A stretch of DNA of 64,000 nt, taken from IMG/VR virus record IMGVR_UViG_3300031760_000037; one strand, written 5' to 3'. Both the position numbers and the translations under genes were made by a program. Positions 1-64,000 of the stretch are shown here, piece by piece. A model generated the notes under the pieces. It was not told the origin of the DNA, searched no databases, and saw nothing but the letters and a program-made list of their open reading frames with translations. The stretch comes from an uncultured virus (IMG/VR IMGVR_UViG_3300031760_000037). Taxonomy: Duplodnaviria; Heunggongvirae; Uroviricota; Caudoviricetes. Numbering within the stretch: the first letter of the stretch is position 1; every line of letters begins with the position of its first letter.

Positions 1-1
1 A

Positions 2-3000
2 GAATATATTAATCAACAACAAACTATTGCTAATGAAACTAATAATTGAGAATGGACTAATCAACAAATTGTTGACATATTTTGAACAACAGAAAATTTT
101 GATGCTTATCAAAAAGGTGAGAACTTCTCATTCTGAGATAACTTTATTAACAATCTAAGAGCTGCTAATAAAACAAAGTTCGATATAATGAAACAAAGAG
201 CTGCTGCATTAGTAGTCACTTCACAAAGTATAAAATGAAATAATCTACAAGAAGTATTTGACAAGTTAGCGCCAAAGGTTGACATTAATTGAACAACTGT
301 AAGAACTCCATTATCAAAAGCTCAGATATCAGAACTTGAAGCTACATATAATGCTATAGAACCAGGAACTCCTGCAGCACAACAATATATAATGCAACAA
401 ATGATCTCTGGATTTAATGTCCAATTGAATACTATTGCTGATGTCTTATGAATCTGAGAATGAAGTGAACTTCGGGATTCAAAGAAATGAGATTTCAAAA
501 AGACAATTAAAAGAGAAAACTGAGAACGTATCTCAGCAAGAGATTATATTATAGAAAGAATAAATGCTGAAGATAACTGATTAACTCAAGAGCAGAGAGC
601 GTTTATTGCTAATATGCTTTTTAGAACAAGCTCATTATGAATTAACTCATATTTCACAGATAGTTGAGCTTTATCAAGATTGTGAAAAGATTTTTTCAAT
701 AGTGTACTTCCAGCTTTAGAAGATAGTAAAGCTGCAGAAAATCGATTGTCATTTATAATGACTGATCAAGTATCTAAGATTTCAAAAATGCAAAAATCTA
801 AAGCTGATGCTTTAGAAGAAAGATGAGAAGAAACTCATAAGATTGATAATTGAAATGTTATTCAAAAAACTGCTGAAGAAATCTTAAAAGATAACTGAGA
901 TACAAGAGAAAACTGAGTATCTGGTAAAACTGAAGATGTTGAACAATTAACAGAAAATGCTAACTATGTAAAAGCTCATTTGCCAAGAATGGAAAGAAAA
1001 TGAAGCTTTGTTAATATTCCATTAAACAAAGATGCTGATCTTTGAGATTTATGAGCAATGAATGAATGAATAAAGATTAATTGAATTGATATCTGGAAAG
1101 ATGAAAATACTGATGCCAATATTAATAGTGATTCAGCAAAAGCAAGTTATCAAAGAATAAGATTCACATATAAAGATAAAACAACAAAAGAATATTATGC
1201 TGTTCCTCAATTAAACTATGCTATTAGAAATCAGGCTGAAGATGAACAAGCTGATGATTGGTTTAATTCATTCGTATTACTAAGTGCTGATCCAGAAGAT
1301 TGAGAAAGAATAACTAAAAGATCTAGCGTTATCTTTAGATGACCAGATGAAACATTCTCTAATAGTAAGAATGTAATATTCGATGTTTTAGATAAAGATT
1401 GAAATCCTGTAAAAGGTAATAGAGTAATTAACTTTACTCATAACCCTGAATCTGGATGGAGACTTGCTACTACTATTCAATTGAATAGACTTTCAAAAGA
1501 AAATAGGAATAGTGCTTATTCTAAATGACATGTGTTTGTTAACCAAAAACATAATGAAGAAATTAATTGAAAGAAAAAGAATTATTGGAGAACTGTTGAA
1601 TTGCCAAATGGTAAAGTAGTAGATTATGATACAAGAGAGATATATACAATAAGTGATATGATCATGGATGATAATGCTACTGGTATTACTATCTGATGAA
1701 CAACTTATGGTATCTGAAATAAGTTATTTGAAAGAGAACATCTTCGTACTCAGAATACAACAGATGAAATAACAGAAACAACTCCAGAAGATATTCAAGA
1801 AAAAAATGAAACTCTTATTAGATGGGAATGAGGTTTCACTCCTAGAACTAAAGCATGAAAGGATGCTATTAAAAAACAAAAAGAAATAGATAAGAAAACT
1901 GAAGAAATCCATGAAAAATGAGTTGAAGAAGCATTGTCAGATACTGATGATCCAACTGTATCAGAAGAAGAAAGTATCAATAATTATAACAAGTCTATCG
2001 ATCCAAGAGTTTATGAAAAGGCTAAAACAAAAATACAATTAATCGCAACAGAAAGCGATTGATTCAAAGTCTGAGATTATATTGATTTAAATCTATTGTC
2101 TCAACTTGATGGACGTATTGTAGATGATTGAAGTGCAGAAAGTGAGAATTATAAGACTCTTGTAAAGAAATGTATCATCTCTGACTTTAAAGATATCTCT
2201 GATAAAGATGCTTATGATTTAATCAATAAGTTATACTTTATTCAAAACAATTTTGATTACTTAATACAACAATGATATGATGAATATCTTGGTGTTTATT
2301 TTGCTATTGATGATCTTATCTTTGTACTAAATCAATGATTATGAGATAAGGTAAGAAAGATTATAGTAAGCGATGAACATGCATTAAAAGAATTTAATTG
2401 AAAATCTGTTGATGACTTCGTTGATAATGTAATGCCTGATTGATATTCTCCAGTTGAAATATGAATATCAGCTGACAAATATTGACATATAATATGAATA
2501 AATATTGGTAATAATGCGACTTCTTTATCTAGGAAATGAACTGTATTATTTACACACTCACATCCTAATTCATCATTCTTCTCATTGAGTGATATACAAT
2601 GAGCATATAACCAATGACTAGAACAAATATGATTAATATTGCCAGGATGAGTTCATCTTGAATATGTTATCGATGACTATTTTGAAACGGTAACTCATGA
2701 TAATAATGGTAATATTATTTCTCCATGGATGCATGAGTCGCTTGATTCAACTATAATGCAAGCTATGGATTTGGCTGCAAATAGTTGAGTATTCGATACT
2801 CAAAAATGGTGAGACTTCGATGCATTAGCAAAAGATTATATCTTAGCTTTTAATGATAAATGATATCTCACTGATTCAGAAAAAGACGCATTTAGAATGC
2901 AAGCAAAAGCTATCGCATATAATGTCTTCAATAAAATCTGAAAACAATTAAAACAAGAAGCTATTGATAGTTGAGATATTAATAAATATTACTTCTTTAA

Positions 3001-6000
3001 TAAATCTTGATTTAGTAGAGAGTCTCAAGCTTTAGCTTCAACAACTGCTAATCCATTATTAGCTGATTCATTATCACAATTAACTGATAGTGAAAAACAA
3101 ACTACTGAAAGATATCTTGATCAAAAATATGAAGTTATAGAATGTAGATCAGACGATGATTTCAAAAATCTTAGAAAGACTGCTAAAGCAAATGATTGAA
3201 TTTATACTTTAAGATGATGAGTAAATCATTTCGGAAACCCTTGGTCTTTCGAATGAAATGTGTGAACTATAAAAGCTAACTCAGCAGAAGAAGCTGTAAA
3301 TAATTATTTTGCTTGGTTAACTGGTAGGGATTTTCAAAAAGTTGAACCTAATAGAAGACAATGGATTGTTAATCAAATCCTTAGTTGAGAATTAAAATGA
3401 AAAAAAATTTATTATTATACAAAAAAAGTAACTAAAGGATGGAATTGATGAGTTTACTCTGTTGATTGAAAATACTGAAACACTGAAGAATACTCATATA
3501 AAGAAGATTATAATGAGCTATGAAATCGTGCATATAATCATGCTATGGTTTTGTGAATGCTTATTAATATGCCACAGTATATTCAACATGCTAATAGATT
3601 ACATACAGTTCCAGAAGTAGAAAAGACTTTAAAATCTCCAATATTAAAAAAACTTTTTAAACAAGATTTAATTGCTTTAGGAAATTCAAATAAAATTATT
3701 TGATACCAATCATCAAAATTATTTACTCCATTACTATTCAAATATAAAGAATGGAATAAACAAAATTCAAATGTTTATGACTACAAGAATAGTGACGTTG
3801 TATTTGTAAATATTCCTCACTATACAAAAATTAATAGTAGCGTATCTGATGAAGAATATCAAAGATCTGTAAGAGATTGTATTAATGCAACATTAGCTAA
3901 GGTAAAATTAGCTATTAATGCCTGAGCTCAATTTACAACATGAATGCAAGCTTCAGCAAATGAAAAAGAATTATATCGATTATTAAAAGATAATTGATAT
4001 GCTGCATACAATATGAACAATAGATATATCTTGTGGAAAAAAGTATGAACAGAAACTAATAAAGTAAATAATCCTTCACTATCTTTACAACAAGAAGTTG
4101 AAGCAATCCTAAGTAATGATGAAAAAAAGATTGTGGATCAGATTGAAGAAGAATGATTGCCAGATCCAAATACAAATAATATTGAAGAAAAGAACGCTGA
4201 AATAGTTGATGAATTCTCTCCATTATTAGAGAATGTTCAAAAGTCAACAATTGTTAGTGATATGAATGATTTGTGACTATCATTAGAATTGTTAGATAGT
4301 GAAACGATATGAACTATAATGCTTGCATACGTAAATTGAAAATGACTTGAAGATGTTATTATGTATTTAGCTTCAAAGGTAAGAAGTTCTAAATTAGATA
4401 ACTATATCAAAAATATTTTATGCAGGAACTGAGTATTAAATAGCAATGTTGAATATGACTGAGATACTGTTGATATGGCAATATCAAAGCAAGCTGCTAT
4501 GACATACATAAAAAAGAGACAATACTATATGGCAAATGGTAAGCCTATGAGTAATCTCTCTCCTGAAGAAATTAGAAAACTATCAAACGCTTTATTTAAT
4601 TCAAAAGTTCTATCAGAATTTACAGATAGAGATTTCAAAATACAATTCGTTAAAGCTTATGTTGATCAACAATTCTTATTCAAATCAGAAAAAACATTAT
4701 TGGATGATTTCATAAAATGACAAGAATATAAATTAAAACTTGCTGTTAACAATTATAAAGCACAAGCAAAGGCATGACAATTAATGGATACTTCTGAAGC
4801 TATTGCAGCTGCTATCAATGCTTCTGATTGAATATATAGTAAGCATGATCGAATAGTAGAATCATTAACTCAATACTTTATTGAAGATGTATTCAAAAGA
4901 AATTATAAAACTGCTGACGAAGATTTCATTAATAAAATAAAATCTGCAGTAGAAAAACAATTAGATGAAGATAGAGTTGTTGTGCTAGAACAACCAGTTG
5001 GTATTGATGATGCTAATAAAGGATTTGAGTTCATCACAGAAATTGCATGACTTCCAGATTCAGTAAGATTCTTAATGGCAGATAATATGTATAAGAATAA
5101 TGTAATCTGAAAATGAGTATATAATTATTTGAGGAAAATAGATCCTACTGTTACTGTATTAAACGGAGATAATGATATCTGATTATTATGAGCAGTTATT
5201 GTAAAACAATTTGATGCTGCTATGTGAGATTCTATTAATACAGTAACTGCAACTCCTTGAGAAAAAATAGCATTATTCTTAGATATCTATAGATATTATG
5301 CTACATGATGACATTCATATGAATGACTTATAAATGCATTAGAGCAGAAATATCAAAATAATTCTTCTATGATTCCAGTACTTCAGGAATTAAAATTAGA
5401 TATGGAATATTCTAAGAATGGAATATTCTCTCAAGATTTAATTGACGAAATCAATAAAGCTCCAGAAGCTACAGAAAATGCAGAGGATAATCCATATAAT
5501 GTATTTATCAGAAAAATCGAACCAGCAGGTGCTAACATAGAAGATACAATAATAAGTGCATTAAAAAAGCAATACTATGCAAACACTTCTGCATTCAATG
5601 TTATTATGAAATACGCTCCAAGGAATATTAAGAATAATATTTCTGAATGGATGGTAAATACAAATGATAAAGAACATTGAAGCAATATTGCTTTATGAAT
5701 GGTGATGTCATTTTTATCTGCTGCTAACAATAAAGAAATATTAACTAAAATCGCTATGGATTTAGCTAATCAAGAATCTACAGAATGAGTTCCTGAACAA
5801 GTAAATGCATTAGCTAGAGAAATTATTCAAGATTGGAATGATGATACAATCATGTGATTGCCTGCTATAACAGAGCAATTACACAGAGCAACGTGAATAA
5901 ATAATCTTGATCTTTCAAAATGAACAGTGCTTTATGTTTGAGATAAATGATGAGAATATAAACCTGCAAGTTGGGATACATTAGATTGAAAGCAGACATT

Positions 6001-9000
6001 CCCTTTAAAGGCTATTGCAAGCTTAGATGACTTAAATGCTAATGTAAATATTATTGTTCCAGAATGAATAAGTGTCCCTACAAAATTTAGGCAGGATCAT
6101 AATATTGTTAGAGTAAGAGCTGGAATAAAAGATTCAATGCTAGTACGAAGTCCAGAATCTAGTTATAAACACGATCTCGATGCTGTATGAAATACTATTT
6201 CATGACTATGAAAAGTATGACATGATGTATCTATACAGGAATGATTTACTTTCACAAATGATGAAATCTCAAAACTAAAACAAAAGAAGTTGACTAAAAA
6301 CTTCTATTGGAGAATTTATAATGAGATTTTAGTTCCTTCATTTCCATCATGAGCTAAAGAATTATCTCAAAGAGATTTCAATGCTATGATTAATTCAGAA
6401 TCAATGCAAGCTACAAAGCTTAGATTAATTCAAGCTGCCATAGCTTCTAAGAGTATGGATGATAAAATCAATGCTGCTACAATCTTAATTAATCAAGTAA
6501 CGAATTGAAAATTGGCATTACAAACTGATATCGAATGAACAACTAAAAGCATTAATATGGAATGAGCTGCTCAACAGTTTGAAGAAATGATAAACAAGTT
6601 GCTCGATCCAAAAGATGAAAATTATAATATGCAAAAAAAGATGCTATGGAATTTCTTTGCTGCATATTATTCATCATTAATGTCAATGTCTCATCCAACA
6701 GAATCTCCAATTTGAAGCTGAGTTGGTATTGATGCGTTCTATGATTTGAGCGTTAACTATCAAGCTGCTATGTGATTATTAAAGCAGCTTTGGGAAGATA
6801 AATGATATCCTACTTCTAAATACGCATATCTAAGATGAGAAAATGCTTTAGAAAGAAAAGATGAGAAAATCACAGATACTATCTGAGAAGTTATGACTCA
6901 AGCAGAAATTGATAATGAGTTCTGAGAATATCTATCTGAAGCATTATGAGATTATGTTAATGACTATGATTCAACTGTAGATGCTGAGTATGAAGAAGCT
7001 CAAGATACTTGATACGATCAAATTGAACACTTCGAAGTAGAAGATGAGAACTTTGAAGATAAAGATGCTATCGTATTCGCAACATTATTTAATGATACTA
7101 TCGTTGATAATCTCTATGATGTTGAAGATTATAATATCCATTATGATGAAGATGGTTCAAATAAGTTTATCTCAAAGAATCTATTATGATTAATAAGAAA
7201 TGAGACATGAGAAATCGTATCTTCTGAATCAGTTCTTGATATGGAAAATGCTAGTAAAAAAGAAGATGCTGTTATAACTATTTGAGACATGCTTGCATTG
7301 CAAACAATAATATCATGTAATGAATGATCTCCAGAAGAATTGGAAACATTCTTAGACCAGATATTCCAAGTTGCAGATTGAACTCCTGATACTGCTCCAG
7401 TAAAAGCGTTGTTTGAAAAAGCAAAGAGTGAGATTATGAGAGATACAAATAATACAGCTAATGTATTAAAGAAATTAATATCAAATGATTTGCTAAAATT
7501 CGATGTAATCTCAACAACTATGACAACAACTCAGAAGTTTAACAAATCTAAAACTAAAGCATTTAAAAGAAGATTAGTTGATACTATATTCAAATATAAT
7601 ACTAAACCAGTATCTCAAGCACAACTTGATGAAATCAAAAAAGAATTCGCTGAGTTCTTTACTGATAAGCAATGAAACAAACTTCCAAGCATATCTGACG
7701 ATCAAGTAAAAGCTGCTAATGAAATTAGAAATATGTGGAATGATAGAGAATGAGAAAATAAAAGAACTCTATATGTTCCATGACTTGCTTGAGTTTGAAA
7801 AACTACTACATTATGAGCTGCATTAAAAGCTATTCAAAAGCAAGAATGAGCTTATTGAGATGATGCTTCTAGAATAGAAGCTTGAACTCAAACTGCGATA
7901 ACTGATAACTTCTCTAATGAAGATGCAAGAATCTTAGATGAATTTAAAAAGAATCCAGATAAAGATTATTATGTAAAAGTTCATAATAAATGAAAAGATA
8001 TTCGGGTTAGATTTAAATGAATGGATATTATTACTCATGATCAATTAGAAGATTATACTGAAGATTGAGTAGTAAATGAATTCTGAGAATCATTATGATG
8101 AGTATGGCCTAAAGATTGAATATTGAGATTACTTGAAATCTGAGAATGAAATAAAAGATTTAGTCCTGATTGAAAATACAATAGATCAAAGACAAGATAT
8201 CTTATTAAAAATATTAGCACAGTAGATGAAAACTGAAATCAAATAACAGAAGAATCTGCTAAAGCTGCTATGTGAAATAATAAGATAATTGAAGTTCGTT
8301 GACTTGGAAATAATATTCCTAGAAGGCCAGAGCAAAAATGACCTGATAAAATAGAATGAACTTCAAGATTAAAGAATATCTATATCTTAACAAAGACTCA
8401 TTCAACAGTACAATCTATCAATGATGTTATGTGAGATAACTGATTAGTATGAGTTAACAGTGCTACTATGGATAGTAGGCTAACAACAAAATCGTCATCT
8501 TGATTCTGATTGTATTGATACTGAGCATCAAGTGAAATTCGTCAAGATAAAGAATTAGAGAATTGTCTTATCATTATAGATGAATCTCAGAATACTGATG
8601 ATCCTACAATACAAGCTATCATTAATTGATACTCTGATAAAAACCAAATGGTATTCTTATGAGATCCTCATCAGATATCTCAAGGTTCAACTTTCGCAAG
8701 TAAAGTTGCTAGTGCCGATGAAGAAGTATTGCCATTGGATTCATTATTCAGATGAACTCCAGATATTCAATCTGTTAACAAATTAAATGCTTTATGACAG
8801 AATGATATTATTGAATCTTGATATGTTGCTATAATCCCTGAAGATTCAAATGATTTCAAAGCATACGATAATCTTGAAGATGTCTTCGATTTGAAATGAA
8901 CTACAATGTATTCTGTTCAAACAAATGAAAGAGCTGAACAAGTTAATAGAGAATACTTTGAGTGGGCTACATGAAATAAAGGATGACAAGTTACTAAGAT

Positions 9001-11359
9001 AATATCATGATGACAAACATGAGCTGATAAAGCATGATTACAAATAGCAAAAACTTTATGAATAGCTACATGATGAACGGCTCCTAAATGATGGAAAACA
9101 GAAAATTGAGCAGATGAATCATTACAAGAATTCTGATTATCAGAAAGTGAAACTGATAATTATATGGAAAGAACAAAAAAGAATGTTGATGATTCAGATT
9201 GAACAATAATTCTTGCAAAGGATATAAATTCTTCATGAACAAAAAATACTATCGATTATGCTAATTCAAAAAATAAACCTGTATTTATTATCCAACCAAC
9301 AACAAGTCCTGAAGAAATTAGATCTTGGTTAGTGTTAAATGATATAAAAACATTAAATGTTGCTGGTAATAGATGAAGCAAATTTAAGACTTGAGAAATA
9401 AAAGTATATTGAAAAATCTTAAAAGATGCTTTAGATACATGAATAAAGAGTAAAGGTAGTAAACCAATTCCAACAATGGTTATTGATTCTATAATGATCA
9501 ATCAAGAATGAAAACAAGTTCAAGATAAAGCAGTTATGAATAAACGTAATCATCAATGAATTAACTTATGAGATTATAATCCAGAAGTTATAGATGGAAA
9601 ACAAGTTTATAAAAAAGAATCTGATGATAGCGTAGAAGTGTTCGTTCCTGTATTAAAGGATACAAAAACTGAAACTGTAAAGCCTATAATGACAATATTG
9701 AAAAAGCAATATCCTAAAAAGAAAATTCAGATTACAGCAACTGCTTTCGCAGTTACAACAAAAAAGCAATCTTGAAAAACTGTTGATAATATCATCCTTG
9801 ATTGAGAAATAACAAGTCCAAAGAATGACTTCTATTGAGAATCAAATACTCGTCAGGCATATGACTCATTTACAAGATGAGATAAGAAAGTTTATTATCC
9901 TGCTGATTCTAAAAGAATATTGTTCGCTCCTATTGAACAGATAAAAGAATTAGTTGATAATAACAATCCTAATATTTCATTTACTGCTCCTTCTGAAGAA
10001 GTTGCCACAACAGAAAAAAGGATTAATATCCCAATCTTCTATGCTAATGATTGAGTCAAAGAAACAAGAGATAAACTAAATACGATTATTGAATTGCTCG
10101 GTGAAAATATGCCATTTGAAGAAGTAGAATATGTTCAATGATTAATAGATTCACTTGAATCATTATATGCTATAGAACAGTCTTATAATCTAGAACAACT
10201 TCAATTAGATCGTAAGAAATGAACAAGATGATATTGAGATAAAATGGCTGAATGAAATTGAACGTTATTAAAATGAATCCAAATAGAAATAGCTCAGTTC
10301 TTTGACAAATATAAAGGTTCAATGGAGATAGATGAAAGTAATGAAAAGGATTATGAGAGCTTAGCTTGATGGGTATATGGTAAAGAAGTTAATACTCCAA
10401 ACATTCCTTCATGATCATTCTTTACTTCAGTTAATGCATCACAATCTAAATATTCATTTGAACTATTATCTAAATCTAATAAGGCTTTGAAGGATTGAAG
10501 CAGATGAATGTTCTTTAATGTCAAGAAGACTATTAATGCTAAATGAAAAGAAGTATATACTGTTGTTCCAGCTGAAGTAACTTGGAATAAAGAATATAAG
10601 CCTTGAATATTGACTAGTTGAAAAGATCAAACAAAAGGTGAGAAAAAGTTTGATACTATCAGTAAACGTCTTAATGAATATTGACAAGCATTCACTGCTT
10701 ATCAACAAGCTCAATGAGAAGAGCAAACTAAAAATGCGTTATCACAATTAGTTAATATGATTAATACTGATTTAGCTGCTCATGTCCAAGAAGAAGATTT
10801 ATATACTCCACGTGAAGTATCTACATATAATTGACTTGATGTAGATCCAGAATGATTAAAGAAGTTCTGAATAGATAGAATTGATGATAGTGTAATATCA
10901 GATGCAATGACTTTAGCTTATAGGCAACCTCCAGTTCGTGATGCAGACTGACATATAATACCAGATTCTGATCAATATAATCTTGCACAAACATTACTTA
11001 ATAGATTTAGTTGAATAACTGATAGTGAATGAAATCCTATAACATTAAGTGATGTTGGTAAAATAATTAAAACTCGTGTTCTAAGAGGTGATGATGTAGT
11101 ACCAGGATCTGAACGTACAATTAATTCATATGAAGAACTTGTTCCAAATTCATTAATGACTAACTATAATTCTATAAAAGATAGATTAGCTCAATGAGAT
11201 ACATCAGATTATCTTAAAGAAGACCTCATTGCATTTATAAGAAATATCAATAGTATAGATATGAGAGAATGAATGACTGTTTGACAAAATGAACAAGATA
11301 ACATTTATATAAAAGATATGATGATATCTTGTGATGATGAGTTCTCATGTAAACTTTAA
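2..11359 (+). CDS. Giant polyvalent protein, probably virion-packaged (>3,785 aa, 5'-truncated): JAB-like, DUF4326-like, SF1B helicase with inserted SLOG domain
   Basis: Frame 2 is open with TGA=Gly to TAA at 11357-11359; track fragments 4475, 5369 and 7409 share this frame. Motifs: VEIG...THSHPNSSFFSLSD (2453-2593); HFGNPWS...AVNNYFAWL (from 3227); Walker A GLAGVGKT (7781-7804); IIIDESQ (8570); VFLGDPHQ (8651); KIISGGQTGAD...LNVAGNR (8996-9373); AFAVTTKKQSGKT (9743); AYDSFTRG (9857). Confidence 0.85.
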
Positions 11360-11377
11360 ATCGTATAATATAAAAGC

Positions 11378-14300
11378 ATGGCTACAAGATGTCAAGTAAA
11401 TAAAAAACAAGATGAGATTAATGAATCTATATTTTGAAAAATGTCAGACATAATTAAACTTTCTGAAGCATGAAGGATCGTTGAAGACTACCAGCGTATG
11501 CAAGACGCTGGTACCTTCATGCAACGTGCTTTTAATACAGAATGAATGAGGAATTTTTTAAATAAAAACAAACGGTATAATTGAATCTTAGTAAATCTTA
11601 CAAATAAATCCGCTGCTTCTAACAATCATGATTATGTAGTTAAAATGAAAGAAGCATTCTATTCTCGTATTCAAGAAGATGCTGCAACTAATTTATCATA
11701 TGATAATAGATGATTACATACATATGATGATTGGAAAACTTGATTAGAATTAAAACAAAATGAAATTAATTTCGTAGATGATCTTTATAATGCATTAAAT
11801 GATTACGTATGAGAATGGAATAACTGTGATAATAAAAATTTGGCTGCAGTAGTTAAGACTGCAATAAACGATGCTATCGTATCACAAGATTTATGAGATG
11901 AACGTAATCCTAATGAATGGAGTAGACTATGACAATTCATCGCATTAGCATCTCCATCATGACAATGATTAAATAATATCTTCTGATTACTTTGAATTCT
12001 TGATACCAGTACAAAAGAAGTAAAGGTAGAATATTCAGACTGAACTGCTGACAATGTGATACTTGCTGATTTGTATAGCAATGATGATGATAGAATGCAA
12101 AGAGCTGTCAGTTTATTATTTGATGTAAATACAAATGATCCAGCAAGATGAATAATCAATAATCCTGCAATATATAGACAATCAATAAAAACGCTTATGA
12201 AAGCTACTGAAGTTGATTGATTAAACAGATGATTAAAAACTTTATTAAAATTCGCAGCTATGTGAAAATTATCTTCATATACTGTTTGAGCTTTAATGTG
12301 AAGATTATCTGGATGTATGATGTGATTGACTTGTTTCTATACATGATATCTTAATATGATGTCATATAAGAAAAAGCATTCAAATAAAAAATTACATCAT
12401 GCATTAAAAACAATTTGATTAGGACAAGATTACTTTGACTTCAAAGAAGAGCCTATGTCTTGGATAACTAAAAGATATCAATATCTAAAGGATGCTATGT
12501 TAGCTAAAGATCCTAGAAAATGAAATGTAAACGATCCAACTCGTAGTCAATCTATAATGGCTAAGTTCACAAGAAATCAATTATCCAATTTATCATGGAT
12601 GCTAATGTGAGTAGCAAACATATTCTGAGATACAGTATTCAGATGAGGATATCAGCTAATAGCTATGGATATGGCTATGCAAAAACTTTGATGGGAAGAT
12701 ATTGAATCTCATTTATATACCGTTTGACCAGATGGTAAAATGGATATTAATACTGACGCTTTCTATTCATTAATGGAAGCTTATATAAAAAAGATTTGAG
12801 ATGTCACCTGATTTCCACAAATAGAGTGATGAGCGCAATCTTGACTATTCTTTGATATCTCTTGAAAATCTTGATGGTCAAGAAGTCGAAGAGTCTGAAT
12901 GAACGCTGCTTTAAGTATGTGGCGTTGGATGACTCAATGGTGAACAACTTATGTTAATAATACCTATAGAATATTAGCTTGATGAACAGTTAATATGATA
13001 TATGATTTTAATGAAGCTACATGATGAGAAAAGAAAGCAGATAAATTTAATAAAGCTTATGATTGACCAGGATGAAACTGGCTTATCAGAAAATATACTA
13101 GACAGATTGACACAGACTGAAAAGCTATGCCTTGGGAAGCTGCACAAGAATTGGTTTCAAAAGAAGAATATGCTAGAGAAGTTAACAGACTTCTAGCATG
13201 AATTAGAAATATGTATAGACTTTGAAATCTTGCCTGTCGTGATGAAGAAACTTGAGAACTAAGTTATAGTTGTGCTATAAAGAGTCTTGCTGAAGTTGCT
13301 TATCTTCCAGCGCAAGCTGCAAGAATTGCTCATCCAATTATAAGATGAGTTATAAATACAATCTCTGACTGTGTTGAAAACTTTTCATATTTCTGAGACC
13401 GTCCTGAGCTTCAAGTTAAAAATACAGAAATAATTGCAGAATCATTAATTACTAATGTCCTAAAACCTATATTCAGATCAATGTATCCTATAAAGGAAGC
13501 AGCTCTTGCAATAGATAGATGATTTAGTGATTATAATGAAAATAATTTCCTTGAAGATTTATATCAAGTAGCTATGCAATCTACTGATGCTATGCTTTAT
13601 TATACTACTGATGAATTGGCAAGCTATGTATATTCAGCTTGAGCTTATGGTCCAAAGAGCTATTTAAATCAAGATACTTCATTATTCTGATCTCCAAATA
13701 AACTTCGTGATGTCATGTGAAGGATTAATGAATTAAAATCTGTTGAAAGAGTATCTCGTGATTGAGTTATAAGATGAACATGGGAAAGATTGAAAGACTT
13801 ATTTCCAACTATTAGATTGTTTGCTAACTTAGATAATATTATAAATTGAAAATATGATACTACTGAGTTTTATGCAGCAGATAAAGCAGATAAATTCTTA
13901 CAAACATATAATTCTGATGAAGGTATCAGAGCATTAGAGAATTGAACATTCACTGATGAAATGAAATTCAATTATGATTATATGCAATATGTTTGGGAAA
14001 ATCTAACTTCTGATTGGCAATCATATTGAGCCGAATTTAAAAATGGAGTTAGAGACAATAAGTATAATACTTCAGAAATTCAATACTTTGAAACTTTATT
14101 AAAGAATGATTTAGCTGACGCTAGAAAATATAATAATCAAGCCTCAGATTTAGAAATCTATGATATAGCTTTAAAAAAATTCTTTAAGTGAAATCCAACA
14201 TATGAACAAATAAAACAAGCTATTCAATTGTATGACGATGCTTGAGAACATTGAATGTGAGTTTATACTGATTATCTTGCCTCTGCTCATTGGCTACAAG

Positions 14301-15472
14301 AAACTACTTGAGTAAAATGATTAGCACTTATAGCTGAATATAGAAAAAGAATGCTAATGGAGAAAGCAGGATTACAATATTCAACTTCTAATACTGCTGA
14401 TCAAAAAGCTCAAATTAAATTAATTGAAAATCAAGTAGCTTGAGAATTATGACCATATCTATGGTTAGCTGATAGAAGACAGTATTCTAATCTTATGTGA
14501 AGATGGTTTGTTGAAAAACATCCTGAATATAAAGATTATGATCCATTCAAATGATTAACTGACAAAGATTGAAATTGGGATATTCATTGAGATGTAAAAC
14601 AAACTTGAATATTATGAACTGCATTACGAGCTAATCAATTAGCTAGAAGTGAAATGATTACATGAAATACAAATGGATATGAATTAGCTAATGTGTTCAC
14701 AGAAAAATTCTGAAGTCCATTTGATGAAAAATGAAATTTCGATGAAGTTAAAGCTGCACAGATTATTGATATGACAACTCTATTAGATCAAGCTCTTGAA
14801 GATGCAGATAAAACTCCAATGGACCGTTCATTAATTGAAGCTCCATGGCTAACTAAGAATCTTGATTTATGGAATTGGGTTTTAGATAGTGATAATCCAG
14901 CAGCAGAAAAATTCCGTAATCAAATTTGAGAACCAATTATTGATAATATCAGATGATTGCTTTATGATACTTATAATGATTTAACTTCATTGCCTGAATT
15001 ACTAGACTTGCTTAATGATAAAGACGTTATAACAACTATATTATGAAAATGAAAAAGGTGATATAAATGATGAAGCAGTCTTTATTATTGAAATAATACA
15101 AGGAAAAACTATGATTATTACAGCAAGCCTGCTAATGCATTCAAGGCATGGTGAGCTTCTAATTTATCTAAGTTTGCAAACTGATATGGAACATGAAAGT
15201 CAAGATATGCCTGAAATTATTCAAGTAAAGAATTCTACTTCTTGAACCAAAGAAGCTATCGAAATAATGTCAATTCCACAAGAATCGCTCCAGACATTCC
15301 ACTCAGCATCTGAGGATTCTCTAAGACTACAGTCAAGTCAAAGAATCCAGTTAGCTGATTCACAACAAACATTAAGCCTTGGGAAGAAAGATCAACCGCT
15401 AAGTTTGGAAAAGGTAAGGGAATTGTTTGATGAGAAAGATCTCGATGACCAGTATCTAGTTTCAAAGCTTAA
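11378..15472 (+). CDS. Large mostly helical protein (1,364 aa), probable internal virion/ejection protein
   Basis: ATG 11378 (MATRCQVNKKQ) to TAA 15470-15472 with TGA=Gly. Gly-rich hydrophobic patches; lies between the giant protein and the portal. Function inferred from context only. Confidence 0.7.
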
Positions 15473-15644
15473 ATATATAATGGATAATGCCGTTACTGCT
15501 AATCCTAAAACTTGAGAATTAATGGAAGATTTTAAAACAAAATTAGATGCTATTAAATATATAATGAAGTTAAAATGATTTGGTTGAAAAGATGCACAAT
15601 TTGTTGTGAATCTCTTCAACTCAAATCAAGGTAAGATTGGATAA
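15267..15644 (+). CDS. Terminase small subunit-like protein (125 aa)
   Basis: Track ORF 15267 extended through TGA: ...DDQYLVSKLKYIMDNAVTANPKTGELMEDFKTKLDAIKYIMKLKG..., resembling the TerS helical hairpin. Directly upstream of the portal; overlaps the previous CDS by 206 nt. Confidence 0.55.
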
Positions 15645-15667
15645 TTTATTTCATTTAATCTATTCAA

Positions 15668-17728
15668 ATGCCAAGAAAAGCGAATCCAGAACAACAATCA
15701 TTACAAAAGTACCTCACTAAAAAAACAAATTCAAATCAACAAATTGTTGATATTAAACTCATTCAAAAGATGAATGATAATCAAAATAGTGATGTAGCTA
15801 AATACCTTCACGGATTAGTTCCTAAGGTATTTGAATATTTTGATAATAATTTTTGGTGCTGAAAAATTGATTGATATAAAAAATATATTTGATATGCCTG
15901 AGATAGAGCATTTGCATTAGAACAGAAATGACAAGAATGGAGATCTAATATCGTAACTCCATTAACAAGGACATTTGCTGATGCTCTATATAATAGAATA
16001 TTTGATTCTGAATTCGCTATTGATGTTTATGCTACTACTCCTTCATGAGCTAAAGAATATACTGTTAAAATAGATTGAGAAGAAGTAGTATGGTCTCCAA
16101 AAAAATCTGCAGAAGCATTAAATGAATGGTGCTATATTACTTCACGTATTGATGATAATATCAAACGTGCTGCAAAAGATGCTGTAAATACATGAGATTG
16201 ATTTTGGAGAGTTGATATGAACGTGGCTGATGAATTACAAAACTGGTTAGATGATACTAAAGCTAATGATTGAAAAGCTTCTACTAAATGGTATGAGCTT
16301 AAAAAATGTAATGCCGTTGCTGAATATATTCCTTGGGAGGAAATCATCTATGATGCACATAGAGATTTCTATGAATCAGAATTTGTATGATGGAGAAGAA
16401 TAGAATCTGAAGCTAAATTTAAAGCAAGATGGGATTGGTTAGTATCAGTCTCTGACGCTACCTTTGATTATTTAAATAAAGAATGAAACAAGAGATTGTT
16501 CTTTAATAAGGACTATTCTAAATTTAGGAATCTAAAACAGTATGAAAACTTATTAAAGAATAATTCATTCTGATTTGTAGAAACTGATATCTATGGATTA
16601 GACTTTGAAAACATAAAAGATAAATGAGAAACTTATGAACATTGGACAAATGATACTTTAACAATCTGTAGAAATTGATATGTAATATATGATGGTCCAA
16701 ATCCATATTGAGGTATAATCCCTTTTGTGCATTTGTGATTATGAATTGCTGCCAATCAATGAGTCAACGATGGTATTTGTCAACTTTTATATTCTATACA
16801 AATACTCTATGACCTCGTATATAACTGATATGCAGACTACCTTAAAAGACATTTTAATCCAATGTATATGTCAACAGGCGCACAACGAATCGAATGATTC
16901 GAAACAGGATATCTTGATTGGGAGCCGTATAAAATCATTAAAAATTTGGGAGAAGGTAAGGTTGAAAGAATCGATCTCTGAGATGATGTGACGAATGGAT
17001 TTTCTATGCTTCAATCGCTCTACGAAATGGCTAGCCAGATTTCGGGAGTTACTAGATATACTTGAGCATGAGCTTGATCTTGAGTCGAAAGAAGTCCGAG
17101 AGCTGCAGACTATCAAGTCCAGATTACCCTTGAAGTCCTCAAACCTATTGTATCAAGTATATCGAAAGCTTTGGACATGACATCTAAGATCCGATGTCAA
17201 CTTGCAAAAACGAAGCTACCTCCAAAGTCAATTGTATCCATCATGGGTGAAAAAGGAGCAGAAACCTTCAAAAAAATCTCGCTCGAAGACCTCGAGAACG
17301 ACTTCACGATTAAATACAATAACTCGTCAATAGCTGATTATACTAAGACAAAAGAGTTAAATCAAATCCAAAGCTTCATGAATTACTGACAAGTATTATG
17401 AAATGATCCAGCTAGAAACGCTTATATCTTAGATCAAGAAGCTTTGATTAAGAAAGTTGCCGAATTACTTGAAATAGACTGAGCTTTACTTAAGCCAGAA
17501 GATTTACAAAGAATTCGTGAAGAATGGTGAATTGCTACTGTTACTGCTGATACTGCTGTGCAAAATGTTGCACAACAGGCTCAGGCAGAAGCACAACAAG
17601 CAGCAGTGCCAGAATGACAAGCTAATCCAGAATTAGCTATGGCTGAAGCCGATGCCGAACAAGCATTACAAGAGACAGCTCCAGCTGATATGAGCCAATT
17701 TGCAGTAGCGCCTACCGTCGTATCGTAG
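15668..17728 (+). CDS. Portal protein (686 aa)
   Basis: Track fragments 15668 and 17171 are in one frame. WRSNIVTPLTRTF, GDGFWRV, IYDGPNPYGGIIPFV and a Q/A-rich C-terminus are typical of P22/T7-type portals; precedes scaffold and capsid. Confidence 0.8.
16770..17333 (+). CDS. Candidate overprinted gene in the +1 frame inside the portal (~187 aa; alternative ATG 16809)
   Basis: Track ORFs 16725 and 16995 fuse via TGA; the frame has no TAA/TAG from 16719 to TAG 17331. Portal synonymous codons shift to CTC/CTT/GTC/ATC/NCG over this interval. Confidence 0.5.
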
Positions 17729-17767
17729 ACGTGACTCAAATATTTTAACATTTAATATTACGAAACT

Positions 17768-18781
17768 ATGGAATGAAACGCTAATACATGAGCAGTAACA
17801 ACTGCTAACGCAACTACTTGAAGCACAAGTGCTGATTCAATTGTTTGAACAACAGCTGCGCCGCAAGCTCCAACGCAAATGGATGCAGGTTCAATTGAAA
17901 ATTATTTAGTGTCTATAAATAAAGCAGCACCATGAAATCCAAAATGAACACCTGGATGAATTGATGAAGCTTTAGCATGAAAGACGCTTGATCAACAAAT
18001 TGATATAATCAATAAAATTGATGCAATTGTTGATAATACAAATCGTAATCCTAACTTTATTGATGCAGGATGAGTTCAGAGAGATTTACAACAACAACAA
18101 AAGCAAGCTCCAGCTGAACAAACTCCAGCTCAGCCAGAAGAACAAAAGCAATGACCAACTATCGAAGAAAGAATTGCTGCTATAGAAAAAGCACAATTAA
18201 AACAAGCTGAAGATAGAGTTATAGCTGAGGCTGAAAAATCTCCAGATAATTGGGAAGAAATCTCTTATGAAGAGTGGCAAGATCACTGGAATGAATTTCA
18301 GCAGACACAACAAGAGCTTCAAGAAGTGAAGCAAAAGGCAGCTGAGCACTACAAAAATAACCTTGCATTATCTTGAGAAAATGATATATTAAAGTCAACG
18401 ATAGGTTCACTCCAGTCTGAACTTAAAGATACAAAATCCAAATTAGCTTACTTGGAATCGACTGCTAACATTGTCAATGATGCTCAGGAAACTAAGCTTC
18501 TTAACTTGAGAAGGGATGCAGCAGCTAATCCATGATGAGCTGCTGAGTTGAATTATCTCAACTTCCTACAGCATGAACGACAAAATCTTACTGGACAAGA
18601 CTTATCAAATAATATAAAGGATTTATATTTCGACAGAGTTCAACGTCAGGCAAAACCTGAGTGATCTGATTATGAAATACCTACTAATACGAAACAACAG
18701 GGGAACCCAGAATTGAACAAACAATCTATGGGTGGTAACGAGACTCAAAATCCTGGTAGCTTAGAAGACTACCTTATTTAG
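17768..18781 (+). CDS. Capsid scaffolding protein-like (337 aa)
   Basis: Low-complexity N-terminus plus coiled coil; lies between portal and capsid; ends NPGSLEDYLI. Confidence 0.7.
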
Positions 18782-18803
18782 TTTTATTAACCACTTATTA
18801 AAA

Positions 18804-20414
18804 ATGCCAGCAGCAGATCAATTTGCAAATGGGTGTCCAACTGGTTGTGGAACTAATTGAACACCTGGAACTAATTGTCCATTAGGACCATCTTTGGTTA
18901 ACTACCAAAGAACTGATAGTTATAAGGTTTGAGACCTTGTAAATAAACTTTGTCAGACTCCCTTACTCACATGGAAATGGGTATGTAAATACTGACAATA
19001 CGCTTCACTTCCATACTTGATGTTCACATACGGTGACTATACAAACGCATCAGGATGAGTGAGCAAAATCCTCCAATTCAAAAACGTCCCTCAGTATACA
19101 ACTCTTACAGAGACTGGGTATTCAGTAAAATGGTGAGAGACTGTTGAATCATTCCCAGAATGTTTCGCTGATGGAGATCAAGAAGAAACTAATGTAGTAA
19201 AAGTTAGTTCATCTGACGCTCTAAGAAAATTCTTCGTGAATGATATGGTTACAATCTATGCTACAGATTATAACTCAAATAACCCTCAAGACACTGAGAC
19301 TTCATGAAATCTACCAGATGGATTCAACTGGAGTTTGAACCATGAAGGAACTGACGGTAAACAAGATGCTAGCGCTGAAGGAAATAAACCTCTAACAGCT
19401 CAAAAATGAGATAATCCTCATGAAGCAAGTTCTTGTTGTACTCTTGAATTAAGAGCAAAGATTACAGCTATCGATGTTGTTAATATGACTCTTACATTCA
19501 ATATTCCTGTATCAGTTAAAGATGGTGATAGAATCTTAAGAGACTACCACTTAATCGCATCTTGTGAAAGATTCGAAACTGGAGCAGCTCTTGAGCCAAC
19601 TGATTACTTCGAATCATTCTATCAATACTTTGGATGAACATTAACATTCACTCAAGAAGAATTGAATAAATGTTATGCTACACCAAATGGACCTCACGAT
19701 TATGTAAATGCTAAATTCGAAGCATTATACAAATCATTATTCCTTGATGTAGGTAACGCTTTCTGGAAAGGATTGAACGTTAAAGAAATCCAATGAGTTC
19801 AAGAAGCACAAACTATGGGTATCCTTCCTGCTATCTATAGAGAAGCAGCTAATGGAAAGAATATAGTTCATGATCTTAGAAATAAGACTTCTGATATAGC
19901 TAAGGTTAGAGCTTTGCTTGATATCTTTGAACAAGCACAACAATGTATTATTGAAGGTATTGATCAAACTCTTGTAGTTGCAGGTAACAACAAGTTCTGG
20001 ACTGCACTTACAAAGTTAAATCCAGCATGGCAATCATATGCAGCTTGTATGCCTATCTGTGATGAACAAAATGAAGTATCATTCAAAGTTAAGAATATTA
20101 ATACTGTTTACGGTAGAGTTGAGTTCTATACTGACTTCTTCTTACAGTACTACTATCCTAACAAGTCATTCGCAGTAGTAATGCCTAAGGGATTAACTTC
20201 AATGTGGATGCCTGAATATGAAAGATTATCTGTATCTAATGGAAGTTCTATCATGTTCGATAATGTTGTACCAGGATTCAAAGTTGAAGATCTTAACATC
20301 TTGAACGTTGGAAAACTTGGATGTCCTACAACAATTCAAATCTCTACAAGATTCGCACTTATCCACGCAGGAATGAGAAGCGGATGCTGGAGAATTATTG
20401 AATGACTTTACTAG
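18804..20414 (+). CDS. Major capsid protein (536 aa)
   Basis: Includes track ORF 19815 (MGILPAI...INTVYGRVEF...). Follows the scaffold, is followed by a terminator, and shows highly expressed codon bias. Confidence 0.8.
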
Positions 20415-20427
20415 TATGATATACCTT

Positions 20428-20462
20428 GGAAGAGAGTTCTCGCTGAGAACTCTTTTTCCTTA
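20428..20462 (+). terminator. Intrinsic terminator after capsid gene
   Basis: agagttctc-gct-gagaactct hairpin followed by a T run. Confidence 0.8.
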
Positions 20463-20490
20463 TTGAAAAATTCATACTAAACATTATAGT
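20463..20490 (+). promoter_or_regulatory. Sigma70-like promoter for adaptor/nozzle genes
   Basis: TTGAAA-N16-TATAGT directly after the terminator. Confidence 0.45.
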
Positions 20491-20523
20491 TAATTTAATG
20501 ATTTACTTCATAATTAAAGTATT

Positions 20524-21345
20524 ATGACCACTGTATCAGAATTTCTTAGAGATGTATTCCCTTTAGTTAAACAGCAGTGATTTACTGCACAATATGGTGA
20601 AGAATGATTTATATGAGCAATCAATGCATGATTAACTTATATTTATTGTTACAAAGCTCACAGACGTAATTGGCAGATTAGAACTGAAGCTATACGAGCT
20701 GATGAAAATTGAAGGCTTTATTGAACTACTGCTAGACCTATAATTGATATTAATAATTTCTGGTGTGGTAAAAAATTAGAATGTATTGTAGAAAAAGAAA
20801 AAGAACGTGAACAATGCTGCTGAAATAAATCAATTTATTGTTCTAAATGTTCTAAATGTTGTGAACTAAAATGATGTTGCTGCTCTGTTGAAAAAACATT
20901 AGATATGATCCAGGTATCTCCATGAGCTGTGCTCACTGATTGAACATATAAAATCTCAGGATGAGATAGTTGGATGTGAGGTATGTTCTGAAACTACGTT
21001 GAAGCTAAAATGCCAAAAGATGTTTGTTGTTCTTGTCAACAATGTGAACAAGTATATATTACATATACTTCACGATTTAATAACGTAAAATGTCCAACAG
21101 ATGAGATTCAATTGCCTGATGCTTATCTCGCTGCTTTAGTTTTTGCTGTAGCTTCTTTCTCAGTAATGTGATATCTATCATTCCGTGCTAGTGATGATGC
21201 TAGTTATCTTGCTATTTGTGATCGTATCCTTGATTGATTGGACTGATTACAGGTAAACATTCCTACTAAAATTAGAGATAGAACTACTCAAGCTGAAGAA
21301 AAAATAGCAAGCAGAACTAATTCTGCTGCGATAAGTACATTCTAA
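20524..21345 (+). CDS. Head-tail adaptor / tail tubular protein A-like, Cys-rich (273 aa)
   Basis: MTTVSEFLRDV...INAGLTYIY...DEIQLPDAYLAALVFAVA pattern typical of adaptors; 18 Cys counted. Confidence 0.6.
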
Positions 21346-21378
21346 TAATCTCAATTTTTACTTCGTAAAAATTCCCTT

Positions 21379-23787
21379 ATGGCTGCGGAAAATGATATTC
21401 AATTTTTTGAAGCACCATTCCAATATCAGATTGGTGAGTTCACTTCAAATGTAAATCTTACATATCACAAATTGATAAATACTCGTCCTATAAAGATGCC
21501 TCAATTGAATACATGATTTGAGACTCCTTTTACTCAAGCTTATAATGAGAAATGAGATAAATCTTATTTCTGAATTAAAAAGCGTGAATGATTTTATAAC
21601 TGTGATAATTGATTGGAGGAATTACTAAGGTTTAATTTCCAATCTGCTTGAGTATCAACCGATTATATTATAACAGATCATCAGATAGTAGAATGACGTA
21701 GATTTGTTATGGCATGTAATATTACTTTTGAATATATGTGTATTGCTACTATGGAGCCTGGACCTTCAATAGATTGTATACCACAACCACAAGATCCTTG
21801 TAAATGAACATGGAAATTACAATCAATGAGTGAGTCTTGAGCATCACCTTTATTTGAAACAACTCCATGTGCTTATCATAAATTCCAAAAGCTTAATACT
21901 TTACAATCTACTGAAACACAAACTGCATATGGCCTCTATATATGAACAGTAGTTATGGAATGATGAAGCACTACTGCTGTATTATTCAATGAAGATAGAA
22001 AATTAATCAGTTGATTAATTGTTTGAAAATTTGTTCAATTATATAATTCTCCTAATAATAATGATATCGTTGTTTGACAATCATTACAAGTTTGAGAATT
22101 TGATGCTATACATTGATGGTATAATATGTGATATGGTTCATGGATTTGAGTAACTCCAGAAAATCAAGAACCATTATATGATGAATCTTGAAATCAAATC
22201 TGAGTTCTAAACTTCCAATGAAAAGTCGATGTTAATATCTACGATGAGACAAAGCCTGGAATAGCTTTTGCTTGAAGTTGGATTCGTCCAGTTGCTTGAT
22301 CAGAAGAACGCAACTGAATATATGAATGGGATTGAAATAGATTTATGTTCTATCAACAAACTGCATTAAATCATGCTTCTATAACTTCATTAACTGAAGA
22401 CTATGATTGATTAGTTTATACTACTGATAGATGATATATTTATTTCATGCGTCCACATAGTGATAATTTTCAAAGTCTTTGATGAACTATTTATTCATCA
22501 AATAAACTTTATGAAAAATGGGATTTAGCAAAATGATGCTGAGATTATGTATTCTTATTCTGACCAGATTCAATGTGAATAGCATATAAAAATTGAACTG
22601 ATGAAAGATGAGATTACAGATGGAACATTCAAATCCTTGACAGATCATTATGATACCGAAATAAAGATTCTGTGTTAGTGTATAATGAAGAATTATATAT
22701 GATTGATAATAAAAAGAGATTTGTCAAATTAGATTTAGAAGCTACTACCGATTCATATTATCGTGTACACTTCAAACTAAACGCGACTGACATGTCTCTC
22801 CATTGGATAAATACAGATCTCAGAAATCTCTCAAGAGAATGATGAGATGAGGTATCTCTCTGTAAAGACGATTTTAGGATATATATAATCATTCAAGATA
22901 GTAGAGATAGATGGGAATGACATGAATGATATAATACAAAAATTTTAGTTTATGAAGATGAACTAAAATATCGACATTGGCGATATCTTTGTGATATTGA
23001 CATAAGATGATTCTATGATAAACTTTGGTGCTGACGTTGAATCTTTATGAATGATTGAGAAGAAGATAATTGAAGGCCATTTAAACAAATAATATCTATG
23101 ACATTCTGAGATACTTCATGGTTTACATGGAAAGAAGTATTATGGATTAAAGCAGCAATATGATATCATTCTAAAATCTCTGAAGATACTATATTTAAAT
23201 TCCGTGCTGATTGATGATGATATTCAAAAACTATTAAAATGAATACATTAAATACAGCAGCGTACGTAAAAGCTATAAATAAATTGCGTGAATCTTGAAC
23301 AACAGATCTTGAAGATTTACAAACTATTTATCGTGCTATGCCTATATGATTGTGAATATATAGCTGAAATTGAGTTTGATTAGCTAAAGATAAATATAGA
23401 GATGCTGAAACTGAATTTGAATTATATTGTAATTATGAACCTCCTGTAACATACAAAAAAGATACTTGTTGCGATGCCAAGCCTGCTAGTGAAGCTTCAG
23501 ACAATGGATGTACGATGAAAGCACCAGATGCAGATAAAGAAAATTTCTGAAGTGATCGCTTCCAATATCATTATAATATCGCAAAATATTCTACAATCCC
23601 TATTGATATCTGACAACAATGACAGAACTTCTATCTTGAAATAATCGCGAATAATTATGATTCAATAGAATTCTTATGATTTATGATATGATGGATGTTC
23701 ATGGATAATAACTTCGATTCAGTAGCGAATAAACCATATTATCAAACAACACCAAAAGATAGTTTGCCTTGAATGATGTGAAGATAA
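21379..23787 (+). CDS. Tail nozzle / tubular protein B-like, predicted beta-propeller (802 aa)
   Basis: Aromatic, beta-rich 800-aa ORF right after the adaptor, as in podovirus gene order. Confidence 0.6.
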
Positions 23788-23830
23788 AAATACAATTTAT
23801 TATAACATTTTATTATATAATAACGAAACA

Positions 23831-24163
23831 ATGGATGAAATTAAAAGCGTAATTTGACAATTACCTCCACAAGATATTAGTATCTTGAAAACACTCTATA
23901 ATCCAGAAGCTGCAAGATGAGAACTATCTGAGAATTGACAAAGAATGATTGCTATTCTTGATTGACTTTCAGTTGAAGAGCAACAAGATGCAGTTAATGT
24001 AGTTCCTGAACAATTACCTCAACCAGAAAGTGGAGATGTAAATGTTGAAGTTTCTGAGACTAGTGTTGAACAAGCACCAGCTGAATGAGCTCCAGAACAA
24101 TGAGAATTGGCTGAAGAAGAAAGAGTTAATCCAGCTGGAAATTTAGAAGACTTTTTAATTTAG
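23831..24163 (+). CDS. Acidic protein (110 aa) with scaffold-like C-terminus
   Basis: MDEIKSVIGQLPPQ...NPAGNLEDFLI*. Confidence 0.75.
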
Positions 24164-24188
24164 TTTTACTCTGTAAAATAAAATCGTA

Positions 24189-25367
24189 ATGGCTGATGCT
24201 TTAATAGAAACTACAGCTACTAATCCTTATGAGAGTATTGTTTCTGATACAACGAATCAAATCTCAGATGTAAATGCCGATATTCAGAGAATAACATCTG
24301 CTATAGAGAAGCTAGAACAATTATCTCCAACAAGTCCAACTCTTTCTAAACTTAGAGAAAGATTGGCTGAGTTAAAAGAAAAATCAGATTCTTTAACTGC
24401 TACTAATGATTCAGCAAAATCACTATTAAACTCATATAATGAGTCGTTATCTAATGCTAATACTATGGAATGAATATATCAATTAAAACAAGCTGAATTA
24501 AATAGAGCTCAAAAAGAAGCTGATCAATCTTATAGACAAATGTCTGAAGATGTAAAAAGAGCATGACAAAATTATATTAATGCTTTATGAAATGCTACTG
24601 CTAGTGAGAATGCTATCATTAATGCAAATGCTGGTAGAGAATGAGCATCTGCTCAATCTACAGCTGAAACAAGAGCTAGAAATTATCTTGCTAATGCTCA
24701 AGCACAAGCTGAGCAATATGGTAATATGGTTACTAATCTTAATGCTATTAATGATGCAAGATTAAATTCTAATGCTTGATATGTTCAACTATCTCAATCT
24801 AATGCAGATAATACTCTACGTCAACAAGTTATGAATAACTTTGAAGCTCAGCAAGCTGCATTAAACAATAGTGGTAGAAGTGGATGAAGTAGCAGATGAA
24901 CAAGCAACATTGTTGATCCATATGAACAAATATTACATTGAAAGAATAATCCTAAACCAGAAGTAACTGATGATACAGATACAAAATCAGAAGCTCCTAA
25001 AACAGAATATACATGAAGTCCTACCAAATATGTAGATTGAAAAACTACTGAAGCTATGATAACGGATCCAACAAATCCTAATTCATTAAAAAGGATTTCT
25101 GATGTCTGAGTTTATGGTTCAGAACGATATGATCTTGCACATGCCTGAGATATCTATGAACCTAAGTTCTGAAATTGATTCTGAGCATGAGAAACATATG
25201 CACAATTAAATAGGGAAAAGACGAATAAATTCCTTAAACAAAATCCATCTTGGAATTTATCAAACACTTCAGCATATTTAGCTGAAAATCCTAAATGAGA
25301 AAAATATGTATACTTTACAGATAAGAACGGATATCAAACAGCCGCTCCTTTAAAAGATTTATTATAA
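24189..25367 (+). CDS. Coiled-coil virion protein, possible DNA pilot/ejection protein (392 aa)
   Basis: Track ORF 24189 extended through TGA; A/Q/N-rich helical sequence. Confidence 0.65.
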
Positions 25368-25383
25368 TAAAAATAACGAAACT

Positions 25384-25683
25384 ATGGCAAATTGTATAAG
25401 ATGTTGATGATGTAAATGCAATGGTTCTTGCACATGTACACCACAAGAAATTAGACAATATAAAATCGATCATTGATTTAGAGTGCCTCCTGAGACATGA
25501 ACTAACATCCCTGAATCTATGTGAAAAGAGATTCGGGATCTTGATGAAAAAGACTATGTCGGTTTGTCTAAAGATGATGCTATCGCTTTATTCTTCAAAC
25601 AAACTGGTAAAATAGCAATCAGCGAAGCTGAGTTAAGAAAACTTTTATTACTTACTAAAAAATCAAATGACAGCAATGAGTAA
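25384..25683 (+). CDS. Hypothetical protein with Cys-rich N-terminus (99 aa)
   Basis: MANCIRCGGCKCNGSCTCTPQ... Confidence 0.7.
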
Positions 25684-25825
25684 AATGCAACAGACTGCTT
25701 CAAGTAGTCAAAAGAAACTTCAGCCTGGAAAGGCATATAGAATTAGAAAACCAGCGCAACCTAGTTCTGCATCTAAGAAGATGAAGAATATGGCAGCTTC
25801 TTGTCAAGCTTGCTCTGGAAAGTAA
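25667..25825 (+). CDS. Small basic protein (52 aa)
   Basis: MTAMSKMQQ...ASCQACSGK*; start codon uncertain. Confidence 0.55.
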   Translation: MTAMSKMQQTASSSQKKLQPGKAYRIRKPAQPSSASKKMKNMAASCQACSGK

Positions 25826-25872
25826 ACCTTATTTTATAAGGTTTTCTTTTACTTCATAAACCCCGTTTATCA

Positions 25873-27153
25873 ATGAAATACGGATGAGATAAAATAAAGC
25901 TAGTTACTGATGATCTTGCACTATGAGATAATATACAAGTATTATGATTTGATACTTGTTGATTTGCTCTTATTGGAAAATGGAAGAATGAATATTGAAC
26001 ATATTGAGATCCATTAATATCTTCAGAAACTCCATGTTGAACAGAAGGTAATTGTCCTAATTGCCAACCAAAAATATCTGATATTATTGATTTGCCTTGA
26101 TGGCCAAGTCCTTGTCCATCGTGAGATGCATTCCTTATGTTGAGTAAAGATTGAGTGCTTAAGACACTATGTAAAAATGCTTTAGAAGATAAAGATGAAA
26201 AACTAAAGATTAGTTCTTCTGATTGAGAAGCAGGATATTTAAAAGACAAATTATTAGTTTGTAATAGTAATAGTCCTATCACTTTAAATCAAAATACTAG
26301 TTGAAGTTTTCATACTATGTGTATTTGATGGGACCCATCAAAAGCAAATTTAAAATTTACTGATTTGAAAGACACTCCTAATAATTATGAATCTCCTGCA
26401 TTATTATATAGTGATGGTAGTTGAATAAATTATTTTAAACCTTCTACTTGTCCAGACCAGGATTTCTCATATATTATATATAATAAATTATCAGGATGAT
26501 TTGCTTCAATGTGTCCAGTAGATACCAGCCTTGCTGAATGGAGATTAGATAGTGAATATCTCATTGAACAACAACCTGGTGATACTGGTGATCATATTAT
26601 AAAGAATGGTTCTTATGCAACATTCTCATCTACTGATGATATATTAAAATGAAGTTGAGATGTAATATTCCAGTTAACCAAACCTTGAACATATATTATA
26701 ACTTGTAATTCTACAATTTATAATCAAACAGAAGCTTGGCTTAAAGCTGCTAGATGATGATTGCTAGTAAATGGTAATCCTCTTTGAGATGCCAAGTATG
26801 ATTCAAGAAGACATACTGAATATGTAAATGATGAATATCCAGACGCTAACGAAGAACAATTTAATGGTAATGCTAGAGAGCTAGAATTAACTATAATGTC
26901 TTTTAATACCGTATATATCACATCATTTGCTTGAGCAACATCTTCAAATCCAGTAAATATCTGATTCCATGTTGCACTTGATGCAAGAGTACAATGAGAT
27001 CCAAAACACTTCAAAGAGAAATGAGGTGCTGCTATGACTAAGCCACAATCTGTTAGAGTTGTTCTTACTAATGGTGCAGCAGAAACAGGTCCTAAAACTG
27101 TAATCTCTTGTGTAAGAGTCGGTGAGATACCTAAAACATATAGACAAAGATAA
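25873..27153 (+). CDS. Tail fibre/spike-like structural protein (426 aa)
   Basis: DEKLKISSSDGEAGYLKDKL fibre motif; C-terminal beta-sandwich-like FQLTKPGTYIITCNSTI. Confidence 0.6.
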
Positions 27154-27207
27154 ATAAAAAAATATAATAATTATAGCATTTATTTTAAATTCTAACCAGC
27201 AAATAAC

Positions 27208-27501
27208 ATGTTTGGAGAAAATGCAGCATTTATAAAATCTGTCGAAATCGACGATAGTATCTTTCAATGCAATCCAGAATGTGCTAAAAAATATCTTCTC
27301 CAATTAGAATGGAGTAAAGATAATGAAGCATGGCAATGGAGAGTACTTAAAAAAGAAGATGTACTCACGTCAAACGGAGCTAGCGATAGTTCGGCAATCG
27401 AATCACTTCAATCAGAGATCCAAACTCTACAAGAAGCAGTTCAAGCTCAACAAGAATTAATCGGTCAGCTCACTGAAAGAATTGCAGTTCTTGAAGGATA
27501 A
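27208..27501 (+). CDS. Small protein with C-terminal coiled coil (97 aa)
   Basis: Intact track ORF ending in TAA; ...QQELIGQLTERIAVLEG. Confidence 0.8.
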   Translation: MFGENAAFIKSVEIDDSIFQCNPECAKKYLLQLEWSKDNEAWQWRVLKKEDVLTSNGASDSSAIESLQSEIQTLQEAVQAQQELIGQLTERIAVLEG

Positions 27502-27529
27502 TATTTTACATTCGTAATATAAACAACAA

Positions 27530-29998
27530 ATGTTTTGACTTTGGAATGAGTTATTCGGATTTCCAGTAAACAGTTGCGACTATGAAGCCATCGAATGTAA
27601 TAGAAGTTATATCCCTATCTTAAATCGGGATAACGATAATGAGTTCGTATGGTCATTAGCAGATCCTCTAGAATGAGGTATCGATGCTAAGAATGTCTCA
27701 TTCAGTACAAAGGATATCCAAAAATGGCCAGCTTCCATAACAAAAGTTGACCAAGCTCTAGAACATTTAATGAATTTAGTTAGTAATAAAAAATCTGTAC
27801 TAAAATCATTTGAATTAGCATTAGATGAAGATTGAGAAACTTTGAGTTGAACTATTACTTATCTTGATGATGCATGATGAGAATATTCTGTTGAGAGTTC
27901 AATCAACTTAAAATCAATTGTAGAATGATGGGAGACTATCACTTTACAAGAAATTACTGCTAATTCTATAACAGTTGATTCATGATCAATAACTACAGCA
28001 TCTATAACAAATGCTACTATTTGATCAGAAACTGTATGAGAATCAAATATCGCTAAAGCTACTATTTGAACTGAGACTGTAGAAAAATCTACAATAACAA
28101 AGCTTTGAGCATGACAAGCTCATGTTACTAGCTTAACTGCAGTTCAGGCAACAGTATCAAATGAATTTAATTCTAATGGTGCTGCGACATTTAATGGCGT
28201 AAATACTTTTAATACTGACATCCAAGCGAATTCAGATATTAATGTTGATTGAGAAGCTAATCTTAGAAGATTGAATGTAGCAGAAACTGCAACATTCGAT
28301 TGACAACTCAATGCTAATGAGAATGCTCAATTTGCTAAAAATATAAAAGTTAATTGAAATACTTCATTAGAAAATTTGAGTGTGAATAAATATTCTACAT
28401 TTAATGAGAAGTCAACATTTAATGAAGATGCTGTATTTAACGATACAGTTCAAGCAAACAGTAATGCTGAGTTCAATTGACATACTGATGTAAATACTTT
28501 TAGAGCTAAATGACAATCTACATTTAATGATGATGTCGATATAGACTGAAATCTAAATGTCGATTGAAATGAAGTAATAGAAGGTAATGCTAGAATCAAT
28601 TGAACTATGACTGTTTGAAAAGAAGCTGAGTTCAAAAAAAATGTTAATATGCAGCAATGATTAAATGTCGAAAGGAATATTGAAGCTTGAGGAAAGATGA
28701 TTACTCCTTGATTAGAAGTAACTAACAGAGCTACAATTGCTAATGAAGAAGTAGATAATTCTATTGTTAAAAAATTAACAGTAACTGAAGAACTTAATAT
28801 TCCAGACGAAGCTCTTGCTCCATTTCAAGCTAGATCTGAAAAAGATCAACCAAATGGATATGCATGACTAAATGCTGAATGAAAATTAGATGTTAACCAA
28901 CTTCCTGATGATGTTGCGAATGGTATGCACTATCGTGGAACTTGGGAACCTTCATCAGATTTTCCTGCAAACCCTAAACAATGAGATATGTATAAGGTTA
29001 TTGCTGATGGTGAAAAATCTTGAGTAGAATACCATGTTGGTGATGCTATTATTTATAATGGTAGAAGTTGGGACTTAATACCATCAGCTGATGATGTAGT
29101 ATCAGTTAATGGTAGAAAATGAGCTGTAATATGATTAGAAGAAATATCTAATAAAATAAATCATATTAACAAAGTTAGTCCTTCTTCTGATAAATATATT
29201 TCAGAAGTTGCTGCAGCAGAAGTTGTAAATCAAGTTGAAGATTTATCAGATGAATTAACTGTATTAACTCAAACAGTTTCTAATAAAGCAGATAAAGATA
29301 AAGTTTATACTAAAATAGAAGCTGATCAAAAAATGGAACAGGCGGTTGCCGAATCAGACGCATTCCAAGCATTAGAAAATGTTGTTAATACTAAAGCTTC
29401 TAAAGAGTATGTAGATTGACAACTTAATCTAAAAGCAAATGCATCTGATGTGTATGATAAAGATGTAATGGATCAACTCTTAGCAGATAAGGCACATATT
29501 AATCACACACATACAATTGCTGAAGTATCATGATTAGCTGATAGATTATGAACTATTGAATGAGCAGCTAGCGCTTTAGCTGATGAAGTAAATGATTTAG
29601 AAGCTGAAGTTAATACTGTAAAAGACGATATCATAACTATCAATAACGCATTAGATAACAAAGTTGATAAAGATCCATCTTGAAAAATTCCTATCGATGA
29701 ATTGCCTTCTAATGTTGTTACTACAGACACTCTTCCTGAAGCTATCAAAGCTGCTTTAACAACATCTATGATTGAAGCTAAATTATGAGTATCATTTAAA
29801 ACAATGATAATTCCTTTAATCTGAACTAACACTTGTTATACAGATTGATGGATTTCACAAAGAGCTAATGTTCTTTGGACTTGGACTGGTGAATTACAAT
29901 GACATATTTCATGGTCTGTTGAAGATTGAAAAGTTTGTGTTACTTCAACTACTACAGAAAATGGTAACTTTTATATCACTCTTGTCCAACAAGCTTAG
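27530..29998 (+). CDS. Long tail fibre protein (822 aa)
   Basis: Beta-helix-like ATFN/STFN repeats, EKDQPNGYAGLNAEGKL, YRGTW...GDMYKV, VVSVNGRKGAV, KADKDKVYTK and HTHTIAEVSGL fibre motifs. Confidence 0.8.
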
Positions 29999-30047
29999 GT
30001 GTTTATTTGTATAAACATATTTATTTATTCTTTAATGTTATTATAAC

Positions 30048-31127
30048 ATGGCAAATTTGACTAACACCCAATCAAGAGTTATTCCTCATACGCAGGATAT
30101 CTCTACAATTAATGGTCTTGAAACAAGACTATCAACTATCGAAGCTGCAGAAGGTACTGCCGCTAGTGACATTGATGCTCTAGAATGAAGAATGGATTCT
30201 GCTGAAAGTGCAATTGCGGATAGATACACAAAAGCTGAAACTGATTCTGCTATTTCATCTGCAGTATCATCTGTATATAAATACAAAGGAAGTGTTGCTA
30301 CTTATGCAGATCTTCCAGCATCATGACAAATTGTTGGTGATGTATATAATGTAGAAGCTGCAGATAAAACTCACGGAATTAAAGCTGGAGACAATGTAGC
30401 TTGGAATGGTTCTTCTTGGGACGTTCTATCTGGAACTGTTGATCTTAGTGACTACTACACTAAATCTGAAGTAGATAGAATAGTCGATGCAGTAGAAACT
30501 GATGTTACAGCATTAACTACTAGAGTAACTACAGCTGAAGGAGATATTGATGCTCTTGAAGGTAGAATGGATACTGCCGAAAGTGATATTGATGCAGTTG
30601 AAGGTAGATTAGATACTGATGAAGCAAACATTAGCTGATTACAAACTGATGTTTCTAACAGATATACTAAGACAGAAATCAATACTATGTCTTGACTAAA
30701 TAGTGCTTCTGCTGGATTTGTATCTAATACAGTTGCTGAAGGTGCTGATGGTAAAATTGCAGTAACTGCTGCTGATAATGTATCTATTGCTACAGCTGAA
30801 ACTAATAATAAAGCAGCTATCGCTGGATTAGCTACAGCTCATAACAATATAGTAGATAGATTAGAAGCTCTTGAGGAAGGAGATGATGAAAAAACTAAGT
30901 TCTTCTTAATCAACTTCTCTGGAACAGCTCACTCTTATTCTGATCCATTCTTCAAAGCTGATTCATTTGTTAACTACAACTTCAGCAAAGAACCTTCAGG
31001 ATATGTGTCTTTCTCTGTTGAAGAAGGTAAAGTTAATATTAGTTCATCAGCTGCTGAAACTAACTTAGTTATTAAAATAGAAGTAACTAATAATCCAAAA
31101 ACATTCACTGAATTATCAGCTGACTAA
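30048..31127 (+). CDS. Coiled-coil fibre/whisker protein (359 aa)
   Basis: DIDALEGRMDTAES heptad repeats, YKYKGSVATYADLP...GDVYNV module; strong codon bias. Confidence 0.8.
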
Positions 31128-31131
31128 TGTT

Positions 31132-31170
31132 AAAAAATGCCTAGCCTAGTTAGGCTAGGCATAGTTTTTT
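31132..31170 (+). terminator. Intrinsic terminator
   Basis: atgcctagccta-gt-taggctaggcat inverted repeat followed by a T run. Confidence 0.8.
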
Positions 31171-31192
31171 ATCTATTAAAATATAACATATA

Positions 31193-33580
31193 ATGGCTTC
31201 AAATTTGTCAAATACACAGAGTGCCGTAATACCACACAATCATCCAATTAGTGATATTACAAATTTAAGCACTCAACTTTGAAATAAACAAGATAAGTTA
31301 GAAGCATGAAGTAATATCTCAATCTGATCAGATTGAAAAACTATTTCCGCTATTGATACTAAATACTCGGCTTGAGCTAACATATCAATTGATTCTGATA
31401 ATAAAATTAATGCAATTGATACAAAATATGATAACGCAACTCAAACTGTAGCATGACTCATGTCTGCTAATGATAAGAAAAAATTGGATGGTATAGAAGA
31501 ATGAGCATGAGTAGCAAAAGTTACATGAGTAAAATGAGATGCGGAAACTAATTATAGAGAATGAAATGTCAATATTACAAAAAGTAATATTTGACTTTGA
31601 AATGTAGATAATACTTCAGACGCTAATAAACCTATCTCAACAGTAACACAAGCTGCTTTGGACTTAAAGCAGAACATTGCTGATATGCCAACAAAGTTGA
31701 CTGATTTTACTAATGATTGAGATTGAACAAATCCTTTCATAACTAAGGCAGTTAATGATCTAACTAATTATTATACTAAGACTCAGACATATACTAAATC
31801 AGAAGTGAATACTTTAATATCAAATTTTGGCTGATTTGAAGTTGTTGCAACATTGCCAACATCTGATATAAAATCGAATGTAATATATCTACTTTGACCT
31901 ATCTGAACAGGCGCTGATAAATATCAAGAATATATTTATTATAATAGCACTTGGACTTTGATTGGTGAGACTACTGTTGATCTCACTAATTATGCTACTA
32001 AAACTGAAGTTGAACAAGCATTAGGTAATAAATTAGATAAACCTACAAATCAAGATCAATGAACAGTTTGACAAGTATTAAAAAAAACTGCTAATGGTAG
32101 TGAATGGTGAGATGCACCTGCTACATGAGTAATATCAAGTAATAATACTTATGAAGATATGGTTCACTTATCACAAGCCGAATATGAAGCATTAGAAACT
32201 AAAGATCCTAATACATTCTATTCAACTCCAGATGATGAAAGTTGAGCATTTGAACCAGAAAATACTGGTAATACTTGAGATAAGTTAGAAAAGACCGCTA
32301 CAGGTTATCAATGGGTAGATGGAGAACTTGTAAAAATTACAGAAGGTGCTGATGATTATAGTGCTATGCAATGACCTGCTCCTGAGTGATTTCATATACC
32401 ATTATCTACTGAATGGCAATGAGTTAAAACTATAATGAATTGATTAGGTTTAACTACTTGAGACAAATATAGAATAAATTTACATTTACCTCTTTCATGA
32501 GTTCTTAGTTGGACAAACTGAAATATATCTAGTAGGTGAACACTTTGAAGATACTGGTGTTCTAATAATTACTATGCAACTGCAAGAATTATAACTATGA
32601 CTTCATCTTCATTTGTAGTAGATACATCTTCTCAAATGAGTTGATATAATATTAGACCATTTAAAGATTTATTTGTTGTCCCTAATAATACTTGGACAGT
32701 TATTCAATGAACATTATGAAGTGCTTGAATATTCCGAGATGAGACTAATTGACTAATATCTATAACATGAGATGGAACTACTTGATATACAATAGCCGAT
32801 AAAAACTTATGAGCTACTGTAGTATATAAAGACTGAGATACATTGTCAGAGAGTAATTGCTGAAAATTCTATCAACGATGAAATAATTATTGATTTCCAT
32901 TTACATGAGCAACTACAAAAAGCACTACAAAAGTAGATGCTTCATGATATTGACCATGAAACTATTATAGTTCATCAACATTTATTTATAGTACAGGGGA
33001 TGATTGAAATTGGAGTAGTGTCCAAAACGATAATCTCCGATGATGAGTAACTTGAATAATACCTTGATACGTTGATAAATATGCTTGATGAGAAAAAATC
33101 AACGAAGTCCCTACTGACTGAGCTGTTTGACAAGTATTAACTAAAACTAATGATGGTTATGAGTTTAAGAATAGTGATTATTTAGATTCTCCTTTCTATA
33201 AACTTTTAACTTGAAATTGGACAACATTATATACAGATACTTCTACTATACCAACTACTGCTGGTACTTGACAAATTTGAAGTTATCGTTATATTCAAAA
33301 TTATAAAATTTATAAAATAGAGATATATTACGAAGGTAATATAGTTTTAGAATATATAATGTTTGCATATCCTAATATGTCTCAAAAGGACTGTAATTAT
33401 GTTGTTAATACTTGAACTTTTGATGGTAGCCAAAATCCATTGCTATGGTTAATGGTTGGGTGTTGAGTTTGATATTCTAGCGGTAAAACATTCTTTCAGA
33501 AGCAAAGAACTGCGTACAAATTAAAGAATTGAACATATTGATGAGGTGCTGTTAAAGAAATTATTTATTGAATAAACTAA
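31193..33580 (+). CDS. Tail fibre with permuted C-type-lectin-like (Fib_succ_major/DUF1566-type) domain (795 aa)
   Basis: KQDKLEAGSNISI, GLMSANDKKKLDG, GLGNVDNTSDANKPIS, LSQAEYEALETKDPNTFY, then GPAPEGFHIP...RPFKD...IADKNLGAT...YQWG. Confidence 0.8.
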
Positions 33581-34660
33581 AAAAGACAGAATAACCTGAT
33601 TTTAATTATCTAACATAAAAAACTAATGGCTATATATAGATGAGATACTAAAGTATCTTGAATATGAAAAGGGTTTAGACCTGAGAATCCCTGAACAGAG
33701 GGACAGGTCTTAACCAAGACCGCCACTGGATATGCATATCAAGATGTTGAGGCATTGCCAGATTGAGGTGAGGTATGAAATAAACTTGCAAAGACTGCTA
33801 CTTGAAGTGAGTGGGTAGACTGAGAGTTGGTAGAAATAGAAGCTGATGATTATTCAGCTATGAAATGACCTGCTCCAGATGGATTTCACGTTCCTTTATC
33901 AACTGAGTGGCAATGACTTAAAACTATAATGGATTGATTGTCTCTAACTACTTGAGATGGTTGGAGAATTAATTTACATATGCCGTTTGCTGGTTACCGT
34001 AGTTCCTCTGATGCTAGCATCCTCGAGAGGGGTTCCCACGGTTACTATTGGTCGTCTTCTCCTTCTGCGTCTTCTTCTTCGGGCCGCGCCCGTTTCCTCT
34101 ATATGTATTCGTCAAAAGTCTACGCGGATTGGGACACCAAACGTTCTGGCGTGCACTCTGTCCGCTGTTTCAAAGATTCATATAAGACACCTACATCCTC
34201 TTGGACTGTAATAAATGGAACATTATGATGAGCTTGAATATTTCGAGATACAGTAAATTGACTAATCTCTATTACAGGAGATGGAACTACTTGATACACA
34301 ATACAAGACAAAAACCTATGAGCTACTACTGTGTATAATAACTGAGATACATTAACACAAGCTAATATGTGAAATATGTATCAATGGTGAAACAATTATT
34401 GATTTCCATCAACTTGAAGTGTAACAACTTCTAGCACACAAGTAGATGCAAGTTCATATTGACCTTGAAACTATTACTCTAGTTCTACGTTTATAACTGA
34501 AAGTGAGGATTGGAGTAGTGTAAAAAATGATAATCTCCGATGATGAGTAACTTGAGTATTAAATTCAAAGTATGCTTGAGGAGAAAAAATTGCAGAAGTT
34601 CCTAGTATATGAAAAACTTGACAAGTATTAACTAAAACTAATGATGGTTATGAATTTCAA
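32250..34660 (+). repeat. Paralogous ~0.9-kb duplication (about 32250-33170 vs 33675-34660)
   Basis: Collinear, near-identical peptides in the two adjacent fibre genes (GPAP.GFH.PLSTEWQG.KTIM, GLISITGDGTTGYTI.DKNLGAT, VDAS.YGPGNYYSSSTFI, GQVLTKTNDGYEF). Boundaries approximate. Confidence 0.85.
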
Positions 34661-34981
34661 AAAATGTGAAATTTCACAGATTATAATAAATCCGAGACAG
34701 TTGACAGAAAAAATGTATCCTGAGTTTATACTCTTAGCATATGAAAATCAATTCCAAGTAATTGAATATTGTTAATGCATATTTATGCTGAAAGGGGCGA
34801 CTATGATTATAATATTGATTTTGACGCTTGAACTTACAAAATATTCACTGCATTTTGTTGAAAAGTGTCACAATGATTTTTTGCTACATATCCTGTAACA
34901 AAATGACAAAGTACAATTCGTATGAATATGAGTTATGCTAAATTTACAATTAAGATTTTGTGATTTATACCAAATGCTTAA
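33626..34981 (+). CDS. Receptor-binding protein with permuted CLec-like domain, probable DGR target (451 aa)
   Basis: Contains track ORF 33980: LHMPFAGYR...GYYWSSS...GVHSVRCFKD; paralog of the upstream fibre domain. Confidence 0.8.
33985..34175 (+). other. DGR-type variable region (VR)
   Basis: By my count 33991-34170 is 53% GC and 14% A, with no A from 34048 to 34100. Encodes the G.R...YWSSS...SVRC ligand-binding segment with A-free constant codons. Confidence 0.75.
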
Positions 34982-35018
34982 AATTATATAAAACATTTTA
35001 ATTATCTAACATAAATCC

Positions 35019-35047
35019 AAAAAGCCTCTCTTATGAGAGGCTTTTTT
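35019..35047. terminator. Bidirectional intrinsic terminator
   Basis: aaaaagcctctc-ttat-gagaggctttttt between convergent genes. Confidence 0.85.
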
Positions 35048-35049
35048 AG

Positions 35050-35304
35050 TTACTTAATTCCAAATCTTCTACGAGCGTCCTTCTCCAAGAACTTCATAAG
35101 CACTGCTTCTTGCTTTTGAATATTAGTGACATAACGTTCAAACTTCTCAAATCATTCTGGAGTGTACCACTTAGTGGCGAATAATTTTTGAAGCTTTTTG
35201 CTGTTCTGTTTAATTAAAGAACAAGCGTCTGAACGAATAACACTACATTCCACACAGTACTTATGTCCGTGAGAATCTTTAGAACAAATAGCACATTCTA
35301 ACAT
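35050..35304 (-). CDS. Zn-finger protein (84 aa)
   Basis: MLECAICSKDSHGHKYCVEC... Confidence 0.7.
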
Positions 35305-35400
35305 TTTAATTAATTAAGAGAATAAAAGCGTAATACTTTTATTCTTAACCATTAAAACGATTACACTAGCGAGGATCTTCATAGAAGATCTCACGCTACA

Positions 35401-35481
35401 ATCATACTAATTATCTAATATAATTCAAGTGTAGCAGAGCTAAAAGCGATTTATTGCATAGTCAATAATTCTGGATACATT
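35401..35481. promoter_or_regulatory. Divergent sigma70-like promoters
   Basis: Minus TTGAAT-N16-TATGAT (35428-35401); plus TTGCAT-N16-TACATT (35454-35481). Confidence 0.45.
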
Positions 35482-35512
35482 ATAGTTGCTTTTATATTTT
35501 AACCATATAATC

Positions 35513-35731
35513 ATGGAAGAAATCAAAACCCGTTACTTTAATTGAAATGACATTTTAACTGATGTCGTAGCAGAGGATATGCTTCAAAGACCAGGTGAAG
35601 CTAAAGATATCCTAAAACACGTAATTAAATACGCAGGATTCCTTATGAAGAAAGAATATTTGGAACGCAAGTATCATCGCAAGTTCTGAGAGCTTTATGC
35701 TGAATACGACATTGATTTAGATCATAAATAA
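35513..35731 (+). CDS. Hypothetical protein (72 aa)
   Basis: MEEIKTRYFNG...DIDLDHK*. Confidence 0.7.
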
Positions 35732-35738
35732 TATCAAG

Positions 35739-35996
35739 ATGGATATGAATATGCTTATGACATTATTAAATCAATTCTGAGGTATCAAACAGAAATTACT
35801 TCAATTATGAGTAAATCCTGCTGATCTTCAGAATGTAAACTTTAATGATCCGTATGCTTTAAATGATCTTGCTTCTAAAATTATGCCAAATCTATTAAAA
35901 GCAAATCCTAATATTGCTAATATGATTAAACAGAATGCTAGTATGTTCTGAGAAGATAAAGCTAAAGAAGTGGCAGAGATTATAGATATGAACTAA
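35739..35996 (+). CDS. Hypothetical M/N/Q-rich protein (85 aa)
   Basis: MDMNMLMTLLNQFGGIKQ...LLKANPNIANM... Confidence 0.7.
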
Positions 35997-36081
35997 ACTT
36001 TTCGCAAAATGCGAAAAGCTGAATATGGTTATAGCTATGTAAAATAAAATTTCCTATTCTTTTACATTCTATTATATCGCC

Positions 36082-36639
36082 ATGGATTGAACAAACACAC
36101 AATTAGGATTCTGAGGCATGTGAACTTGGTTAATCATTCTAATCTTATTCTTATTTATGAGTAATGGTAATGGACTATTCTGAAATGGTTTCGGATGAGG
36201 TAATGCTTGAGCTTGGTTATTAAACGGTATGAACAATAATAACAATCATGACAACACCGTTGATCTAATAAACAACAATACTGCTTGGCAAAACCAATTA
36301 TTCAATCAACAGAATATCTCAAATCTAACTGCTCAAATGAATATGTGATTCTGTAATACTAATCAAAGTATTGAAAGAGCAGTATTAGCTGGTCAACAGA
36401 ACACAGCTCAAATCATAGCTTCTTCTGCAGCTAACGTTCAAAAAGTTTTAGATAAACTTTGCGAGCAGGAAACTGATAGATTGAGAACTGCTTTGGCTGA
36501 AGCTAGAGTGATCGCTCAAAACAATCAACAAACTAATGAATTGATTGCTAGACTATCTCCAACTCCAACACCTTCTTGGATCGTAGCAAGTCCATACACT
36601 TCAATCTATCCTCCCACAACAACCACAACAGCTGGGTAG
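36082..36639 (+). CDS. Conserved phage membrane-anchored protein of unknown function (185 aa)
   Basis: GFGGMGTWLIILILFLFM...GFGGG...ANVQKVLDKLCEQE...LSPTPTPSWIV, resembling a family I recall from gut-associated phages. Confidence 0.75.
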
Positions 36640-36727
36640 GACTATGACTAGCATAGCTAATCATACCCCAACATCTGTTGTGAACGATACGATTACACCG
36701 TCTTCTAAAAAGACATCTAAAAAAAAG

Positions 36728-36755
36728 AAAGCCTCAAAGTAATGAGGCTTTTTTT
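36728..36755. terminator. Intrinsic terminator
   Basis: aaagcctca-aagtaa-tgaggcttttttt. Confidence 0.8.
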
Positions 36756-36803
36756 ATATACTACCTAGTATAGTAGTTAAATAAAACAAATATAAGAAAT
36801 CAA

Positions 36804-37163
36804 TTAAGATTCATAATCACTTAATCTTTTATTTTCTTCTCTCAGACTTTTATTAACTTTTTCTTTATTATCTAAACATTGTTCTAAAAATCTGATTCTT
36901 TCTTGTAAGTCTTTTATAGTTTCTTCAGCTACACTCTTTTCATCCTGTGGAATTATATCTACTATCTTCTTCCGATATTCATTATCTTTTTTCAGTTGTC
37001 CGTTTTCTTCGGACAGCTTTTTATTCTGTTCTCTTAAATCTTCATCTCTTCTAATATAACTTAATAAGTCATCTTTCAGCTTTTTATTCTCTTGTTCTAA
37101 CTTTATATAAGTTGTAGAAGATACATATTGTTTTCAATTAAATTCATATATTATTGCTACCAT
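36804..37163 (-). CDS. Coiled-coil hypothetical protein (119 aa)
   Basis: Open with recoding; LEQENKKLK repeats. Confidence 0.7.
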
Positions 37164-37180
37164 CTCTAAATAATAAGAAT

Positions 37181-37423
37181 CTAAATTTTTTTTCTTATAG
37201 CATTTAACCATTCTCATATCTCAGCTTTAAGTCTTTTATTATCTTCTTTAAGTTCTTCATAATCTTTAAGTAAAGCTGTATATGCTTTATCTTTTGCTTC
37301 TATATGTAGTTTTAGCTTTATGTTTTCTTCTTCTAACTTCTTAATATATTCTTCTTTATCTCTTAATATCTCTTTCATTCATTCCATTTCTATTTCTGTA
37401 TAATACATTTCATCTAATCTCAT
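37181..37423 (-). CDS. Coiled-coil hypothetical protein (80 aa)
   Basis: MRLDEMYY...KLEEENIKLK... Confidence 0.65.
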
Positions 37424-37452
37424 TCTGTGTTAATAAGAATTAAAAGTCTGAT

Positions 37453-37581
37453 TTATTTCTTAAAATAACATATAATCATTATAATTAACGTGCATATTAC
37501 AGAGAATATAAGTCAGTATTTTAAATCTTCTGCAGTAGCACAAGCTAATCAATATCTTACTGGTATTAAATACTCACACAT
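37453..37581 (-). CDS. Small membrane protein (42 aa)
   Basis: C-terminal hydrophobic stretch LIFSVICTLIIMIICYF. Confidence 0.5.
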
Positions 37582-37582
37582 T

Positions 37583-37891
37583 TTACTTCAAAACACTAAC
37601 TAAAAACTCTATTGGATTATCTTGTATTGATAGAGCCATTAAAACTCTTTCAACTTTATTAAATTCTGATAAAGCAATTCTATTATCTAATTTCAATATG
37701 TCTATCTTATCATTATCTACTAATCGTTTAATAAATCAAAAAGATTTATTTTCTCGCCATACTGGTGCTGGATCATATTTTTCACCAGTAGATAAATTAG
37801 TTCATTTAACTCTTCTCTTTACTTCTCAATCTACAATAAGGTGTTCTAAAGGAGTGTCGTACTCATCCAATAATTTAATAAGTTCATCCAT
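37583..37891 (-). CDS. Hypothetical protein (102 aa)
   Basis: MDELIKLL...LMALSIQDNPIEFLVSVLK*. Confidence 0.65.
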
Positions 37892-37896
37892 TATTA

Positions 37897-38115
37897 TTAT
37901 TCTTCTTCTTGATCTAAAAAATGTGGTTCTCATTTTATAAGATACCATTGTCTAAATAGTTCAGCCATATCAGATTCTTTCTCTCTAATCTTCTTATGCA
38001 TTTCAACTATATCATTATGCAAGATCTTTAATTCTCTATCTATAGTATTAAGTATTTGTTGATCTTCCCGATCTTCCTTCTTATCTTGCCATTCTTTTAA
38101 TTTTTCTATCACCAT
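37897..38115 (-). CDS. Coiled-coil hypothetical protein (72 aa)
   Basis: Track ORF 37930-38166 with internal start MVIEKLK, extended through TGA. Confidence 0.6.
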
Positions 38116-38414
38116 GTTTGTGCTCAAGTAGTAATATAAATAGGAGCTTTTACATTCTTGGCTCAATCTTGACTATTAATAAAAGCTGCTAGCTTAGACC
38201 ATCTTTCAGCATCTTCTTTAACAGCCTTCTCTAATGCTTCAATCTTTTCATCCTTCTCAGAAATTTGCTTTTGTAATCTTTCAATCTCAAATTTTTGATC
38301 CTCATAATCGTGCTTATAACGATTATTACTACCTCTTAAAGATTCGATAGTATTTTCCTTTTCATCGATTTTTTTATAAAGACTCTCGATTAAGTCTTGC
38401 ATGTATTTATCCAT
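38106..38414 (-). CDS. Coiled-coil hypothetical protein (102 aa)
   Basis: Track ORF 38163-38417 extended through TGA to TAG. Confidence 0.65.
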
Positions 38415-38520
38415 CACTCCATATGGTTAAAATATAAAATCAATTTCTATATAGCAATTTAAAAACAAATTGCAAGTCTAAAATCACATAACGTGCCACT
38501 TTAGACATCTCGCTTACGAT

Positions 38521-38548
38521 TTGCATTCTCTAAAAATATAACTATAAT
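38521..38548 (+). promoter_or_regulatory. Sigma70-like promoter of the lysis cassette
   Basis: TTGCAT-N16-TATAAT about 40 nt upstream of the holin ATG. Confidence 0.55.
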
Positions 38549-38586
38549 TATGTTAGTTAAATTTTTATTTTTTTCTTTGTTATACT

Positions 38587-39060
38587 ATGGATTGATACAG
38601 CACTTGATGAATGGTATTACAATTATGATGATGACTTACATTCGGGATGGTATTAACCTATTTCTGACTAACCGCAGAATGATTAATAATCCTTACTGTA
38701 TTCCTATGAATTGATGTATTATTCTGATTATTAGATAGCTATATCGTGACAAAGGATACCTCATCAAATAAACTCATAGAATGATTAGCTAGAAAATTTA
38801 CACGCCGAGCATTGCCATTTATTTTCATAGCTGCATTGAGGTGAGTATGATACGATTGAATAGAAATGATGGCGAATGTTGTAATGTCTGTTCTAATTAT
38901 ATCTGAATGATACTCAATTCTTTGACATATCTATTCTATAAACTATTGAAAAAAATTACCAGAAATTGATGCGCTAAAAGCATTAATGGAAAAAGTTGCT
39001 GATATTTTTAGATGAGAATTATCTAAAAAAACCGATGAGAAAAAAGAACAAGATAGATAG
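38587..39060 (+). CDS. Holin (Phage_holin_4-like, 157 aa)
   Basis: Multiple TM segments; FLGIDVLFGLL...SSNKLIEGLARK...IISEGYSILGHI pattern. Confidence 0.75.
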
Positions 39061-39439
39061 AATTTGTTATATTAATAATAAACAATATAAATTAATCTTG
39101 CTTAAAGATAAAACATCGCAGAATTTGCATCATGTTCTTTCTCAGAAAAATAAAGAATATAATGTAGATAGCAAAGAAAATAAAAAAGTTGTTTCTGAAA
39201 TCTGACATGATAATCTTAACCGTTTCTTTGGAAACAGACAGATGCCTCATCTTCAACTAAAATATATGCTTGAAGATCGATGACGAGATCAGGTATTATC
39301 AGAATGAGTAGTAAAAGAATTATATGCTTTACTCTCTTTACCTAGAGAATTATTCTACAAAGAATCATTAGTAAAAGATAAATATAAATGAAAATCATTG
39401 TTTAATGATGAAAAGATATTAAAAGATTTTATATCTTAA
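39035..39439 (+). CDS. HNH-like protein (134 aa)
   Basis: NLHHVLSQ...ENKKVVSEIGHDNLNRFFGN motif spacing. Confidence 0.5.
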
Positions 39440-39449
39440 TATTACAATC

Positions 39450-40385
39450 ATGAGAAGTATTACCGATGAGCAATTAAAATCATTCGAATGATGTCTCACG
39501 CTTCCAGAAGAAATGGCGGAAGCTACTGATTTTAAAGCCGAAGAAGCTATATCAATTAATAAGAATATAAAATTACCAGCATCATTTTCTTTATGAAAAT
39601 GGATTTATAAAACTTCTAATCAATGATCATTATGAAGCTGCACAAGCATGTGAACTACACACTCTGTGCAGATTTTAAATGTTGCTAAAAAATGAGAGAT
39701 TCCAACTAATTCAAATATAATAACGCCTAACCGAAAAGATCTATGGTGAAAAATGTGACATTCTATTACAAAATATGACGGATGAGATTATGTTGAAAAA
39801 GCCGTATCAACAGCATTAAAACAATGAATATTAATATTAGAAGATTGAAGCTTAGCTAAGTTCGACTGATATGCTACAGCAGAATGGGACTCAGCTTCTA
39901 ATTACAATATAAGCATAGATACAATGAAACGTTATCTATATAATTGAAATCCTATTGTACGATGCGTAAGATGAGATAAAAATATGTGGCGTGAAATGCT
40001 TAATTGAGAAGTGAAAACAAGACCAATCAATCCAACATGATGACATTGTATTGCCTTAGTATGATGGGACGAGTCATGATTCTGGTTTATAAATTCTCGA
40101 GAAGCTAATGATGATAAAAAACTAAAAAGTAGATTCCATATTACTTATGATAATATGAGGAAAATATGAATAAGATTTAATTATAGATATTGGGTATTAT
40201 ATACAAAGCAAGATGCAAAGGTAGATCCAGAATATTTAAAAAGAAAAAATCAAAATTTATTGATTCTCAAAGTTTTGAAAAAAAACTATGACTCAGAATT
40301 CCCTGAAATAAAACAAGCTATTGTAAACTTTTCTCAAATAGTTAGAAAAAAATATCCAGAAATAAATTCTGAATTACCTTTATAA
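39450..40385 (+). CDS. Papain-like (C1-type) cysteine peptidase (311 aa)
   Basis: NQGSLGSCTS (Gln/Cys), GGHCIALVGWD (His), FWFINS-W(CGA) (Asn). Confidence 0.85.
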
Positions 40386-40416
40386 AAATAATATTTTACA
40401 TTCTATTTAATCACTA

Positions 40417-41169
40417 ATGGCAGACAGAATCTATACACAAGCAGATTACGATAAAGTAACTGACTTGTATAATGAATACCAAACAAAAAGGGATTCGTAT
40501 ACACCAGAACAACAACAGCAAATTGAGAATGCTTTCTGAAATGCGCGAGCAACTATGTCTAATAGAATTATGGAAAGCAACAATCGTGTTGTTGATATGT
40601 GGAATGATGAACAATGAAATTCATGGCAAATGTATTGAGATGGTAGAAAGGAGATGGTTAATGCTGCTCCTACTCCACAACCTGCTCCTACTCAGCAAAA
40701 AGCAAGGAGAAGAACTCCTGAAGTTCCTACGAACAATGATGAAGAATTATATTGATTATGATGATATCTTAAAGAAGATACACTAGCTTGGGAACAGCAG
40801 AAAAATAATCCTCCTACATGAACAAGGCCTACATGAGAATCTATTCTCTGATGAGAAAATATTCAAGAAGTAGATATGCAACCTACCCCTGAACAATCAA
40901 AATATACTACTTGACCAATAACATGAATACAATTAGGAAATCCCTATACAACTCCAGGTGGATTTTCTTGAAGCAGCATCATTCCTAACTCTGCAAAAAG
41001 AACTCAATGACTACTAACTGCACAATGGATGGAGAATGCTCAAGATAGGCTATCTAAATATTCTCCACAGTTCCAAGCTGATATTAAAAGGATATTAGCT
41101 AGTTGATGAACTATCTCTAACGATGGATTTGTCCATAGAGCAGATTGAAGTGTCGTAACAAAAATTTAA
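40417..41169 (+). CDS. Hypothetical P/Q/T-rich protein (250 aa)
   Basis: MADRIYTQADYDK...; open with TGA=Gly. Confidence 0.7.
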
Positions 41170-41186
41170 ATCATGAAATTTTTACC

Positions 41187-41393
41187 ATGAATAAAGAATT
41201 AATTAACGAACTCAACGAACTCTCAGAATATTGAGATCTATATAAAGATAGAATGAAAGCTATTGCAACTCAACTTGTTGAAGAATTAAGCAGACCTAGA
41301 ATATGTGAATATGGCTTACAGATGGAAAGCTGCAGACAATGCTTATTCGAAACTCTGTGTAGATTAGATAAACAGAAAAAAGCATCTCACTAA
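41187..41393 (+). CDS. Hypothetical protein with Cys cluster (68 aa)
   Basis: ...ICEYGLQMESCRQCLFETLC... Confidence 0.6.
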
Positions 41394-41411
41394 CGAGATG
41401 CTTTTCTTTTT
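41374..41411. terminator. Bidirectional terminator at the convergence of the two genome arms
   Basis: aaaagcatctc-actaac-gagatgctttt. Confidence 0.75.
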
Positions 41412-41545
41412 CTACCTAATGCTGCTTTCCTAGCCATTCAAGCTTTTCAATATTTTTTAGCTCATATACTATAAGCAATAGCATTGGCAGATTTTGCTGA
41501 ATAACCTTGTCTTCTAAGATTACCAGCTAATCTTTTAAATGACAT
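41390..41545 (-). CDS. Small basic protein (51 aa)
   Basis: MSFKRLAGNLRRQGYSAKSANAIAYSIGAKKYGKAGMARKAALGRKRKASR. Confidence 0.7.
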
Positions 41546-41571
41546 GTGGTATATTAGAATATAAATAACAG

Positions 41572-41703
41572 CTTCCCTGACAGTCCACACCAGCATCTAT
41601 CACTGCAGCTCAAGACGCAACTTTGATAGTTCACTCAGTAGCTACTCTGATCACCTACCCTAAGCCTTCTGGTTTTTGTTTAACGTGTGGCGAGGCCAGG
41701 AAC
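41572..41703 (-). ncRNA. Candidate structured non-coding RNA
   Basis: GC-rich intergenic segment with paired ends (UUCCUGGC/GUCAGGGAA, CCACAC/GUGUGG) and internal helices (CUAUCA/UGAUAG, UCAG/CUGA). Confidence 0.45.
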
Positions 41704-41704
41704 T

Positions 41705-41974
41705 TTATCAACAATTACATTCACATCAGCTTACATTTACAGTTCATCAGATTCAAGCAATAACTCATACAGCTTTCACTGTCTTGATTGTTAACTCCAT
41801 CTTAGTTAAGAACTCTAATGTAATCATAGCTTGAATATACATTCATTCACTCAAAATTATATTACCATAAGGCATATACTTCTCTTTGATCTTAGCATTT
41901 ACTAGTTTCTGCAATTCTTCAATCGTATTACGTTGCAGAATGATATAATCATTTTTTGCTTCTTCTTCTGCCAT
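41705..41974 (-). CDS. DUF1737-like protein (89 aa)
   Basis: YIILQRNTIEELQKLVNAKIKEKYMPYG...YIQAM pattern. Confidence 0.6.
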
Positions 41975-41978
41975 TATA

Positions 41979-42215
41979 TTACCATAGAAATAAAAGATTG
42001 TTATTTTTTACATGTTGTTTTAATGTCGGACAGTCTCCTCATTTCTGAGTCTCCCGATATCGTTGACGAATATAATCTATAACTTTTTGTAAATTTTTAT
42101 ATTTAAATCTTATTATACATTCTTCATCATTATATGAAACTGTTGCAAAAATTAAACTTCATCTTTTATTATACATCTGGATCTTAAATGGTCAGTCAAA
42201 TAACATTTCATCCAT
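41979..42215 (-). CDS. Hypothetical protein (78 aa)
   Basis: Open with recoding; fills the gap between neighbours. Confidence 0.5.
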
Positions 42216-42247
42216 TTGTCAAATTTAATATAATAAATAGTACCGTT

Positions 42248-42628
42248 CTAAAAAGTTGAAATTCAAAAGTAAACTATAACTAATAAAAGAACAATACATA
42301 TTAAAATCAAAATATTACTAGCTTGCTTTTGTGTACGTAAAGAATTACTAACTTCCTCATATCTCTTTTTCCAAAGCATAATGTTATTATCAGAGTACTG
42401 TAATTCATCCCTTAATCTATCAATACATTCTTTACTGGTTTTTTTTCATTCTGTAATAACTTTATTGAGTGCATTAATGTCCTGATTTTTTACATGAATT
42501 TGTAAATAAAGTTGATCAAAAAATTTTTTACAATCCTTCCAATCCTTCTTCGTCATCTTCTGACTCCAAGTAAAATCTTCTTGAGACAATAAATTCTTCT
42601 CATTTAATTTTTTAGCTAGTCTTGTCAT
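42248..42628 (-). CDS. Coiled-coil protein with C-terminal TM helix (126 aa)
   Basis: Track ORF 42446 extended; ends ILILICIVLLLVIVYFGISTF. Confidence 0.7.
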
Positions 42629-42723
42629 GGTGTTATAATTAAAATATAAAAATAATTATATCATCCATATAATAATGTAAAATGTATTGTCAAGGCATTC
42701 TAATATATTTTAATTTGACATTT

Positions 42724-42755
42724 AAAAAAAAGACTAACTTTGTTAGTCTTTTCTT
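42724..42755 (-). terminator. Intrinsic terminator
   Basis: aaaaaaaagactaac-ttt-gttagtctttt. Confidence 0.7.
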
Positions 42756-42904
42756 TCTCAAGTTTCTACATCAAACTTTAGAACTTCTTCCACCTTGAAT
42801 TCATCACAATCTTCAAGATATACGATCTTGTGATAAATAGCATTACCATCTTTAACCTCAATGAATTGAAGCATAGGTGATACAGGTTTGTCTACTGAAA
42901 ACAT
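42743..42904 (-). CDS. Hypothetical protein (53 aa)
   Basis: MFSVDKPVSPMLQFIEVKDG... Confidence 0.55.
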
Positions 42905-42928
42905 GGCCAATGTTATTAGTATATAAAA

Positions 42929-43435
42929 TTAAATATAGCAGGATATGATCCTAGCTCCTGGTAGAGTTATACCTTTTTTTCTAACATTTTCAATATACTC
43001 TCTTGCCTCCTCTTCTGAATCAAAATATTTTGTATCAGACACAAGCTGATTTCAGACTCTCCTACGTTCTTCAACAGTTGCCATCATTGGCGCTGCATCA
43101 GGCATTCATCTTGTCATTGGTGCTTGCTCTGTAATATACATTATCTTCCAAACCTTATTTATAATTTCAGCGTATCATTCCTCTGCTTCCCTGTTGTAGC
43201 TTGCTATATTATCTTCATTTACAACAACCTCTGGTTCTTTTACAGCATCATCCTGCACTGCTTGGATGCTTGTAGAAGCATTCTGTTCTTCTAACTTCTT
43301 CATCCTTTCATCCATCATCTTCATCATCTCTCATTGCTGATTCATCATCTGAGTCATTTGCATGAGAACGTTTGCAAGATCTACAGGTTGCTCAGTTTTC
43401 TTCGGAGATACTTTTATTGGTTTTTTTTCAGCCAT
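42929..43435 (-). CDS. Hypothetical Met/Gln-rich protein (168 aa)
   Basis: MAEKKPIKVSP...LMQMTQMMNQQGEMMKMMDERM... Confidence 0.7.
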
Positions 43436-43772
43436 CTCAATTCATATAAATAAGATAAAAGTTCCTTAAATTGACACAAGTTTTTCATAGCATAGCCATC
43501 TCCATGTGAAGGCTAAACCATTTAAATAATATATCTTTTGGAATATCATACCACAATGCGGTGAATGCTCGATCGACATTTCGATAATCGTCATTAACTA
43601 CGAAATTATATCTGATTCAATCATCAGTATAATCTATTAATTCAAACTTTGGCACATGTATAATTCTTTCAATGTTGCCATCTGAATCTGCATAATATTT
43701 AGATGCAAACGCTCATATCAATTCTTCTAATGAATGATTTATCATATAGCATAACCATTTATAATCCTTCAT
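43209..43772 (-). CDS. Hypothetical protein; 3' end overlaps the next gene by 227 nt
   Basis: MKDYKWLCYM...ALWYDIPKDILFKW...NLRNFY...; first TAA at 43211-43209. Confidence 0.55.
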
Positions 43773-43974
43773 ATTATTATAATGTAGGAGATAAAACAGC
43801 ATGCCTTTTTCAAGATGATAATCTATTACATAAATCAGTTCTATTAACATAATTATTCAAATTGTTTGAATACTTTAGCCTACACTTAGTATGCTTTTTG
43901 TTTTTTAATTTACTAGCACCGCTTATACGGTAAGGGATTTTCTGTGTCATTATAATATCGTAAAAAAATAAAAA

Positions 43975-44505
43975 CTATAATTTTAGACCTTCATCTTCTG
44001 GTCAGTAATTTACTTCATTAGCTGGCTCCAATTCTGGTTCTGATTCCGATTCTTCATTCTTCTCTTTATAGAATAAATCATCAGCCATACATCTTGCACA
44101 AACCTGTGGCTCTTCTCAAATGAATGATGATACTGCCAAAGACATAAGTCTATATAAATCTCCTTTATCATTATTCCAAATAATAGATGAACTTGCTGCA
44201 TCGGCTACTTCATCTATAAATCATTTAGCAGCTACGGCATGCTTTACTATACACCGCATGTCATGATCTGCGTTGTCAAATGATTGGAAGATTTTATTCA
44301 TCACCCTTCTTCTTGTCCTTATAGCAGTCTCTCTCATTTCTTTGAGATTGAAATACTTCTTTTTTACTGCGTCACTTGTTATGATATTGTCATAGATAGA
44401 ATCCATAATCTCATTACAATGAGACACGATTGCCTCGCAATTTTTGATGCATTCTATTGCATCTAATATCCAGTGTCTGGATGTTGTCTCTTTAGTTTGT
44501 GTCAT
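43975..44505 (-). CDS. Hypothetical metal-binding protein (176 aa)
   Basis: Track ORF 44221 extended; M-W(CGG)-CIVKH and CARC motifs. Confidence 0.7.
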
Positions 44506-44839
44506 TCTTATAATCATAAGTAATAAAACGATCGTCGCCGTCGCAATAAGCTATAAGCCGTGCTAATCATCCAGCACGTTTATAACTTTCAAGCGTAGCT
44601 AATTGTTGCCACTGGACTTTTGATAATACTTTTTCATAAGTACATTTAGTTGAAACTAAATGTAATAATTTGAATTCTATTGCTATAGCTTGTCAGCCAT
44701 GCCAAACTCAAACAACATCGCAAGGTTTTAAAGTATTACCAATGTCTCAAATTTTATACAGATAAACTTTATCTCAAAAAAGTTTTCTCTGCTGATTAAG
44801 CCGATATGTTGTTGCTTCACTTTCTTTCTTAAACGCCAT
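44492..44839 (-). CDS. RecU/Holliday junction resolvase-like PD-(D/E)XK nuclease (115 aa)
   Basis: KESE...YKIGD...KPCDVVGV...AIAIEFK...QQLATL...AGGLA. Confidence 0.7.
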
Positions 44840-45167
44840 CTTCTCAATATACAATGTTATATAAAATCTGTTTGTAATTTCAAGACGTGTCGTCGAGTGC
44901 TACAAAGTTCTGTCCTATCTTATTTTTCTCAACGAGTTCTGGATCATCATCTTTAACTCTCTTCATAATTGTCACGATATTACCACGTTCATCAATAACA
45001 TATCTTCATTTATTTCCATGCACAGTAAACTGCTTATATGTTTTTGAATACTGTGCATTCTTCCAAAAAGTAACGATGTCAGCAATGACTTCCGATTCAG
45101 CTCAGATAGGAATCGAAAGGCGTTCCACCATTCTTTTCTTTGCTTCTAACGTAAATCTTAAAGCCAT
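44829..45167 (-). CDS. Hypothetical protein (112 aa)
   Basis: MALRFTLEARKRMVER...YVIDERGNIVTI; the ends weakly resemble RelE/BECR-type small proteins. Confidence 0.65.
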
Positions 45168-48100
45168 TATAACATTATTCATAAACTAAAAATAACTTTT
45201 TTAATTCCATTCCAAAACATTTCTGGACAGAATGTTGAAGCATTTGCTTTCTCAACACTATACCATGTTTGGAAATTCTTACCATTACACATGAGATTAA
45301 CAATACCTTTAATAAGCAGATTAACTTTAATCACTGCTTCTATATCTAATTCAACGAATCACTCATCAACTAATATCTTTATTCTATTTATAATCTCATC
45401 TCAGTATGAACAAATGAATATACTTTGACCAACAGTCTTTACAAACCCTGGCATGATTTCATTTATCTTTTCAACATCGTTATCGTAATTAGTAATTGCT
45501 GTTTTGATAGTTGATAAATCTATTTTAATTACAGAAGTAAAATTATTTTGTCAATAATGATTATATTTATTATCACTGAATTGATCAAATCTTCAATATG
45601 ATATTAAGCTCTTCTCTTGCTCTGCTCTATAAATCAAACCATAAACTAATGATTCAATAGTATTAATTGGATCAGCTCAAGTAGTATCTCTAACATTAGA
45701 TACATCAGCTTCAACATTATATTCTATCATATCAATGAATTCATCCTTTGTTCATAGTTTAAAACAATCTACATATAAAAGCATACCATAGCATTCAAGG
45801 TCTCACAATCTTTCATTCTCAAATTTACTTGATATAAGTTTTTTATACGCTACAAGCTTTTTAAATGTATTATCTTTATCAGCATATAATCACATTATAG
45901 TAGGATATAATACTCCACGAATTGTGTGGTTCTGTAGCCATCTCAATTCTTTTTCTCATAATTCTTTATTAGCATTTCTAATAGCTTTAGTTAACTTTAC
46001 TTTAATTATTCTGTTATTAGCTGAGTCATCTTTGATAGATGATTCTCAAAAATAGATATTGCAACTTCTCATCTTCACAGCCTTCTTAGCCTGGATTCAA
46101 CCAGTCATTTTAGTTTCTTTATTGGCTGCTCATCTGATTACAATTTCTTTAGCTTCCTGCTTCTTCTGATCTGAATCAACCTTTGATGTCATTTCTTCAT
46201 AAAGCATACAAGCTCAATCAAGCATTGAATCTATCAATGGCTGAGGTGTTGTCATCTGCATTGATAAATACTTCTTACCAGATTTATATCAAAAGCTAGA
46301 TTGAATTGCATAACGAAGTGAACTCTTACCAGTCTCAGATCATCAATAGATATTAAGATTTGGTCAAAGTGTTATTCATAGATTGGCTCACATAACATCT
46401 TCAACCATATTCATAAATTGACAACTCCATGATGAAACAAATATTTTACCATATACTCTGAGATCTCACAATTTTTTTATGTGTTCTCGATATTCTTCTA
46501 CTGATACTTCTGGCAAATTATTATCCATAATATCTCTTGCAGTATCATCTACACTCTCAAGAATATCTGGCCAGTCTCAACAAATACCAGTATCTCATAT
46601 TACACAATATGGCTTACCTGTTTTTTTATTTAATCAATATTTTGAACCTTGATTTCACCAGATGGTTTGCATTCAATATTCTTCAAAGGTATCAGCATTC
46701 TCATCGCACGCTGCATCTAAAGCATTGAAAAATCTTTTACAAATCTCATCTGTTCATAAGAAGTGTAATCAAGTATTATTTCTTGTGAGTTGTTTTTCTA
46801 ATTGTCATGCATATGTGCAAGCAGTTATAGCAATGACTCTACCATCAACTTCAACTAAATATCTAATAGTATATTCTTCAAAGTCTTTCACGTATGAACC
46901 ACTAGCATCTTTCTTATACATAGATATAGATTCTTCTTCATTGTTAGAAATAAACTTTGCTCATTCATTTATCATAACCATTCTTCAAACAAAGTTAATT
47001 CATCCTTTATCAAAGATCATCATTCAACCTCACATATCAACTTCCTTACCAGTATTAGTTTGTTTAATATAATTACACATAACTTTATCTGGTCTACATT
47101 CTACATAGCAACTAGGCTTTCAATATCTTTTAAATCCAACATTAACTTTAGCTCAGTTTGATATTAAGCTTTCATTTATTTCTGGACAAATCTTTTTTAA
47201 ATAATTTCTAACTTCATCATATATTTCAGAAGTCATTGCTCATGGCTTGCAAACGAATTGTTGCATATACATGAACAAAAAATTTATCATTGGTCAAGCT
47301 GGTCTGTTATGCTTTGAGAATCAATCATTAACATATCATCAACAATAATTACATTCTACTCATTCTTCATTATATCATACCGATCAAGCTATAGCTTTCT
47401 TAACCATATCTTCAGTCATTAAATCCATACGCTTAAATTTATATCAGCTTGTATGTTCCAACATTCAATTAGGTTGTCTGAACTTTAATGCTCAATATCA
47501 ATGATCAAAAGCTATATATCATCATGGTAGATTATCTATTACTTTTCACCAGCTTAATCAATGTAAAGTACAGCAACGCCATATCTCTCTTTCAGATATA
47601 CTTAATTGTTTACTTCATTTAGAGTCAATATACTTCTTCGTATGAACATCGTTCCTATACCAGTTGAGTCTTTTAACGCATTCAGGATCTTGTACTCGCT
47701 TTTTAATTTGTTGGAAAATTAATTTAACTCGTCCTTTTTTAGCATATCTTATTGTGTCTTTAGCTACAGTGAATGCGTCTCAGAATTCTGCAACATGTAT
47801 TATTTCGTTTCACTCTTCATCCATACTATCAAATCTTGTCCTCTTTATTGGAAAAGGTAAACATATGTATGCGCTCTTATAATCTGTAGCTTCCTTCTTA
47901 AACTTTCTATGAAGTGAACCAGGCAATCTCATCACGTCATTAATGTTTGTTCTTGATGAATCTAACATTAAATCACTTCATACTATTTGATGAAATCATC
48001 TCATATAAAAATTATAATCTTCACCAGACATATCTTTAAAAAATGGATCATCCAATTCTGTTGGATCAATCATAATATATGCATGAAATCATCCTGGTGT

Positions 48101-48724
48101 AATATTAATCCATGAGATATTATTTACGATGTCTTTATAAAAGTATTCGTTAATACCTTCAAAGGCATCAGGTGTTAGTTCTCTGATATTATCAAATCGC
48201 CAATTTACAAATTCAATTGGATCAACATCTTTCCAATAATTATATTTAGATAGTTCTTCTGGTAATGGATATCAAACTTTATCATAATCTTTCTTATCAA
48301 TATCTAACGGAATGCAGTACATTCACTTTCAAAGTTCCTTATTCAATGTTAAAGTTTTTCTTCCTCATTCCATATGTATAAGCCTTCGCCTGCCATTTGG
48401 TGTGAACGCGATGGCACGGCTAGGTATATCTTGTACATGCATGCTCATGTATTGGTTATAAGTCTTATTGTCGTGTAAGTCTCATAATCAGTATAAGTAT
48501 GATCCTAATGTACTCACATGTCGCCATGGTGTCTCAGCTGTAGGTATTAATGTTTCATCAGTTGTTTTATATTTCTGTATTTGTTCATCTAGTAAAGAAC
48601 CTTTTACACATTCAGTTGTATAAAATTTCCATACCATTTCTGGAAATAGCTCTATTAATTTTGCGTGCTGGTTCTCAATATCTTTCTGAAATTTAGATAA
48701 AGTATTTCAAGTAGGTAATTTCAT
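45167..48724 (-). CDS. Primase-polymerase (AEP/RepB-like) fused to a P-loop helicase (1,185 aa)
   Basis: AFTPNG, CIPLDID, NITPGGFHAY, DVMRLPGS (AEP motifs); C-terminal LNIYGGSETGKS Walker A near 46322-46360 and MLYEE Walker B-like. Confidence 0.8.
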
Positions 48725-48762
48725 TATTGAGAAATCTATGAAGTAAAAGTGACATAGTGATA

Positions 48763-48789
48763 GGGACACAAGCATATAGCTTATGTCCC
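48763..48789 (-). promoter_or_regulatory. Hairpin in the primase-helicase leader
   Basis: Minus strand GGGACAUAAGC-UAUAU-GCUUGUGUCCC, 11 bp with one G-U. Confidence 0.5.
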
Positions 48790-48850
48790 GTATCTATTTG
48801 TCTACAATATAAGGTAGAAATTATCCAAACCTTATAAAGCATAATTCCAA

Positions 48851-49354
48851 TTAAAAAGGTAATTGGTCGCTACTTGGAAGTTCAGTCTCTCATTTAGAGA
48901 ATACTGTCTTAGCTCGCTTTTCATCGTATTGGAATTGTACTACATAATTAAATCCTCATCTCTTAGCTGGATCTTTACTGAATTGCATATAACCTCAGTT
49001 ATTCTTATTGATAACAACTTTAGCTTTAGTTTCACTATCTTCTCTAACGATATTAGAAGTTAGCATGTTCCAAATTTTTCAGTTCTTTTCTCAACTTCTT
49101 TCAATAACGATAGCTTCTGGATAACCTTCCAAAGCAATTCTTCAAGCATCCATATAATCATCTCCATTTGAAAAAGTTTTCTTTTCTGGTTTCTCATTAG
49201 CACCAAAGAATAATTCTTTACTAACTCAGTTGATAACAACTGTTCAAGTATACATTTTTCTACCGAAGTCGTCCATAACTTGTGATCCGTCTTCAGCTAA
49301 AACTTTAGTTAAATCAACTCTAACCTTTGGTGATGTTTCGTAATCTACTGCCAT
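48851..49354 (-). CDS. Putative single-stranded DNA-binding protein (167 aa)
   Basis: C-terminal ...ELPSSDQLPF tail; replication-module context. Confidence 0.55.
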
Positions 49355-49380
49355 TTGTAATAATAATTAATTAATAAAAT

Positions 49381-49800
49381 TTATAATGTATCCTTCTTCC
49401 ATGTAATCATACATTTCATTCCAGGGATACGCTGTGCATGAAGGTCGGCCATTGCCATTCAAAACTGTTCCATAATAAAGCAAGCTATCTCAACATTAGT
49501 TTTACAAGCATGCGCTTTATTAAGTAACTCTTCTCAATTCTCTACAAGATGCATAAGCAAATTAGATACAGGAATTCAAACAAAGTTTAACTTATAATGT
49601 AATCAAAGTTCTTTGTCCTGTTCTGCATATTCTTTTATAATGTCTTTATCAATAGTATAATCAAACACAAAACTAGAATACGGATAGTCTATTCAGTCGT
49701 TATTCTTTATATCAAAAAAAGATTTAACTCCTACAACTTCTATTCCGTTATTTTTAAGAGTCTTCTCTCTTACAGGTTTTTGATTTTCTTTTGGTTTCAT
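49381..49800 (-). CDS. Hypothetical protein (139 aa)
   Basis: Open with recoding. Confidence 0.65.
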
Positions 49801-49807
49801 TATAAAA

Positions 49808-51217
49808 TTATATGTCTTGTAAAGTAAATCCTAACTCTCAATAGATATTAGCACGTTTAGAAATTCAGCCATAATATTTCTTTCATCATCCTACTTGGAT
49901 AATGTCGGCATAGTCTATTAGAAATCAATATTCTTTTCAAGGAAAGTTTCTACGCATTCTTCATGCAATCTGTGCAAGAACCTTTTGATTAGAAGTATTG
50001 AATGTTAAGATTCAAGTTGTAAGTGCTGGTAAATCTAATCATTCACCACAGCACCCTACAGTTCAGACAATAATATATTGTTGAACATTTTCAAGAGATT
50101 TTTGTAAATCTTGTTTTGACGTTTCTCAGATATGTAATCTTGCGTCTTGTCAAATTTTAGATTTTATTTTTTCATATAACTCTTTAGCATACTCAACTCT
50201 ATCGGTAAAGATTAGTATCTTTCACGATTCGTTTTTATGATAACATTTCAAAGCCATGCCAATAATCTCTTGTGTCCTTTCTTCATCTCCATTAAGCATG
50301 TTTCTATATATCTCATATGAGTCTGATGGCAAATCTCATTTACATTTCATCATATAATCCACGTCGTATTGGCGTGTCTTCTTTACTCTTATAACATATA
50401 ATGGTAAAGCTTTTGCTCATGTTTCAAACATTGTTCAAAATATTTTTTTAAATCAATCTTGCTTGAACTCTTGTCTATATGGTGTGGCTGTCACCCCGAA
50501 CACACAAGTCTTTGGTGTGTCGTTTCTCCATAAACAAATAGCTCTTAACAAAGTATCGCAAGGACATATATGTGCTTCATCACAGATAAGAATTCTGTTT
50601 CAATCATTAAGTTGATCGTAATTCATATCCAATGTTTTGTAATGACAAGCATAACTTTTAGTTGGATCTATGGCTCACTCTTCTTGTGCTCCATTAATTG
50701 GTATCAACTCCATTCATCTTTCTGCAAATGAATTCACAGCATTAGTTTGAATTGTAATATTAGGTGTAACAAAAACAATTGGTCTTTCCATACATTTAGC
50801 TAATCACCATATCATTCTTGTTTTCCCTGTTCAAGTATCTGAAACTATAAGTCAACCACAAGTTGTCTCCATAGTTTTTATCATAGCTTCAATAGCATTA
50901 TACTGATAATCGTATAATTCATCTTTAATTGTATCAAGTGTAGCTAGTGGTCATCAAGTCCATACTGTCTGATGCTCAGCTCACTCTAAACAATATCATC
51001 ATCTTGGTAGATAATATCTAATACTTCCGTCCGAAAGTTTTACTTTCTCAAATAAGTTAATCATCTTAGGGTGCATAGCAAAGTATTGTCTTTGCGCTGG
51101 ATCCTTAATAAAGTAAGATATATCTCTCAAGTCTTTTATCTTAAAATGTTCAGGGACGGTATCGTAAAACACACGTCCCTGCTCATCTACGTCTACATGT
51201 ATATCTAGTGCTGACAT
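49808..51217 (-). CDS. SF2 DEAH helicase (ResIII/UvsW-like, 469 aa)
   Basis: LYDYQ, SDTGTGKT, ICDEAH, GVTATPYR, GEGLDLP, QIAGRMRR. Confidence 0.9.
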
Positions 51218-52182
51218 TACTGTTTATGATAATAATCAACAACTAAACCTATGTATTCTCAAACAGCTTTAGCTTGGTCTCATTTAAACTTTCAACTCTT
51301 ATCAATGTCTGATACAAGCTGATTTAATTGAGTAGCTTCATCTTCTCCTCAAACCATAGTTCCTATTGAGTTAAATAATTTCTCAGCTGAGTCAAAATTA
51401 TTAAATCAAACTTTCTGTGCCATTTCTTTCCAAACAATACTTTCATCAACAGATGCAACAACTTCTCATTCTTCAGCATCAGCATCTTCAACAACAAGTT
51501 TAATCCATGTTCATAAGTTCATATCAGTTGTATCATTAATACAAGCGAACCTTGATTTAACTGGTGCAAGTGGTGAGTCGTTTATTTCAACTACTCTCTC
51601 TCAACCAGGAAGTTTAGTTATTCTAGCAACAACGTCAAAGTAATATGATAACTTTGATTTTAATGATCAGTCTACATTCGGTATATATTTTATAATACCT
51701 CAGTCTTTATCTTTCTCATATCATTCTTGACATATTACAATTACATGTTTATTCAAGTCTCTAATCTGAATAACCACGTCCTTTAATTCATCTGCTAATA
51801 CTCACCACGATTGCATATCAAGGAACCTCTTTTCTCATTTCAAATCTCTTCTAAGATTATCTGAGATTTCTGTCAATGAGTCTATAATGATAACGTCGTA
51901 TGGTTGAGTTAGTTTCTCTAACACACCAGGCTTTCTAAGTTCCTTAATTTGTTCAGCCTTAGTAATTTGTAGAACCTCAGGATCTTTGTCTGATACTTCA
52001 TGTGTCCATCAATTAGGCTGTCCTTTTCTAATAGAAGCTAATCAACCTTCTGCTGATATGAATAAAGTTCTGAAGTCTTTCATAGCTGTTCATCAGAATG
52101 ATGTCTTTCAGCATCATGAATCTCAAAAAATTAAAGCTTTAATCTTCTGGTCTTTGTTTGTAAATGTTTTAATCTCTAACAT
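51217..52182 (-). CDS. AAA_24 / Sak4-like phage ATPase-recombinase (321 aa)
   Basis: KALIFGDSGCGKT, ISAEGG, VIIIDSLTE, YFDVVA, VKSRF. Confidence 0.85.
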
Positions 52183-52207
52183 GTTTAATAATAATTAATG
52201 AATAAAA

Positions 52208-52519
52208 TTAAATCTTTCAAATGTTATGCATTACGTCGTAGGTATATTTCCATATTTTTTCTACAACTCTTTTAAGTTCTTTACTATCTTCTAATATATC
52301 TGGTCGCTTATCACAAAGTCTTGTGTCTCAATCATCAACTAGAAAATAATAACAAACTTTACCTTCAAGCCATTGCCACTCAAGTCTGTTATGAGTGAAC
52401 GCTCGTATGAATGTATTAAAGTTTAATGCATCTTTTGTAAAGCAATTAGGTGCATCAGCTTTATCAGTCCATTCAAATGAAGGCACGCTTCATTCTTTAG
52501 TAATAGCCAATACGTCCAT
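52208..52519 (-). CDS. Hypothetical protein (103 aa)
   Basis: Open with recoding. Confidence 0.6.
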
Positions 52520-52546
52520 GTAGATGTATATAATAATATAAAAGAC

Positions 52547-52605
52547 GAAGGCAACAGATATATAGATAGGACACTACACAAAACCTATCTGGCTCTGTTA
52601 CCTTC
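52547..52605 (-). promoter_or_regulatory. Long interrupted intergenic hairpin
   Basis: gaaggcaacaga/tctgttaccttc plus agatagg/cctatct; the plus-strand mismatch becomes G-U on the minus strand. Confidence 0.5.
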
Positions 52606-52619
52606 AAGTCCAAACTGCA

Positions 52620-52931
52620 TTAATATTCTCTACTAATCCAGTAGGACAACCAAACTAAATCTTCCATACTCTCCAGTATTTCATTTTTGTCTGGTGCTCT
52701 GTGAACTAATATTTTAGGATAATTCACAAACAATTCTAATTGGAACGTGAAGTCCGAACTATTCATTCTTATCGTATCTGTATCTTCATTCAACTCTTTA
52801 TCAAGATACATAAACCTTGTGCATACATAGAATGTAGATAATCGTATCCATTGTCTCCATTCACCAATAGTTGGATCACGTCCTTTGATATGTTTCTCAT
52901 ACCAATAGTTAGTATATTCTCTAAGCTTCAT
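52620..52931 (-). CDS. Hypothetical protein (103 aa)
   Basis: Intact track ORF on the coding strand. Confidence 0.65.
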   Translation of the reverse strand: MKLREYTNYWYEKHIKGRDPTIGEWRQWIRLSTFYVCTRFMYLDKELNEDTDTIRMNSSDFTFQLELFVNYPKILVHRAPDKNEILESMEDLVWLSYWISREY

Positions 52932-52965
52932 CTCAAGGTATCTAAATGATATAAATAAGTTTTAA

Positions 52966-53406
52966 TTATTCAAGAGTTTTTTCAATAAATGAAGCAAACT
53001 TATCAGCCATGTTAATATAACTTGCCTGAACTTCTATCATCTTCTTGACTATTCATTGTGTTCAAACACAATCAAAATCATAATCTTCATCAAGTATAGT
53101 CCATATATAATTGTTTCACTTTCAACAATTGAAAGCTCACTTCCAAATCATATACCAGTCTGAGTCTGGTTCTCATATCATATGAAAACAAACTGGCATA
53201 TTTAATATGTCTGCTATATCATTCATAATAGATTCAAGTTCATATTCTCTATCTATTCAAAAATTTTCATTTTCACTATATCAATGTTCCTTGAGATACT
53301 CATCAACATATGTGAGTATCTCTTCTTCAGTATATGGTCTTGCGTTTTGTGCAAGTATAATATGAGTCAATTCCTCATGGTCAATATGTTTATTATTTAT
53401 CTTCAT
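52966..53406 (-). CDS. Acidic hypothetical protein (146 aa)
   Basis: MKINNKHIDHEEL...; open with recoding. Confidence 0.65.
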
Positions 53407-54058
53407 GTTCTTGATTATTATTATCTAAATTTTCTTCACACCATATACATTTTGTGTGTTCATCATCTAACCAATCATCTTCGTTTTCATCATCACAAAG
53501 TGCTCAGCATGTCGGACATTCTTTACTATGTCAATAAAACGGATCATCATATTCTACTTCTGATTCAAGTTCTCATTTACTATAATTGTAAATTCAACTG
53601 AAACACATTCAAGGTTCTTCAAAACAATATTCAATATCGCAATCAAAAACTTCAGACAACTTCTTAACTACTGGTGATTCTGGTCACCACGGTGTTCGTC
53701 AAAATAAACAACAGCTTTGAACTTCACTACCGTTATCTTCCCGTTCAAGATATATATCACACAGTCACCATTTTTGTCACCAGTTTTCAATTTGCCAATG
53801 ATACCATAATTGTTTATATGGATACTCTTCTCTAAAACTTTTAAACTTTCAATCGTGTTCTTTAGCATATTTACTTTCAACCTCATTACATTTATGTTCA
53901 AGTTCTAAATCTTCAAGAACATGTTTAGGATATGGTATAAGTTTCTCAGCAATACCATTATTATTTTGATTCTGGTCTAACACTCGGTTAGATAATTTAT
54001 GAACATTTTCTTTTGAAATATTTCTTATGTTCATAATAAAACTACAATTGTTGCACAT
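53393..54058 (-). CDS. DUF1281/Api92-like protein with C-terminal Zn ribbon (221 aa)
   Basis: MCNNC...WYHWQIENWGQKWG...TPWGP...FEEPGMCFSG, then CPTC/CIWC. Confidence 0.7.
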
Positions 54059-54060
54059 AT

Positions 54061-54408
54061 TTATAATACATTAGGAATTAAATCTTTATCTCTTAAATAA
54101 CATAATCGGTATTTGAGTTTTATATATTCATCTTTATTTTCAAGCTCTGGATGTTCATCCATATAACTTGAATATGTATAATACTCTCATTTTGATTCGT
54201 AACATAAATCATTATACCGTCTTCATTCTATATCATTTCGGTCACAATATATATGTCGCATGAGTTCTCAATACTCATCCTTCATTCATACTCACATGAA
54301 GTTTTGATTATCAAAACAATCTTTAATAAAATCTGCAAGCCTGATGATCACGTCTCCACATGTTGTTAGTACATCAGTCTTAACTCTAACTAGTTCTAAT
54401 GTTGGCAT
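54061..54408 (-). CDS. Hypothetical protein (115 aa)
   Basis: Open with recoding; start coupled to the upstream stop. Confidence 0.6.
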
Positions 54409-54650
54409 TATTCATCTTCGCTATCATCTAAAACATAACCGTCTCGGTTCTCTTTCATATAATCTTCAAAGTCTTGTTCAAGGTCGTAGTAATCAAGTAT
54501 ATCTTCTATTCAAGTTTCTACTCAATACATGTCTGTTGCGAACTGAAGTACCTCTCCAGGTACTCAAGTTCATCACATAAAATCTTCAACCAATAGCCAA
54601 TTGTTATTTGCAAGTGGATCAAAGTATTGTTCACTAATCGGTAGTCTCAT
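54408..54650 (-). CDS. Acidic hypothetical protein (80 aa)
   Basis: MRLPISEQYFD... Confidence 0.6.
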
Positions 54651-55011
54651 CTTCATCATCTAACTCATATAAAATTTCATCTATCCAATCTTCCACGTCA
54701 CTGAAGTCACGTGGATAAATTGTTCAGTCTACATCATCAATATGATACCAATCATAATCTCAATCAACTTCACTCAATCTATTCTTGAGTGTAAGTATTC
54801 ACCAGTCTTGAAGTGTTTGTTTTATAAACTCTTCTATTCAGTCTGATGTCTCATAATAGTATGTATATGAGTCTAACTCATAATCATTGTCTGAGTTATA
54901 ATCACATATATCTGACATTGCATCAGATATAATACTGTCTAAATCACAGTATGAATTTTTCAAAGCTGACTTATAGTCACGTAGCTTTTCTATTAATTCT
55001 TGTTTATTCAT
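54634..55011 (-). CDS. Very acidic hypothetical protein (125 aa)
   Basis: MNKQELIEKL...; D/E/Y-rich. Confidence 0.65.
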
Positions 55012-55288
55012 CGTCTTCTGTAATACAATTTAAAACTCAATCACAATATAATTGTAATATGTATCTATTAAATGTGCTAATAATAAGATTAGCATTATGT
55101 GGATCTGCATGTGCAAGTGCATGTCCTAAAGCATTCAAGAATGAACCTCAATATTTAATCCGTGCTTCTTGTATATCATAACGGCTAAATCTAAGTTCAT
55201 CTCTTTCTCATTCTTCATTCTCATATGAGAACACAGCTTCTTCTAATAAGTTAGAATAAGATAAATAACTATATAATTTTTCAATCAT
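55004..55288 (-). CDS. Conserved phage hypothetical protein (94 aa)
   Basis: KYGGSFLNALGHALAHADPHN motif. Confidence 0.7.
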
Positions 55289-55335
55289 ATTATTTTATGT
55301 TATCAAAATAAACCATAATCTTTAAAGGTCCTTTA

Positions 55336-55839
55336 TTACCCCTTGTTTGTTCATTCTGTTTCTTCCTTATGTAAAATAAAAGATTTATCAACAGGTATCT
55401 TCTTCATTACAACCTCTGTATAAAAGTCATAGTTATATGCCTTCCAGGTATAATCTGGATATTTGTAATCTTTGCTATAATCTCATTTATCATGTCTTTG
55501 TCTATTATAAGTTTCAAAACAATCAGTTGTAAATACAAAGTTTCAATATCTAAATTCAGAACATTCATCCCGATTTATACTTCCACAATCTTTTAATTCA
55601 TCTGAAAAATAATATTGCATTAGTTCAATAAAACTTTTTTTTGCTTTATTATAATCAGAATAAACTTCTGTAAAATTATTTCAGTCATTCTCATCATATA
55701 CTTGAACAGCATATATATATTCTATTCATTTCTTTTGTATCAAGTTATCTACATGTTTAACTATTTTATTTAGTTCATCATGTATTAATGTATCAGCATC
55801 ACTGATAGGTTTTAATTCTGTATTATTATATTGTAACAT
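55336..55839 (-). CDS. Hypothetical protein (167 aa)
   Basis: Open with recoding. Confidence 0.65.
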
Positions 55840-55840
55840 T

Positions 55841-56314
55841 TTATTCTAATCAATAAAAAGATAAAAGGTCATCGGCGAAACTACTACCGAAGTCTCGTGA
55901 GTAATGCTCTCCTCACCAATATAAATGAAGTTCTGCTGTTCAATCTATTTCCCGAAATACACCTGGTCAACCTATTGTAATTGTCAATTTATATATTGCA
56001 TCATCTCTATCTAAGATTTCAGATGAGTCATACGGATCAACCTTCATTCGTTTCTCAATAGATAACAACTCATAGTAATTATCTATTGCTTCGTTGATTC
56101 AGTCTCGATCTGTATTATATTCATCAACAACTTTACTTCAGTCTTCATATTCATTGTCTTCTTCATATACAACAAATTTTTCTACCTCATCTTCTCATAA
56201 AATTTCTTTAGCAATCTCAATACGTTCAACACTTTCTGGTGTCTCAGTATAATAATCATGCCATAATAATCGTGACTTTTTTTCACGTTCAAAATACTCT
56301 TGTGTACTACTCAT
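55841..56314 (-). CDS. Acidic hypothetical protein (157 aa)
   Basis: ...ITIGGPGVF-W(CGG)...LYWGG motif. Confidence 0.65.
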
Positions 56315-56648
56315 CTTTTTCTTTATTAAGATTTAAAACTTTGTTCTTAAAATGTTTATAAACAATTTCTAATCATAAAATGTAATCGCGAACTTCTTCG
56401 TCGCTATCAAACATTATATCATCTTCAAGTTCATTAATCAAAACAATAGCTCATAATGTATCATCGTAATAGCTTAAGTATAAAGCTCATTCACCTTCTC
56501 AAGCATACGATACAAGTTCTTCAATATAAAAATCCATATTACCTTCAGTAGCCTTTTCAATAATATCAACAATTTTTGTTTGACTAATTCTTGTCGGATA
56601 ATGAAAGTCTTGATCGGTGATTACATTAAATAATTTTTCTTCGTTCAT
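56307..56648 (-). CDS. Acidic hypothetical protein (113 aa)
   Basis: Open with recoding. Confidence 0.65.
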
Positions 56649-56700
56649 GTGAATATATAATAAAAATAAAAAAGGCGAAACTAAAATTGCCTCGCCTTAT

Positions 56701-56730
56701 GGAAGTTTAAAATAAATATTTAATCAGGGG
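56701..56730 (-). promoter_or_regulatory. Bipartite motif CCCCTG-N21-TCC (copy 1)
   Basis: One of four copies upstream of minus-strand gene blocks. Confidence 0.55.
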
Positions 56731-56824
56731 ATTTCTGTTACATAACTTCTTCTCTGATTAGTATGAACACTATTAATAATAGCATTCAGATAATTAATCT
56801 TATGAGTCGTTTGTTGCTCATCAA

Positions 56825-57370
56825 TTAATTTACAGTTGAATAAAATGCATTAGCAATACAGTTATAGTTTTTTAATAACCATACATTAAATTTTCATTCT
56901 TGTTTAGAATGATTCAACTTCATAAATTTATCATACTGTTTATCTTCTTTAAGTCAATCAATAAACTGTTCATACAATGTATCTTCTATCTCTCGGTAGT
57001 TACCTTTATGTCAATTCCAGTGTAGAACTGGATCACTCCAGTCTCAATTATATTCCATGTATATTCCTGGAACTCATCTCCAGTTTGAGAATAGTTGAAG
57101 GACAAGTGTTGATAACCCTCAACTACTTAAGTCCATATCATAACAATAGTTACCATTAATCCATACCTCTATAACTTTGTTATGTCTATAAAGCATAATA
57201 TTATAAATTCCAAATGAAGTAGTAACTTCTAAATCTATCTTCATTTCTCAAGATTGAAATTCGTCTGATTCAATCTTATCTAATAACCATTGTGATACTT
57301 CAGGTACTGTATTAACATAATCTGTAGATATATCTACACGTCTTAAAAGTTCATAAGTAAATAGGTCCAT
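56825..57370 (-). CDS. Hypothetical protein (181 aa)
   Basis: ...WRGVPGIYMEYNGDWSDPVL... motif. Confidence 0.65.
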
Positions 57371-57396
57371 GTTTAATAATTGTTTAAAATATAAAA

Positions 57397-57654
57397 TTAA
57401 TATGAAGCTTCTTTTAATTCAAGCCTAAATTTCTCTAGTCTTTTTACAATCCTTAGATACATTCCTTCAAATAATTCTCGTCTAAGTTTTAATTGATCAT
57501 CATATGAAAGCGTACCGCATTGTTCTTTAGCATACTCAAATCTTTCATCAAGTACTTTGAGTAACCCGCGGATACAATCGTCCGCAAGTTCTCATCAGTC
57601 TCAGTTATTTCATATAGCTATTTTTAAGAATTCTATTTCTTGTTCTTTAGTCAT
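57397..57654 (-). CDS. Hypothetical protein (85 aa)
   Basis: Open with recoding. Confidence 0.6.
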
Positions 57655-57679
57655 GTCTATCAAAATAATTATATAAAAG

Positions 57680-57970
57680 TTATCATTCATATGTAGGATA
57701 ATCATCTACATATTTATCAAGTATTTCTGTAATATCAAAATATATTTCATCATCAAATTCTTCATATCATTCTCATCACCATTCCATTTTAGATTTTGTA
57801 TGATTCATATATTGTTTACAGCATCTCCATAAAGTTCATCAGTGGTCAAGCCACGATTTAACTTCTGTCGTTTCAATATAATCTTGTGCTTCGTATATAA
57901 CAATTCTATATACTACAGATGATGCTGAATCTTGATGAGTTCAGCAATAAAATATTAAATCTTTTTGCAT
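57680..57970 (-). CDS. Acidic hypothetical protein (96 aa)
   Basis: Open with recoding. Confidence 0.6.
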
Positions 57971-57971
57971 G

Positions 57972-58313
57972 TTATCAATTAAAGTTATGAACTAAATCTT
58001 TTGCTTCTTCACTCTTGACATCATCAGCACTGATATCAAGTCAAGAACAAAAAGCATTTACATAAATACTATCTATTAATTTTTCTTTGTCGTCTTCATC
58101 ATCCACATTATGATTTATTATATATCTAAATATCTCTCGGATGATTGAGTTAGTATAATCAGATGTTCTTATTTGTTTATCTTGAAGACTCTCAAAGAAA
58201 TATGTTAGATCTAATTCAGAACAATCTACGTCTCGTTCTTCAATTAAATCATCTATATATTTTTGATCAAGTACAGGTATGATCAAGTCTCAATAAGTTA
58301 TTATTCATTTCAT
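57972..58313 (-). CDS. Acidic hypothetical protein (113 aa)
   Basis: Track ORF 58041-58286 extended at both ends through TGA. Confidence 0.7.
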
Positions 58314-58633
58314 TATTTTCTGTATTTTAATTCAGTTAAAATCACCTCATCACTTTTTGGTGTTAATTGCAAATCTTTTTCTTCAATATATTTTAATGTT
58401 GCAAATAAAAGTATTTCCATAAAAGATTTTGAATTTGCCGATTCTTTACACGCATCACGGAATGCTAACAACATTGTTATTCATTCGCGTGGGTTGTTTA
58501 AAATATTTGGTATTATTTTTTCTTCAAATATTTTTTGAACTTTTTCACTGTCAAATTCTTCTGTATCTCACAAGAACATGTTATACACTCCTGCAAGTTC
58601 TTCTGCTGTTTTTAACATTTTTTTACTAGTCAT
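58313..58633 (-). CDS. Hypothetical protein (106 aa)
   Basis: Open with recoding; stop coupled to the next start. Confidence 0.65.
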
Positions 58634-58653
58634 GTTTATAATATAATTAAGAA

Positions 58654-58911
58654 TTAAATATGAGATTTAGGTTCTCGTTCCCGTTCTGGATCATCAGTTG
58701 ATTTCTTTTGAAGTCAATCATAATCCAGATGCTGAGAATAAAAGTCAATAGTATACCATTCTGTTCATGCTGAATCACAATCATCACATGTCCAATCATA
58801 GTATAAGTTATCTCATTCAACAGCTGACGCTGAATAAGTTAAGTTTTCACCTCAACATACAGGACATTCTCCTTGTAGGTCAAAGCTGTTTCTGTCTAAT
58901 CTAATGCTCAT
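58654..58911 (-). CDS. Zn-ribbon protein (85 aa)
   Basis: GECPVCGGENLTY...WTCDDCDSAGTEWY. Confidence 0.75.
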
Positions 58912-58912
58912 C

Positions 58913-59143
58913 TTAAAGTGGTATAGAATTAAAAACTTTTTTTATTTCTTGTAATTTGTTTTCAAATGTGATATCATTCCGTCTACTCTTTACAAGTCCT
59001 TCAACGATATCATCAAAAGTAATCTCTCCGTTTATAAACATATTCTTTACAAACTCTTCCATTTGTTCTGCTGTATATCCTTCATCATACAGCTTTCTAA
59101 GTTCGTGTCTTATAAACACTTTCTTTTTTTCTTCTTGTTTCAT
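58913..59143 (-). CDS. Hypothetical protein (76 aa)
   Basis: Intact track ORF on the coding strand. Confidence 0.7.
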   Translation of the reverse strand: MKQEEKKKVFIRHELRKLYDEGYTAEQMEEFVKNMFINGEITFDDIVEGLVKSRRNDITFENKLQEIKKVFNSIPL

Positions 59144-59161
59144 TTTGTATAATTTATAAAT

Positions 59162-59389
59162 CTAAAAGTTTTCATTAATAAATTTAGTTACTCGTTGCTT
59201 AGCATCTTCTAAAGATTCAAAGTCTTTTGGTGCTTCGCAATCTCCTTCTGGAAAATACAAGTTTGGATTATACACATACACTCTATACTCTCGTGTCTCT
59301 GGTTCATAATCCATAAGCATTGGTTCTATTGTAAACTTCCAATGTCTATACCATGCTGTATAATTTCATCATTCTTCTGTTCGTTCCAT
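59162..59389 (-). CDS. Hypothetical protein (75 aa)
   Basis: ...FESLEDAKQ-W(CGA)-V. Confidence 0.6.
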
Positions 59390-59391
59390 GT

Positions 59392-60225
59392 TTATCATCT
59401 TAAAGATTTAAAAGTAATTTTATTCTTATCAAAATAAGAATGCACTCGTCAATAAACCTCATTAGGTGTATATCACCACGGTCCTTTTCTAGCACCGTCA
59501 ACACCTAATCAAATTTCTTTTAAGTTAAGATTGAATGTCCAGTCTGAAGTCAATTCTGTTTCAACTCATCACGCTCATTCATATGGACTAAATAAATATA
59601 TAGCACTTCATTCTTTAACAGTCAATCTTCTAGCTTTCATAATCTCAATCATGTCGTGAAGGTTTCAATTATAATGTATGCATATTCATAATTGTCACCA
59701 CGCTCAATCATATATCTCTCTCATATGAGTTGAACGTTCAGTCCGTCATTGAGATTTCTTAAGTGATCTAAAATATTTTAAAGGATATCTATGCCTATCA
59801 TATATATCATCAGGTATCCACATTGTCTTTTCAGGATCAGTCAATAAATAAAAGTTATAAGTTATCCTATTAAAATGTTCTATGTTTGCATCAAACTTGT
59901 CGCAATCATACATTGCTTCTCGTAATGCTGAATGCAAATCTTCTTCGTCTTCAAGTTCAGGATGTTCATCTACGAATGGTTCAAAGAATGTTCTATAGAA
60001 TTGGTCTTGCTCATACTGGTCATACCAATCTTTACAACATATGAAATCATATACGTATGATTCTGGATCAAGATAAGTTCATTCGTTGATTTGTTCTTCA
60101 ACATAATCCAGTAACTTTCTTACTGTATCATCTTGAAAATAATCATCATAGTCTCGGTATAGAATAAGCTTATCCTGCTTCTCCATTCGTTCTTTACAGA
60201 TAGATTTTAATTCTTCTCGTTTCAT
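59392..60225 (-). CDS. Hypothetical protein (277 aa)
   Basis: Contains track ORF 59746-59937 in frame. Confidence 0.7.
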
Positions 60226-60536
60226 TTTATTGCATTGTTATAATCTAAAACTAGGCGCTCAACGCCATGTGGTATTCATAGCATACGGATTCACCACTCT
60301 TCCCGTATGTTTACGTCGGAAGTTTCTGTATCTCATTTAGTAAAATAAAGATATCCGTCAAACGTATCCCGACTAACGTCGTCTGGATATTCAACTACCA
60401 ATACTGATAAGTATGGATAGTCTTCTTCATCAAAGTAACGCTTGATGTAGCGTACCATTGGTCTGAAGTATTCTTCAGTCCAATCAAGCACTGTCTCAAC
60501 CGTGTGCTTGTTCATTAAAATCTGTAGTGTCTTCAT
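60207..60536 (-). CDS. Hypothetical protein (109 aa)
   Basis: Track ORF 60333 extended through TGA. Confidence 0.65.
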
Positions 60537-60578
60537 GTATAATACATTAAAATAAATAAAATGAATAATACACTTATT

Positions 60579-60609
60579 GGAAACTTAGTATGAAATAAAT
60601 AACCAGGGG
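60579..60609 (-). promoter_or_regulatory. Bipartite motif CCCCTG-N22-TCC (copy 2)
   Basis: Plus-strand gga 60579-60581 and cagggg 60604-60609. Confidence 0.55.
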
Positions 60610-60610
60610 G

Positions 60611-60685
60611 ACTAGGTATGAACGCCTGGTCTGTTCGGTCTTGTACTAGGTATGAACGCCTGGTCTGTTTAGTCTTGTACCAGGT
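60611..60685. repeat. GC-rich 34-bp tandem repeat, two copies plus a partial third
   Basis: ACTAGGTATGAACGCCTGGTCTGTT(CG/TA)GTCTTGT at 60611-60644 and 60645-60678, then ACCAGGT. Confidence 0.9.
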
Positions 60686-60698
60686 CGTATGTTTAGAA

Positions 60699-60733
60699 TA
60701 AAAAAAAGAGTATCACGTTTGTGATACTCTTTC
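60699..60733 (-). terminator. Intrinsic terminator
   Basis: aaaaaaaagagtatcac-gttt-gtgatactcttt. Confidence 0.85.
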
Positions 60734-60739
60734 AAAGGT

Positions 60740-61678
60740 TTATCTGTTTCTAATGTTAAACGTTGATGGGTTTATCTCATATCCATAAATGTCTGAAAGA
60801 CATACAACCATATTTGGTTCTCGTGCACCAGATGTCTCAGGTGAACTAGTTGCATAACGCATACCATTATCATTAGCTTCTTCACAGTGATGCCAATTAG
60901 ATAAGCAACCTAACGTTTGTTTCTTTCATAAGTTCTTATTAACTAATGTTCTACCTATTGCATCTAAACTTGCTCATAGATTTGAATATGATTGTCACCT
61001 TGGATTACTATCTGTGTTTCAAACATTTCAGATGTTCTTAACTCAAGCTCAGTTCTTTCCTCACGAAGTCTCAGCTATTGTTATGCATCATATTACTCAT
61101 TCAGTAATACCATAATGTTCTTCAACTTCTCGTATTACTTTAGGATCAAGTCAATAGTCTGACATTAATTCTTTAAATCTTTCGTGAGATGTAGTTCAAG
61201 TTAACTCTGGCATCTCTTGGTTTGAACCGTCTTCAGTTAGCTTTCCTGGATACCATTCAGTTTCAGGGAATGGTCAATCGTATTCGCATCAAGCTCAAGC
61301 AACTAAACCTATGAATCATTCTTTAGTTTGAATTCATAATTTTATATTCTCAAGTTCTTGTTCAATCAATGCATCGCATTGTGTCTTAGGTTCTTCTGTT
61401 TCTTTTCATAAAATATTATTGATGAAAATCTCAGTCGCTTCTTCATTTAATCTTATAGCTTCTGAGTTTAAATAAAAGTATTCCATTTCACGTTCATAAA
61501 TTTCTCAAGATAATACTTCTTGTCTTTCAGTAATATAGGCAAGCCTTGTAGATATCTCATCAAGCTTTTGTAAATCAAGTTGTCTAGTAATAGGTTTGTT
61601 AGTTAGTAATCATCAGATGATGTATCAAGCGATAGCTAATACGATAAGTGATAGAATAATTTTAATAGTTTGTTTCAT
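60740..61678 (-). CDS. Membrane-anchored lysozyme-like (glucosaminidase-type) hydrolase (312 aa)
   Basis: N-terminal TM, coiled coil, then CITIAETSGG...KNIGNVGNTD...RYATS...W(CGA). Confidence 0.65.
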
Positions 61679-61724
61679 AGTTTATAAGTATAAATAATAA
61701 AAGATAGGGGAAGGGGGAAGACAA

Positions 61725-62054
61725 CTAATTGTTGTCTTCTTCATCCTCAAGCATAAAACAATCATTCCATTTTTCAAGGATAGATTGCATATCTGATTTG
61801 TTTCAGAACAAATCATCAAAGCTGATATTGAATGCTTCATATTCAGCTCTGTCTTTCTCATAGATTGCTTCACAGTTTACACGGAAGTCTTCTCTCATTA
61901 GTTCATTTGGTCTGTGATTATTTAAATAAGTCATCACTTGCCAATAGAACTTTCACTTTAATCACTCTCTGTAATTTATACGATAGCATTCTCTATCGTA
62001 TTCATAGTCCTCCATATTAGGAACTATAACGTCTTCGTCGTAGATGGTTGGCAT
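61725..62054 (-). CDS. Acidic hypothetical protein (109 aa)
   Basis: MPTIYDEDVIV... Confidence 0.65.
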
Positions 62055-62064
62055 TTTGCTGTAA

Positions 62065-62271
62065 TTAATCACAAATAAAAAAGTCACTTGTATCAAACAA
62101 GTCATAAAGTTCTGGATGTCTGTTAAGATTAGATAATATGTATTCTTCTAATCTAACAATCTTGCAATCCAATTCTCACAAGTCATCAAGTGCTTGTCAC
62201 TTCCTTTCTTTTAGAAGTTCTGCGTGTGCCTGGAAACTAAGTTCTAGGTCTTTGAAAAAGTTCTCTGACAT
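62065..62271 (-). CDS. Hypothetical protein (68 aa)
   Basis: MSENFFKDLEL... Confidence 0.6.
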
Positions 62272-62310
62272 TTTAATTGTTGGTAAATAAATATAAAATA
62301 ACCGAAGCTA

Positions 62311-62655
62311 CTATTCGGTAGCTTCAGTATTAGTCTTAATATAAAAACAATCCCGTCAATCTATGTCTCAAGTGATAACACACTCTGGTATATTATCTTT
62401 AATCCATAGCTTGGCTTCTCTTGTGCTATCAAAACACATTATAAAATCATTGTCAATGATGATAGCTTCGTGGCCTGGAAGTCTTCCAAAGATTTCACTA
62501 TCTGGTATCTCTGGATGATTCTCAGATAAATCACAGAACGGTCAATATTCTGCTGGATCAGTATCTACCAATCAGAAGTAGGTTCTGTTGTTGTTTACGT
62601 AATTTGATTTGAACAGTTCTAAAATGTACTCTTTATTAAAAGCTTCTAGTTTCAT
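62311..62655 (-). CDS. Hypothetical protein (114 aa)
   Basis: MKLEAFNKEY...CFDSTREAKLWI... Confidence 0.6.
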
Positions 62656-62732
62656 TTGTAGTGTTTTAAGATGATAATAAAAAGTCCGCTTATCGTTACG
62701 GGATAACCGATTATTTTCTACGGACATTAAAC

Positions 62733-62763
62733 GGATGATTAAAAATTAAAAGCTATCCAGGGG
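62733..62763 (-). promoter_or_regulatory. Bipartite motif CCCCTG-N22-TCC (copy 3)
   Basis: Plus-strand gga 62733-62735 and cagggg 62758-62763, just after a terminator. Confidence 0.55.
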
Positions 62764-62775
62764 ATAAGGTTCATT

Positions 62776-62807
62776 AAAAAAAAGAGAATGATTATTACCA
62801 TTCTCTT
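62776..62807 (-). terminator. Intrinsic terminator
   Basis: aaaaaaaagagaatg-attattac-cattctctt. Confidence 0.7.
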
Positions 62808-63022
62808 ATATAAGTATTGATAAGATAATCATATTCACATTGAGTGAATGGATTATCCTGTGCTCTGCATTTTATAATTGTAGAATAGATTTCTCCAAAT
62901 CATTCCTTTCTTTGATACACAACGTCATAATAATATATATCATTGTGTTCATAAAATCTAATCTTTATGTATCAACTATTACAGTTTCACATAAAAGATT
63001 TAATAAGTCTAGTGTTTTTCAA
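62795..63022 (-). CDS. Hypothetical protein (~75 aa, TTG start)
   Basis: Open with recoding; start uncertain. Confidence 0.4.
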
Positions 63023-63055
63023 AATAATATTATTAGATAATAAAAGTGTGAATAG

Positions 63056-63958
63056 CTAGAAACGCCATTCTCATTCTTCGGAAGATGAAGAATTATTATC
63101 TATTCAGGGGGTAGCATTAAAGCTAGTCATTCAGTCTTCTCAATATAAAGGACATTGTTCTCTTAATGGACACCGTTTACAAGCAAGACATTTCTTTGGG
63201 TTGAACTCGTCGTTATCATATGCCTTTATATATTCAGTTAGTAAATGATAGATCAGTCTTTCACTGTCTTCATATTTATAATTCAATTCTATTATCTGTA
63301 GCTGTGGTGTTTTTTGTTTGGTCCAAACGAAATAAGTAAAGTCAAAATCATCTCTCTTTTTCAGCTGTGGAAGGTTAGAAGTTATGCGTCGCATCCGTGG
63401 ATAAAGTCTTCGTTGAAGTTTAAAATCAGGTTCATTCTTTCACCACTTTGACTTCGCTGTTTTACAGTCTCAGATAGTATAATCACTGAACACTCGGTCT
63501 GCTGTTCAAGTTAAATATATCTCGTGATATGGTGGAAGGCTAACGTTGTTAGCACTTTGATCCGCGTCCATAAGTATACGCAAGGTCATACGTTTCTGTG
63601 TATATAATGGGTAATGAGTTTTATATTTAGAATCAGCTGGTAAGTCTTTCCATAGCTTTGCGAACTGGAAAAACATTTGGTATTCAGGATGTTCAGTTGA
63701 GTTTCATAATACACGTAGCACTTCATCTCATAATTTATCTCAGTATTGATAAGCTGTCATAAGTTGTTCAGCTATATCTCAGGTATAAAAAGCATTACGT
63801 CAATTCTCTGATGGTTTAGATTTATCAAACTTATAACGGTAAGGACAAGTCATAAATCATTCCAATCCTGTTGGATGTAGCTCGTGTGTTGTTGGCGTTG
63901 CGGTTGTATTTATATTATGTGTACGCCAATCTATTGTAGGTATTATAATGTTATCCAT
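63056..63958 (-). CDS. Cas4/RecB-like PD-(D/E)XK exonuclease with Fe-S Cys cluster (300 aa)
   Basis: FMTCPYRY, LTGTAD, IGDCKT, LQ..LY, CLACK-W(CGG)-CPLREQC. Confidence 0.85.
63080..63110 (-). promoter_or_regulatory. Bipartite motif CCCCTG-N22-TCC (copy 4, in the 3' tail of the Cas4-like gene)
   Basis: Plus-strand gga 63080-63082 and cagggg 63105-63110. Confidence 0.45.
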
Positions 63959-64000
63959 TTGAATTGTGATGGTTAGGTGATAAAGGTTTTATATTTTTTA

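Follow-up and report, generated by a model that had tools for sequence, protein, structure and literature searches.

A ruminant-gut tailed phage that probably uses the three-codon code predicted for Absconditabacteria

Which genetic code does this phage use, and what may the code tell of its host? The DNA analysed, referred to here as the window, is a stretch of 64,000 nt that makes up most of a 74,586-bp contig, the genome of a tailed phage of ~75 kb from a ruminant-gut source. A preliminary description had proposed that TGA is reassigned to Gly and both CGA and CGG to Trp, and that the phage is adapted to an Absconditabacterales host. The published basis that it named is sound: using Codetta, Shulgina & Eddy (2021, eLife, PMC8629427) predicted in Absconditabacteria (SR1) the same three codon meanings, CGA and CGG as Trp on top of UGA as Gly. 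The reading of CGA and CGG as Trp in this group is also given in the pertinent passages of PMC13092985 and bioRxiv 10.64898/2026.04.02.715157, and arginine reassignments are described in PMC13695967 as still without experimental verification. From comparison of sequences we consider it very probable that the phage is written in this code, with only TAA and TAG as stops, and that its host is most likely a ruminant-gut Absconditabacterales.

Genome layout and reading frames

Translation with NCBI table 25 gives 43 ORFs of at least 150 aa in the window, against 1 with table 11. ORFs of 80 aa or more number 62 and comprise 19,574 codons; 91.8% of the window is coding, and these ORFs terminate with TAA (45) or TAG (17). 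They contain 1025 TGA (52 per 1000 codons), 241 TGG, 68 CGA and 23 CGG codons, together with 99 CGT, 13 CGC, 466 AGA and 55 AGG. GC content across the window ranges from 0.29 to 0.36, and Arg is encoded mostly by AGA. The features used below are as follows.

188-41169, + strand: structural and lysis genes
36804-63958, mostly − strand: early and replication genes
2..11359, + strand: giant ORF of at least 3785 aa, open at the 5′ end of the window; 216 TGA, 4 CGA, 2 CGG
Within 2..11359, + strand: AAA_19/AAA_30/PhoH-like and cpYpsA SLOG domains of the giant ORF
7781..7804, + strand: Walker A motif G-L-A-G-V-G-K-T, its three Gly all TGA
15668..17728, + strand: P22-like portal protein (Pfam P22_portal), 2 CGA
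18804-20414: candidate capsid protein, a 536-aa ORF proposed from gene position only
31193..33580, + strand: tail-fibre paralog 1; CGA at 32735, 32876 and 33038
33626..34981, + strand: tail-fibre paralog 2; CGA at 34244 and 34538, TGG at 34385
38587..39060, + strand: holin (Pfam Phage_holin_4_1); 18 TGA, 1 CGA
39450..40385, + strand: papain-like peptidase (C39_2/C1) and probable lysin, with CGA at 40098-40100
45167..48775, − strand: 1202-aa replication-module protein, 6 CGA
49808-51217, − strand: ResIII/SNF2-type helicase
51217-52182, − strand: AAA_24 ATPase
59392..60225, − strand: 277-aa ORF with no function assigned; 5 CGA, 1 CGG
63056..63958, − strand: PD-(D/E)XK (Cas4-like) nuclease, 5 CGA/CGG

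The gene content is that of Caudoviricetes, with P22_portal, Phage_holin_4_1 and Phage_tail_C recognised by Pfam and a tail protein and a baseplate wedge subunit by PHROG. Neither a major capsid protein nor a terminase gave a Pfam or PHROG family match in the 64-kb window; the terminase may sit beyond it. The 1202-aa protein matched no Pfam or PHROG family, and PHROGs named just 1 of 14 further window proteins. Sequence searches of the PDB gave only weak matches, to the cathepsin L-like 3qj3 for the peptidase N-terminal region (E 0.049) and to Api92 (2ijr, E 0.044).

TGA as a glycine codon

The two observations from which TGA had been read as Gly are both borne out. The codons at 7781-7804 are TGA CTT GCT TGA GTT TGA AAA ACT, which are readable as the Walker A motif only if TGA is Gly, and TGA 32768 in tail-fibre paralog 1 stands opposite GGA 34277 in paralog 2. 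Over 445 aligned pairs, relatives have at the position of a window TGA most often TGA itself (252), and also GGA (36), GGT (29) and GGC (8). A likelihood test over 89 TGA sites gave Gly as the best residue, with the runner-up 70.8 bits lower. TGA in the window thus behaves as a sense codon for Gly; so read, it is the main Gly codon, accounting for 1025 of 1398. That TGA is instead Trp, as in table 4, with which the public protein collection translates the phage (protein P0050 of the window is entered there in its table-4 form) and which opens the reading frames equally well, can be dismissed as practically impossible, since residues would then be 6.5% Trp and just 1.9% Gly, the Walker A motif would become W-L-A-W-V-W-K-T, TGA swaps in relatives with GGA, GGT and GGC but never forms one block with TGG, and the likelihood over the 89 sites chooses Gly.

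CGA and CGG as tryptophan codons

For 18 window genes, alignments were made to DNA from 18 related loci of metagenome or viral origin, and CGA and CGG were masked as X. The comparison covers the regions 30-38 kb and 53-64 kb of the window and provides an aligned relative for 35 of the 91 CGA/CGG codons (26 CGA and 9 CGG). At least one relative has TGG at 18 of these 35 sites and CGA or CGG at 26, and AGA, AGG, CGT or CGC was found at none. The result is the same for each codon alone, TGG being present in a relative at 12 of the CGA sites and 6 of the CGG sites, and Arg codons at 0 of either. Unambiguous Arg sites differ sharply: across 76 AGA, AGG, CGT and CGC sites such codons recur in relatives at 41, and TGG, CGA and CGG at none (Fisher p = 1.5e-15 for CGA/CGG sites against these). 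At 50 window TGG sites relatives have CGA or CGG at 12 and Arg codons at 0. Substitution-matrix likelihood prefers W to R for both codons, with a lead of 71.3 bits for CGA (13 informative sites) and 42.6 bits for CGG (8 sites); the controls returned W for TGG and R for AGA and CGT. A scan of all codons found large-margin departures from table 11 for TGA, CGA and CGG only; CGC was assigned R from 3 sites, and the 4 AGG sites gave no decision. The same scan assigned F to TGG and L to ATG with small margins, which we attribute to an artefact because relatives' copies of the codon under test were excluded and Trp and Met are single-codon amino acids.

Protein columns were scored for three genes in 188 homologs from the database, most of them stored as table-4 translations. 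CGA columns (11 sites) hold W at 46% and R at 48%, and CGG columns (2 sites) W at 29% and R at 65%; K is absent from both. For comparison, TGG columns (27 sites) hold 66% W and 15% R, AGA and AGG columns (43 sites) 62% R, 15% K and 0.8% W, and CGT and CGC columns (18 sites) 70% R and 0.6% W. If plain table 25 applied, with CGA and CGG staying Arg, such mixtures of R and W would reflect a real Arg/Trp polymorphism. Some contexts do look Arg-like, such as K-L-Q-[CGA]-R-L-Y-P-[CGG]-M-[CGA]-R and D-P-E-[CGG]-E-[CGA]-E-P-K (58683/58677), and one Pfam family, DUF1281_C, scores 2.8 bits lower with W than with R, its only solved homolog (2ijr) having S at that position. But a true Arg column tolerates K (5-15% here), Arg codons replace one another in relatives at more than half of the true Arg sites and at none of the CGA/CGG sites, and all three sites of K-L-Q-[CGA]-R-L-Y-P-[CGG]-M-[CGA]-R have TGG in 5-8 relatives. 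We regard this alternative as highly improbable, and table 25, in which every codon but TGA is standard, does not describe a window in which CGA and CGG behave as Trp. D-P-E-[CGG]-E-[CGA]-E-P-K is among the 17 of 35 DNA-level sites without TGG in any relative, most of which show CGA or CGG only and are neutral either way. Five Pfam matches run across a CGA/CGG codon, and taking it as W raised the score of four: P22_portal by 1.8 bits (57.3 to 59.1), Phage_holin_4_1 by 2.7 (40.4 to 43.1), Peptidase_C39_2 by 2.2 and PDDEXK_1 by 2.6.

Individual genes give a similar picture. The CGA that had been aligned with Trp in a YQWG motif lies at 32876 in Y-Q-[CGA]-G-N-N-Y-G-F-P, opposite TGG 34385 in the otherwise identical Y-Q-W-G-N-N-Y-G-F-P of the second paralog. 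All three CGA codons of tail-fibre paralog 1 (32735, 32876, 33038) have TGG opposite them in one or more IMG/VR relatives, and the columns of CGA 34244, CGA 34538 and TGG 34385 in paralog 2 show a mix of W and R with no K or G (119 homologs). The codon proposed as the Trp of a papain NSW motif, CGA 40098 in F-I-N-S-[CGA], falls in a column with W 20, R 7, Y 3, F 2 and A 1 among 33 homologs; in the 8 of standard-looking composition it is W (5) or Y (3) and never R. In the nuclease, the CKWC Trp is indeed encoded by CGG (63175-63173, − strand) in C-L-A-C-K-[CGG]-C and has TGG in relatives, as do all 5 CGA/CGG codons of this gene (TGG in 4-8 relatives). The 1202-aa protein shows a W/R mix at 6 of 6 CGA columns (20 database homologs). 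Among the sites of the 277-aa ORF three have TGG in 3-4 relatives and two keep CGA; at its amino acid 3 (60219) relatives have GAT, GAC, AAT or TAC. The codon of the WCxVKH motif is CGG as described, at 44256 in H-D-M-[CGG]-C-I-V-K-H; no relative was found to align there. Of the 91 sites, the comparisons reached 35 at DNA level, and the 1202-aa protein (6 sites) and the peptidase (3 sites) were covered by protein columns only; 47 lie outside them. Contigs of four runs were also compared with 36800-56799; among the 40 listed of 1934 differences, one (39286 A>G) affects a CGA/CGG codon, turning CGA into CGG, and leaves the residue unchanged whether these codons are read as Arg or Trp.

The recoding might be partial, with CGG as Trp and CGA still Arg, or CGA and CGG might be read ambiguously as Trp and Arg. 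Reassignment of CGG alone is reported in PMC8629427 for other lineages, Firmicutes cases and some Gracilibacteria, and the same paper states, where it discusses ambiguous translation, that this is excludable only by experiment. Here, CGA taken alone already has TGG and no Arg codon in relatives, with its 71-bit preference for W, and the two codons swap freely, window CGG standing opposite CGA in 22 of 46 aligned pairs. We give these possibilities only a slight probability. Full reassignment is the preferred reading, and the proposal of a triple reassignment has withstood the codon-substitution test, the column test with 188 homologs and the all-codon scan. We take the three codon meanings as shown by comparative evidence: TGA is read as Gly and CGA and CGG each as Trp, with CGT and AGA remaining Arg and TAA and TAG stops.

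So read, CGA and CGG make up 91 of 332 Trp codons (27%) and occur in 39 of the 62 ORFs; the phage is indeed mistranslated under table 25 alone, as the preliminary description said. Table 25 has TGA right and keeps the frames open, but misreads 91 Trp as Arg; with table 4 the frames are likewise open, but 1025 Gly become Trp as well. We know of no NCBI table with CGA and CGG as Trp. Standard translation tables all fail on the phage because TGA is Gly and CGA and CGG are Trp together.

Host, decoding and significance

No tRNA genes were found in the 64-kb window with ARAGORN and Rfam, nor are there any in two IMG/VR phages of 96-100% completeness with TGG at window CGA sites. The part of the contig beyond the window, some 10.6 kb, could carry tRNA genes. 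Decoding would be carried out by a host tRNA-Gly(UCA) and by host tRNAs of Trp identity, with anticodons UCG/CCG, that read CGA and CGG, in a cell presumed to lack release factor 2. Because the phage, with no tRNA in the window, would rely on host decoding, the host would need all three reassignments, and correct phage proteins would be made only there. An Absconditabacterales host, the weaker part of our reading, is suggested by the match of the codes.

Neither the PD-(D/E)XK alignment nor a degenerate motif of the tail fibres, each scanned against the species genomes of GTDB, found a relative, prophage or co-binned contig; these two scans thus gave no direct host link. IMG/VR searched with the portal, the helicase and the PD-(D/E)XK alignment gave no relatives, and INPHARED (GenBank phages) searched by tblastn with the candidate capsid protein gave no match. 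The two ends of a 76-kb relative have no exact overlap. The code could thus be right and the host another, either a different lineage with TGA as Gly (BD1-5/Gracilibacteria), some of which are predicted in PMC8629427 to read CGG as Trp, or one supplemented by phage tRNAs encoded outside the window. We consider this unlikely, though with some chance of being correct: the passages of PMC8629427, PMC13092985 and bioRxiv 10.64898/2026.04.02.715157 on CGA as Trp report it for Absconditabacteria only, and the absence of tRNA genes extends to the two near-complete relatives.

The Absconditabacterales reading also agrees with codon use, low GC, AGA as main Arg codon and CGA exceeding CGG being common to the phage and the Absconditabacteria described in PMC8629427. 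CGA occurs at 35 per 10,000 codons in the phage (range reported there <37) and CGG at 11.8 (there <7 in all but one species), a rough comparison because the published values are from Pfam-aligned columns and ours from all ORF codons. The kinds of evidence differ as well, that paper drawing on Pfam columns in bacteria and the present analysis on codon substitution among phage relatives. Code-25 phages with predicted Absconditabacteria hosts (mBio 2023, PMC10746230) are TGA-dense with TGA as Gly, as here. As described there, they were linked to hosts via spacers, whereas the window phage is linked via the code match only, and code 11 was compared with code 25 only, by coding density; in the main text of that article 'CGA' and 'arginine' have 0 occurrences. 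Two phage assemblies described in PMC8629427, which come from samples that also contained AGG-recoded Bacilli and are predicted to use AGG as Met, resemble the window phage in following a host's reassignment of an Arg sense codon without a tRNA of their own, but there the codon and amino acid are different and no stop is changed, whereas here three codons are changed.

The three-codon code itself and code-25 phages are therefore already published. Our literature search found no phage reported with an Arg-to-Trp reassignment, and relatives of this phage come from ruminant-gut runs of several studies. We suggest tentatively, as a reading less likely than not, that this is the first virus lineage shown to have such a reassignment, part of a large ruminant-gut phage family isolated by its code from other hosts. 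CGA and CGG do not appear to be leftovers, given their share of Trp codons and their free turnover with TGG among relatives. Their share is higher in early and replication genes (38%) than in structural genes (17%; p = 3.7e-5), and a minor CGA/CGG-reading Trp tRNA of the host could tune expression or test the host.

W exceeds 4% in 166 of the 188 database relatives. The phage's own protein is stored publicly as a table-4 translation. In such records Gly appears as Trp and one in four true Trp as Arg; this mistranslation damages homology searches, structure prediction and family building. If our reading is true, the phage substitutions would be evidence, independent of Pfam, that the code predicted for Absconditabacteria is really translated. 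A sense-codon reassignment common to phage and host would mean that such a code does not bar viruses, and the three-codon code predicts a strongly restricted host range. With its many diverged relatives, the phage would offer a natural data set for testing an experimentally unconfirmed code.

Gene content and reading frames

Under the standard bacterial code (table 11) the window holds one ORF of at least 150 aa, versus 43 under table 25, in which TGA is Gly. With only TAA and TAG taken as stops, codons were counted in 62 non-overlapping ORFs no shorter than 80 aa; together these comprise 19,574 codons and cover 91.8% of the window. The Gly-type codons number 1025 (TGA), 153 (GGA), 183 (GGT), 22 (GGC) and 15 (GGG), and the Trp/Arg-type codons 241 (TGG), 68 (CGA), 23 (CGG), 99 (CGT), 13 (CGC), 466 (AGA) and 55 (AGG), at a window GC content of 0.29–0.36. 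Pfam matches across the window make up a phage gene set, and PHROGs gave one match, with none for 13 other window proteins.

Features of the window, with the source of the match
2-11359 (+): giant ORF, 3785 aa or longer, running off the window start, with AAA and cpYpsA domains (Pfam)
15668-17728: P22-like portal (Pfam)
27530-29998: tail protein and baseplate wedge match (PHROGs)
27530-34981: tail-fibre modules (Pfam)
38587-39060: holin (Pfam)
39450-40385 (+): C39/papain-like peptidase (Pfam)
49808-52182: ResIII helicase and AAA_24 ATPase (Pfam)
63056-63958 (-): PD-(D/E)XK nuclease (Pfam)

The giant ORF carries a Walker A motif, AAA_19/AAA_30/PhoH-like matches at aa 2727-2857 and a cpYpsA SLOG domain at aa 2938-3067 (118.6 bits). 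A 1364-aa ORF without family match comes after it, and both lie directly upstream of the portal gene. Two Cys-rich proteins are likewise without family match: one amid the virion genes (20524-21345 (+)) with stretches such as C-C-G-N-K-S-I-Y-C-S-K-C-S-K-C-C-E-L-K-G-C-C-C-S, the other (43209-43850 (-)) ending in G-G-C-C-K-R-T-R-G-C-C-K-G-R. ARAGORN and Rfam found no tRNA or other RNA family in the 64-kb window. The protein collection assigns the window's protein to a contig 74,586 bp long, which leaves about 10.6 kb of sequence outside the window, unseen.

Codons opposite TGA, CGA and CGG in relatives

The preliminary description had proposed that TGA is read as Gly and CGA/CGG as Trp, and its observations are confirmed. 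TGA stands at all three Gly of the Walker A motif (7781-7804), and between the two tail-fibre paralogs TGA at 32768 is opposite GGA at 34277, while CGA at 32876 is opposite TGG at 34385 in Y-Q-x-G-N-N-Y-G-F-P. In the peptidase, CGA 40098 directly follows N-S; CGG occupies 63175-63173 within C-K-x-C of the nuclease, and CGG at 44256, a site for which no relative was found, lies in H-D-M-x-C-I-V-K-H.

We then compared codons at the DNA level. The nuclease query returned 49 database homologs, of which 28 aligned with the window protein led to 16 metagenome loci (42–72% identity), and two further IMG/VR contigs were recruited by a tail-fibre motif. Window ORFs and all locus ORFs were translated with CGA/CGG as X and aligned by BLASTP, and the opposite codons were tallied for the 18 window genes with relatives.

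Sites in the window and the codons found in relatives
CGA/CGG (35 of 91 sites with a relative): TGG at 18, AGA/AGG/CGT/CGC at 0, CGA/CGG at 26
TGG (n = 50): TGG at 37, AGA/AGG/CGT/CGC at 0, CGA/CGG at 12
AGA/AGG/CGT/CGC (n = 76): TGG at 0, Arg codons at 41, CGA/CGG at 0

The first and third rows differ (Fisher p = 1.5e-15). CGA/CGG thus do not align mainly to Arg columns, the outcome named beforehand as speaking against Trp: Arg codons occur at 0/35 sites and TGG at 18/35. The other 17 lack TGG in relatives, most having CGA/CGG only and so being uninformative, and one near an N-terminus has unrelated codons opposite; counting the protein level as well (6 further sites in the 1202-aa protein and 3 in the peptidase), relatives cover 44 of the 91 sites and leave 47. 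By aligned pairs, window CGA (100) is opposite CGA 51, TGG 31 and CGG 8 times, the remaining ten being CAT 2, TGA 2, TTA 2, GAT, GAC, AAT and TAC. Window CGG (46) is opposite CGA 22, TGG 18, CGG 3, TTT 2 and ATG 1. Window AGA (181) faces chiefly AGA 58, CGT 20, AAA 17 and AAG 10, and window TGA (445) chiefly TGA 252, GGA 36, GGT 29 and GCT 17.

A BLOSUM62 likelihood, using only unambiguous codons of relatives and one weight per site, placed W ahead of R by 71.3 bits for CGA (13 informative sites) and by 42.6 bits for CGG (8 sites), with G best for TGA (89 sites). Among the control codons, TGG came out as W and both AGA and CGT as R. When this was repeated for every codon, excluding the identical codon in relatives, large-margin deviations were confined to TGA (70.8 bits), CGA (44.5) and CGG (25.7). 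The remaining flags, at margins of at most 5.3 bits, were either codons with 1–4 sites or TGG and ATG, as expected for single-codon amino acids under this exclusion.

Two of the loci (L005 and L016) are the opposite ends of a single 76,352-bp metagenome contig and have no exact terminal overlap. Both carry PD-(D/E)XK-like pieces (residues 21-300 at 64% identity; residues 2-106 at 52%), which may reflect either divergence between two copies or an effect of assembly.

Protein homologs and domain families

The window's own database entry for tail fibre 2 (P0050) is a table-4 translation of 33626-34978, with TGA as W. Database homologs of three genes are mostly stored in this way (W above 4% in 166 of 188), so that the whole homolog group is mistranslated in that public protein collection. 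In such translations TGG and TGA both appear as W, and an R where Trp belongs represents CGA/CGG. We profiled these 188 homologs (nuclease, 49; tail fibre 2, 119 among the matches listed; 1202-aa protein, 20).

Residues of homologs in columns grouped by window codon
CGA, 11 sites: W 46%, R 48%, K 0, G 0
CGG, 2 sites: W 29%, R 65%, K 0, G 0
TGG, 27 sites: W 66%, R 15%, K 0.1%
AGA+AGG, 43 sites: W 0.8%, R 62%, K 15%
CGT+CGC, 18 sites: W 0.6%, R 70%, K 5%
TGA, 107 sites: W 68%, G 16%

By these profiles, R/W-mixed columns without K or G form a separate class, which takes in every CGA/CGG site tested at the protein level. The tail-fibre module D-K-N-L-G-A-T-T-V-Y ... Y-Q-W-G-N-N-Y-G-F-P (32700-33100 and 34200-34600) is common to 478 database proteins; among the matches listed, with the window's entry excluded, 119 of 119 homologs are TGA-rich (table-4 W above 6.5%). 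A degenerate form of the motif with TGA had two matches in IMG/VR and none in GTDB species genomes. Among the matches seen, TGA-recoded phages are the only carriers of the module.

For the peptidase, a full HMMER search gave 60 proteins, and the 33 of 200–400 aa were aligned. The N-S-[CGA] column holds W 20, R 7, Y 3, F 2 and A 1; in the eight homologs that look standard-coded by a composition rule made for this analysis (W at most 2.7%, G at least 5.2%) it holds W 5, Y 3 and R 0. Their motifs resemble N-S-W-G, the papain N-S-W motif.

Pfam scores were recalculated with CGA/CGG as W for the five families that have such a codon inside the matched region. Scores rose for the portal (57.3 to 59.1 bits), holin (40.4 to 43.1), PDDEXK_1 (40.3 to 42.9) and Peptidase_C39_2 (21.9 to 24.1, reaching the cut-off of 24.0), and Peptidase_C1 was newly matched at 16.9 bits. 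The sole family to fall was DUF1281_C (53393-54058 (-), aa 106 and 121), from 40.1 to 37.3 bits, its match narrowing from 107-174 to 122-174, which counts against Trp. In 2ijr, the one homolog with a solved structure, S stands at the place of aa 121, so this position gives no support for Arg.

Taken from sequence, the code of the window is thus very probably TGA = Gly, CGA = Trp and CGG = Trp. The CGA/CGG share of Trp codons is 38% (57/150) in 39 minus-strand early/replication ORFs (36804-63958) and 17% (27/160) in 16 plus-strand structural ORFs (188-34981; Fisher p = 3.7e-5); TGA makes up a similar fraction of Gly codons in the two sets (0.70 versus 0.75).

Decoding, host and habitat

Ambiguous decoding of CGA/CGG is considered a less likely alternative; according to PMC13695967, the arginine reassignments still await experimental verification. 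Under the Trp reading, the 1025 TGA and 91 CGA/CGG codons, with no tRNA gene in 64 kb, would have to be read by host machinery. Two IMG/VR phages, 96–100% complete, have TGG at the window's CGA sites and are also without tRNAs. In a standard-code cell nearly every phage gene would terminate early, and a table-25-only host would introduce Trp-to-Arg changes in 39 of the 62 ORFs, conserved positions included. According to PMC8629427, the machinery in Absconditabacteria comprises tRNA(UCA) of Gly identity together with tRNA(UCG)/tRNA(CCG) of Trp identity, CGU/CGC being left to tRNA(GCG).

In the available parts of three sources (PMC8629427, PMC13092985, bioRxiv 10.64898/2026.04.02.715157) CGA = Trp is reported only for Absconditabacteria, and the code suggests that the host probably belongs to the Absconditabacterales. 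GTDB species genomes scanned with the nuclease alignment and the degenerate tail-fibre motif yielded no prophage and no co-binned contig.

Public runs containing the phage or close strains come from several studies and are labelled bovine, sheep and goat gut metagenome. For 15668-20411, five runs from three studies contained half or more of the words sampled; they carry bovine or sheep gut metagenome labels, and the one with the best match may be the sample of origin. Contigs belonging to four runs, of four different studies and labelled sheep gut, goat gut, bovine gut and 'metagenome', covered every one of the 30 bins of 36800-56799 at 80% likeness or more. One metatranscriptome run contained 0.23 of the sampled words. 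At position 39286 two runs have G for A, changing CGA to CGG.

The three-codon code is published for the bacteria (PMC8629427, which also gives two phage assemblies reading AGG as Met), as are code-25 phages predicted to infect Absconditabacteria (PMC10746230). For the latter, only codes 11 and 25 were compared, and neither 'CGA' nor 'arginine' occurs in the main text. A search of full-text literature, outside which most subscription journals lie, found no report of a phage with CGA/CGG = Trp. The phage is the counterpart that one would expect for a host code already known; it is well supported and apparently not yet described. Its practical weight lies in annotation, and the phage data add independent evidence for a code that until now has only been predicted.

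Follow-up and report, generated by a model that had tools for sequence, protein, structure and literature searches.

The stretch of DNA analysed here (the window, 64,000 nt) represents the first 64 kb of a closed virus record of 74,586 nt, IMGVR_UViG_3300031760_000037 (G000), which is assigned to the Caudoviricetes, has a 127-nt terminal overlap and is read in genetic code 25. CheckV estimated its completeness at 56% despite the terminal repeats, which is a caveat on completeness. The gene content includes a P22-like portal, a holin and tail genes, and the tail cluster ends with the gene under study (33626..34981, plus strand), which encodes 451 aa in code 25 and whose product is predicted to be a tail fibre or receptor-binding protein. 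The gene itself has no PHROG match; the tail role is supported through an upstream paralog (31193..33580, plus strand), which matches tail-fibre PHROGs and Phage_tail_C, contains the same module and carries a decayed variable region (VR) at 32486-32665. Directly after the target gene, a GC-containing inverted repeat followed by a T run (35020-35048) is likely the terminator of the tail operon. Farther along, the minus strand encodes a Sak4-like ssDNA annealing protein (51217..52182; phrog_124, E = 1.2e-43), a candidate helper for the uptake of cDNA or DNA into the VR.

Within the target gene, a sharp adenine-poor, GC-rich island had been described, and the counts agree: positions 33985-34175 (191 nt) contain 28 A (14.7%) and 100 G+C (52%), compared with 35.6% A and 31.4% GC genome-wide, and the island holds the 150-nt interval with the lowest A and the highest GC of the genome. 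Its adenine-free run of 53 nt (34048..34100, plus strand) likewise stands as reported; the next longest in the genome is 28 nt, and the chance expectation for such a run is about 2e-7. The preliminary description further proposed that constant residues use A-free codons against the preference of the genome, which is true of glycine and arginine and only weakly so of serine. Glycine is GGT/GGC in 5/5 cases in the island, and TGA in 40/52 in the rest of the gene and in 411/488 across four large genes; arginine is CGY in 5/6 versus AGA in 162/236; serine shows little preference (TCA 169 vs TCT 145). The island occupies codons 120-183, so that 268 codons remain downstream, matching the earlier figure of about 270 codons from the C-terminus.

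The absence of a template (TR), an RT and an Avd, previously claimed for 64 kb, extends to the whole 74,586-nt record. No RT was detected with Pfam RVT_1, with one related RT as query or with an HMM of 30 related RTs (best E = 0.23), no TR by blastn or an A-wildcard scan (best 48%), and no Avd by phmmer with one Avd query (best E = 0.37). Diversification by a distant phage cassette, one of the sources suggested earlier, is thus excluded for this genome. The most AAY-rich stretch of the genome (19/60 codons) lies in a gene for a 185-aa Asn/Gln-rich protein at 36082-36639, and is not a TR. The locus resembles the DGR of Bordetella phage BPP-1 (mtd VR, avd, TR, brt), where a tail gene likewise has a VR with adenine-specific changes, placed in a C-type-lectin-like domain (predicted in the window phage). 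The two differ in that BPP-1 itself encodes TR, RT and Avd, none of which the window phage has, and in the position of the VR, C-terminal in BPP-1 and inside a permuted domain in the window phage.

When 185,579 species genomes were scanned with two motifs, a single one matched, G001, a 1.3-Mb bacterium whose genes read through TGA (code 25) and which probably belongs to the Absconditabacterales or Gracilibacteria. Its DGR is complete, with TR, RT, Avd-like gene and A-specific VRs together; RVT_1 was matched at E = 3e-15 and bAvd at E = 4e-9 (below cut-off). In the locus (L003:6136-20122), the RT, the Avd-like gene and an AAC-rich TR are accompanied by a tRNA-Leu, a serine recombinase (resolvase), a MutS_I gene and the target; this last is a surface protein exceeding 4,300 aa, and both of its VRs are internal. 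Because the cassette adjoins the serine recombinase and tRNA-Leu, it is likely a mobile island, present in some hosts only. It may be compared with the CPR cellular DGRs of clade 2 (Roux et al., 2021, PMC8144416), as the bacterium that carries it uses code 25 and probably belongs to the CPR.

The TR was compared over 165 fixed-length bases (42 A and 123 non-A), leaving out the variable-length middle. The two VRs of G001 itself differ from it at 20/42 and 17/42 A and at 3/123 and 1/123 non-A positions. The window VR differs at 24/42 A versus 18/123 non-A positions (p = 2.2e-7), or 30/48 versus 24/138 when the middle is included. These A-specific mismatches to a bacterial TR bear out the reading of the island as a DGR variable region, and the homology places that region at 33984..34174 on the plus strand, one base before the coordinates first given to the island. 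Judging from the alignment, the G001 TR is of the same template family but is not the exact template, since 18/123 non-A mismatches compare with 1-3 for G001's own VRs. The proposed search of bacterial genomes for a TR partner has therefore yielded a family TR in a code-25 genome, and no TR differing only at adenines. Neither 141 genomes of the order nor single pattern scans of genomes and metagenomes yielded the exact template. Three of the 141 match the island and 33 carry a related RT; among the order loci examined, four TRs have this motif type and only that of G001 is close. A 12-nt pattern scan over 401 genomes gave matches at control level, the pattern being too short. DNA homology between presumed host and phage is limited to the TR span plus about 10 nt, and 50-68 of 90 upstream bases differ. 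These few bases form an IMH-like tail (34175..34184, plus strand), nearer to the bases after the host VRs than to those after the TR, which may act as IMH. A weak hairpin downstream of the VR in the window and in contig L001 was not seen after the host VRs.

The VR lies in a predicted Fib_succ_major (C-type-lectin-like) module (33854..34567, plus strand) that is circularly permuted, the canonical C-terminal half preceding the N-terminal half. The module matches Pfam PF09603 at E = 3.7e-4, below cut-off; its homologs, including gene A of phage G150, lie above it. BLAST against that gene aligns the halves in swapped order (query 204-310 with subject 29-138, and query 77-194 with subject 141-257), and the host targets have the canonical order. 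The VR is thus internal because the domain is permuted, and the permutation likely arose from truncated tandem arrays such as that of homolog P0002. Many of the homologs P0002-P0049 are arrays of 2-3 modules, so that a single protein can combine VRs of different types, some fresh and some decayed. The internal position, at first regarded as unusual, is not so in this family, as the phage domain is permuted and both VRs of the host target are internal too; internal VRs occur at low frequency in cellular DGRs (Wu et al., 2018, PMC5758913). The permuted lectin shows a route by which a normally terminal VR domain can come to sit inside a fibre. As for structure, a first AlphaFold model (pLDDT 35) was discarded, and for a second (pLDDT 60) Foldseek had nothing to match at E <= 0.001; the module profile, searched against PDB sequences, had 0 matches. 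Residues 1-111 of the second model have 14 weak structural matches (Z 2.0-3.3), including TvpA, Lcl, intimin and CTLDs, which we take to represent the CLec fold. The model is consistent with a C-type lectin fold for the module and is not proof of it.

Such VRs are present in five further near-complete phages (G002, G143, G145, G148 and G150). Those of type 1 occur in G002 (contig L001), in two short phage-like contigs of 3-5 kb (L020 and L021) and in host contigs L018 and L022; other types occur in G143 (two genes), G145, G148 and G150. Mismatches to the G001 TR are again concentrated at adenines, at 19/42 A versus 5/123 non-A positions in L001, 21/42 versus 8/123 in L020 and 21/42 versus 6/123 in L021. 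No RT was found in G002, G143, G145 or G148 (all 95-100% complete), and no TR-like second copy of these VRs in those four or in G150. Viral scans revealed no TR of the window type, and a TR-specific 20-mer had 0 matches in viral_contigs; loci L094, L096 and L097 (3/6 in one viral scan), together with several from another, were judged unrelated. The best order-wide match of the G150 VR type is another bacterial genome, G121. In host contig L018, a gene next to rpsL/rpsG (7232-16950) encodes a giant surface protein that has two type-1 VRs; there is no cassette upstream of it, and the gene runs off the end of the contig.

Comparison of these VRs points to repeated copying. Silent differences are far more frequent in flanks than in VRs between L001 and L020 (33/108 vs 1/37, p = 2e-4), L001 and L021 (41/102 vs 4/43, p = 2e-4) and L020 and L021 (32/102 vs 5/41, p = 0.02), with a similar tendency between the two VRs inside the RT-less G143 (29/127 vs 2/30, p = 0.07). 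Pairs between G143 and G145 show no such contrast (VR 8/38 and 9/31 vs 0.25-0.26). Among L001, L020 and L021, VR differences fall at codon positions 1-2 and flank differences at position 3; conserved silent sites combined with variation at positions 1-2 indicate repeated recopying, not one capture. At the protein level, 120 of 478 homologs were listed and considered as proteins alone. A loose pattern was matched by 142 modules and a strict one by 54; among these 54, the window's backbone is present in 52, and 35 keep the TR register; the window protein and P0013 are among the modules dropped by the strict pattern or register filter. That filter demanded Arg and Gly-or-Trp at some constant columns, whose invariance is hence no evidence. 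In the 35 in-register modules listed, the TR-Asn columns differ pairwise by 83%, compared with 30% in flanks, and the variable residues depend little on flank distance (Mantel r = 0.10, p = 0.10). Their VR glycine columns are GGN-coded in 137/140 cases and TGA in 0, and of the 560 residues in Asn columns, 22 are W/E/Q/K/M, unreachable from AAY. Family-wide repeated rewriting is, as far as such comparisons go, well supported.

The window's copy looks older than the VRs of related phages. Of 115 family-constant columns, 12 have changes private to it, compared with 1-5 in seven other VRs, and it shows no sign of recent recopying, which does not bear out the preliminary picture of a region still being diversified. 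Its flanks have private changes at 19/235 constant columns. Among the 12 VR changes, 7 are to A, and transitions account for 2/12 versus 9/19 in flanks (p = 0.03). At silent sites it differs from three relatives by 5/29, 5/32 and 3/32 (p = 0.07, 0.17 and 0.012), being nearer to them than the flanks are, although the contrast is weaker than among L001, L020 and L021. Its closest and only close VR relative among the matches listed is P0013 (71%), with which it has in common residues that AAY codons cannot give; 8/16 TR-Asn columns are identical, compared with about 17% family-wide. The window copy is thus likely an aged allele, perhaps frozen, which would have been written in an ancestor common with P0013 and then changed by ordinary substitution. 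A sister TR is a less probable explanation of the 12 private changes, since in the close TRs seen an Asn run occupies the place at which the window and P0013 share other residues. In the paralog, the island signature is gone (34% A, 29% GC at 32486-32665); its DNA identity to the target gene is 101/129 upstream (78%), 77/176 in the VR and 284/390 downstream (73%).

Taken together, the island is a real DGR variable region, carried by a phage that has no RT, and its template family belongs to a cellular DGR. Because the VR matches, adenine-specifically, a bacterial TR absent from the phage, the phage family likely borrows a host mutator; the host-phage pairing itself is suggested by genetic code and VR match. 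We somewhat favour the view that the island was written by the DGR of a code-25 host acting on phage DNA (retrohoming) during infection. The RT-Avd complex of the host would copy the TR RNA with errors at adenines, and the mutagenised cDNA would anneal to the phage VR via the constant bases and IMH-like tail, possibly aided by the phage Sak4. As the cassette likely resides on a mobile island in some hosts only, rewriting would be intermittent, and VRs would occur in fresh, aged or decayed states. Feasibility is indicated by lambda-vir, whose gpJ was diversified in lytic growth by a DGR on a plasmid together with a phage recombinase (10.1101/2025.03.24.644984). That system, DGRec, resembles our proposal in that a cell-expressed DGR and an ssDNA annealing protein rewrite a lytic phage receptor-binding gene; it was engineered in E. 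coli, whereas the window phage would be its natural counterpart. A broader hypothesis, on which we are evenly divided, is that this family of code-25 CPR phages routinely parasitises host DGRs, keeping non-autonomous VRs in permuted lectin modules template-matched to the adhesin of the host lineage, so that the host mutator evolves the phage binding proteins. The binding repertoire of the virions might then even be the one with which the epibiont attaches to its partner cell.

The alternative with the greatest weight, which we hold at a minority probability, is repeated capture, whereby already-diversified VR alleles are taken from a host surface-protein gene by short-homology recombination (e.g., by Sak4) and the RT never acts on phage DNA. 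The two accounts predict nearly the same sequences: capture explains the A-specificity and conserved silent sites equally well, Sak4 is present, the modules are mosaic and tandem, and the phage VR tails are of the host-target type, not the TR type. On the other hand, none of the four type-1 VRs on phage or phage-like contigs has host-specific sequence upstream of the TR start, and exact constant stretches are only about 20 nt. Moreover, phage L001 and host L018 have contig names with a common assembly prefix, yet 26/42 and 22/42 A columns differ between them, so that no allele is shared.

Distinctly less probable is a phage-borne source, in which TR and RT would have belonged to an ancestor or to a helper phage in co-infection, and the window phage would have lost them or would borrow them. 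Phage G150 does have its own DGR, and G002, without an RT, carries a VR of the G150 TR family, so that this group does include orphan VRs belonging to phage-type DGRs. However, the G150 TR serves another VR family, for which reason its RT was rejected as serving window-type VRs; the Fib_succ-type gene of G150 has no TR in that genome, viral scans contained no window-type TR, and the only TR of this type found is on a contig with cellular genes. The G150 cassette (L081:7265-11130, code 25) consists of a TR at 9585-9723, an RT at 9916-11130 and a target at 8076-9269, and its VR differs from its TR at 16/34 A versus 0/105 non-A positions. This genome therefore holds an autonomous VR beside an orphan Fib_succ-type VR. 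In G002, one gene (L001:9971-11875) bears two VRs of two DGR families, an internal one of Fib_succ type and a C-terminal one that differs from the G150 TR at 25/34 A versus 13/105 non-A positions.

One ancient capture of a host lectin VR, after which ordinary mutation and positive selection acted and no DGR contributed again, would fit the pair formed by the window and P0013 and the decayed paralog. As a family-wide account it is disfavoured and we consider it very improbable, given that silent sites are more conserved in VR than flanks among L001, L020 and L021, and that flank distance has little bearing on the variable residues, nearly all of which are AAY-reachable. A compositional accident of a Ser-rich loop, for which the many serines encoded could speak, can practically be dismissed in view of the chance expectation, the A-specific match to a real TR, and the paralog, which codes a similar loop at 34% A.

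Among known systems, those close to host DGR action on the phage include the cellular DGRs of Treponema denticola and others, where VRs far from the RT are served in trans (Wu et al., 2018, PMC5758913). Those remote targets are in the same genome as the cassette, whereas the window phage target is on a separate genome; the covered part of that paper treats remote targets as a non-phage feature and gives no case in which the target of a cellular DGR is on a separate phage. A literature search by title and abstract start, mainly over journals open without subscription, found no cellular DGR serving a separate phage; target tables of PMC5758913 or PMC8144416 could hold such cases, and the part of PMC10746230 covered has 0 mentions of DGR. 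Roux et al. (2021, PMC8144416) state that VRs away from the RT are beyond detection by their survey, to which the phage VRs would therefore be invisible. DGR surveys seek VRs near the RT and would miss phage targets of cellular cassettes, and DGR-driven phage diversity would consequently be undercounted. If true, host DGR action on the phage would be a natural case of a DGR acting across genomes, in which a tool of host adaptation becomes a liability, and VR type would be a possible host-prediction marker for uncultured CPR phages.

Apart from the tail cluster, two frames of 986 aa and 3,723 aa (genome 71629-74586 and window 188-11359) meet at the terminal overlap, which suggests one giant protein of about 4,700 aa spanning the junction.
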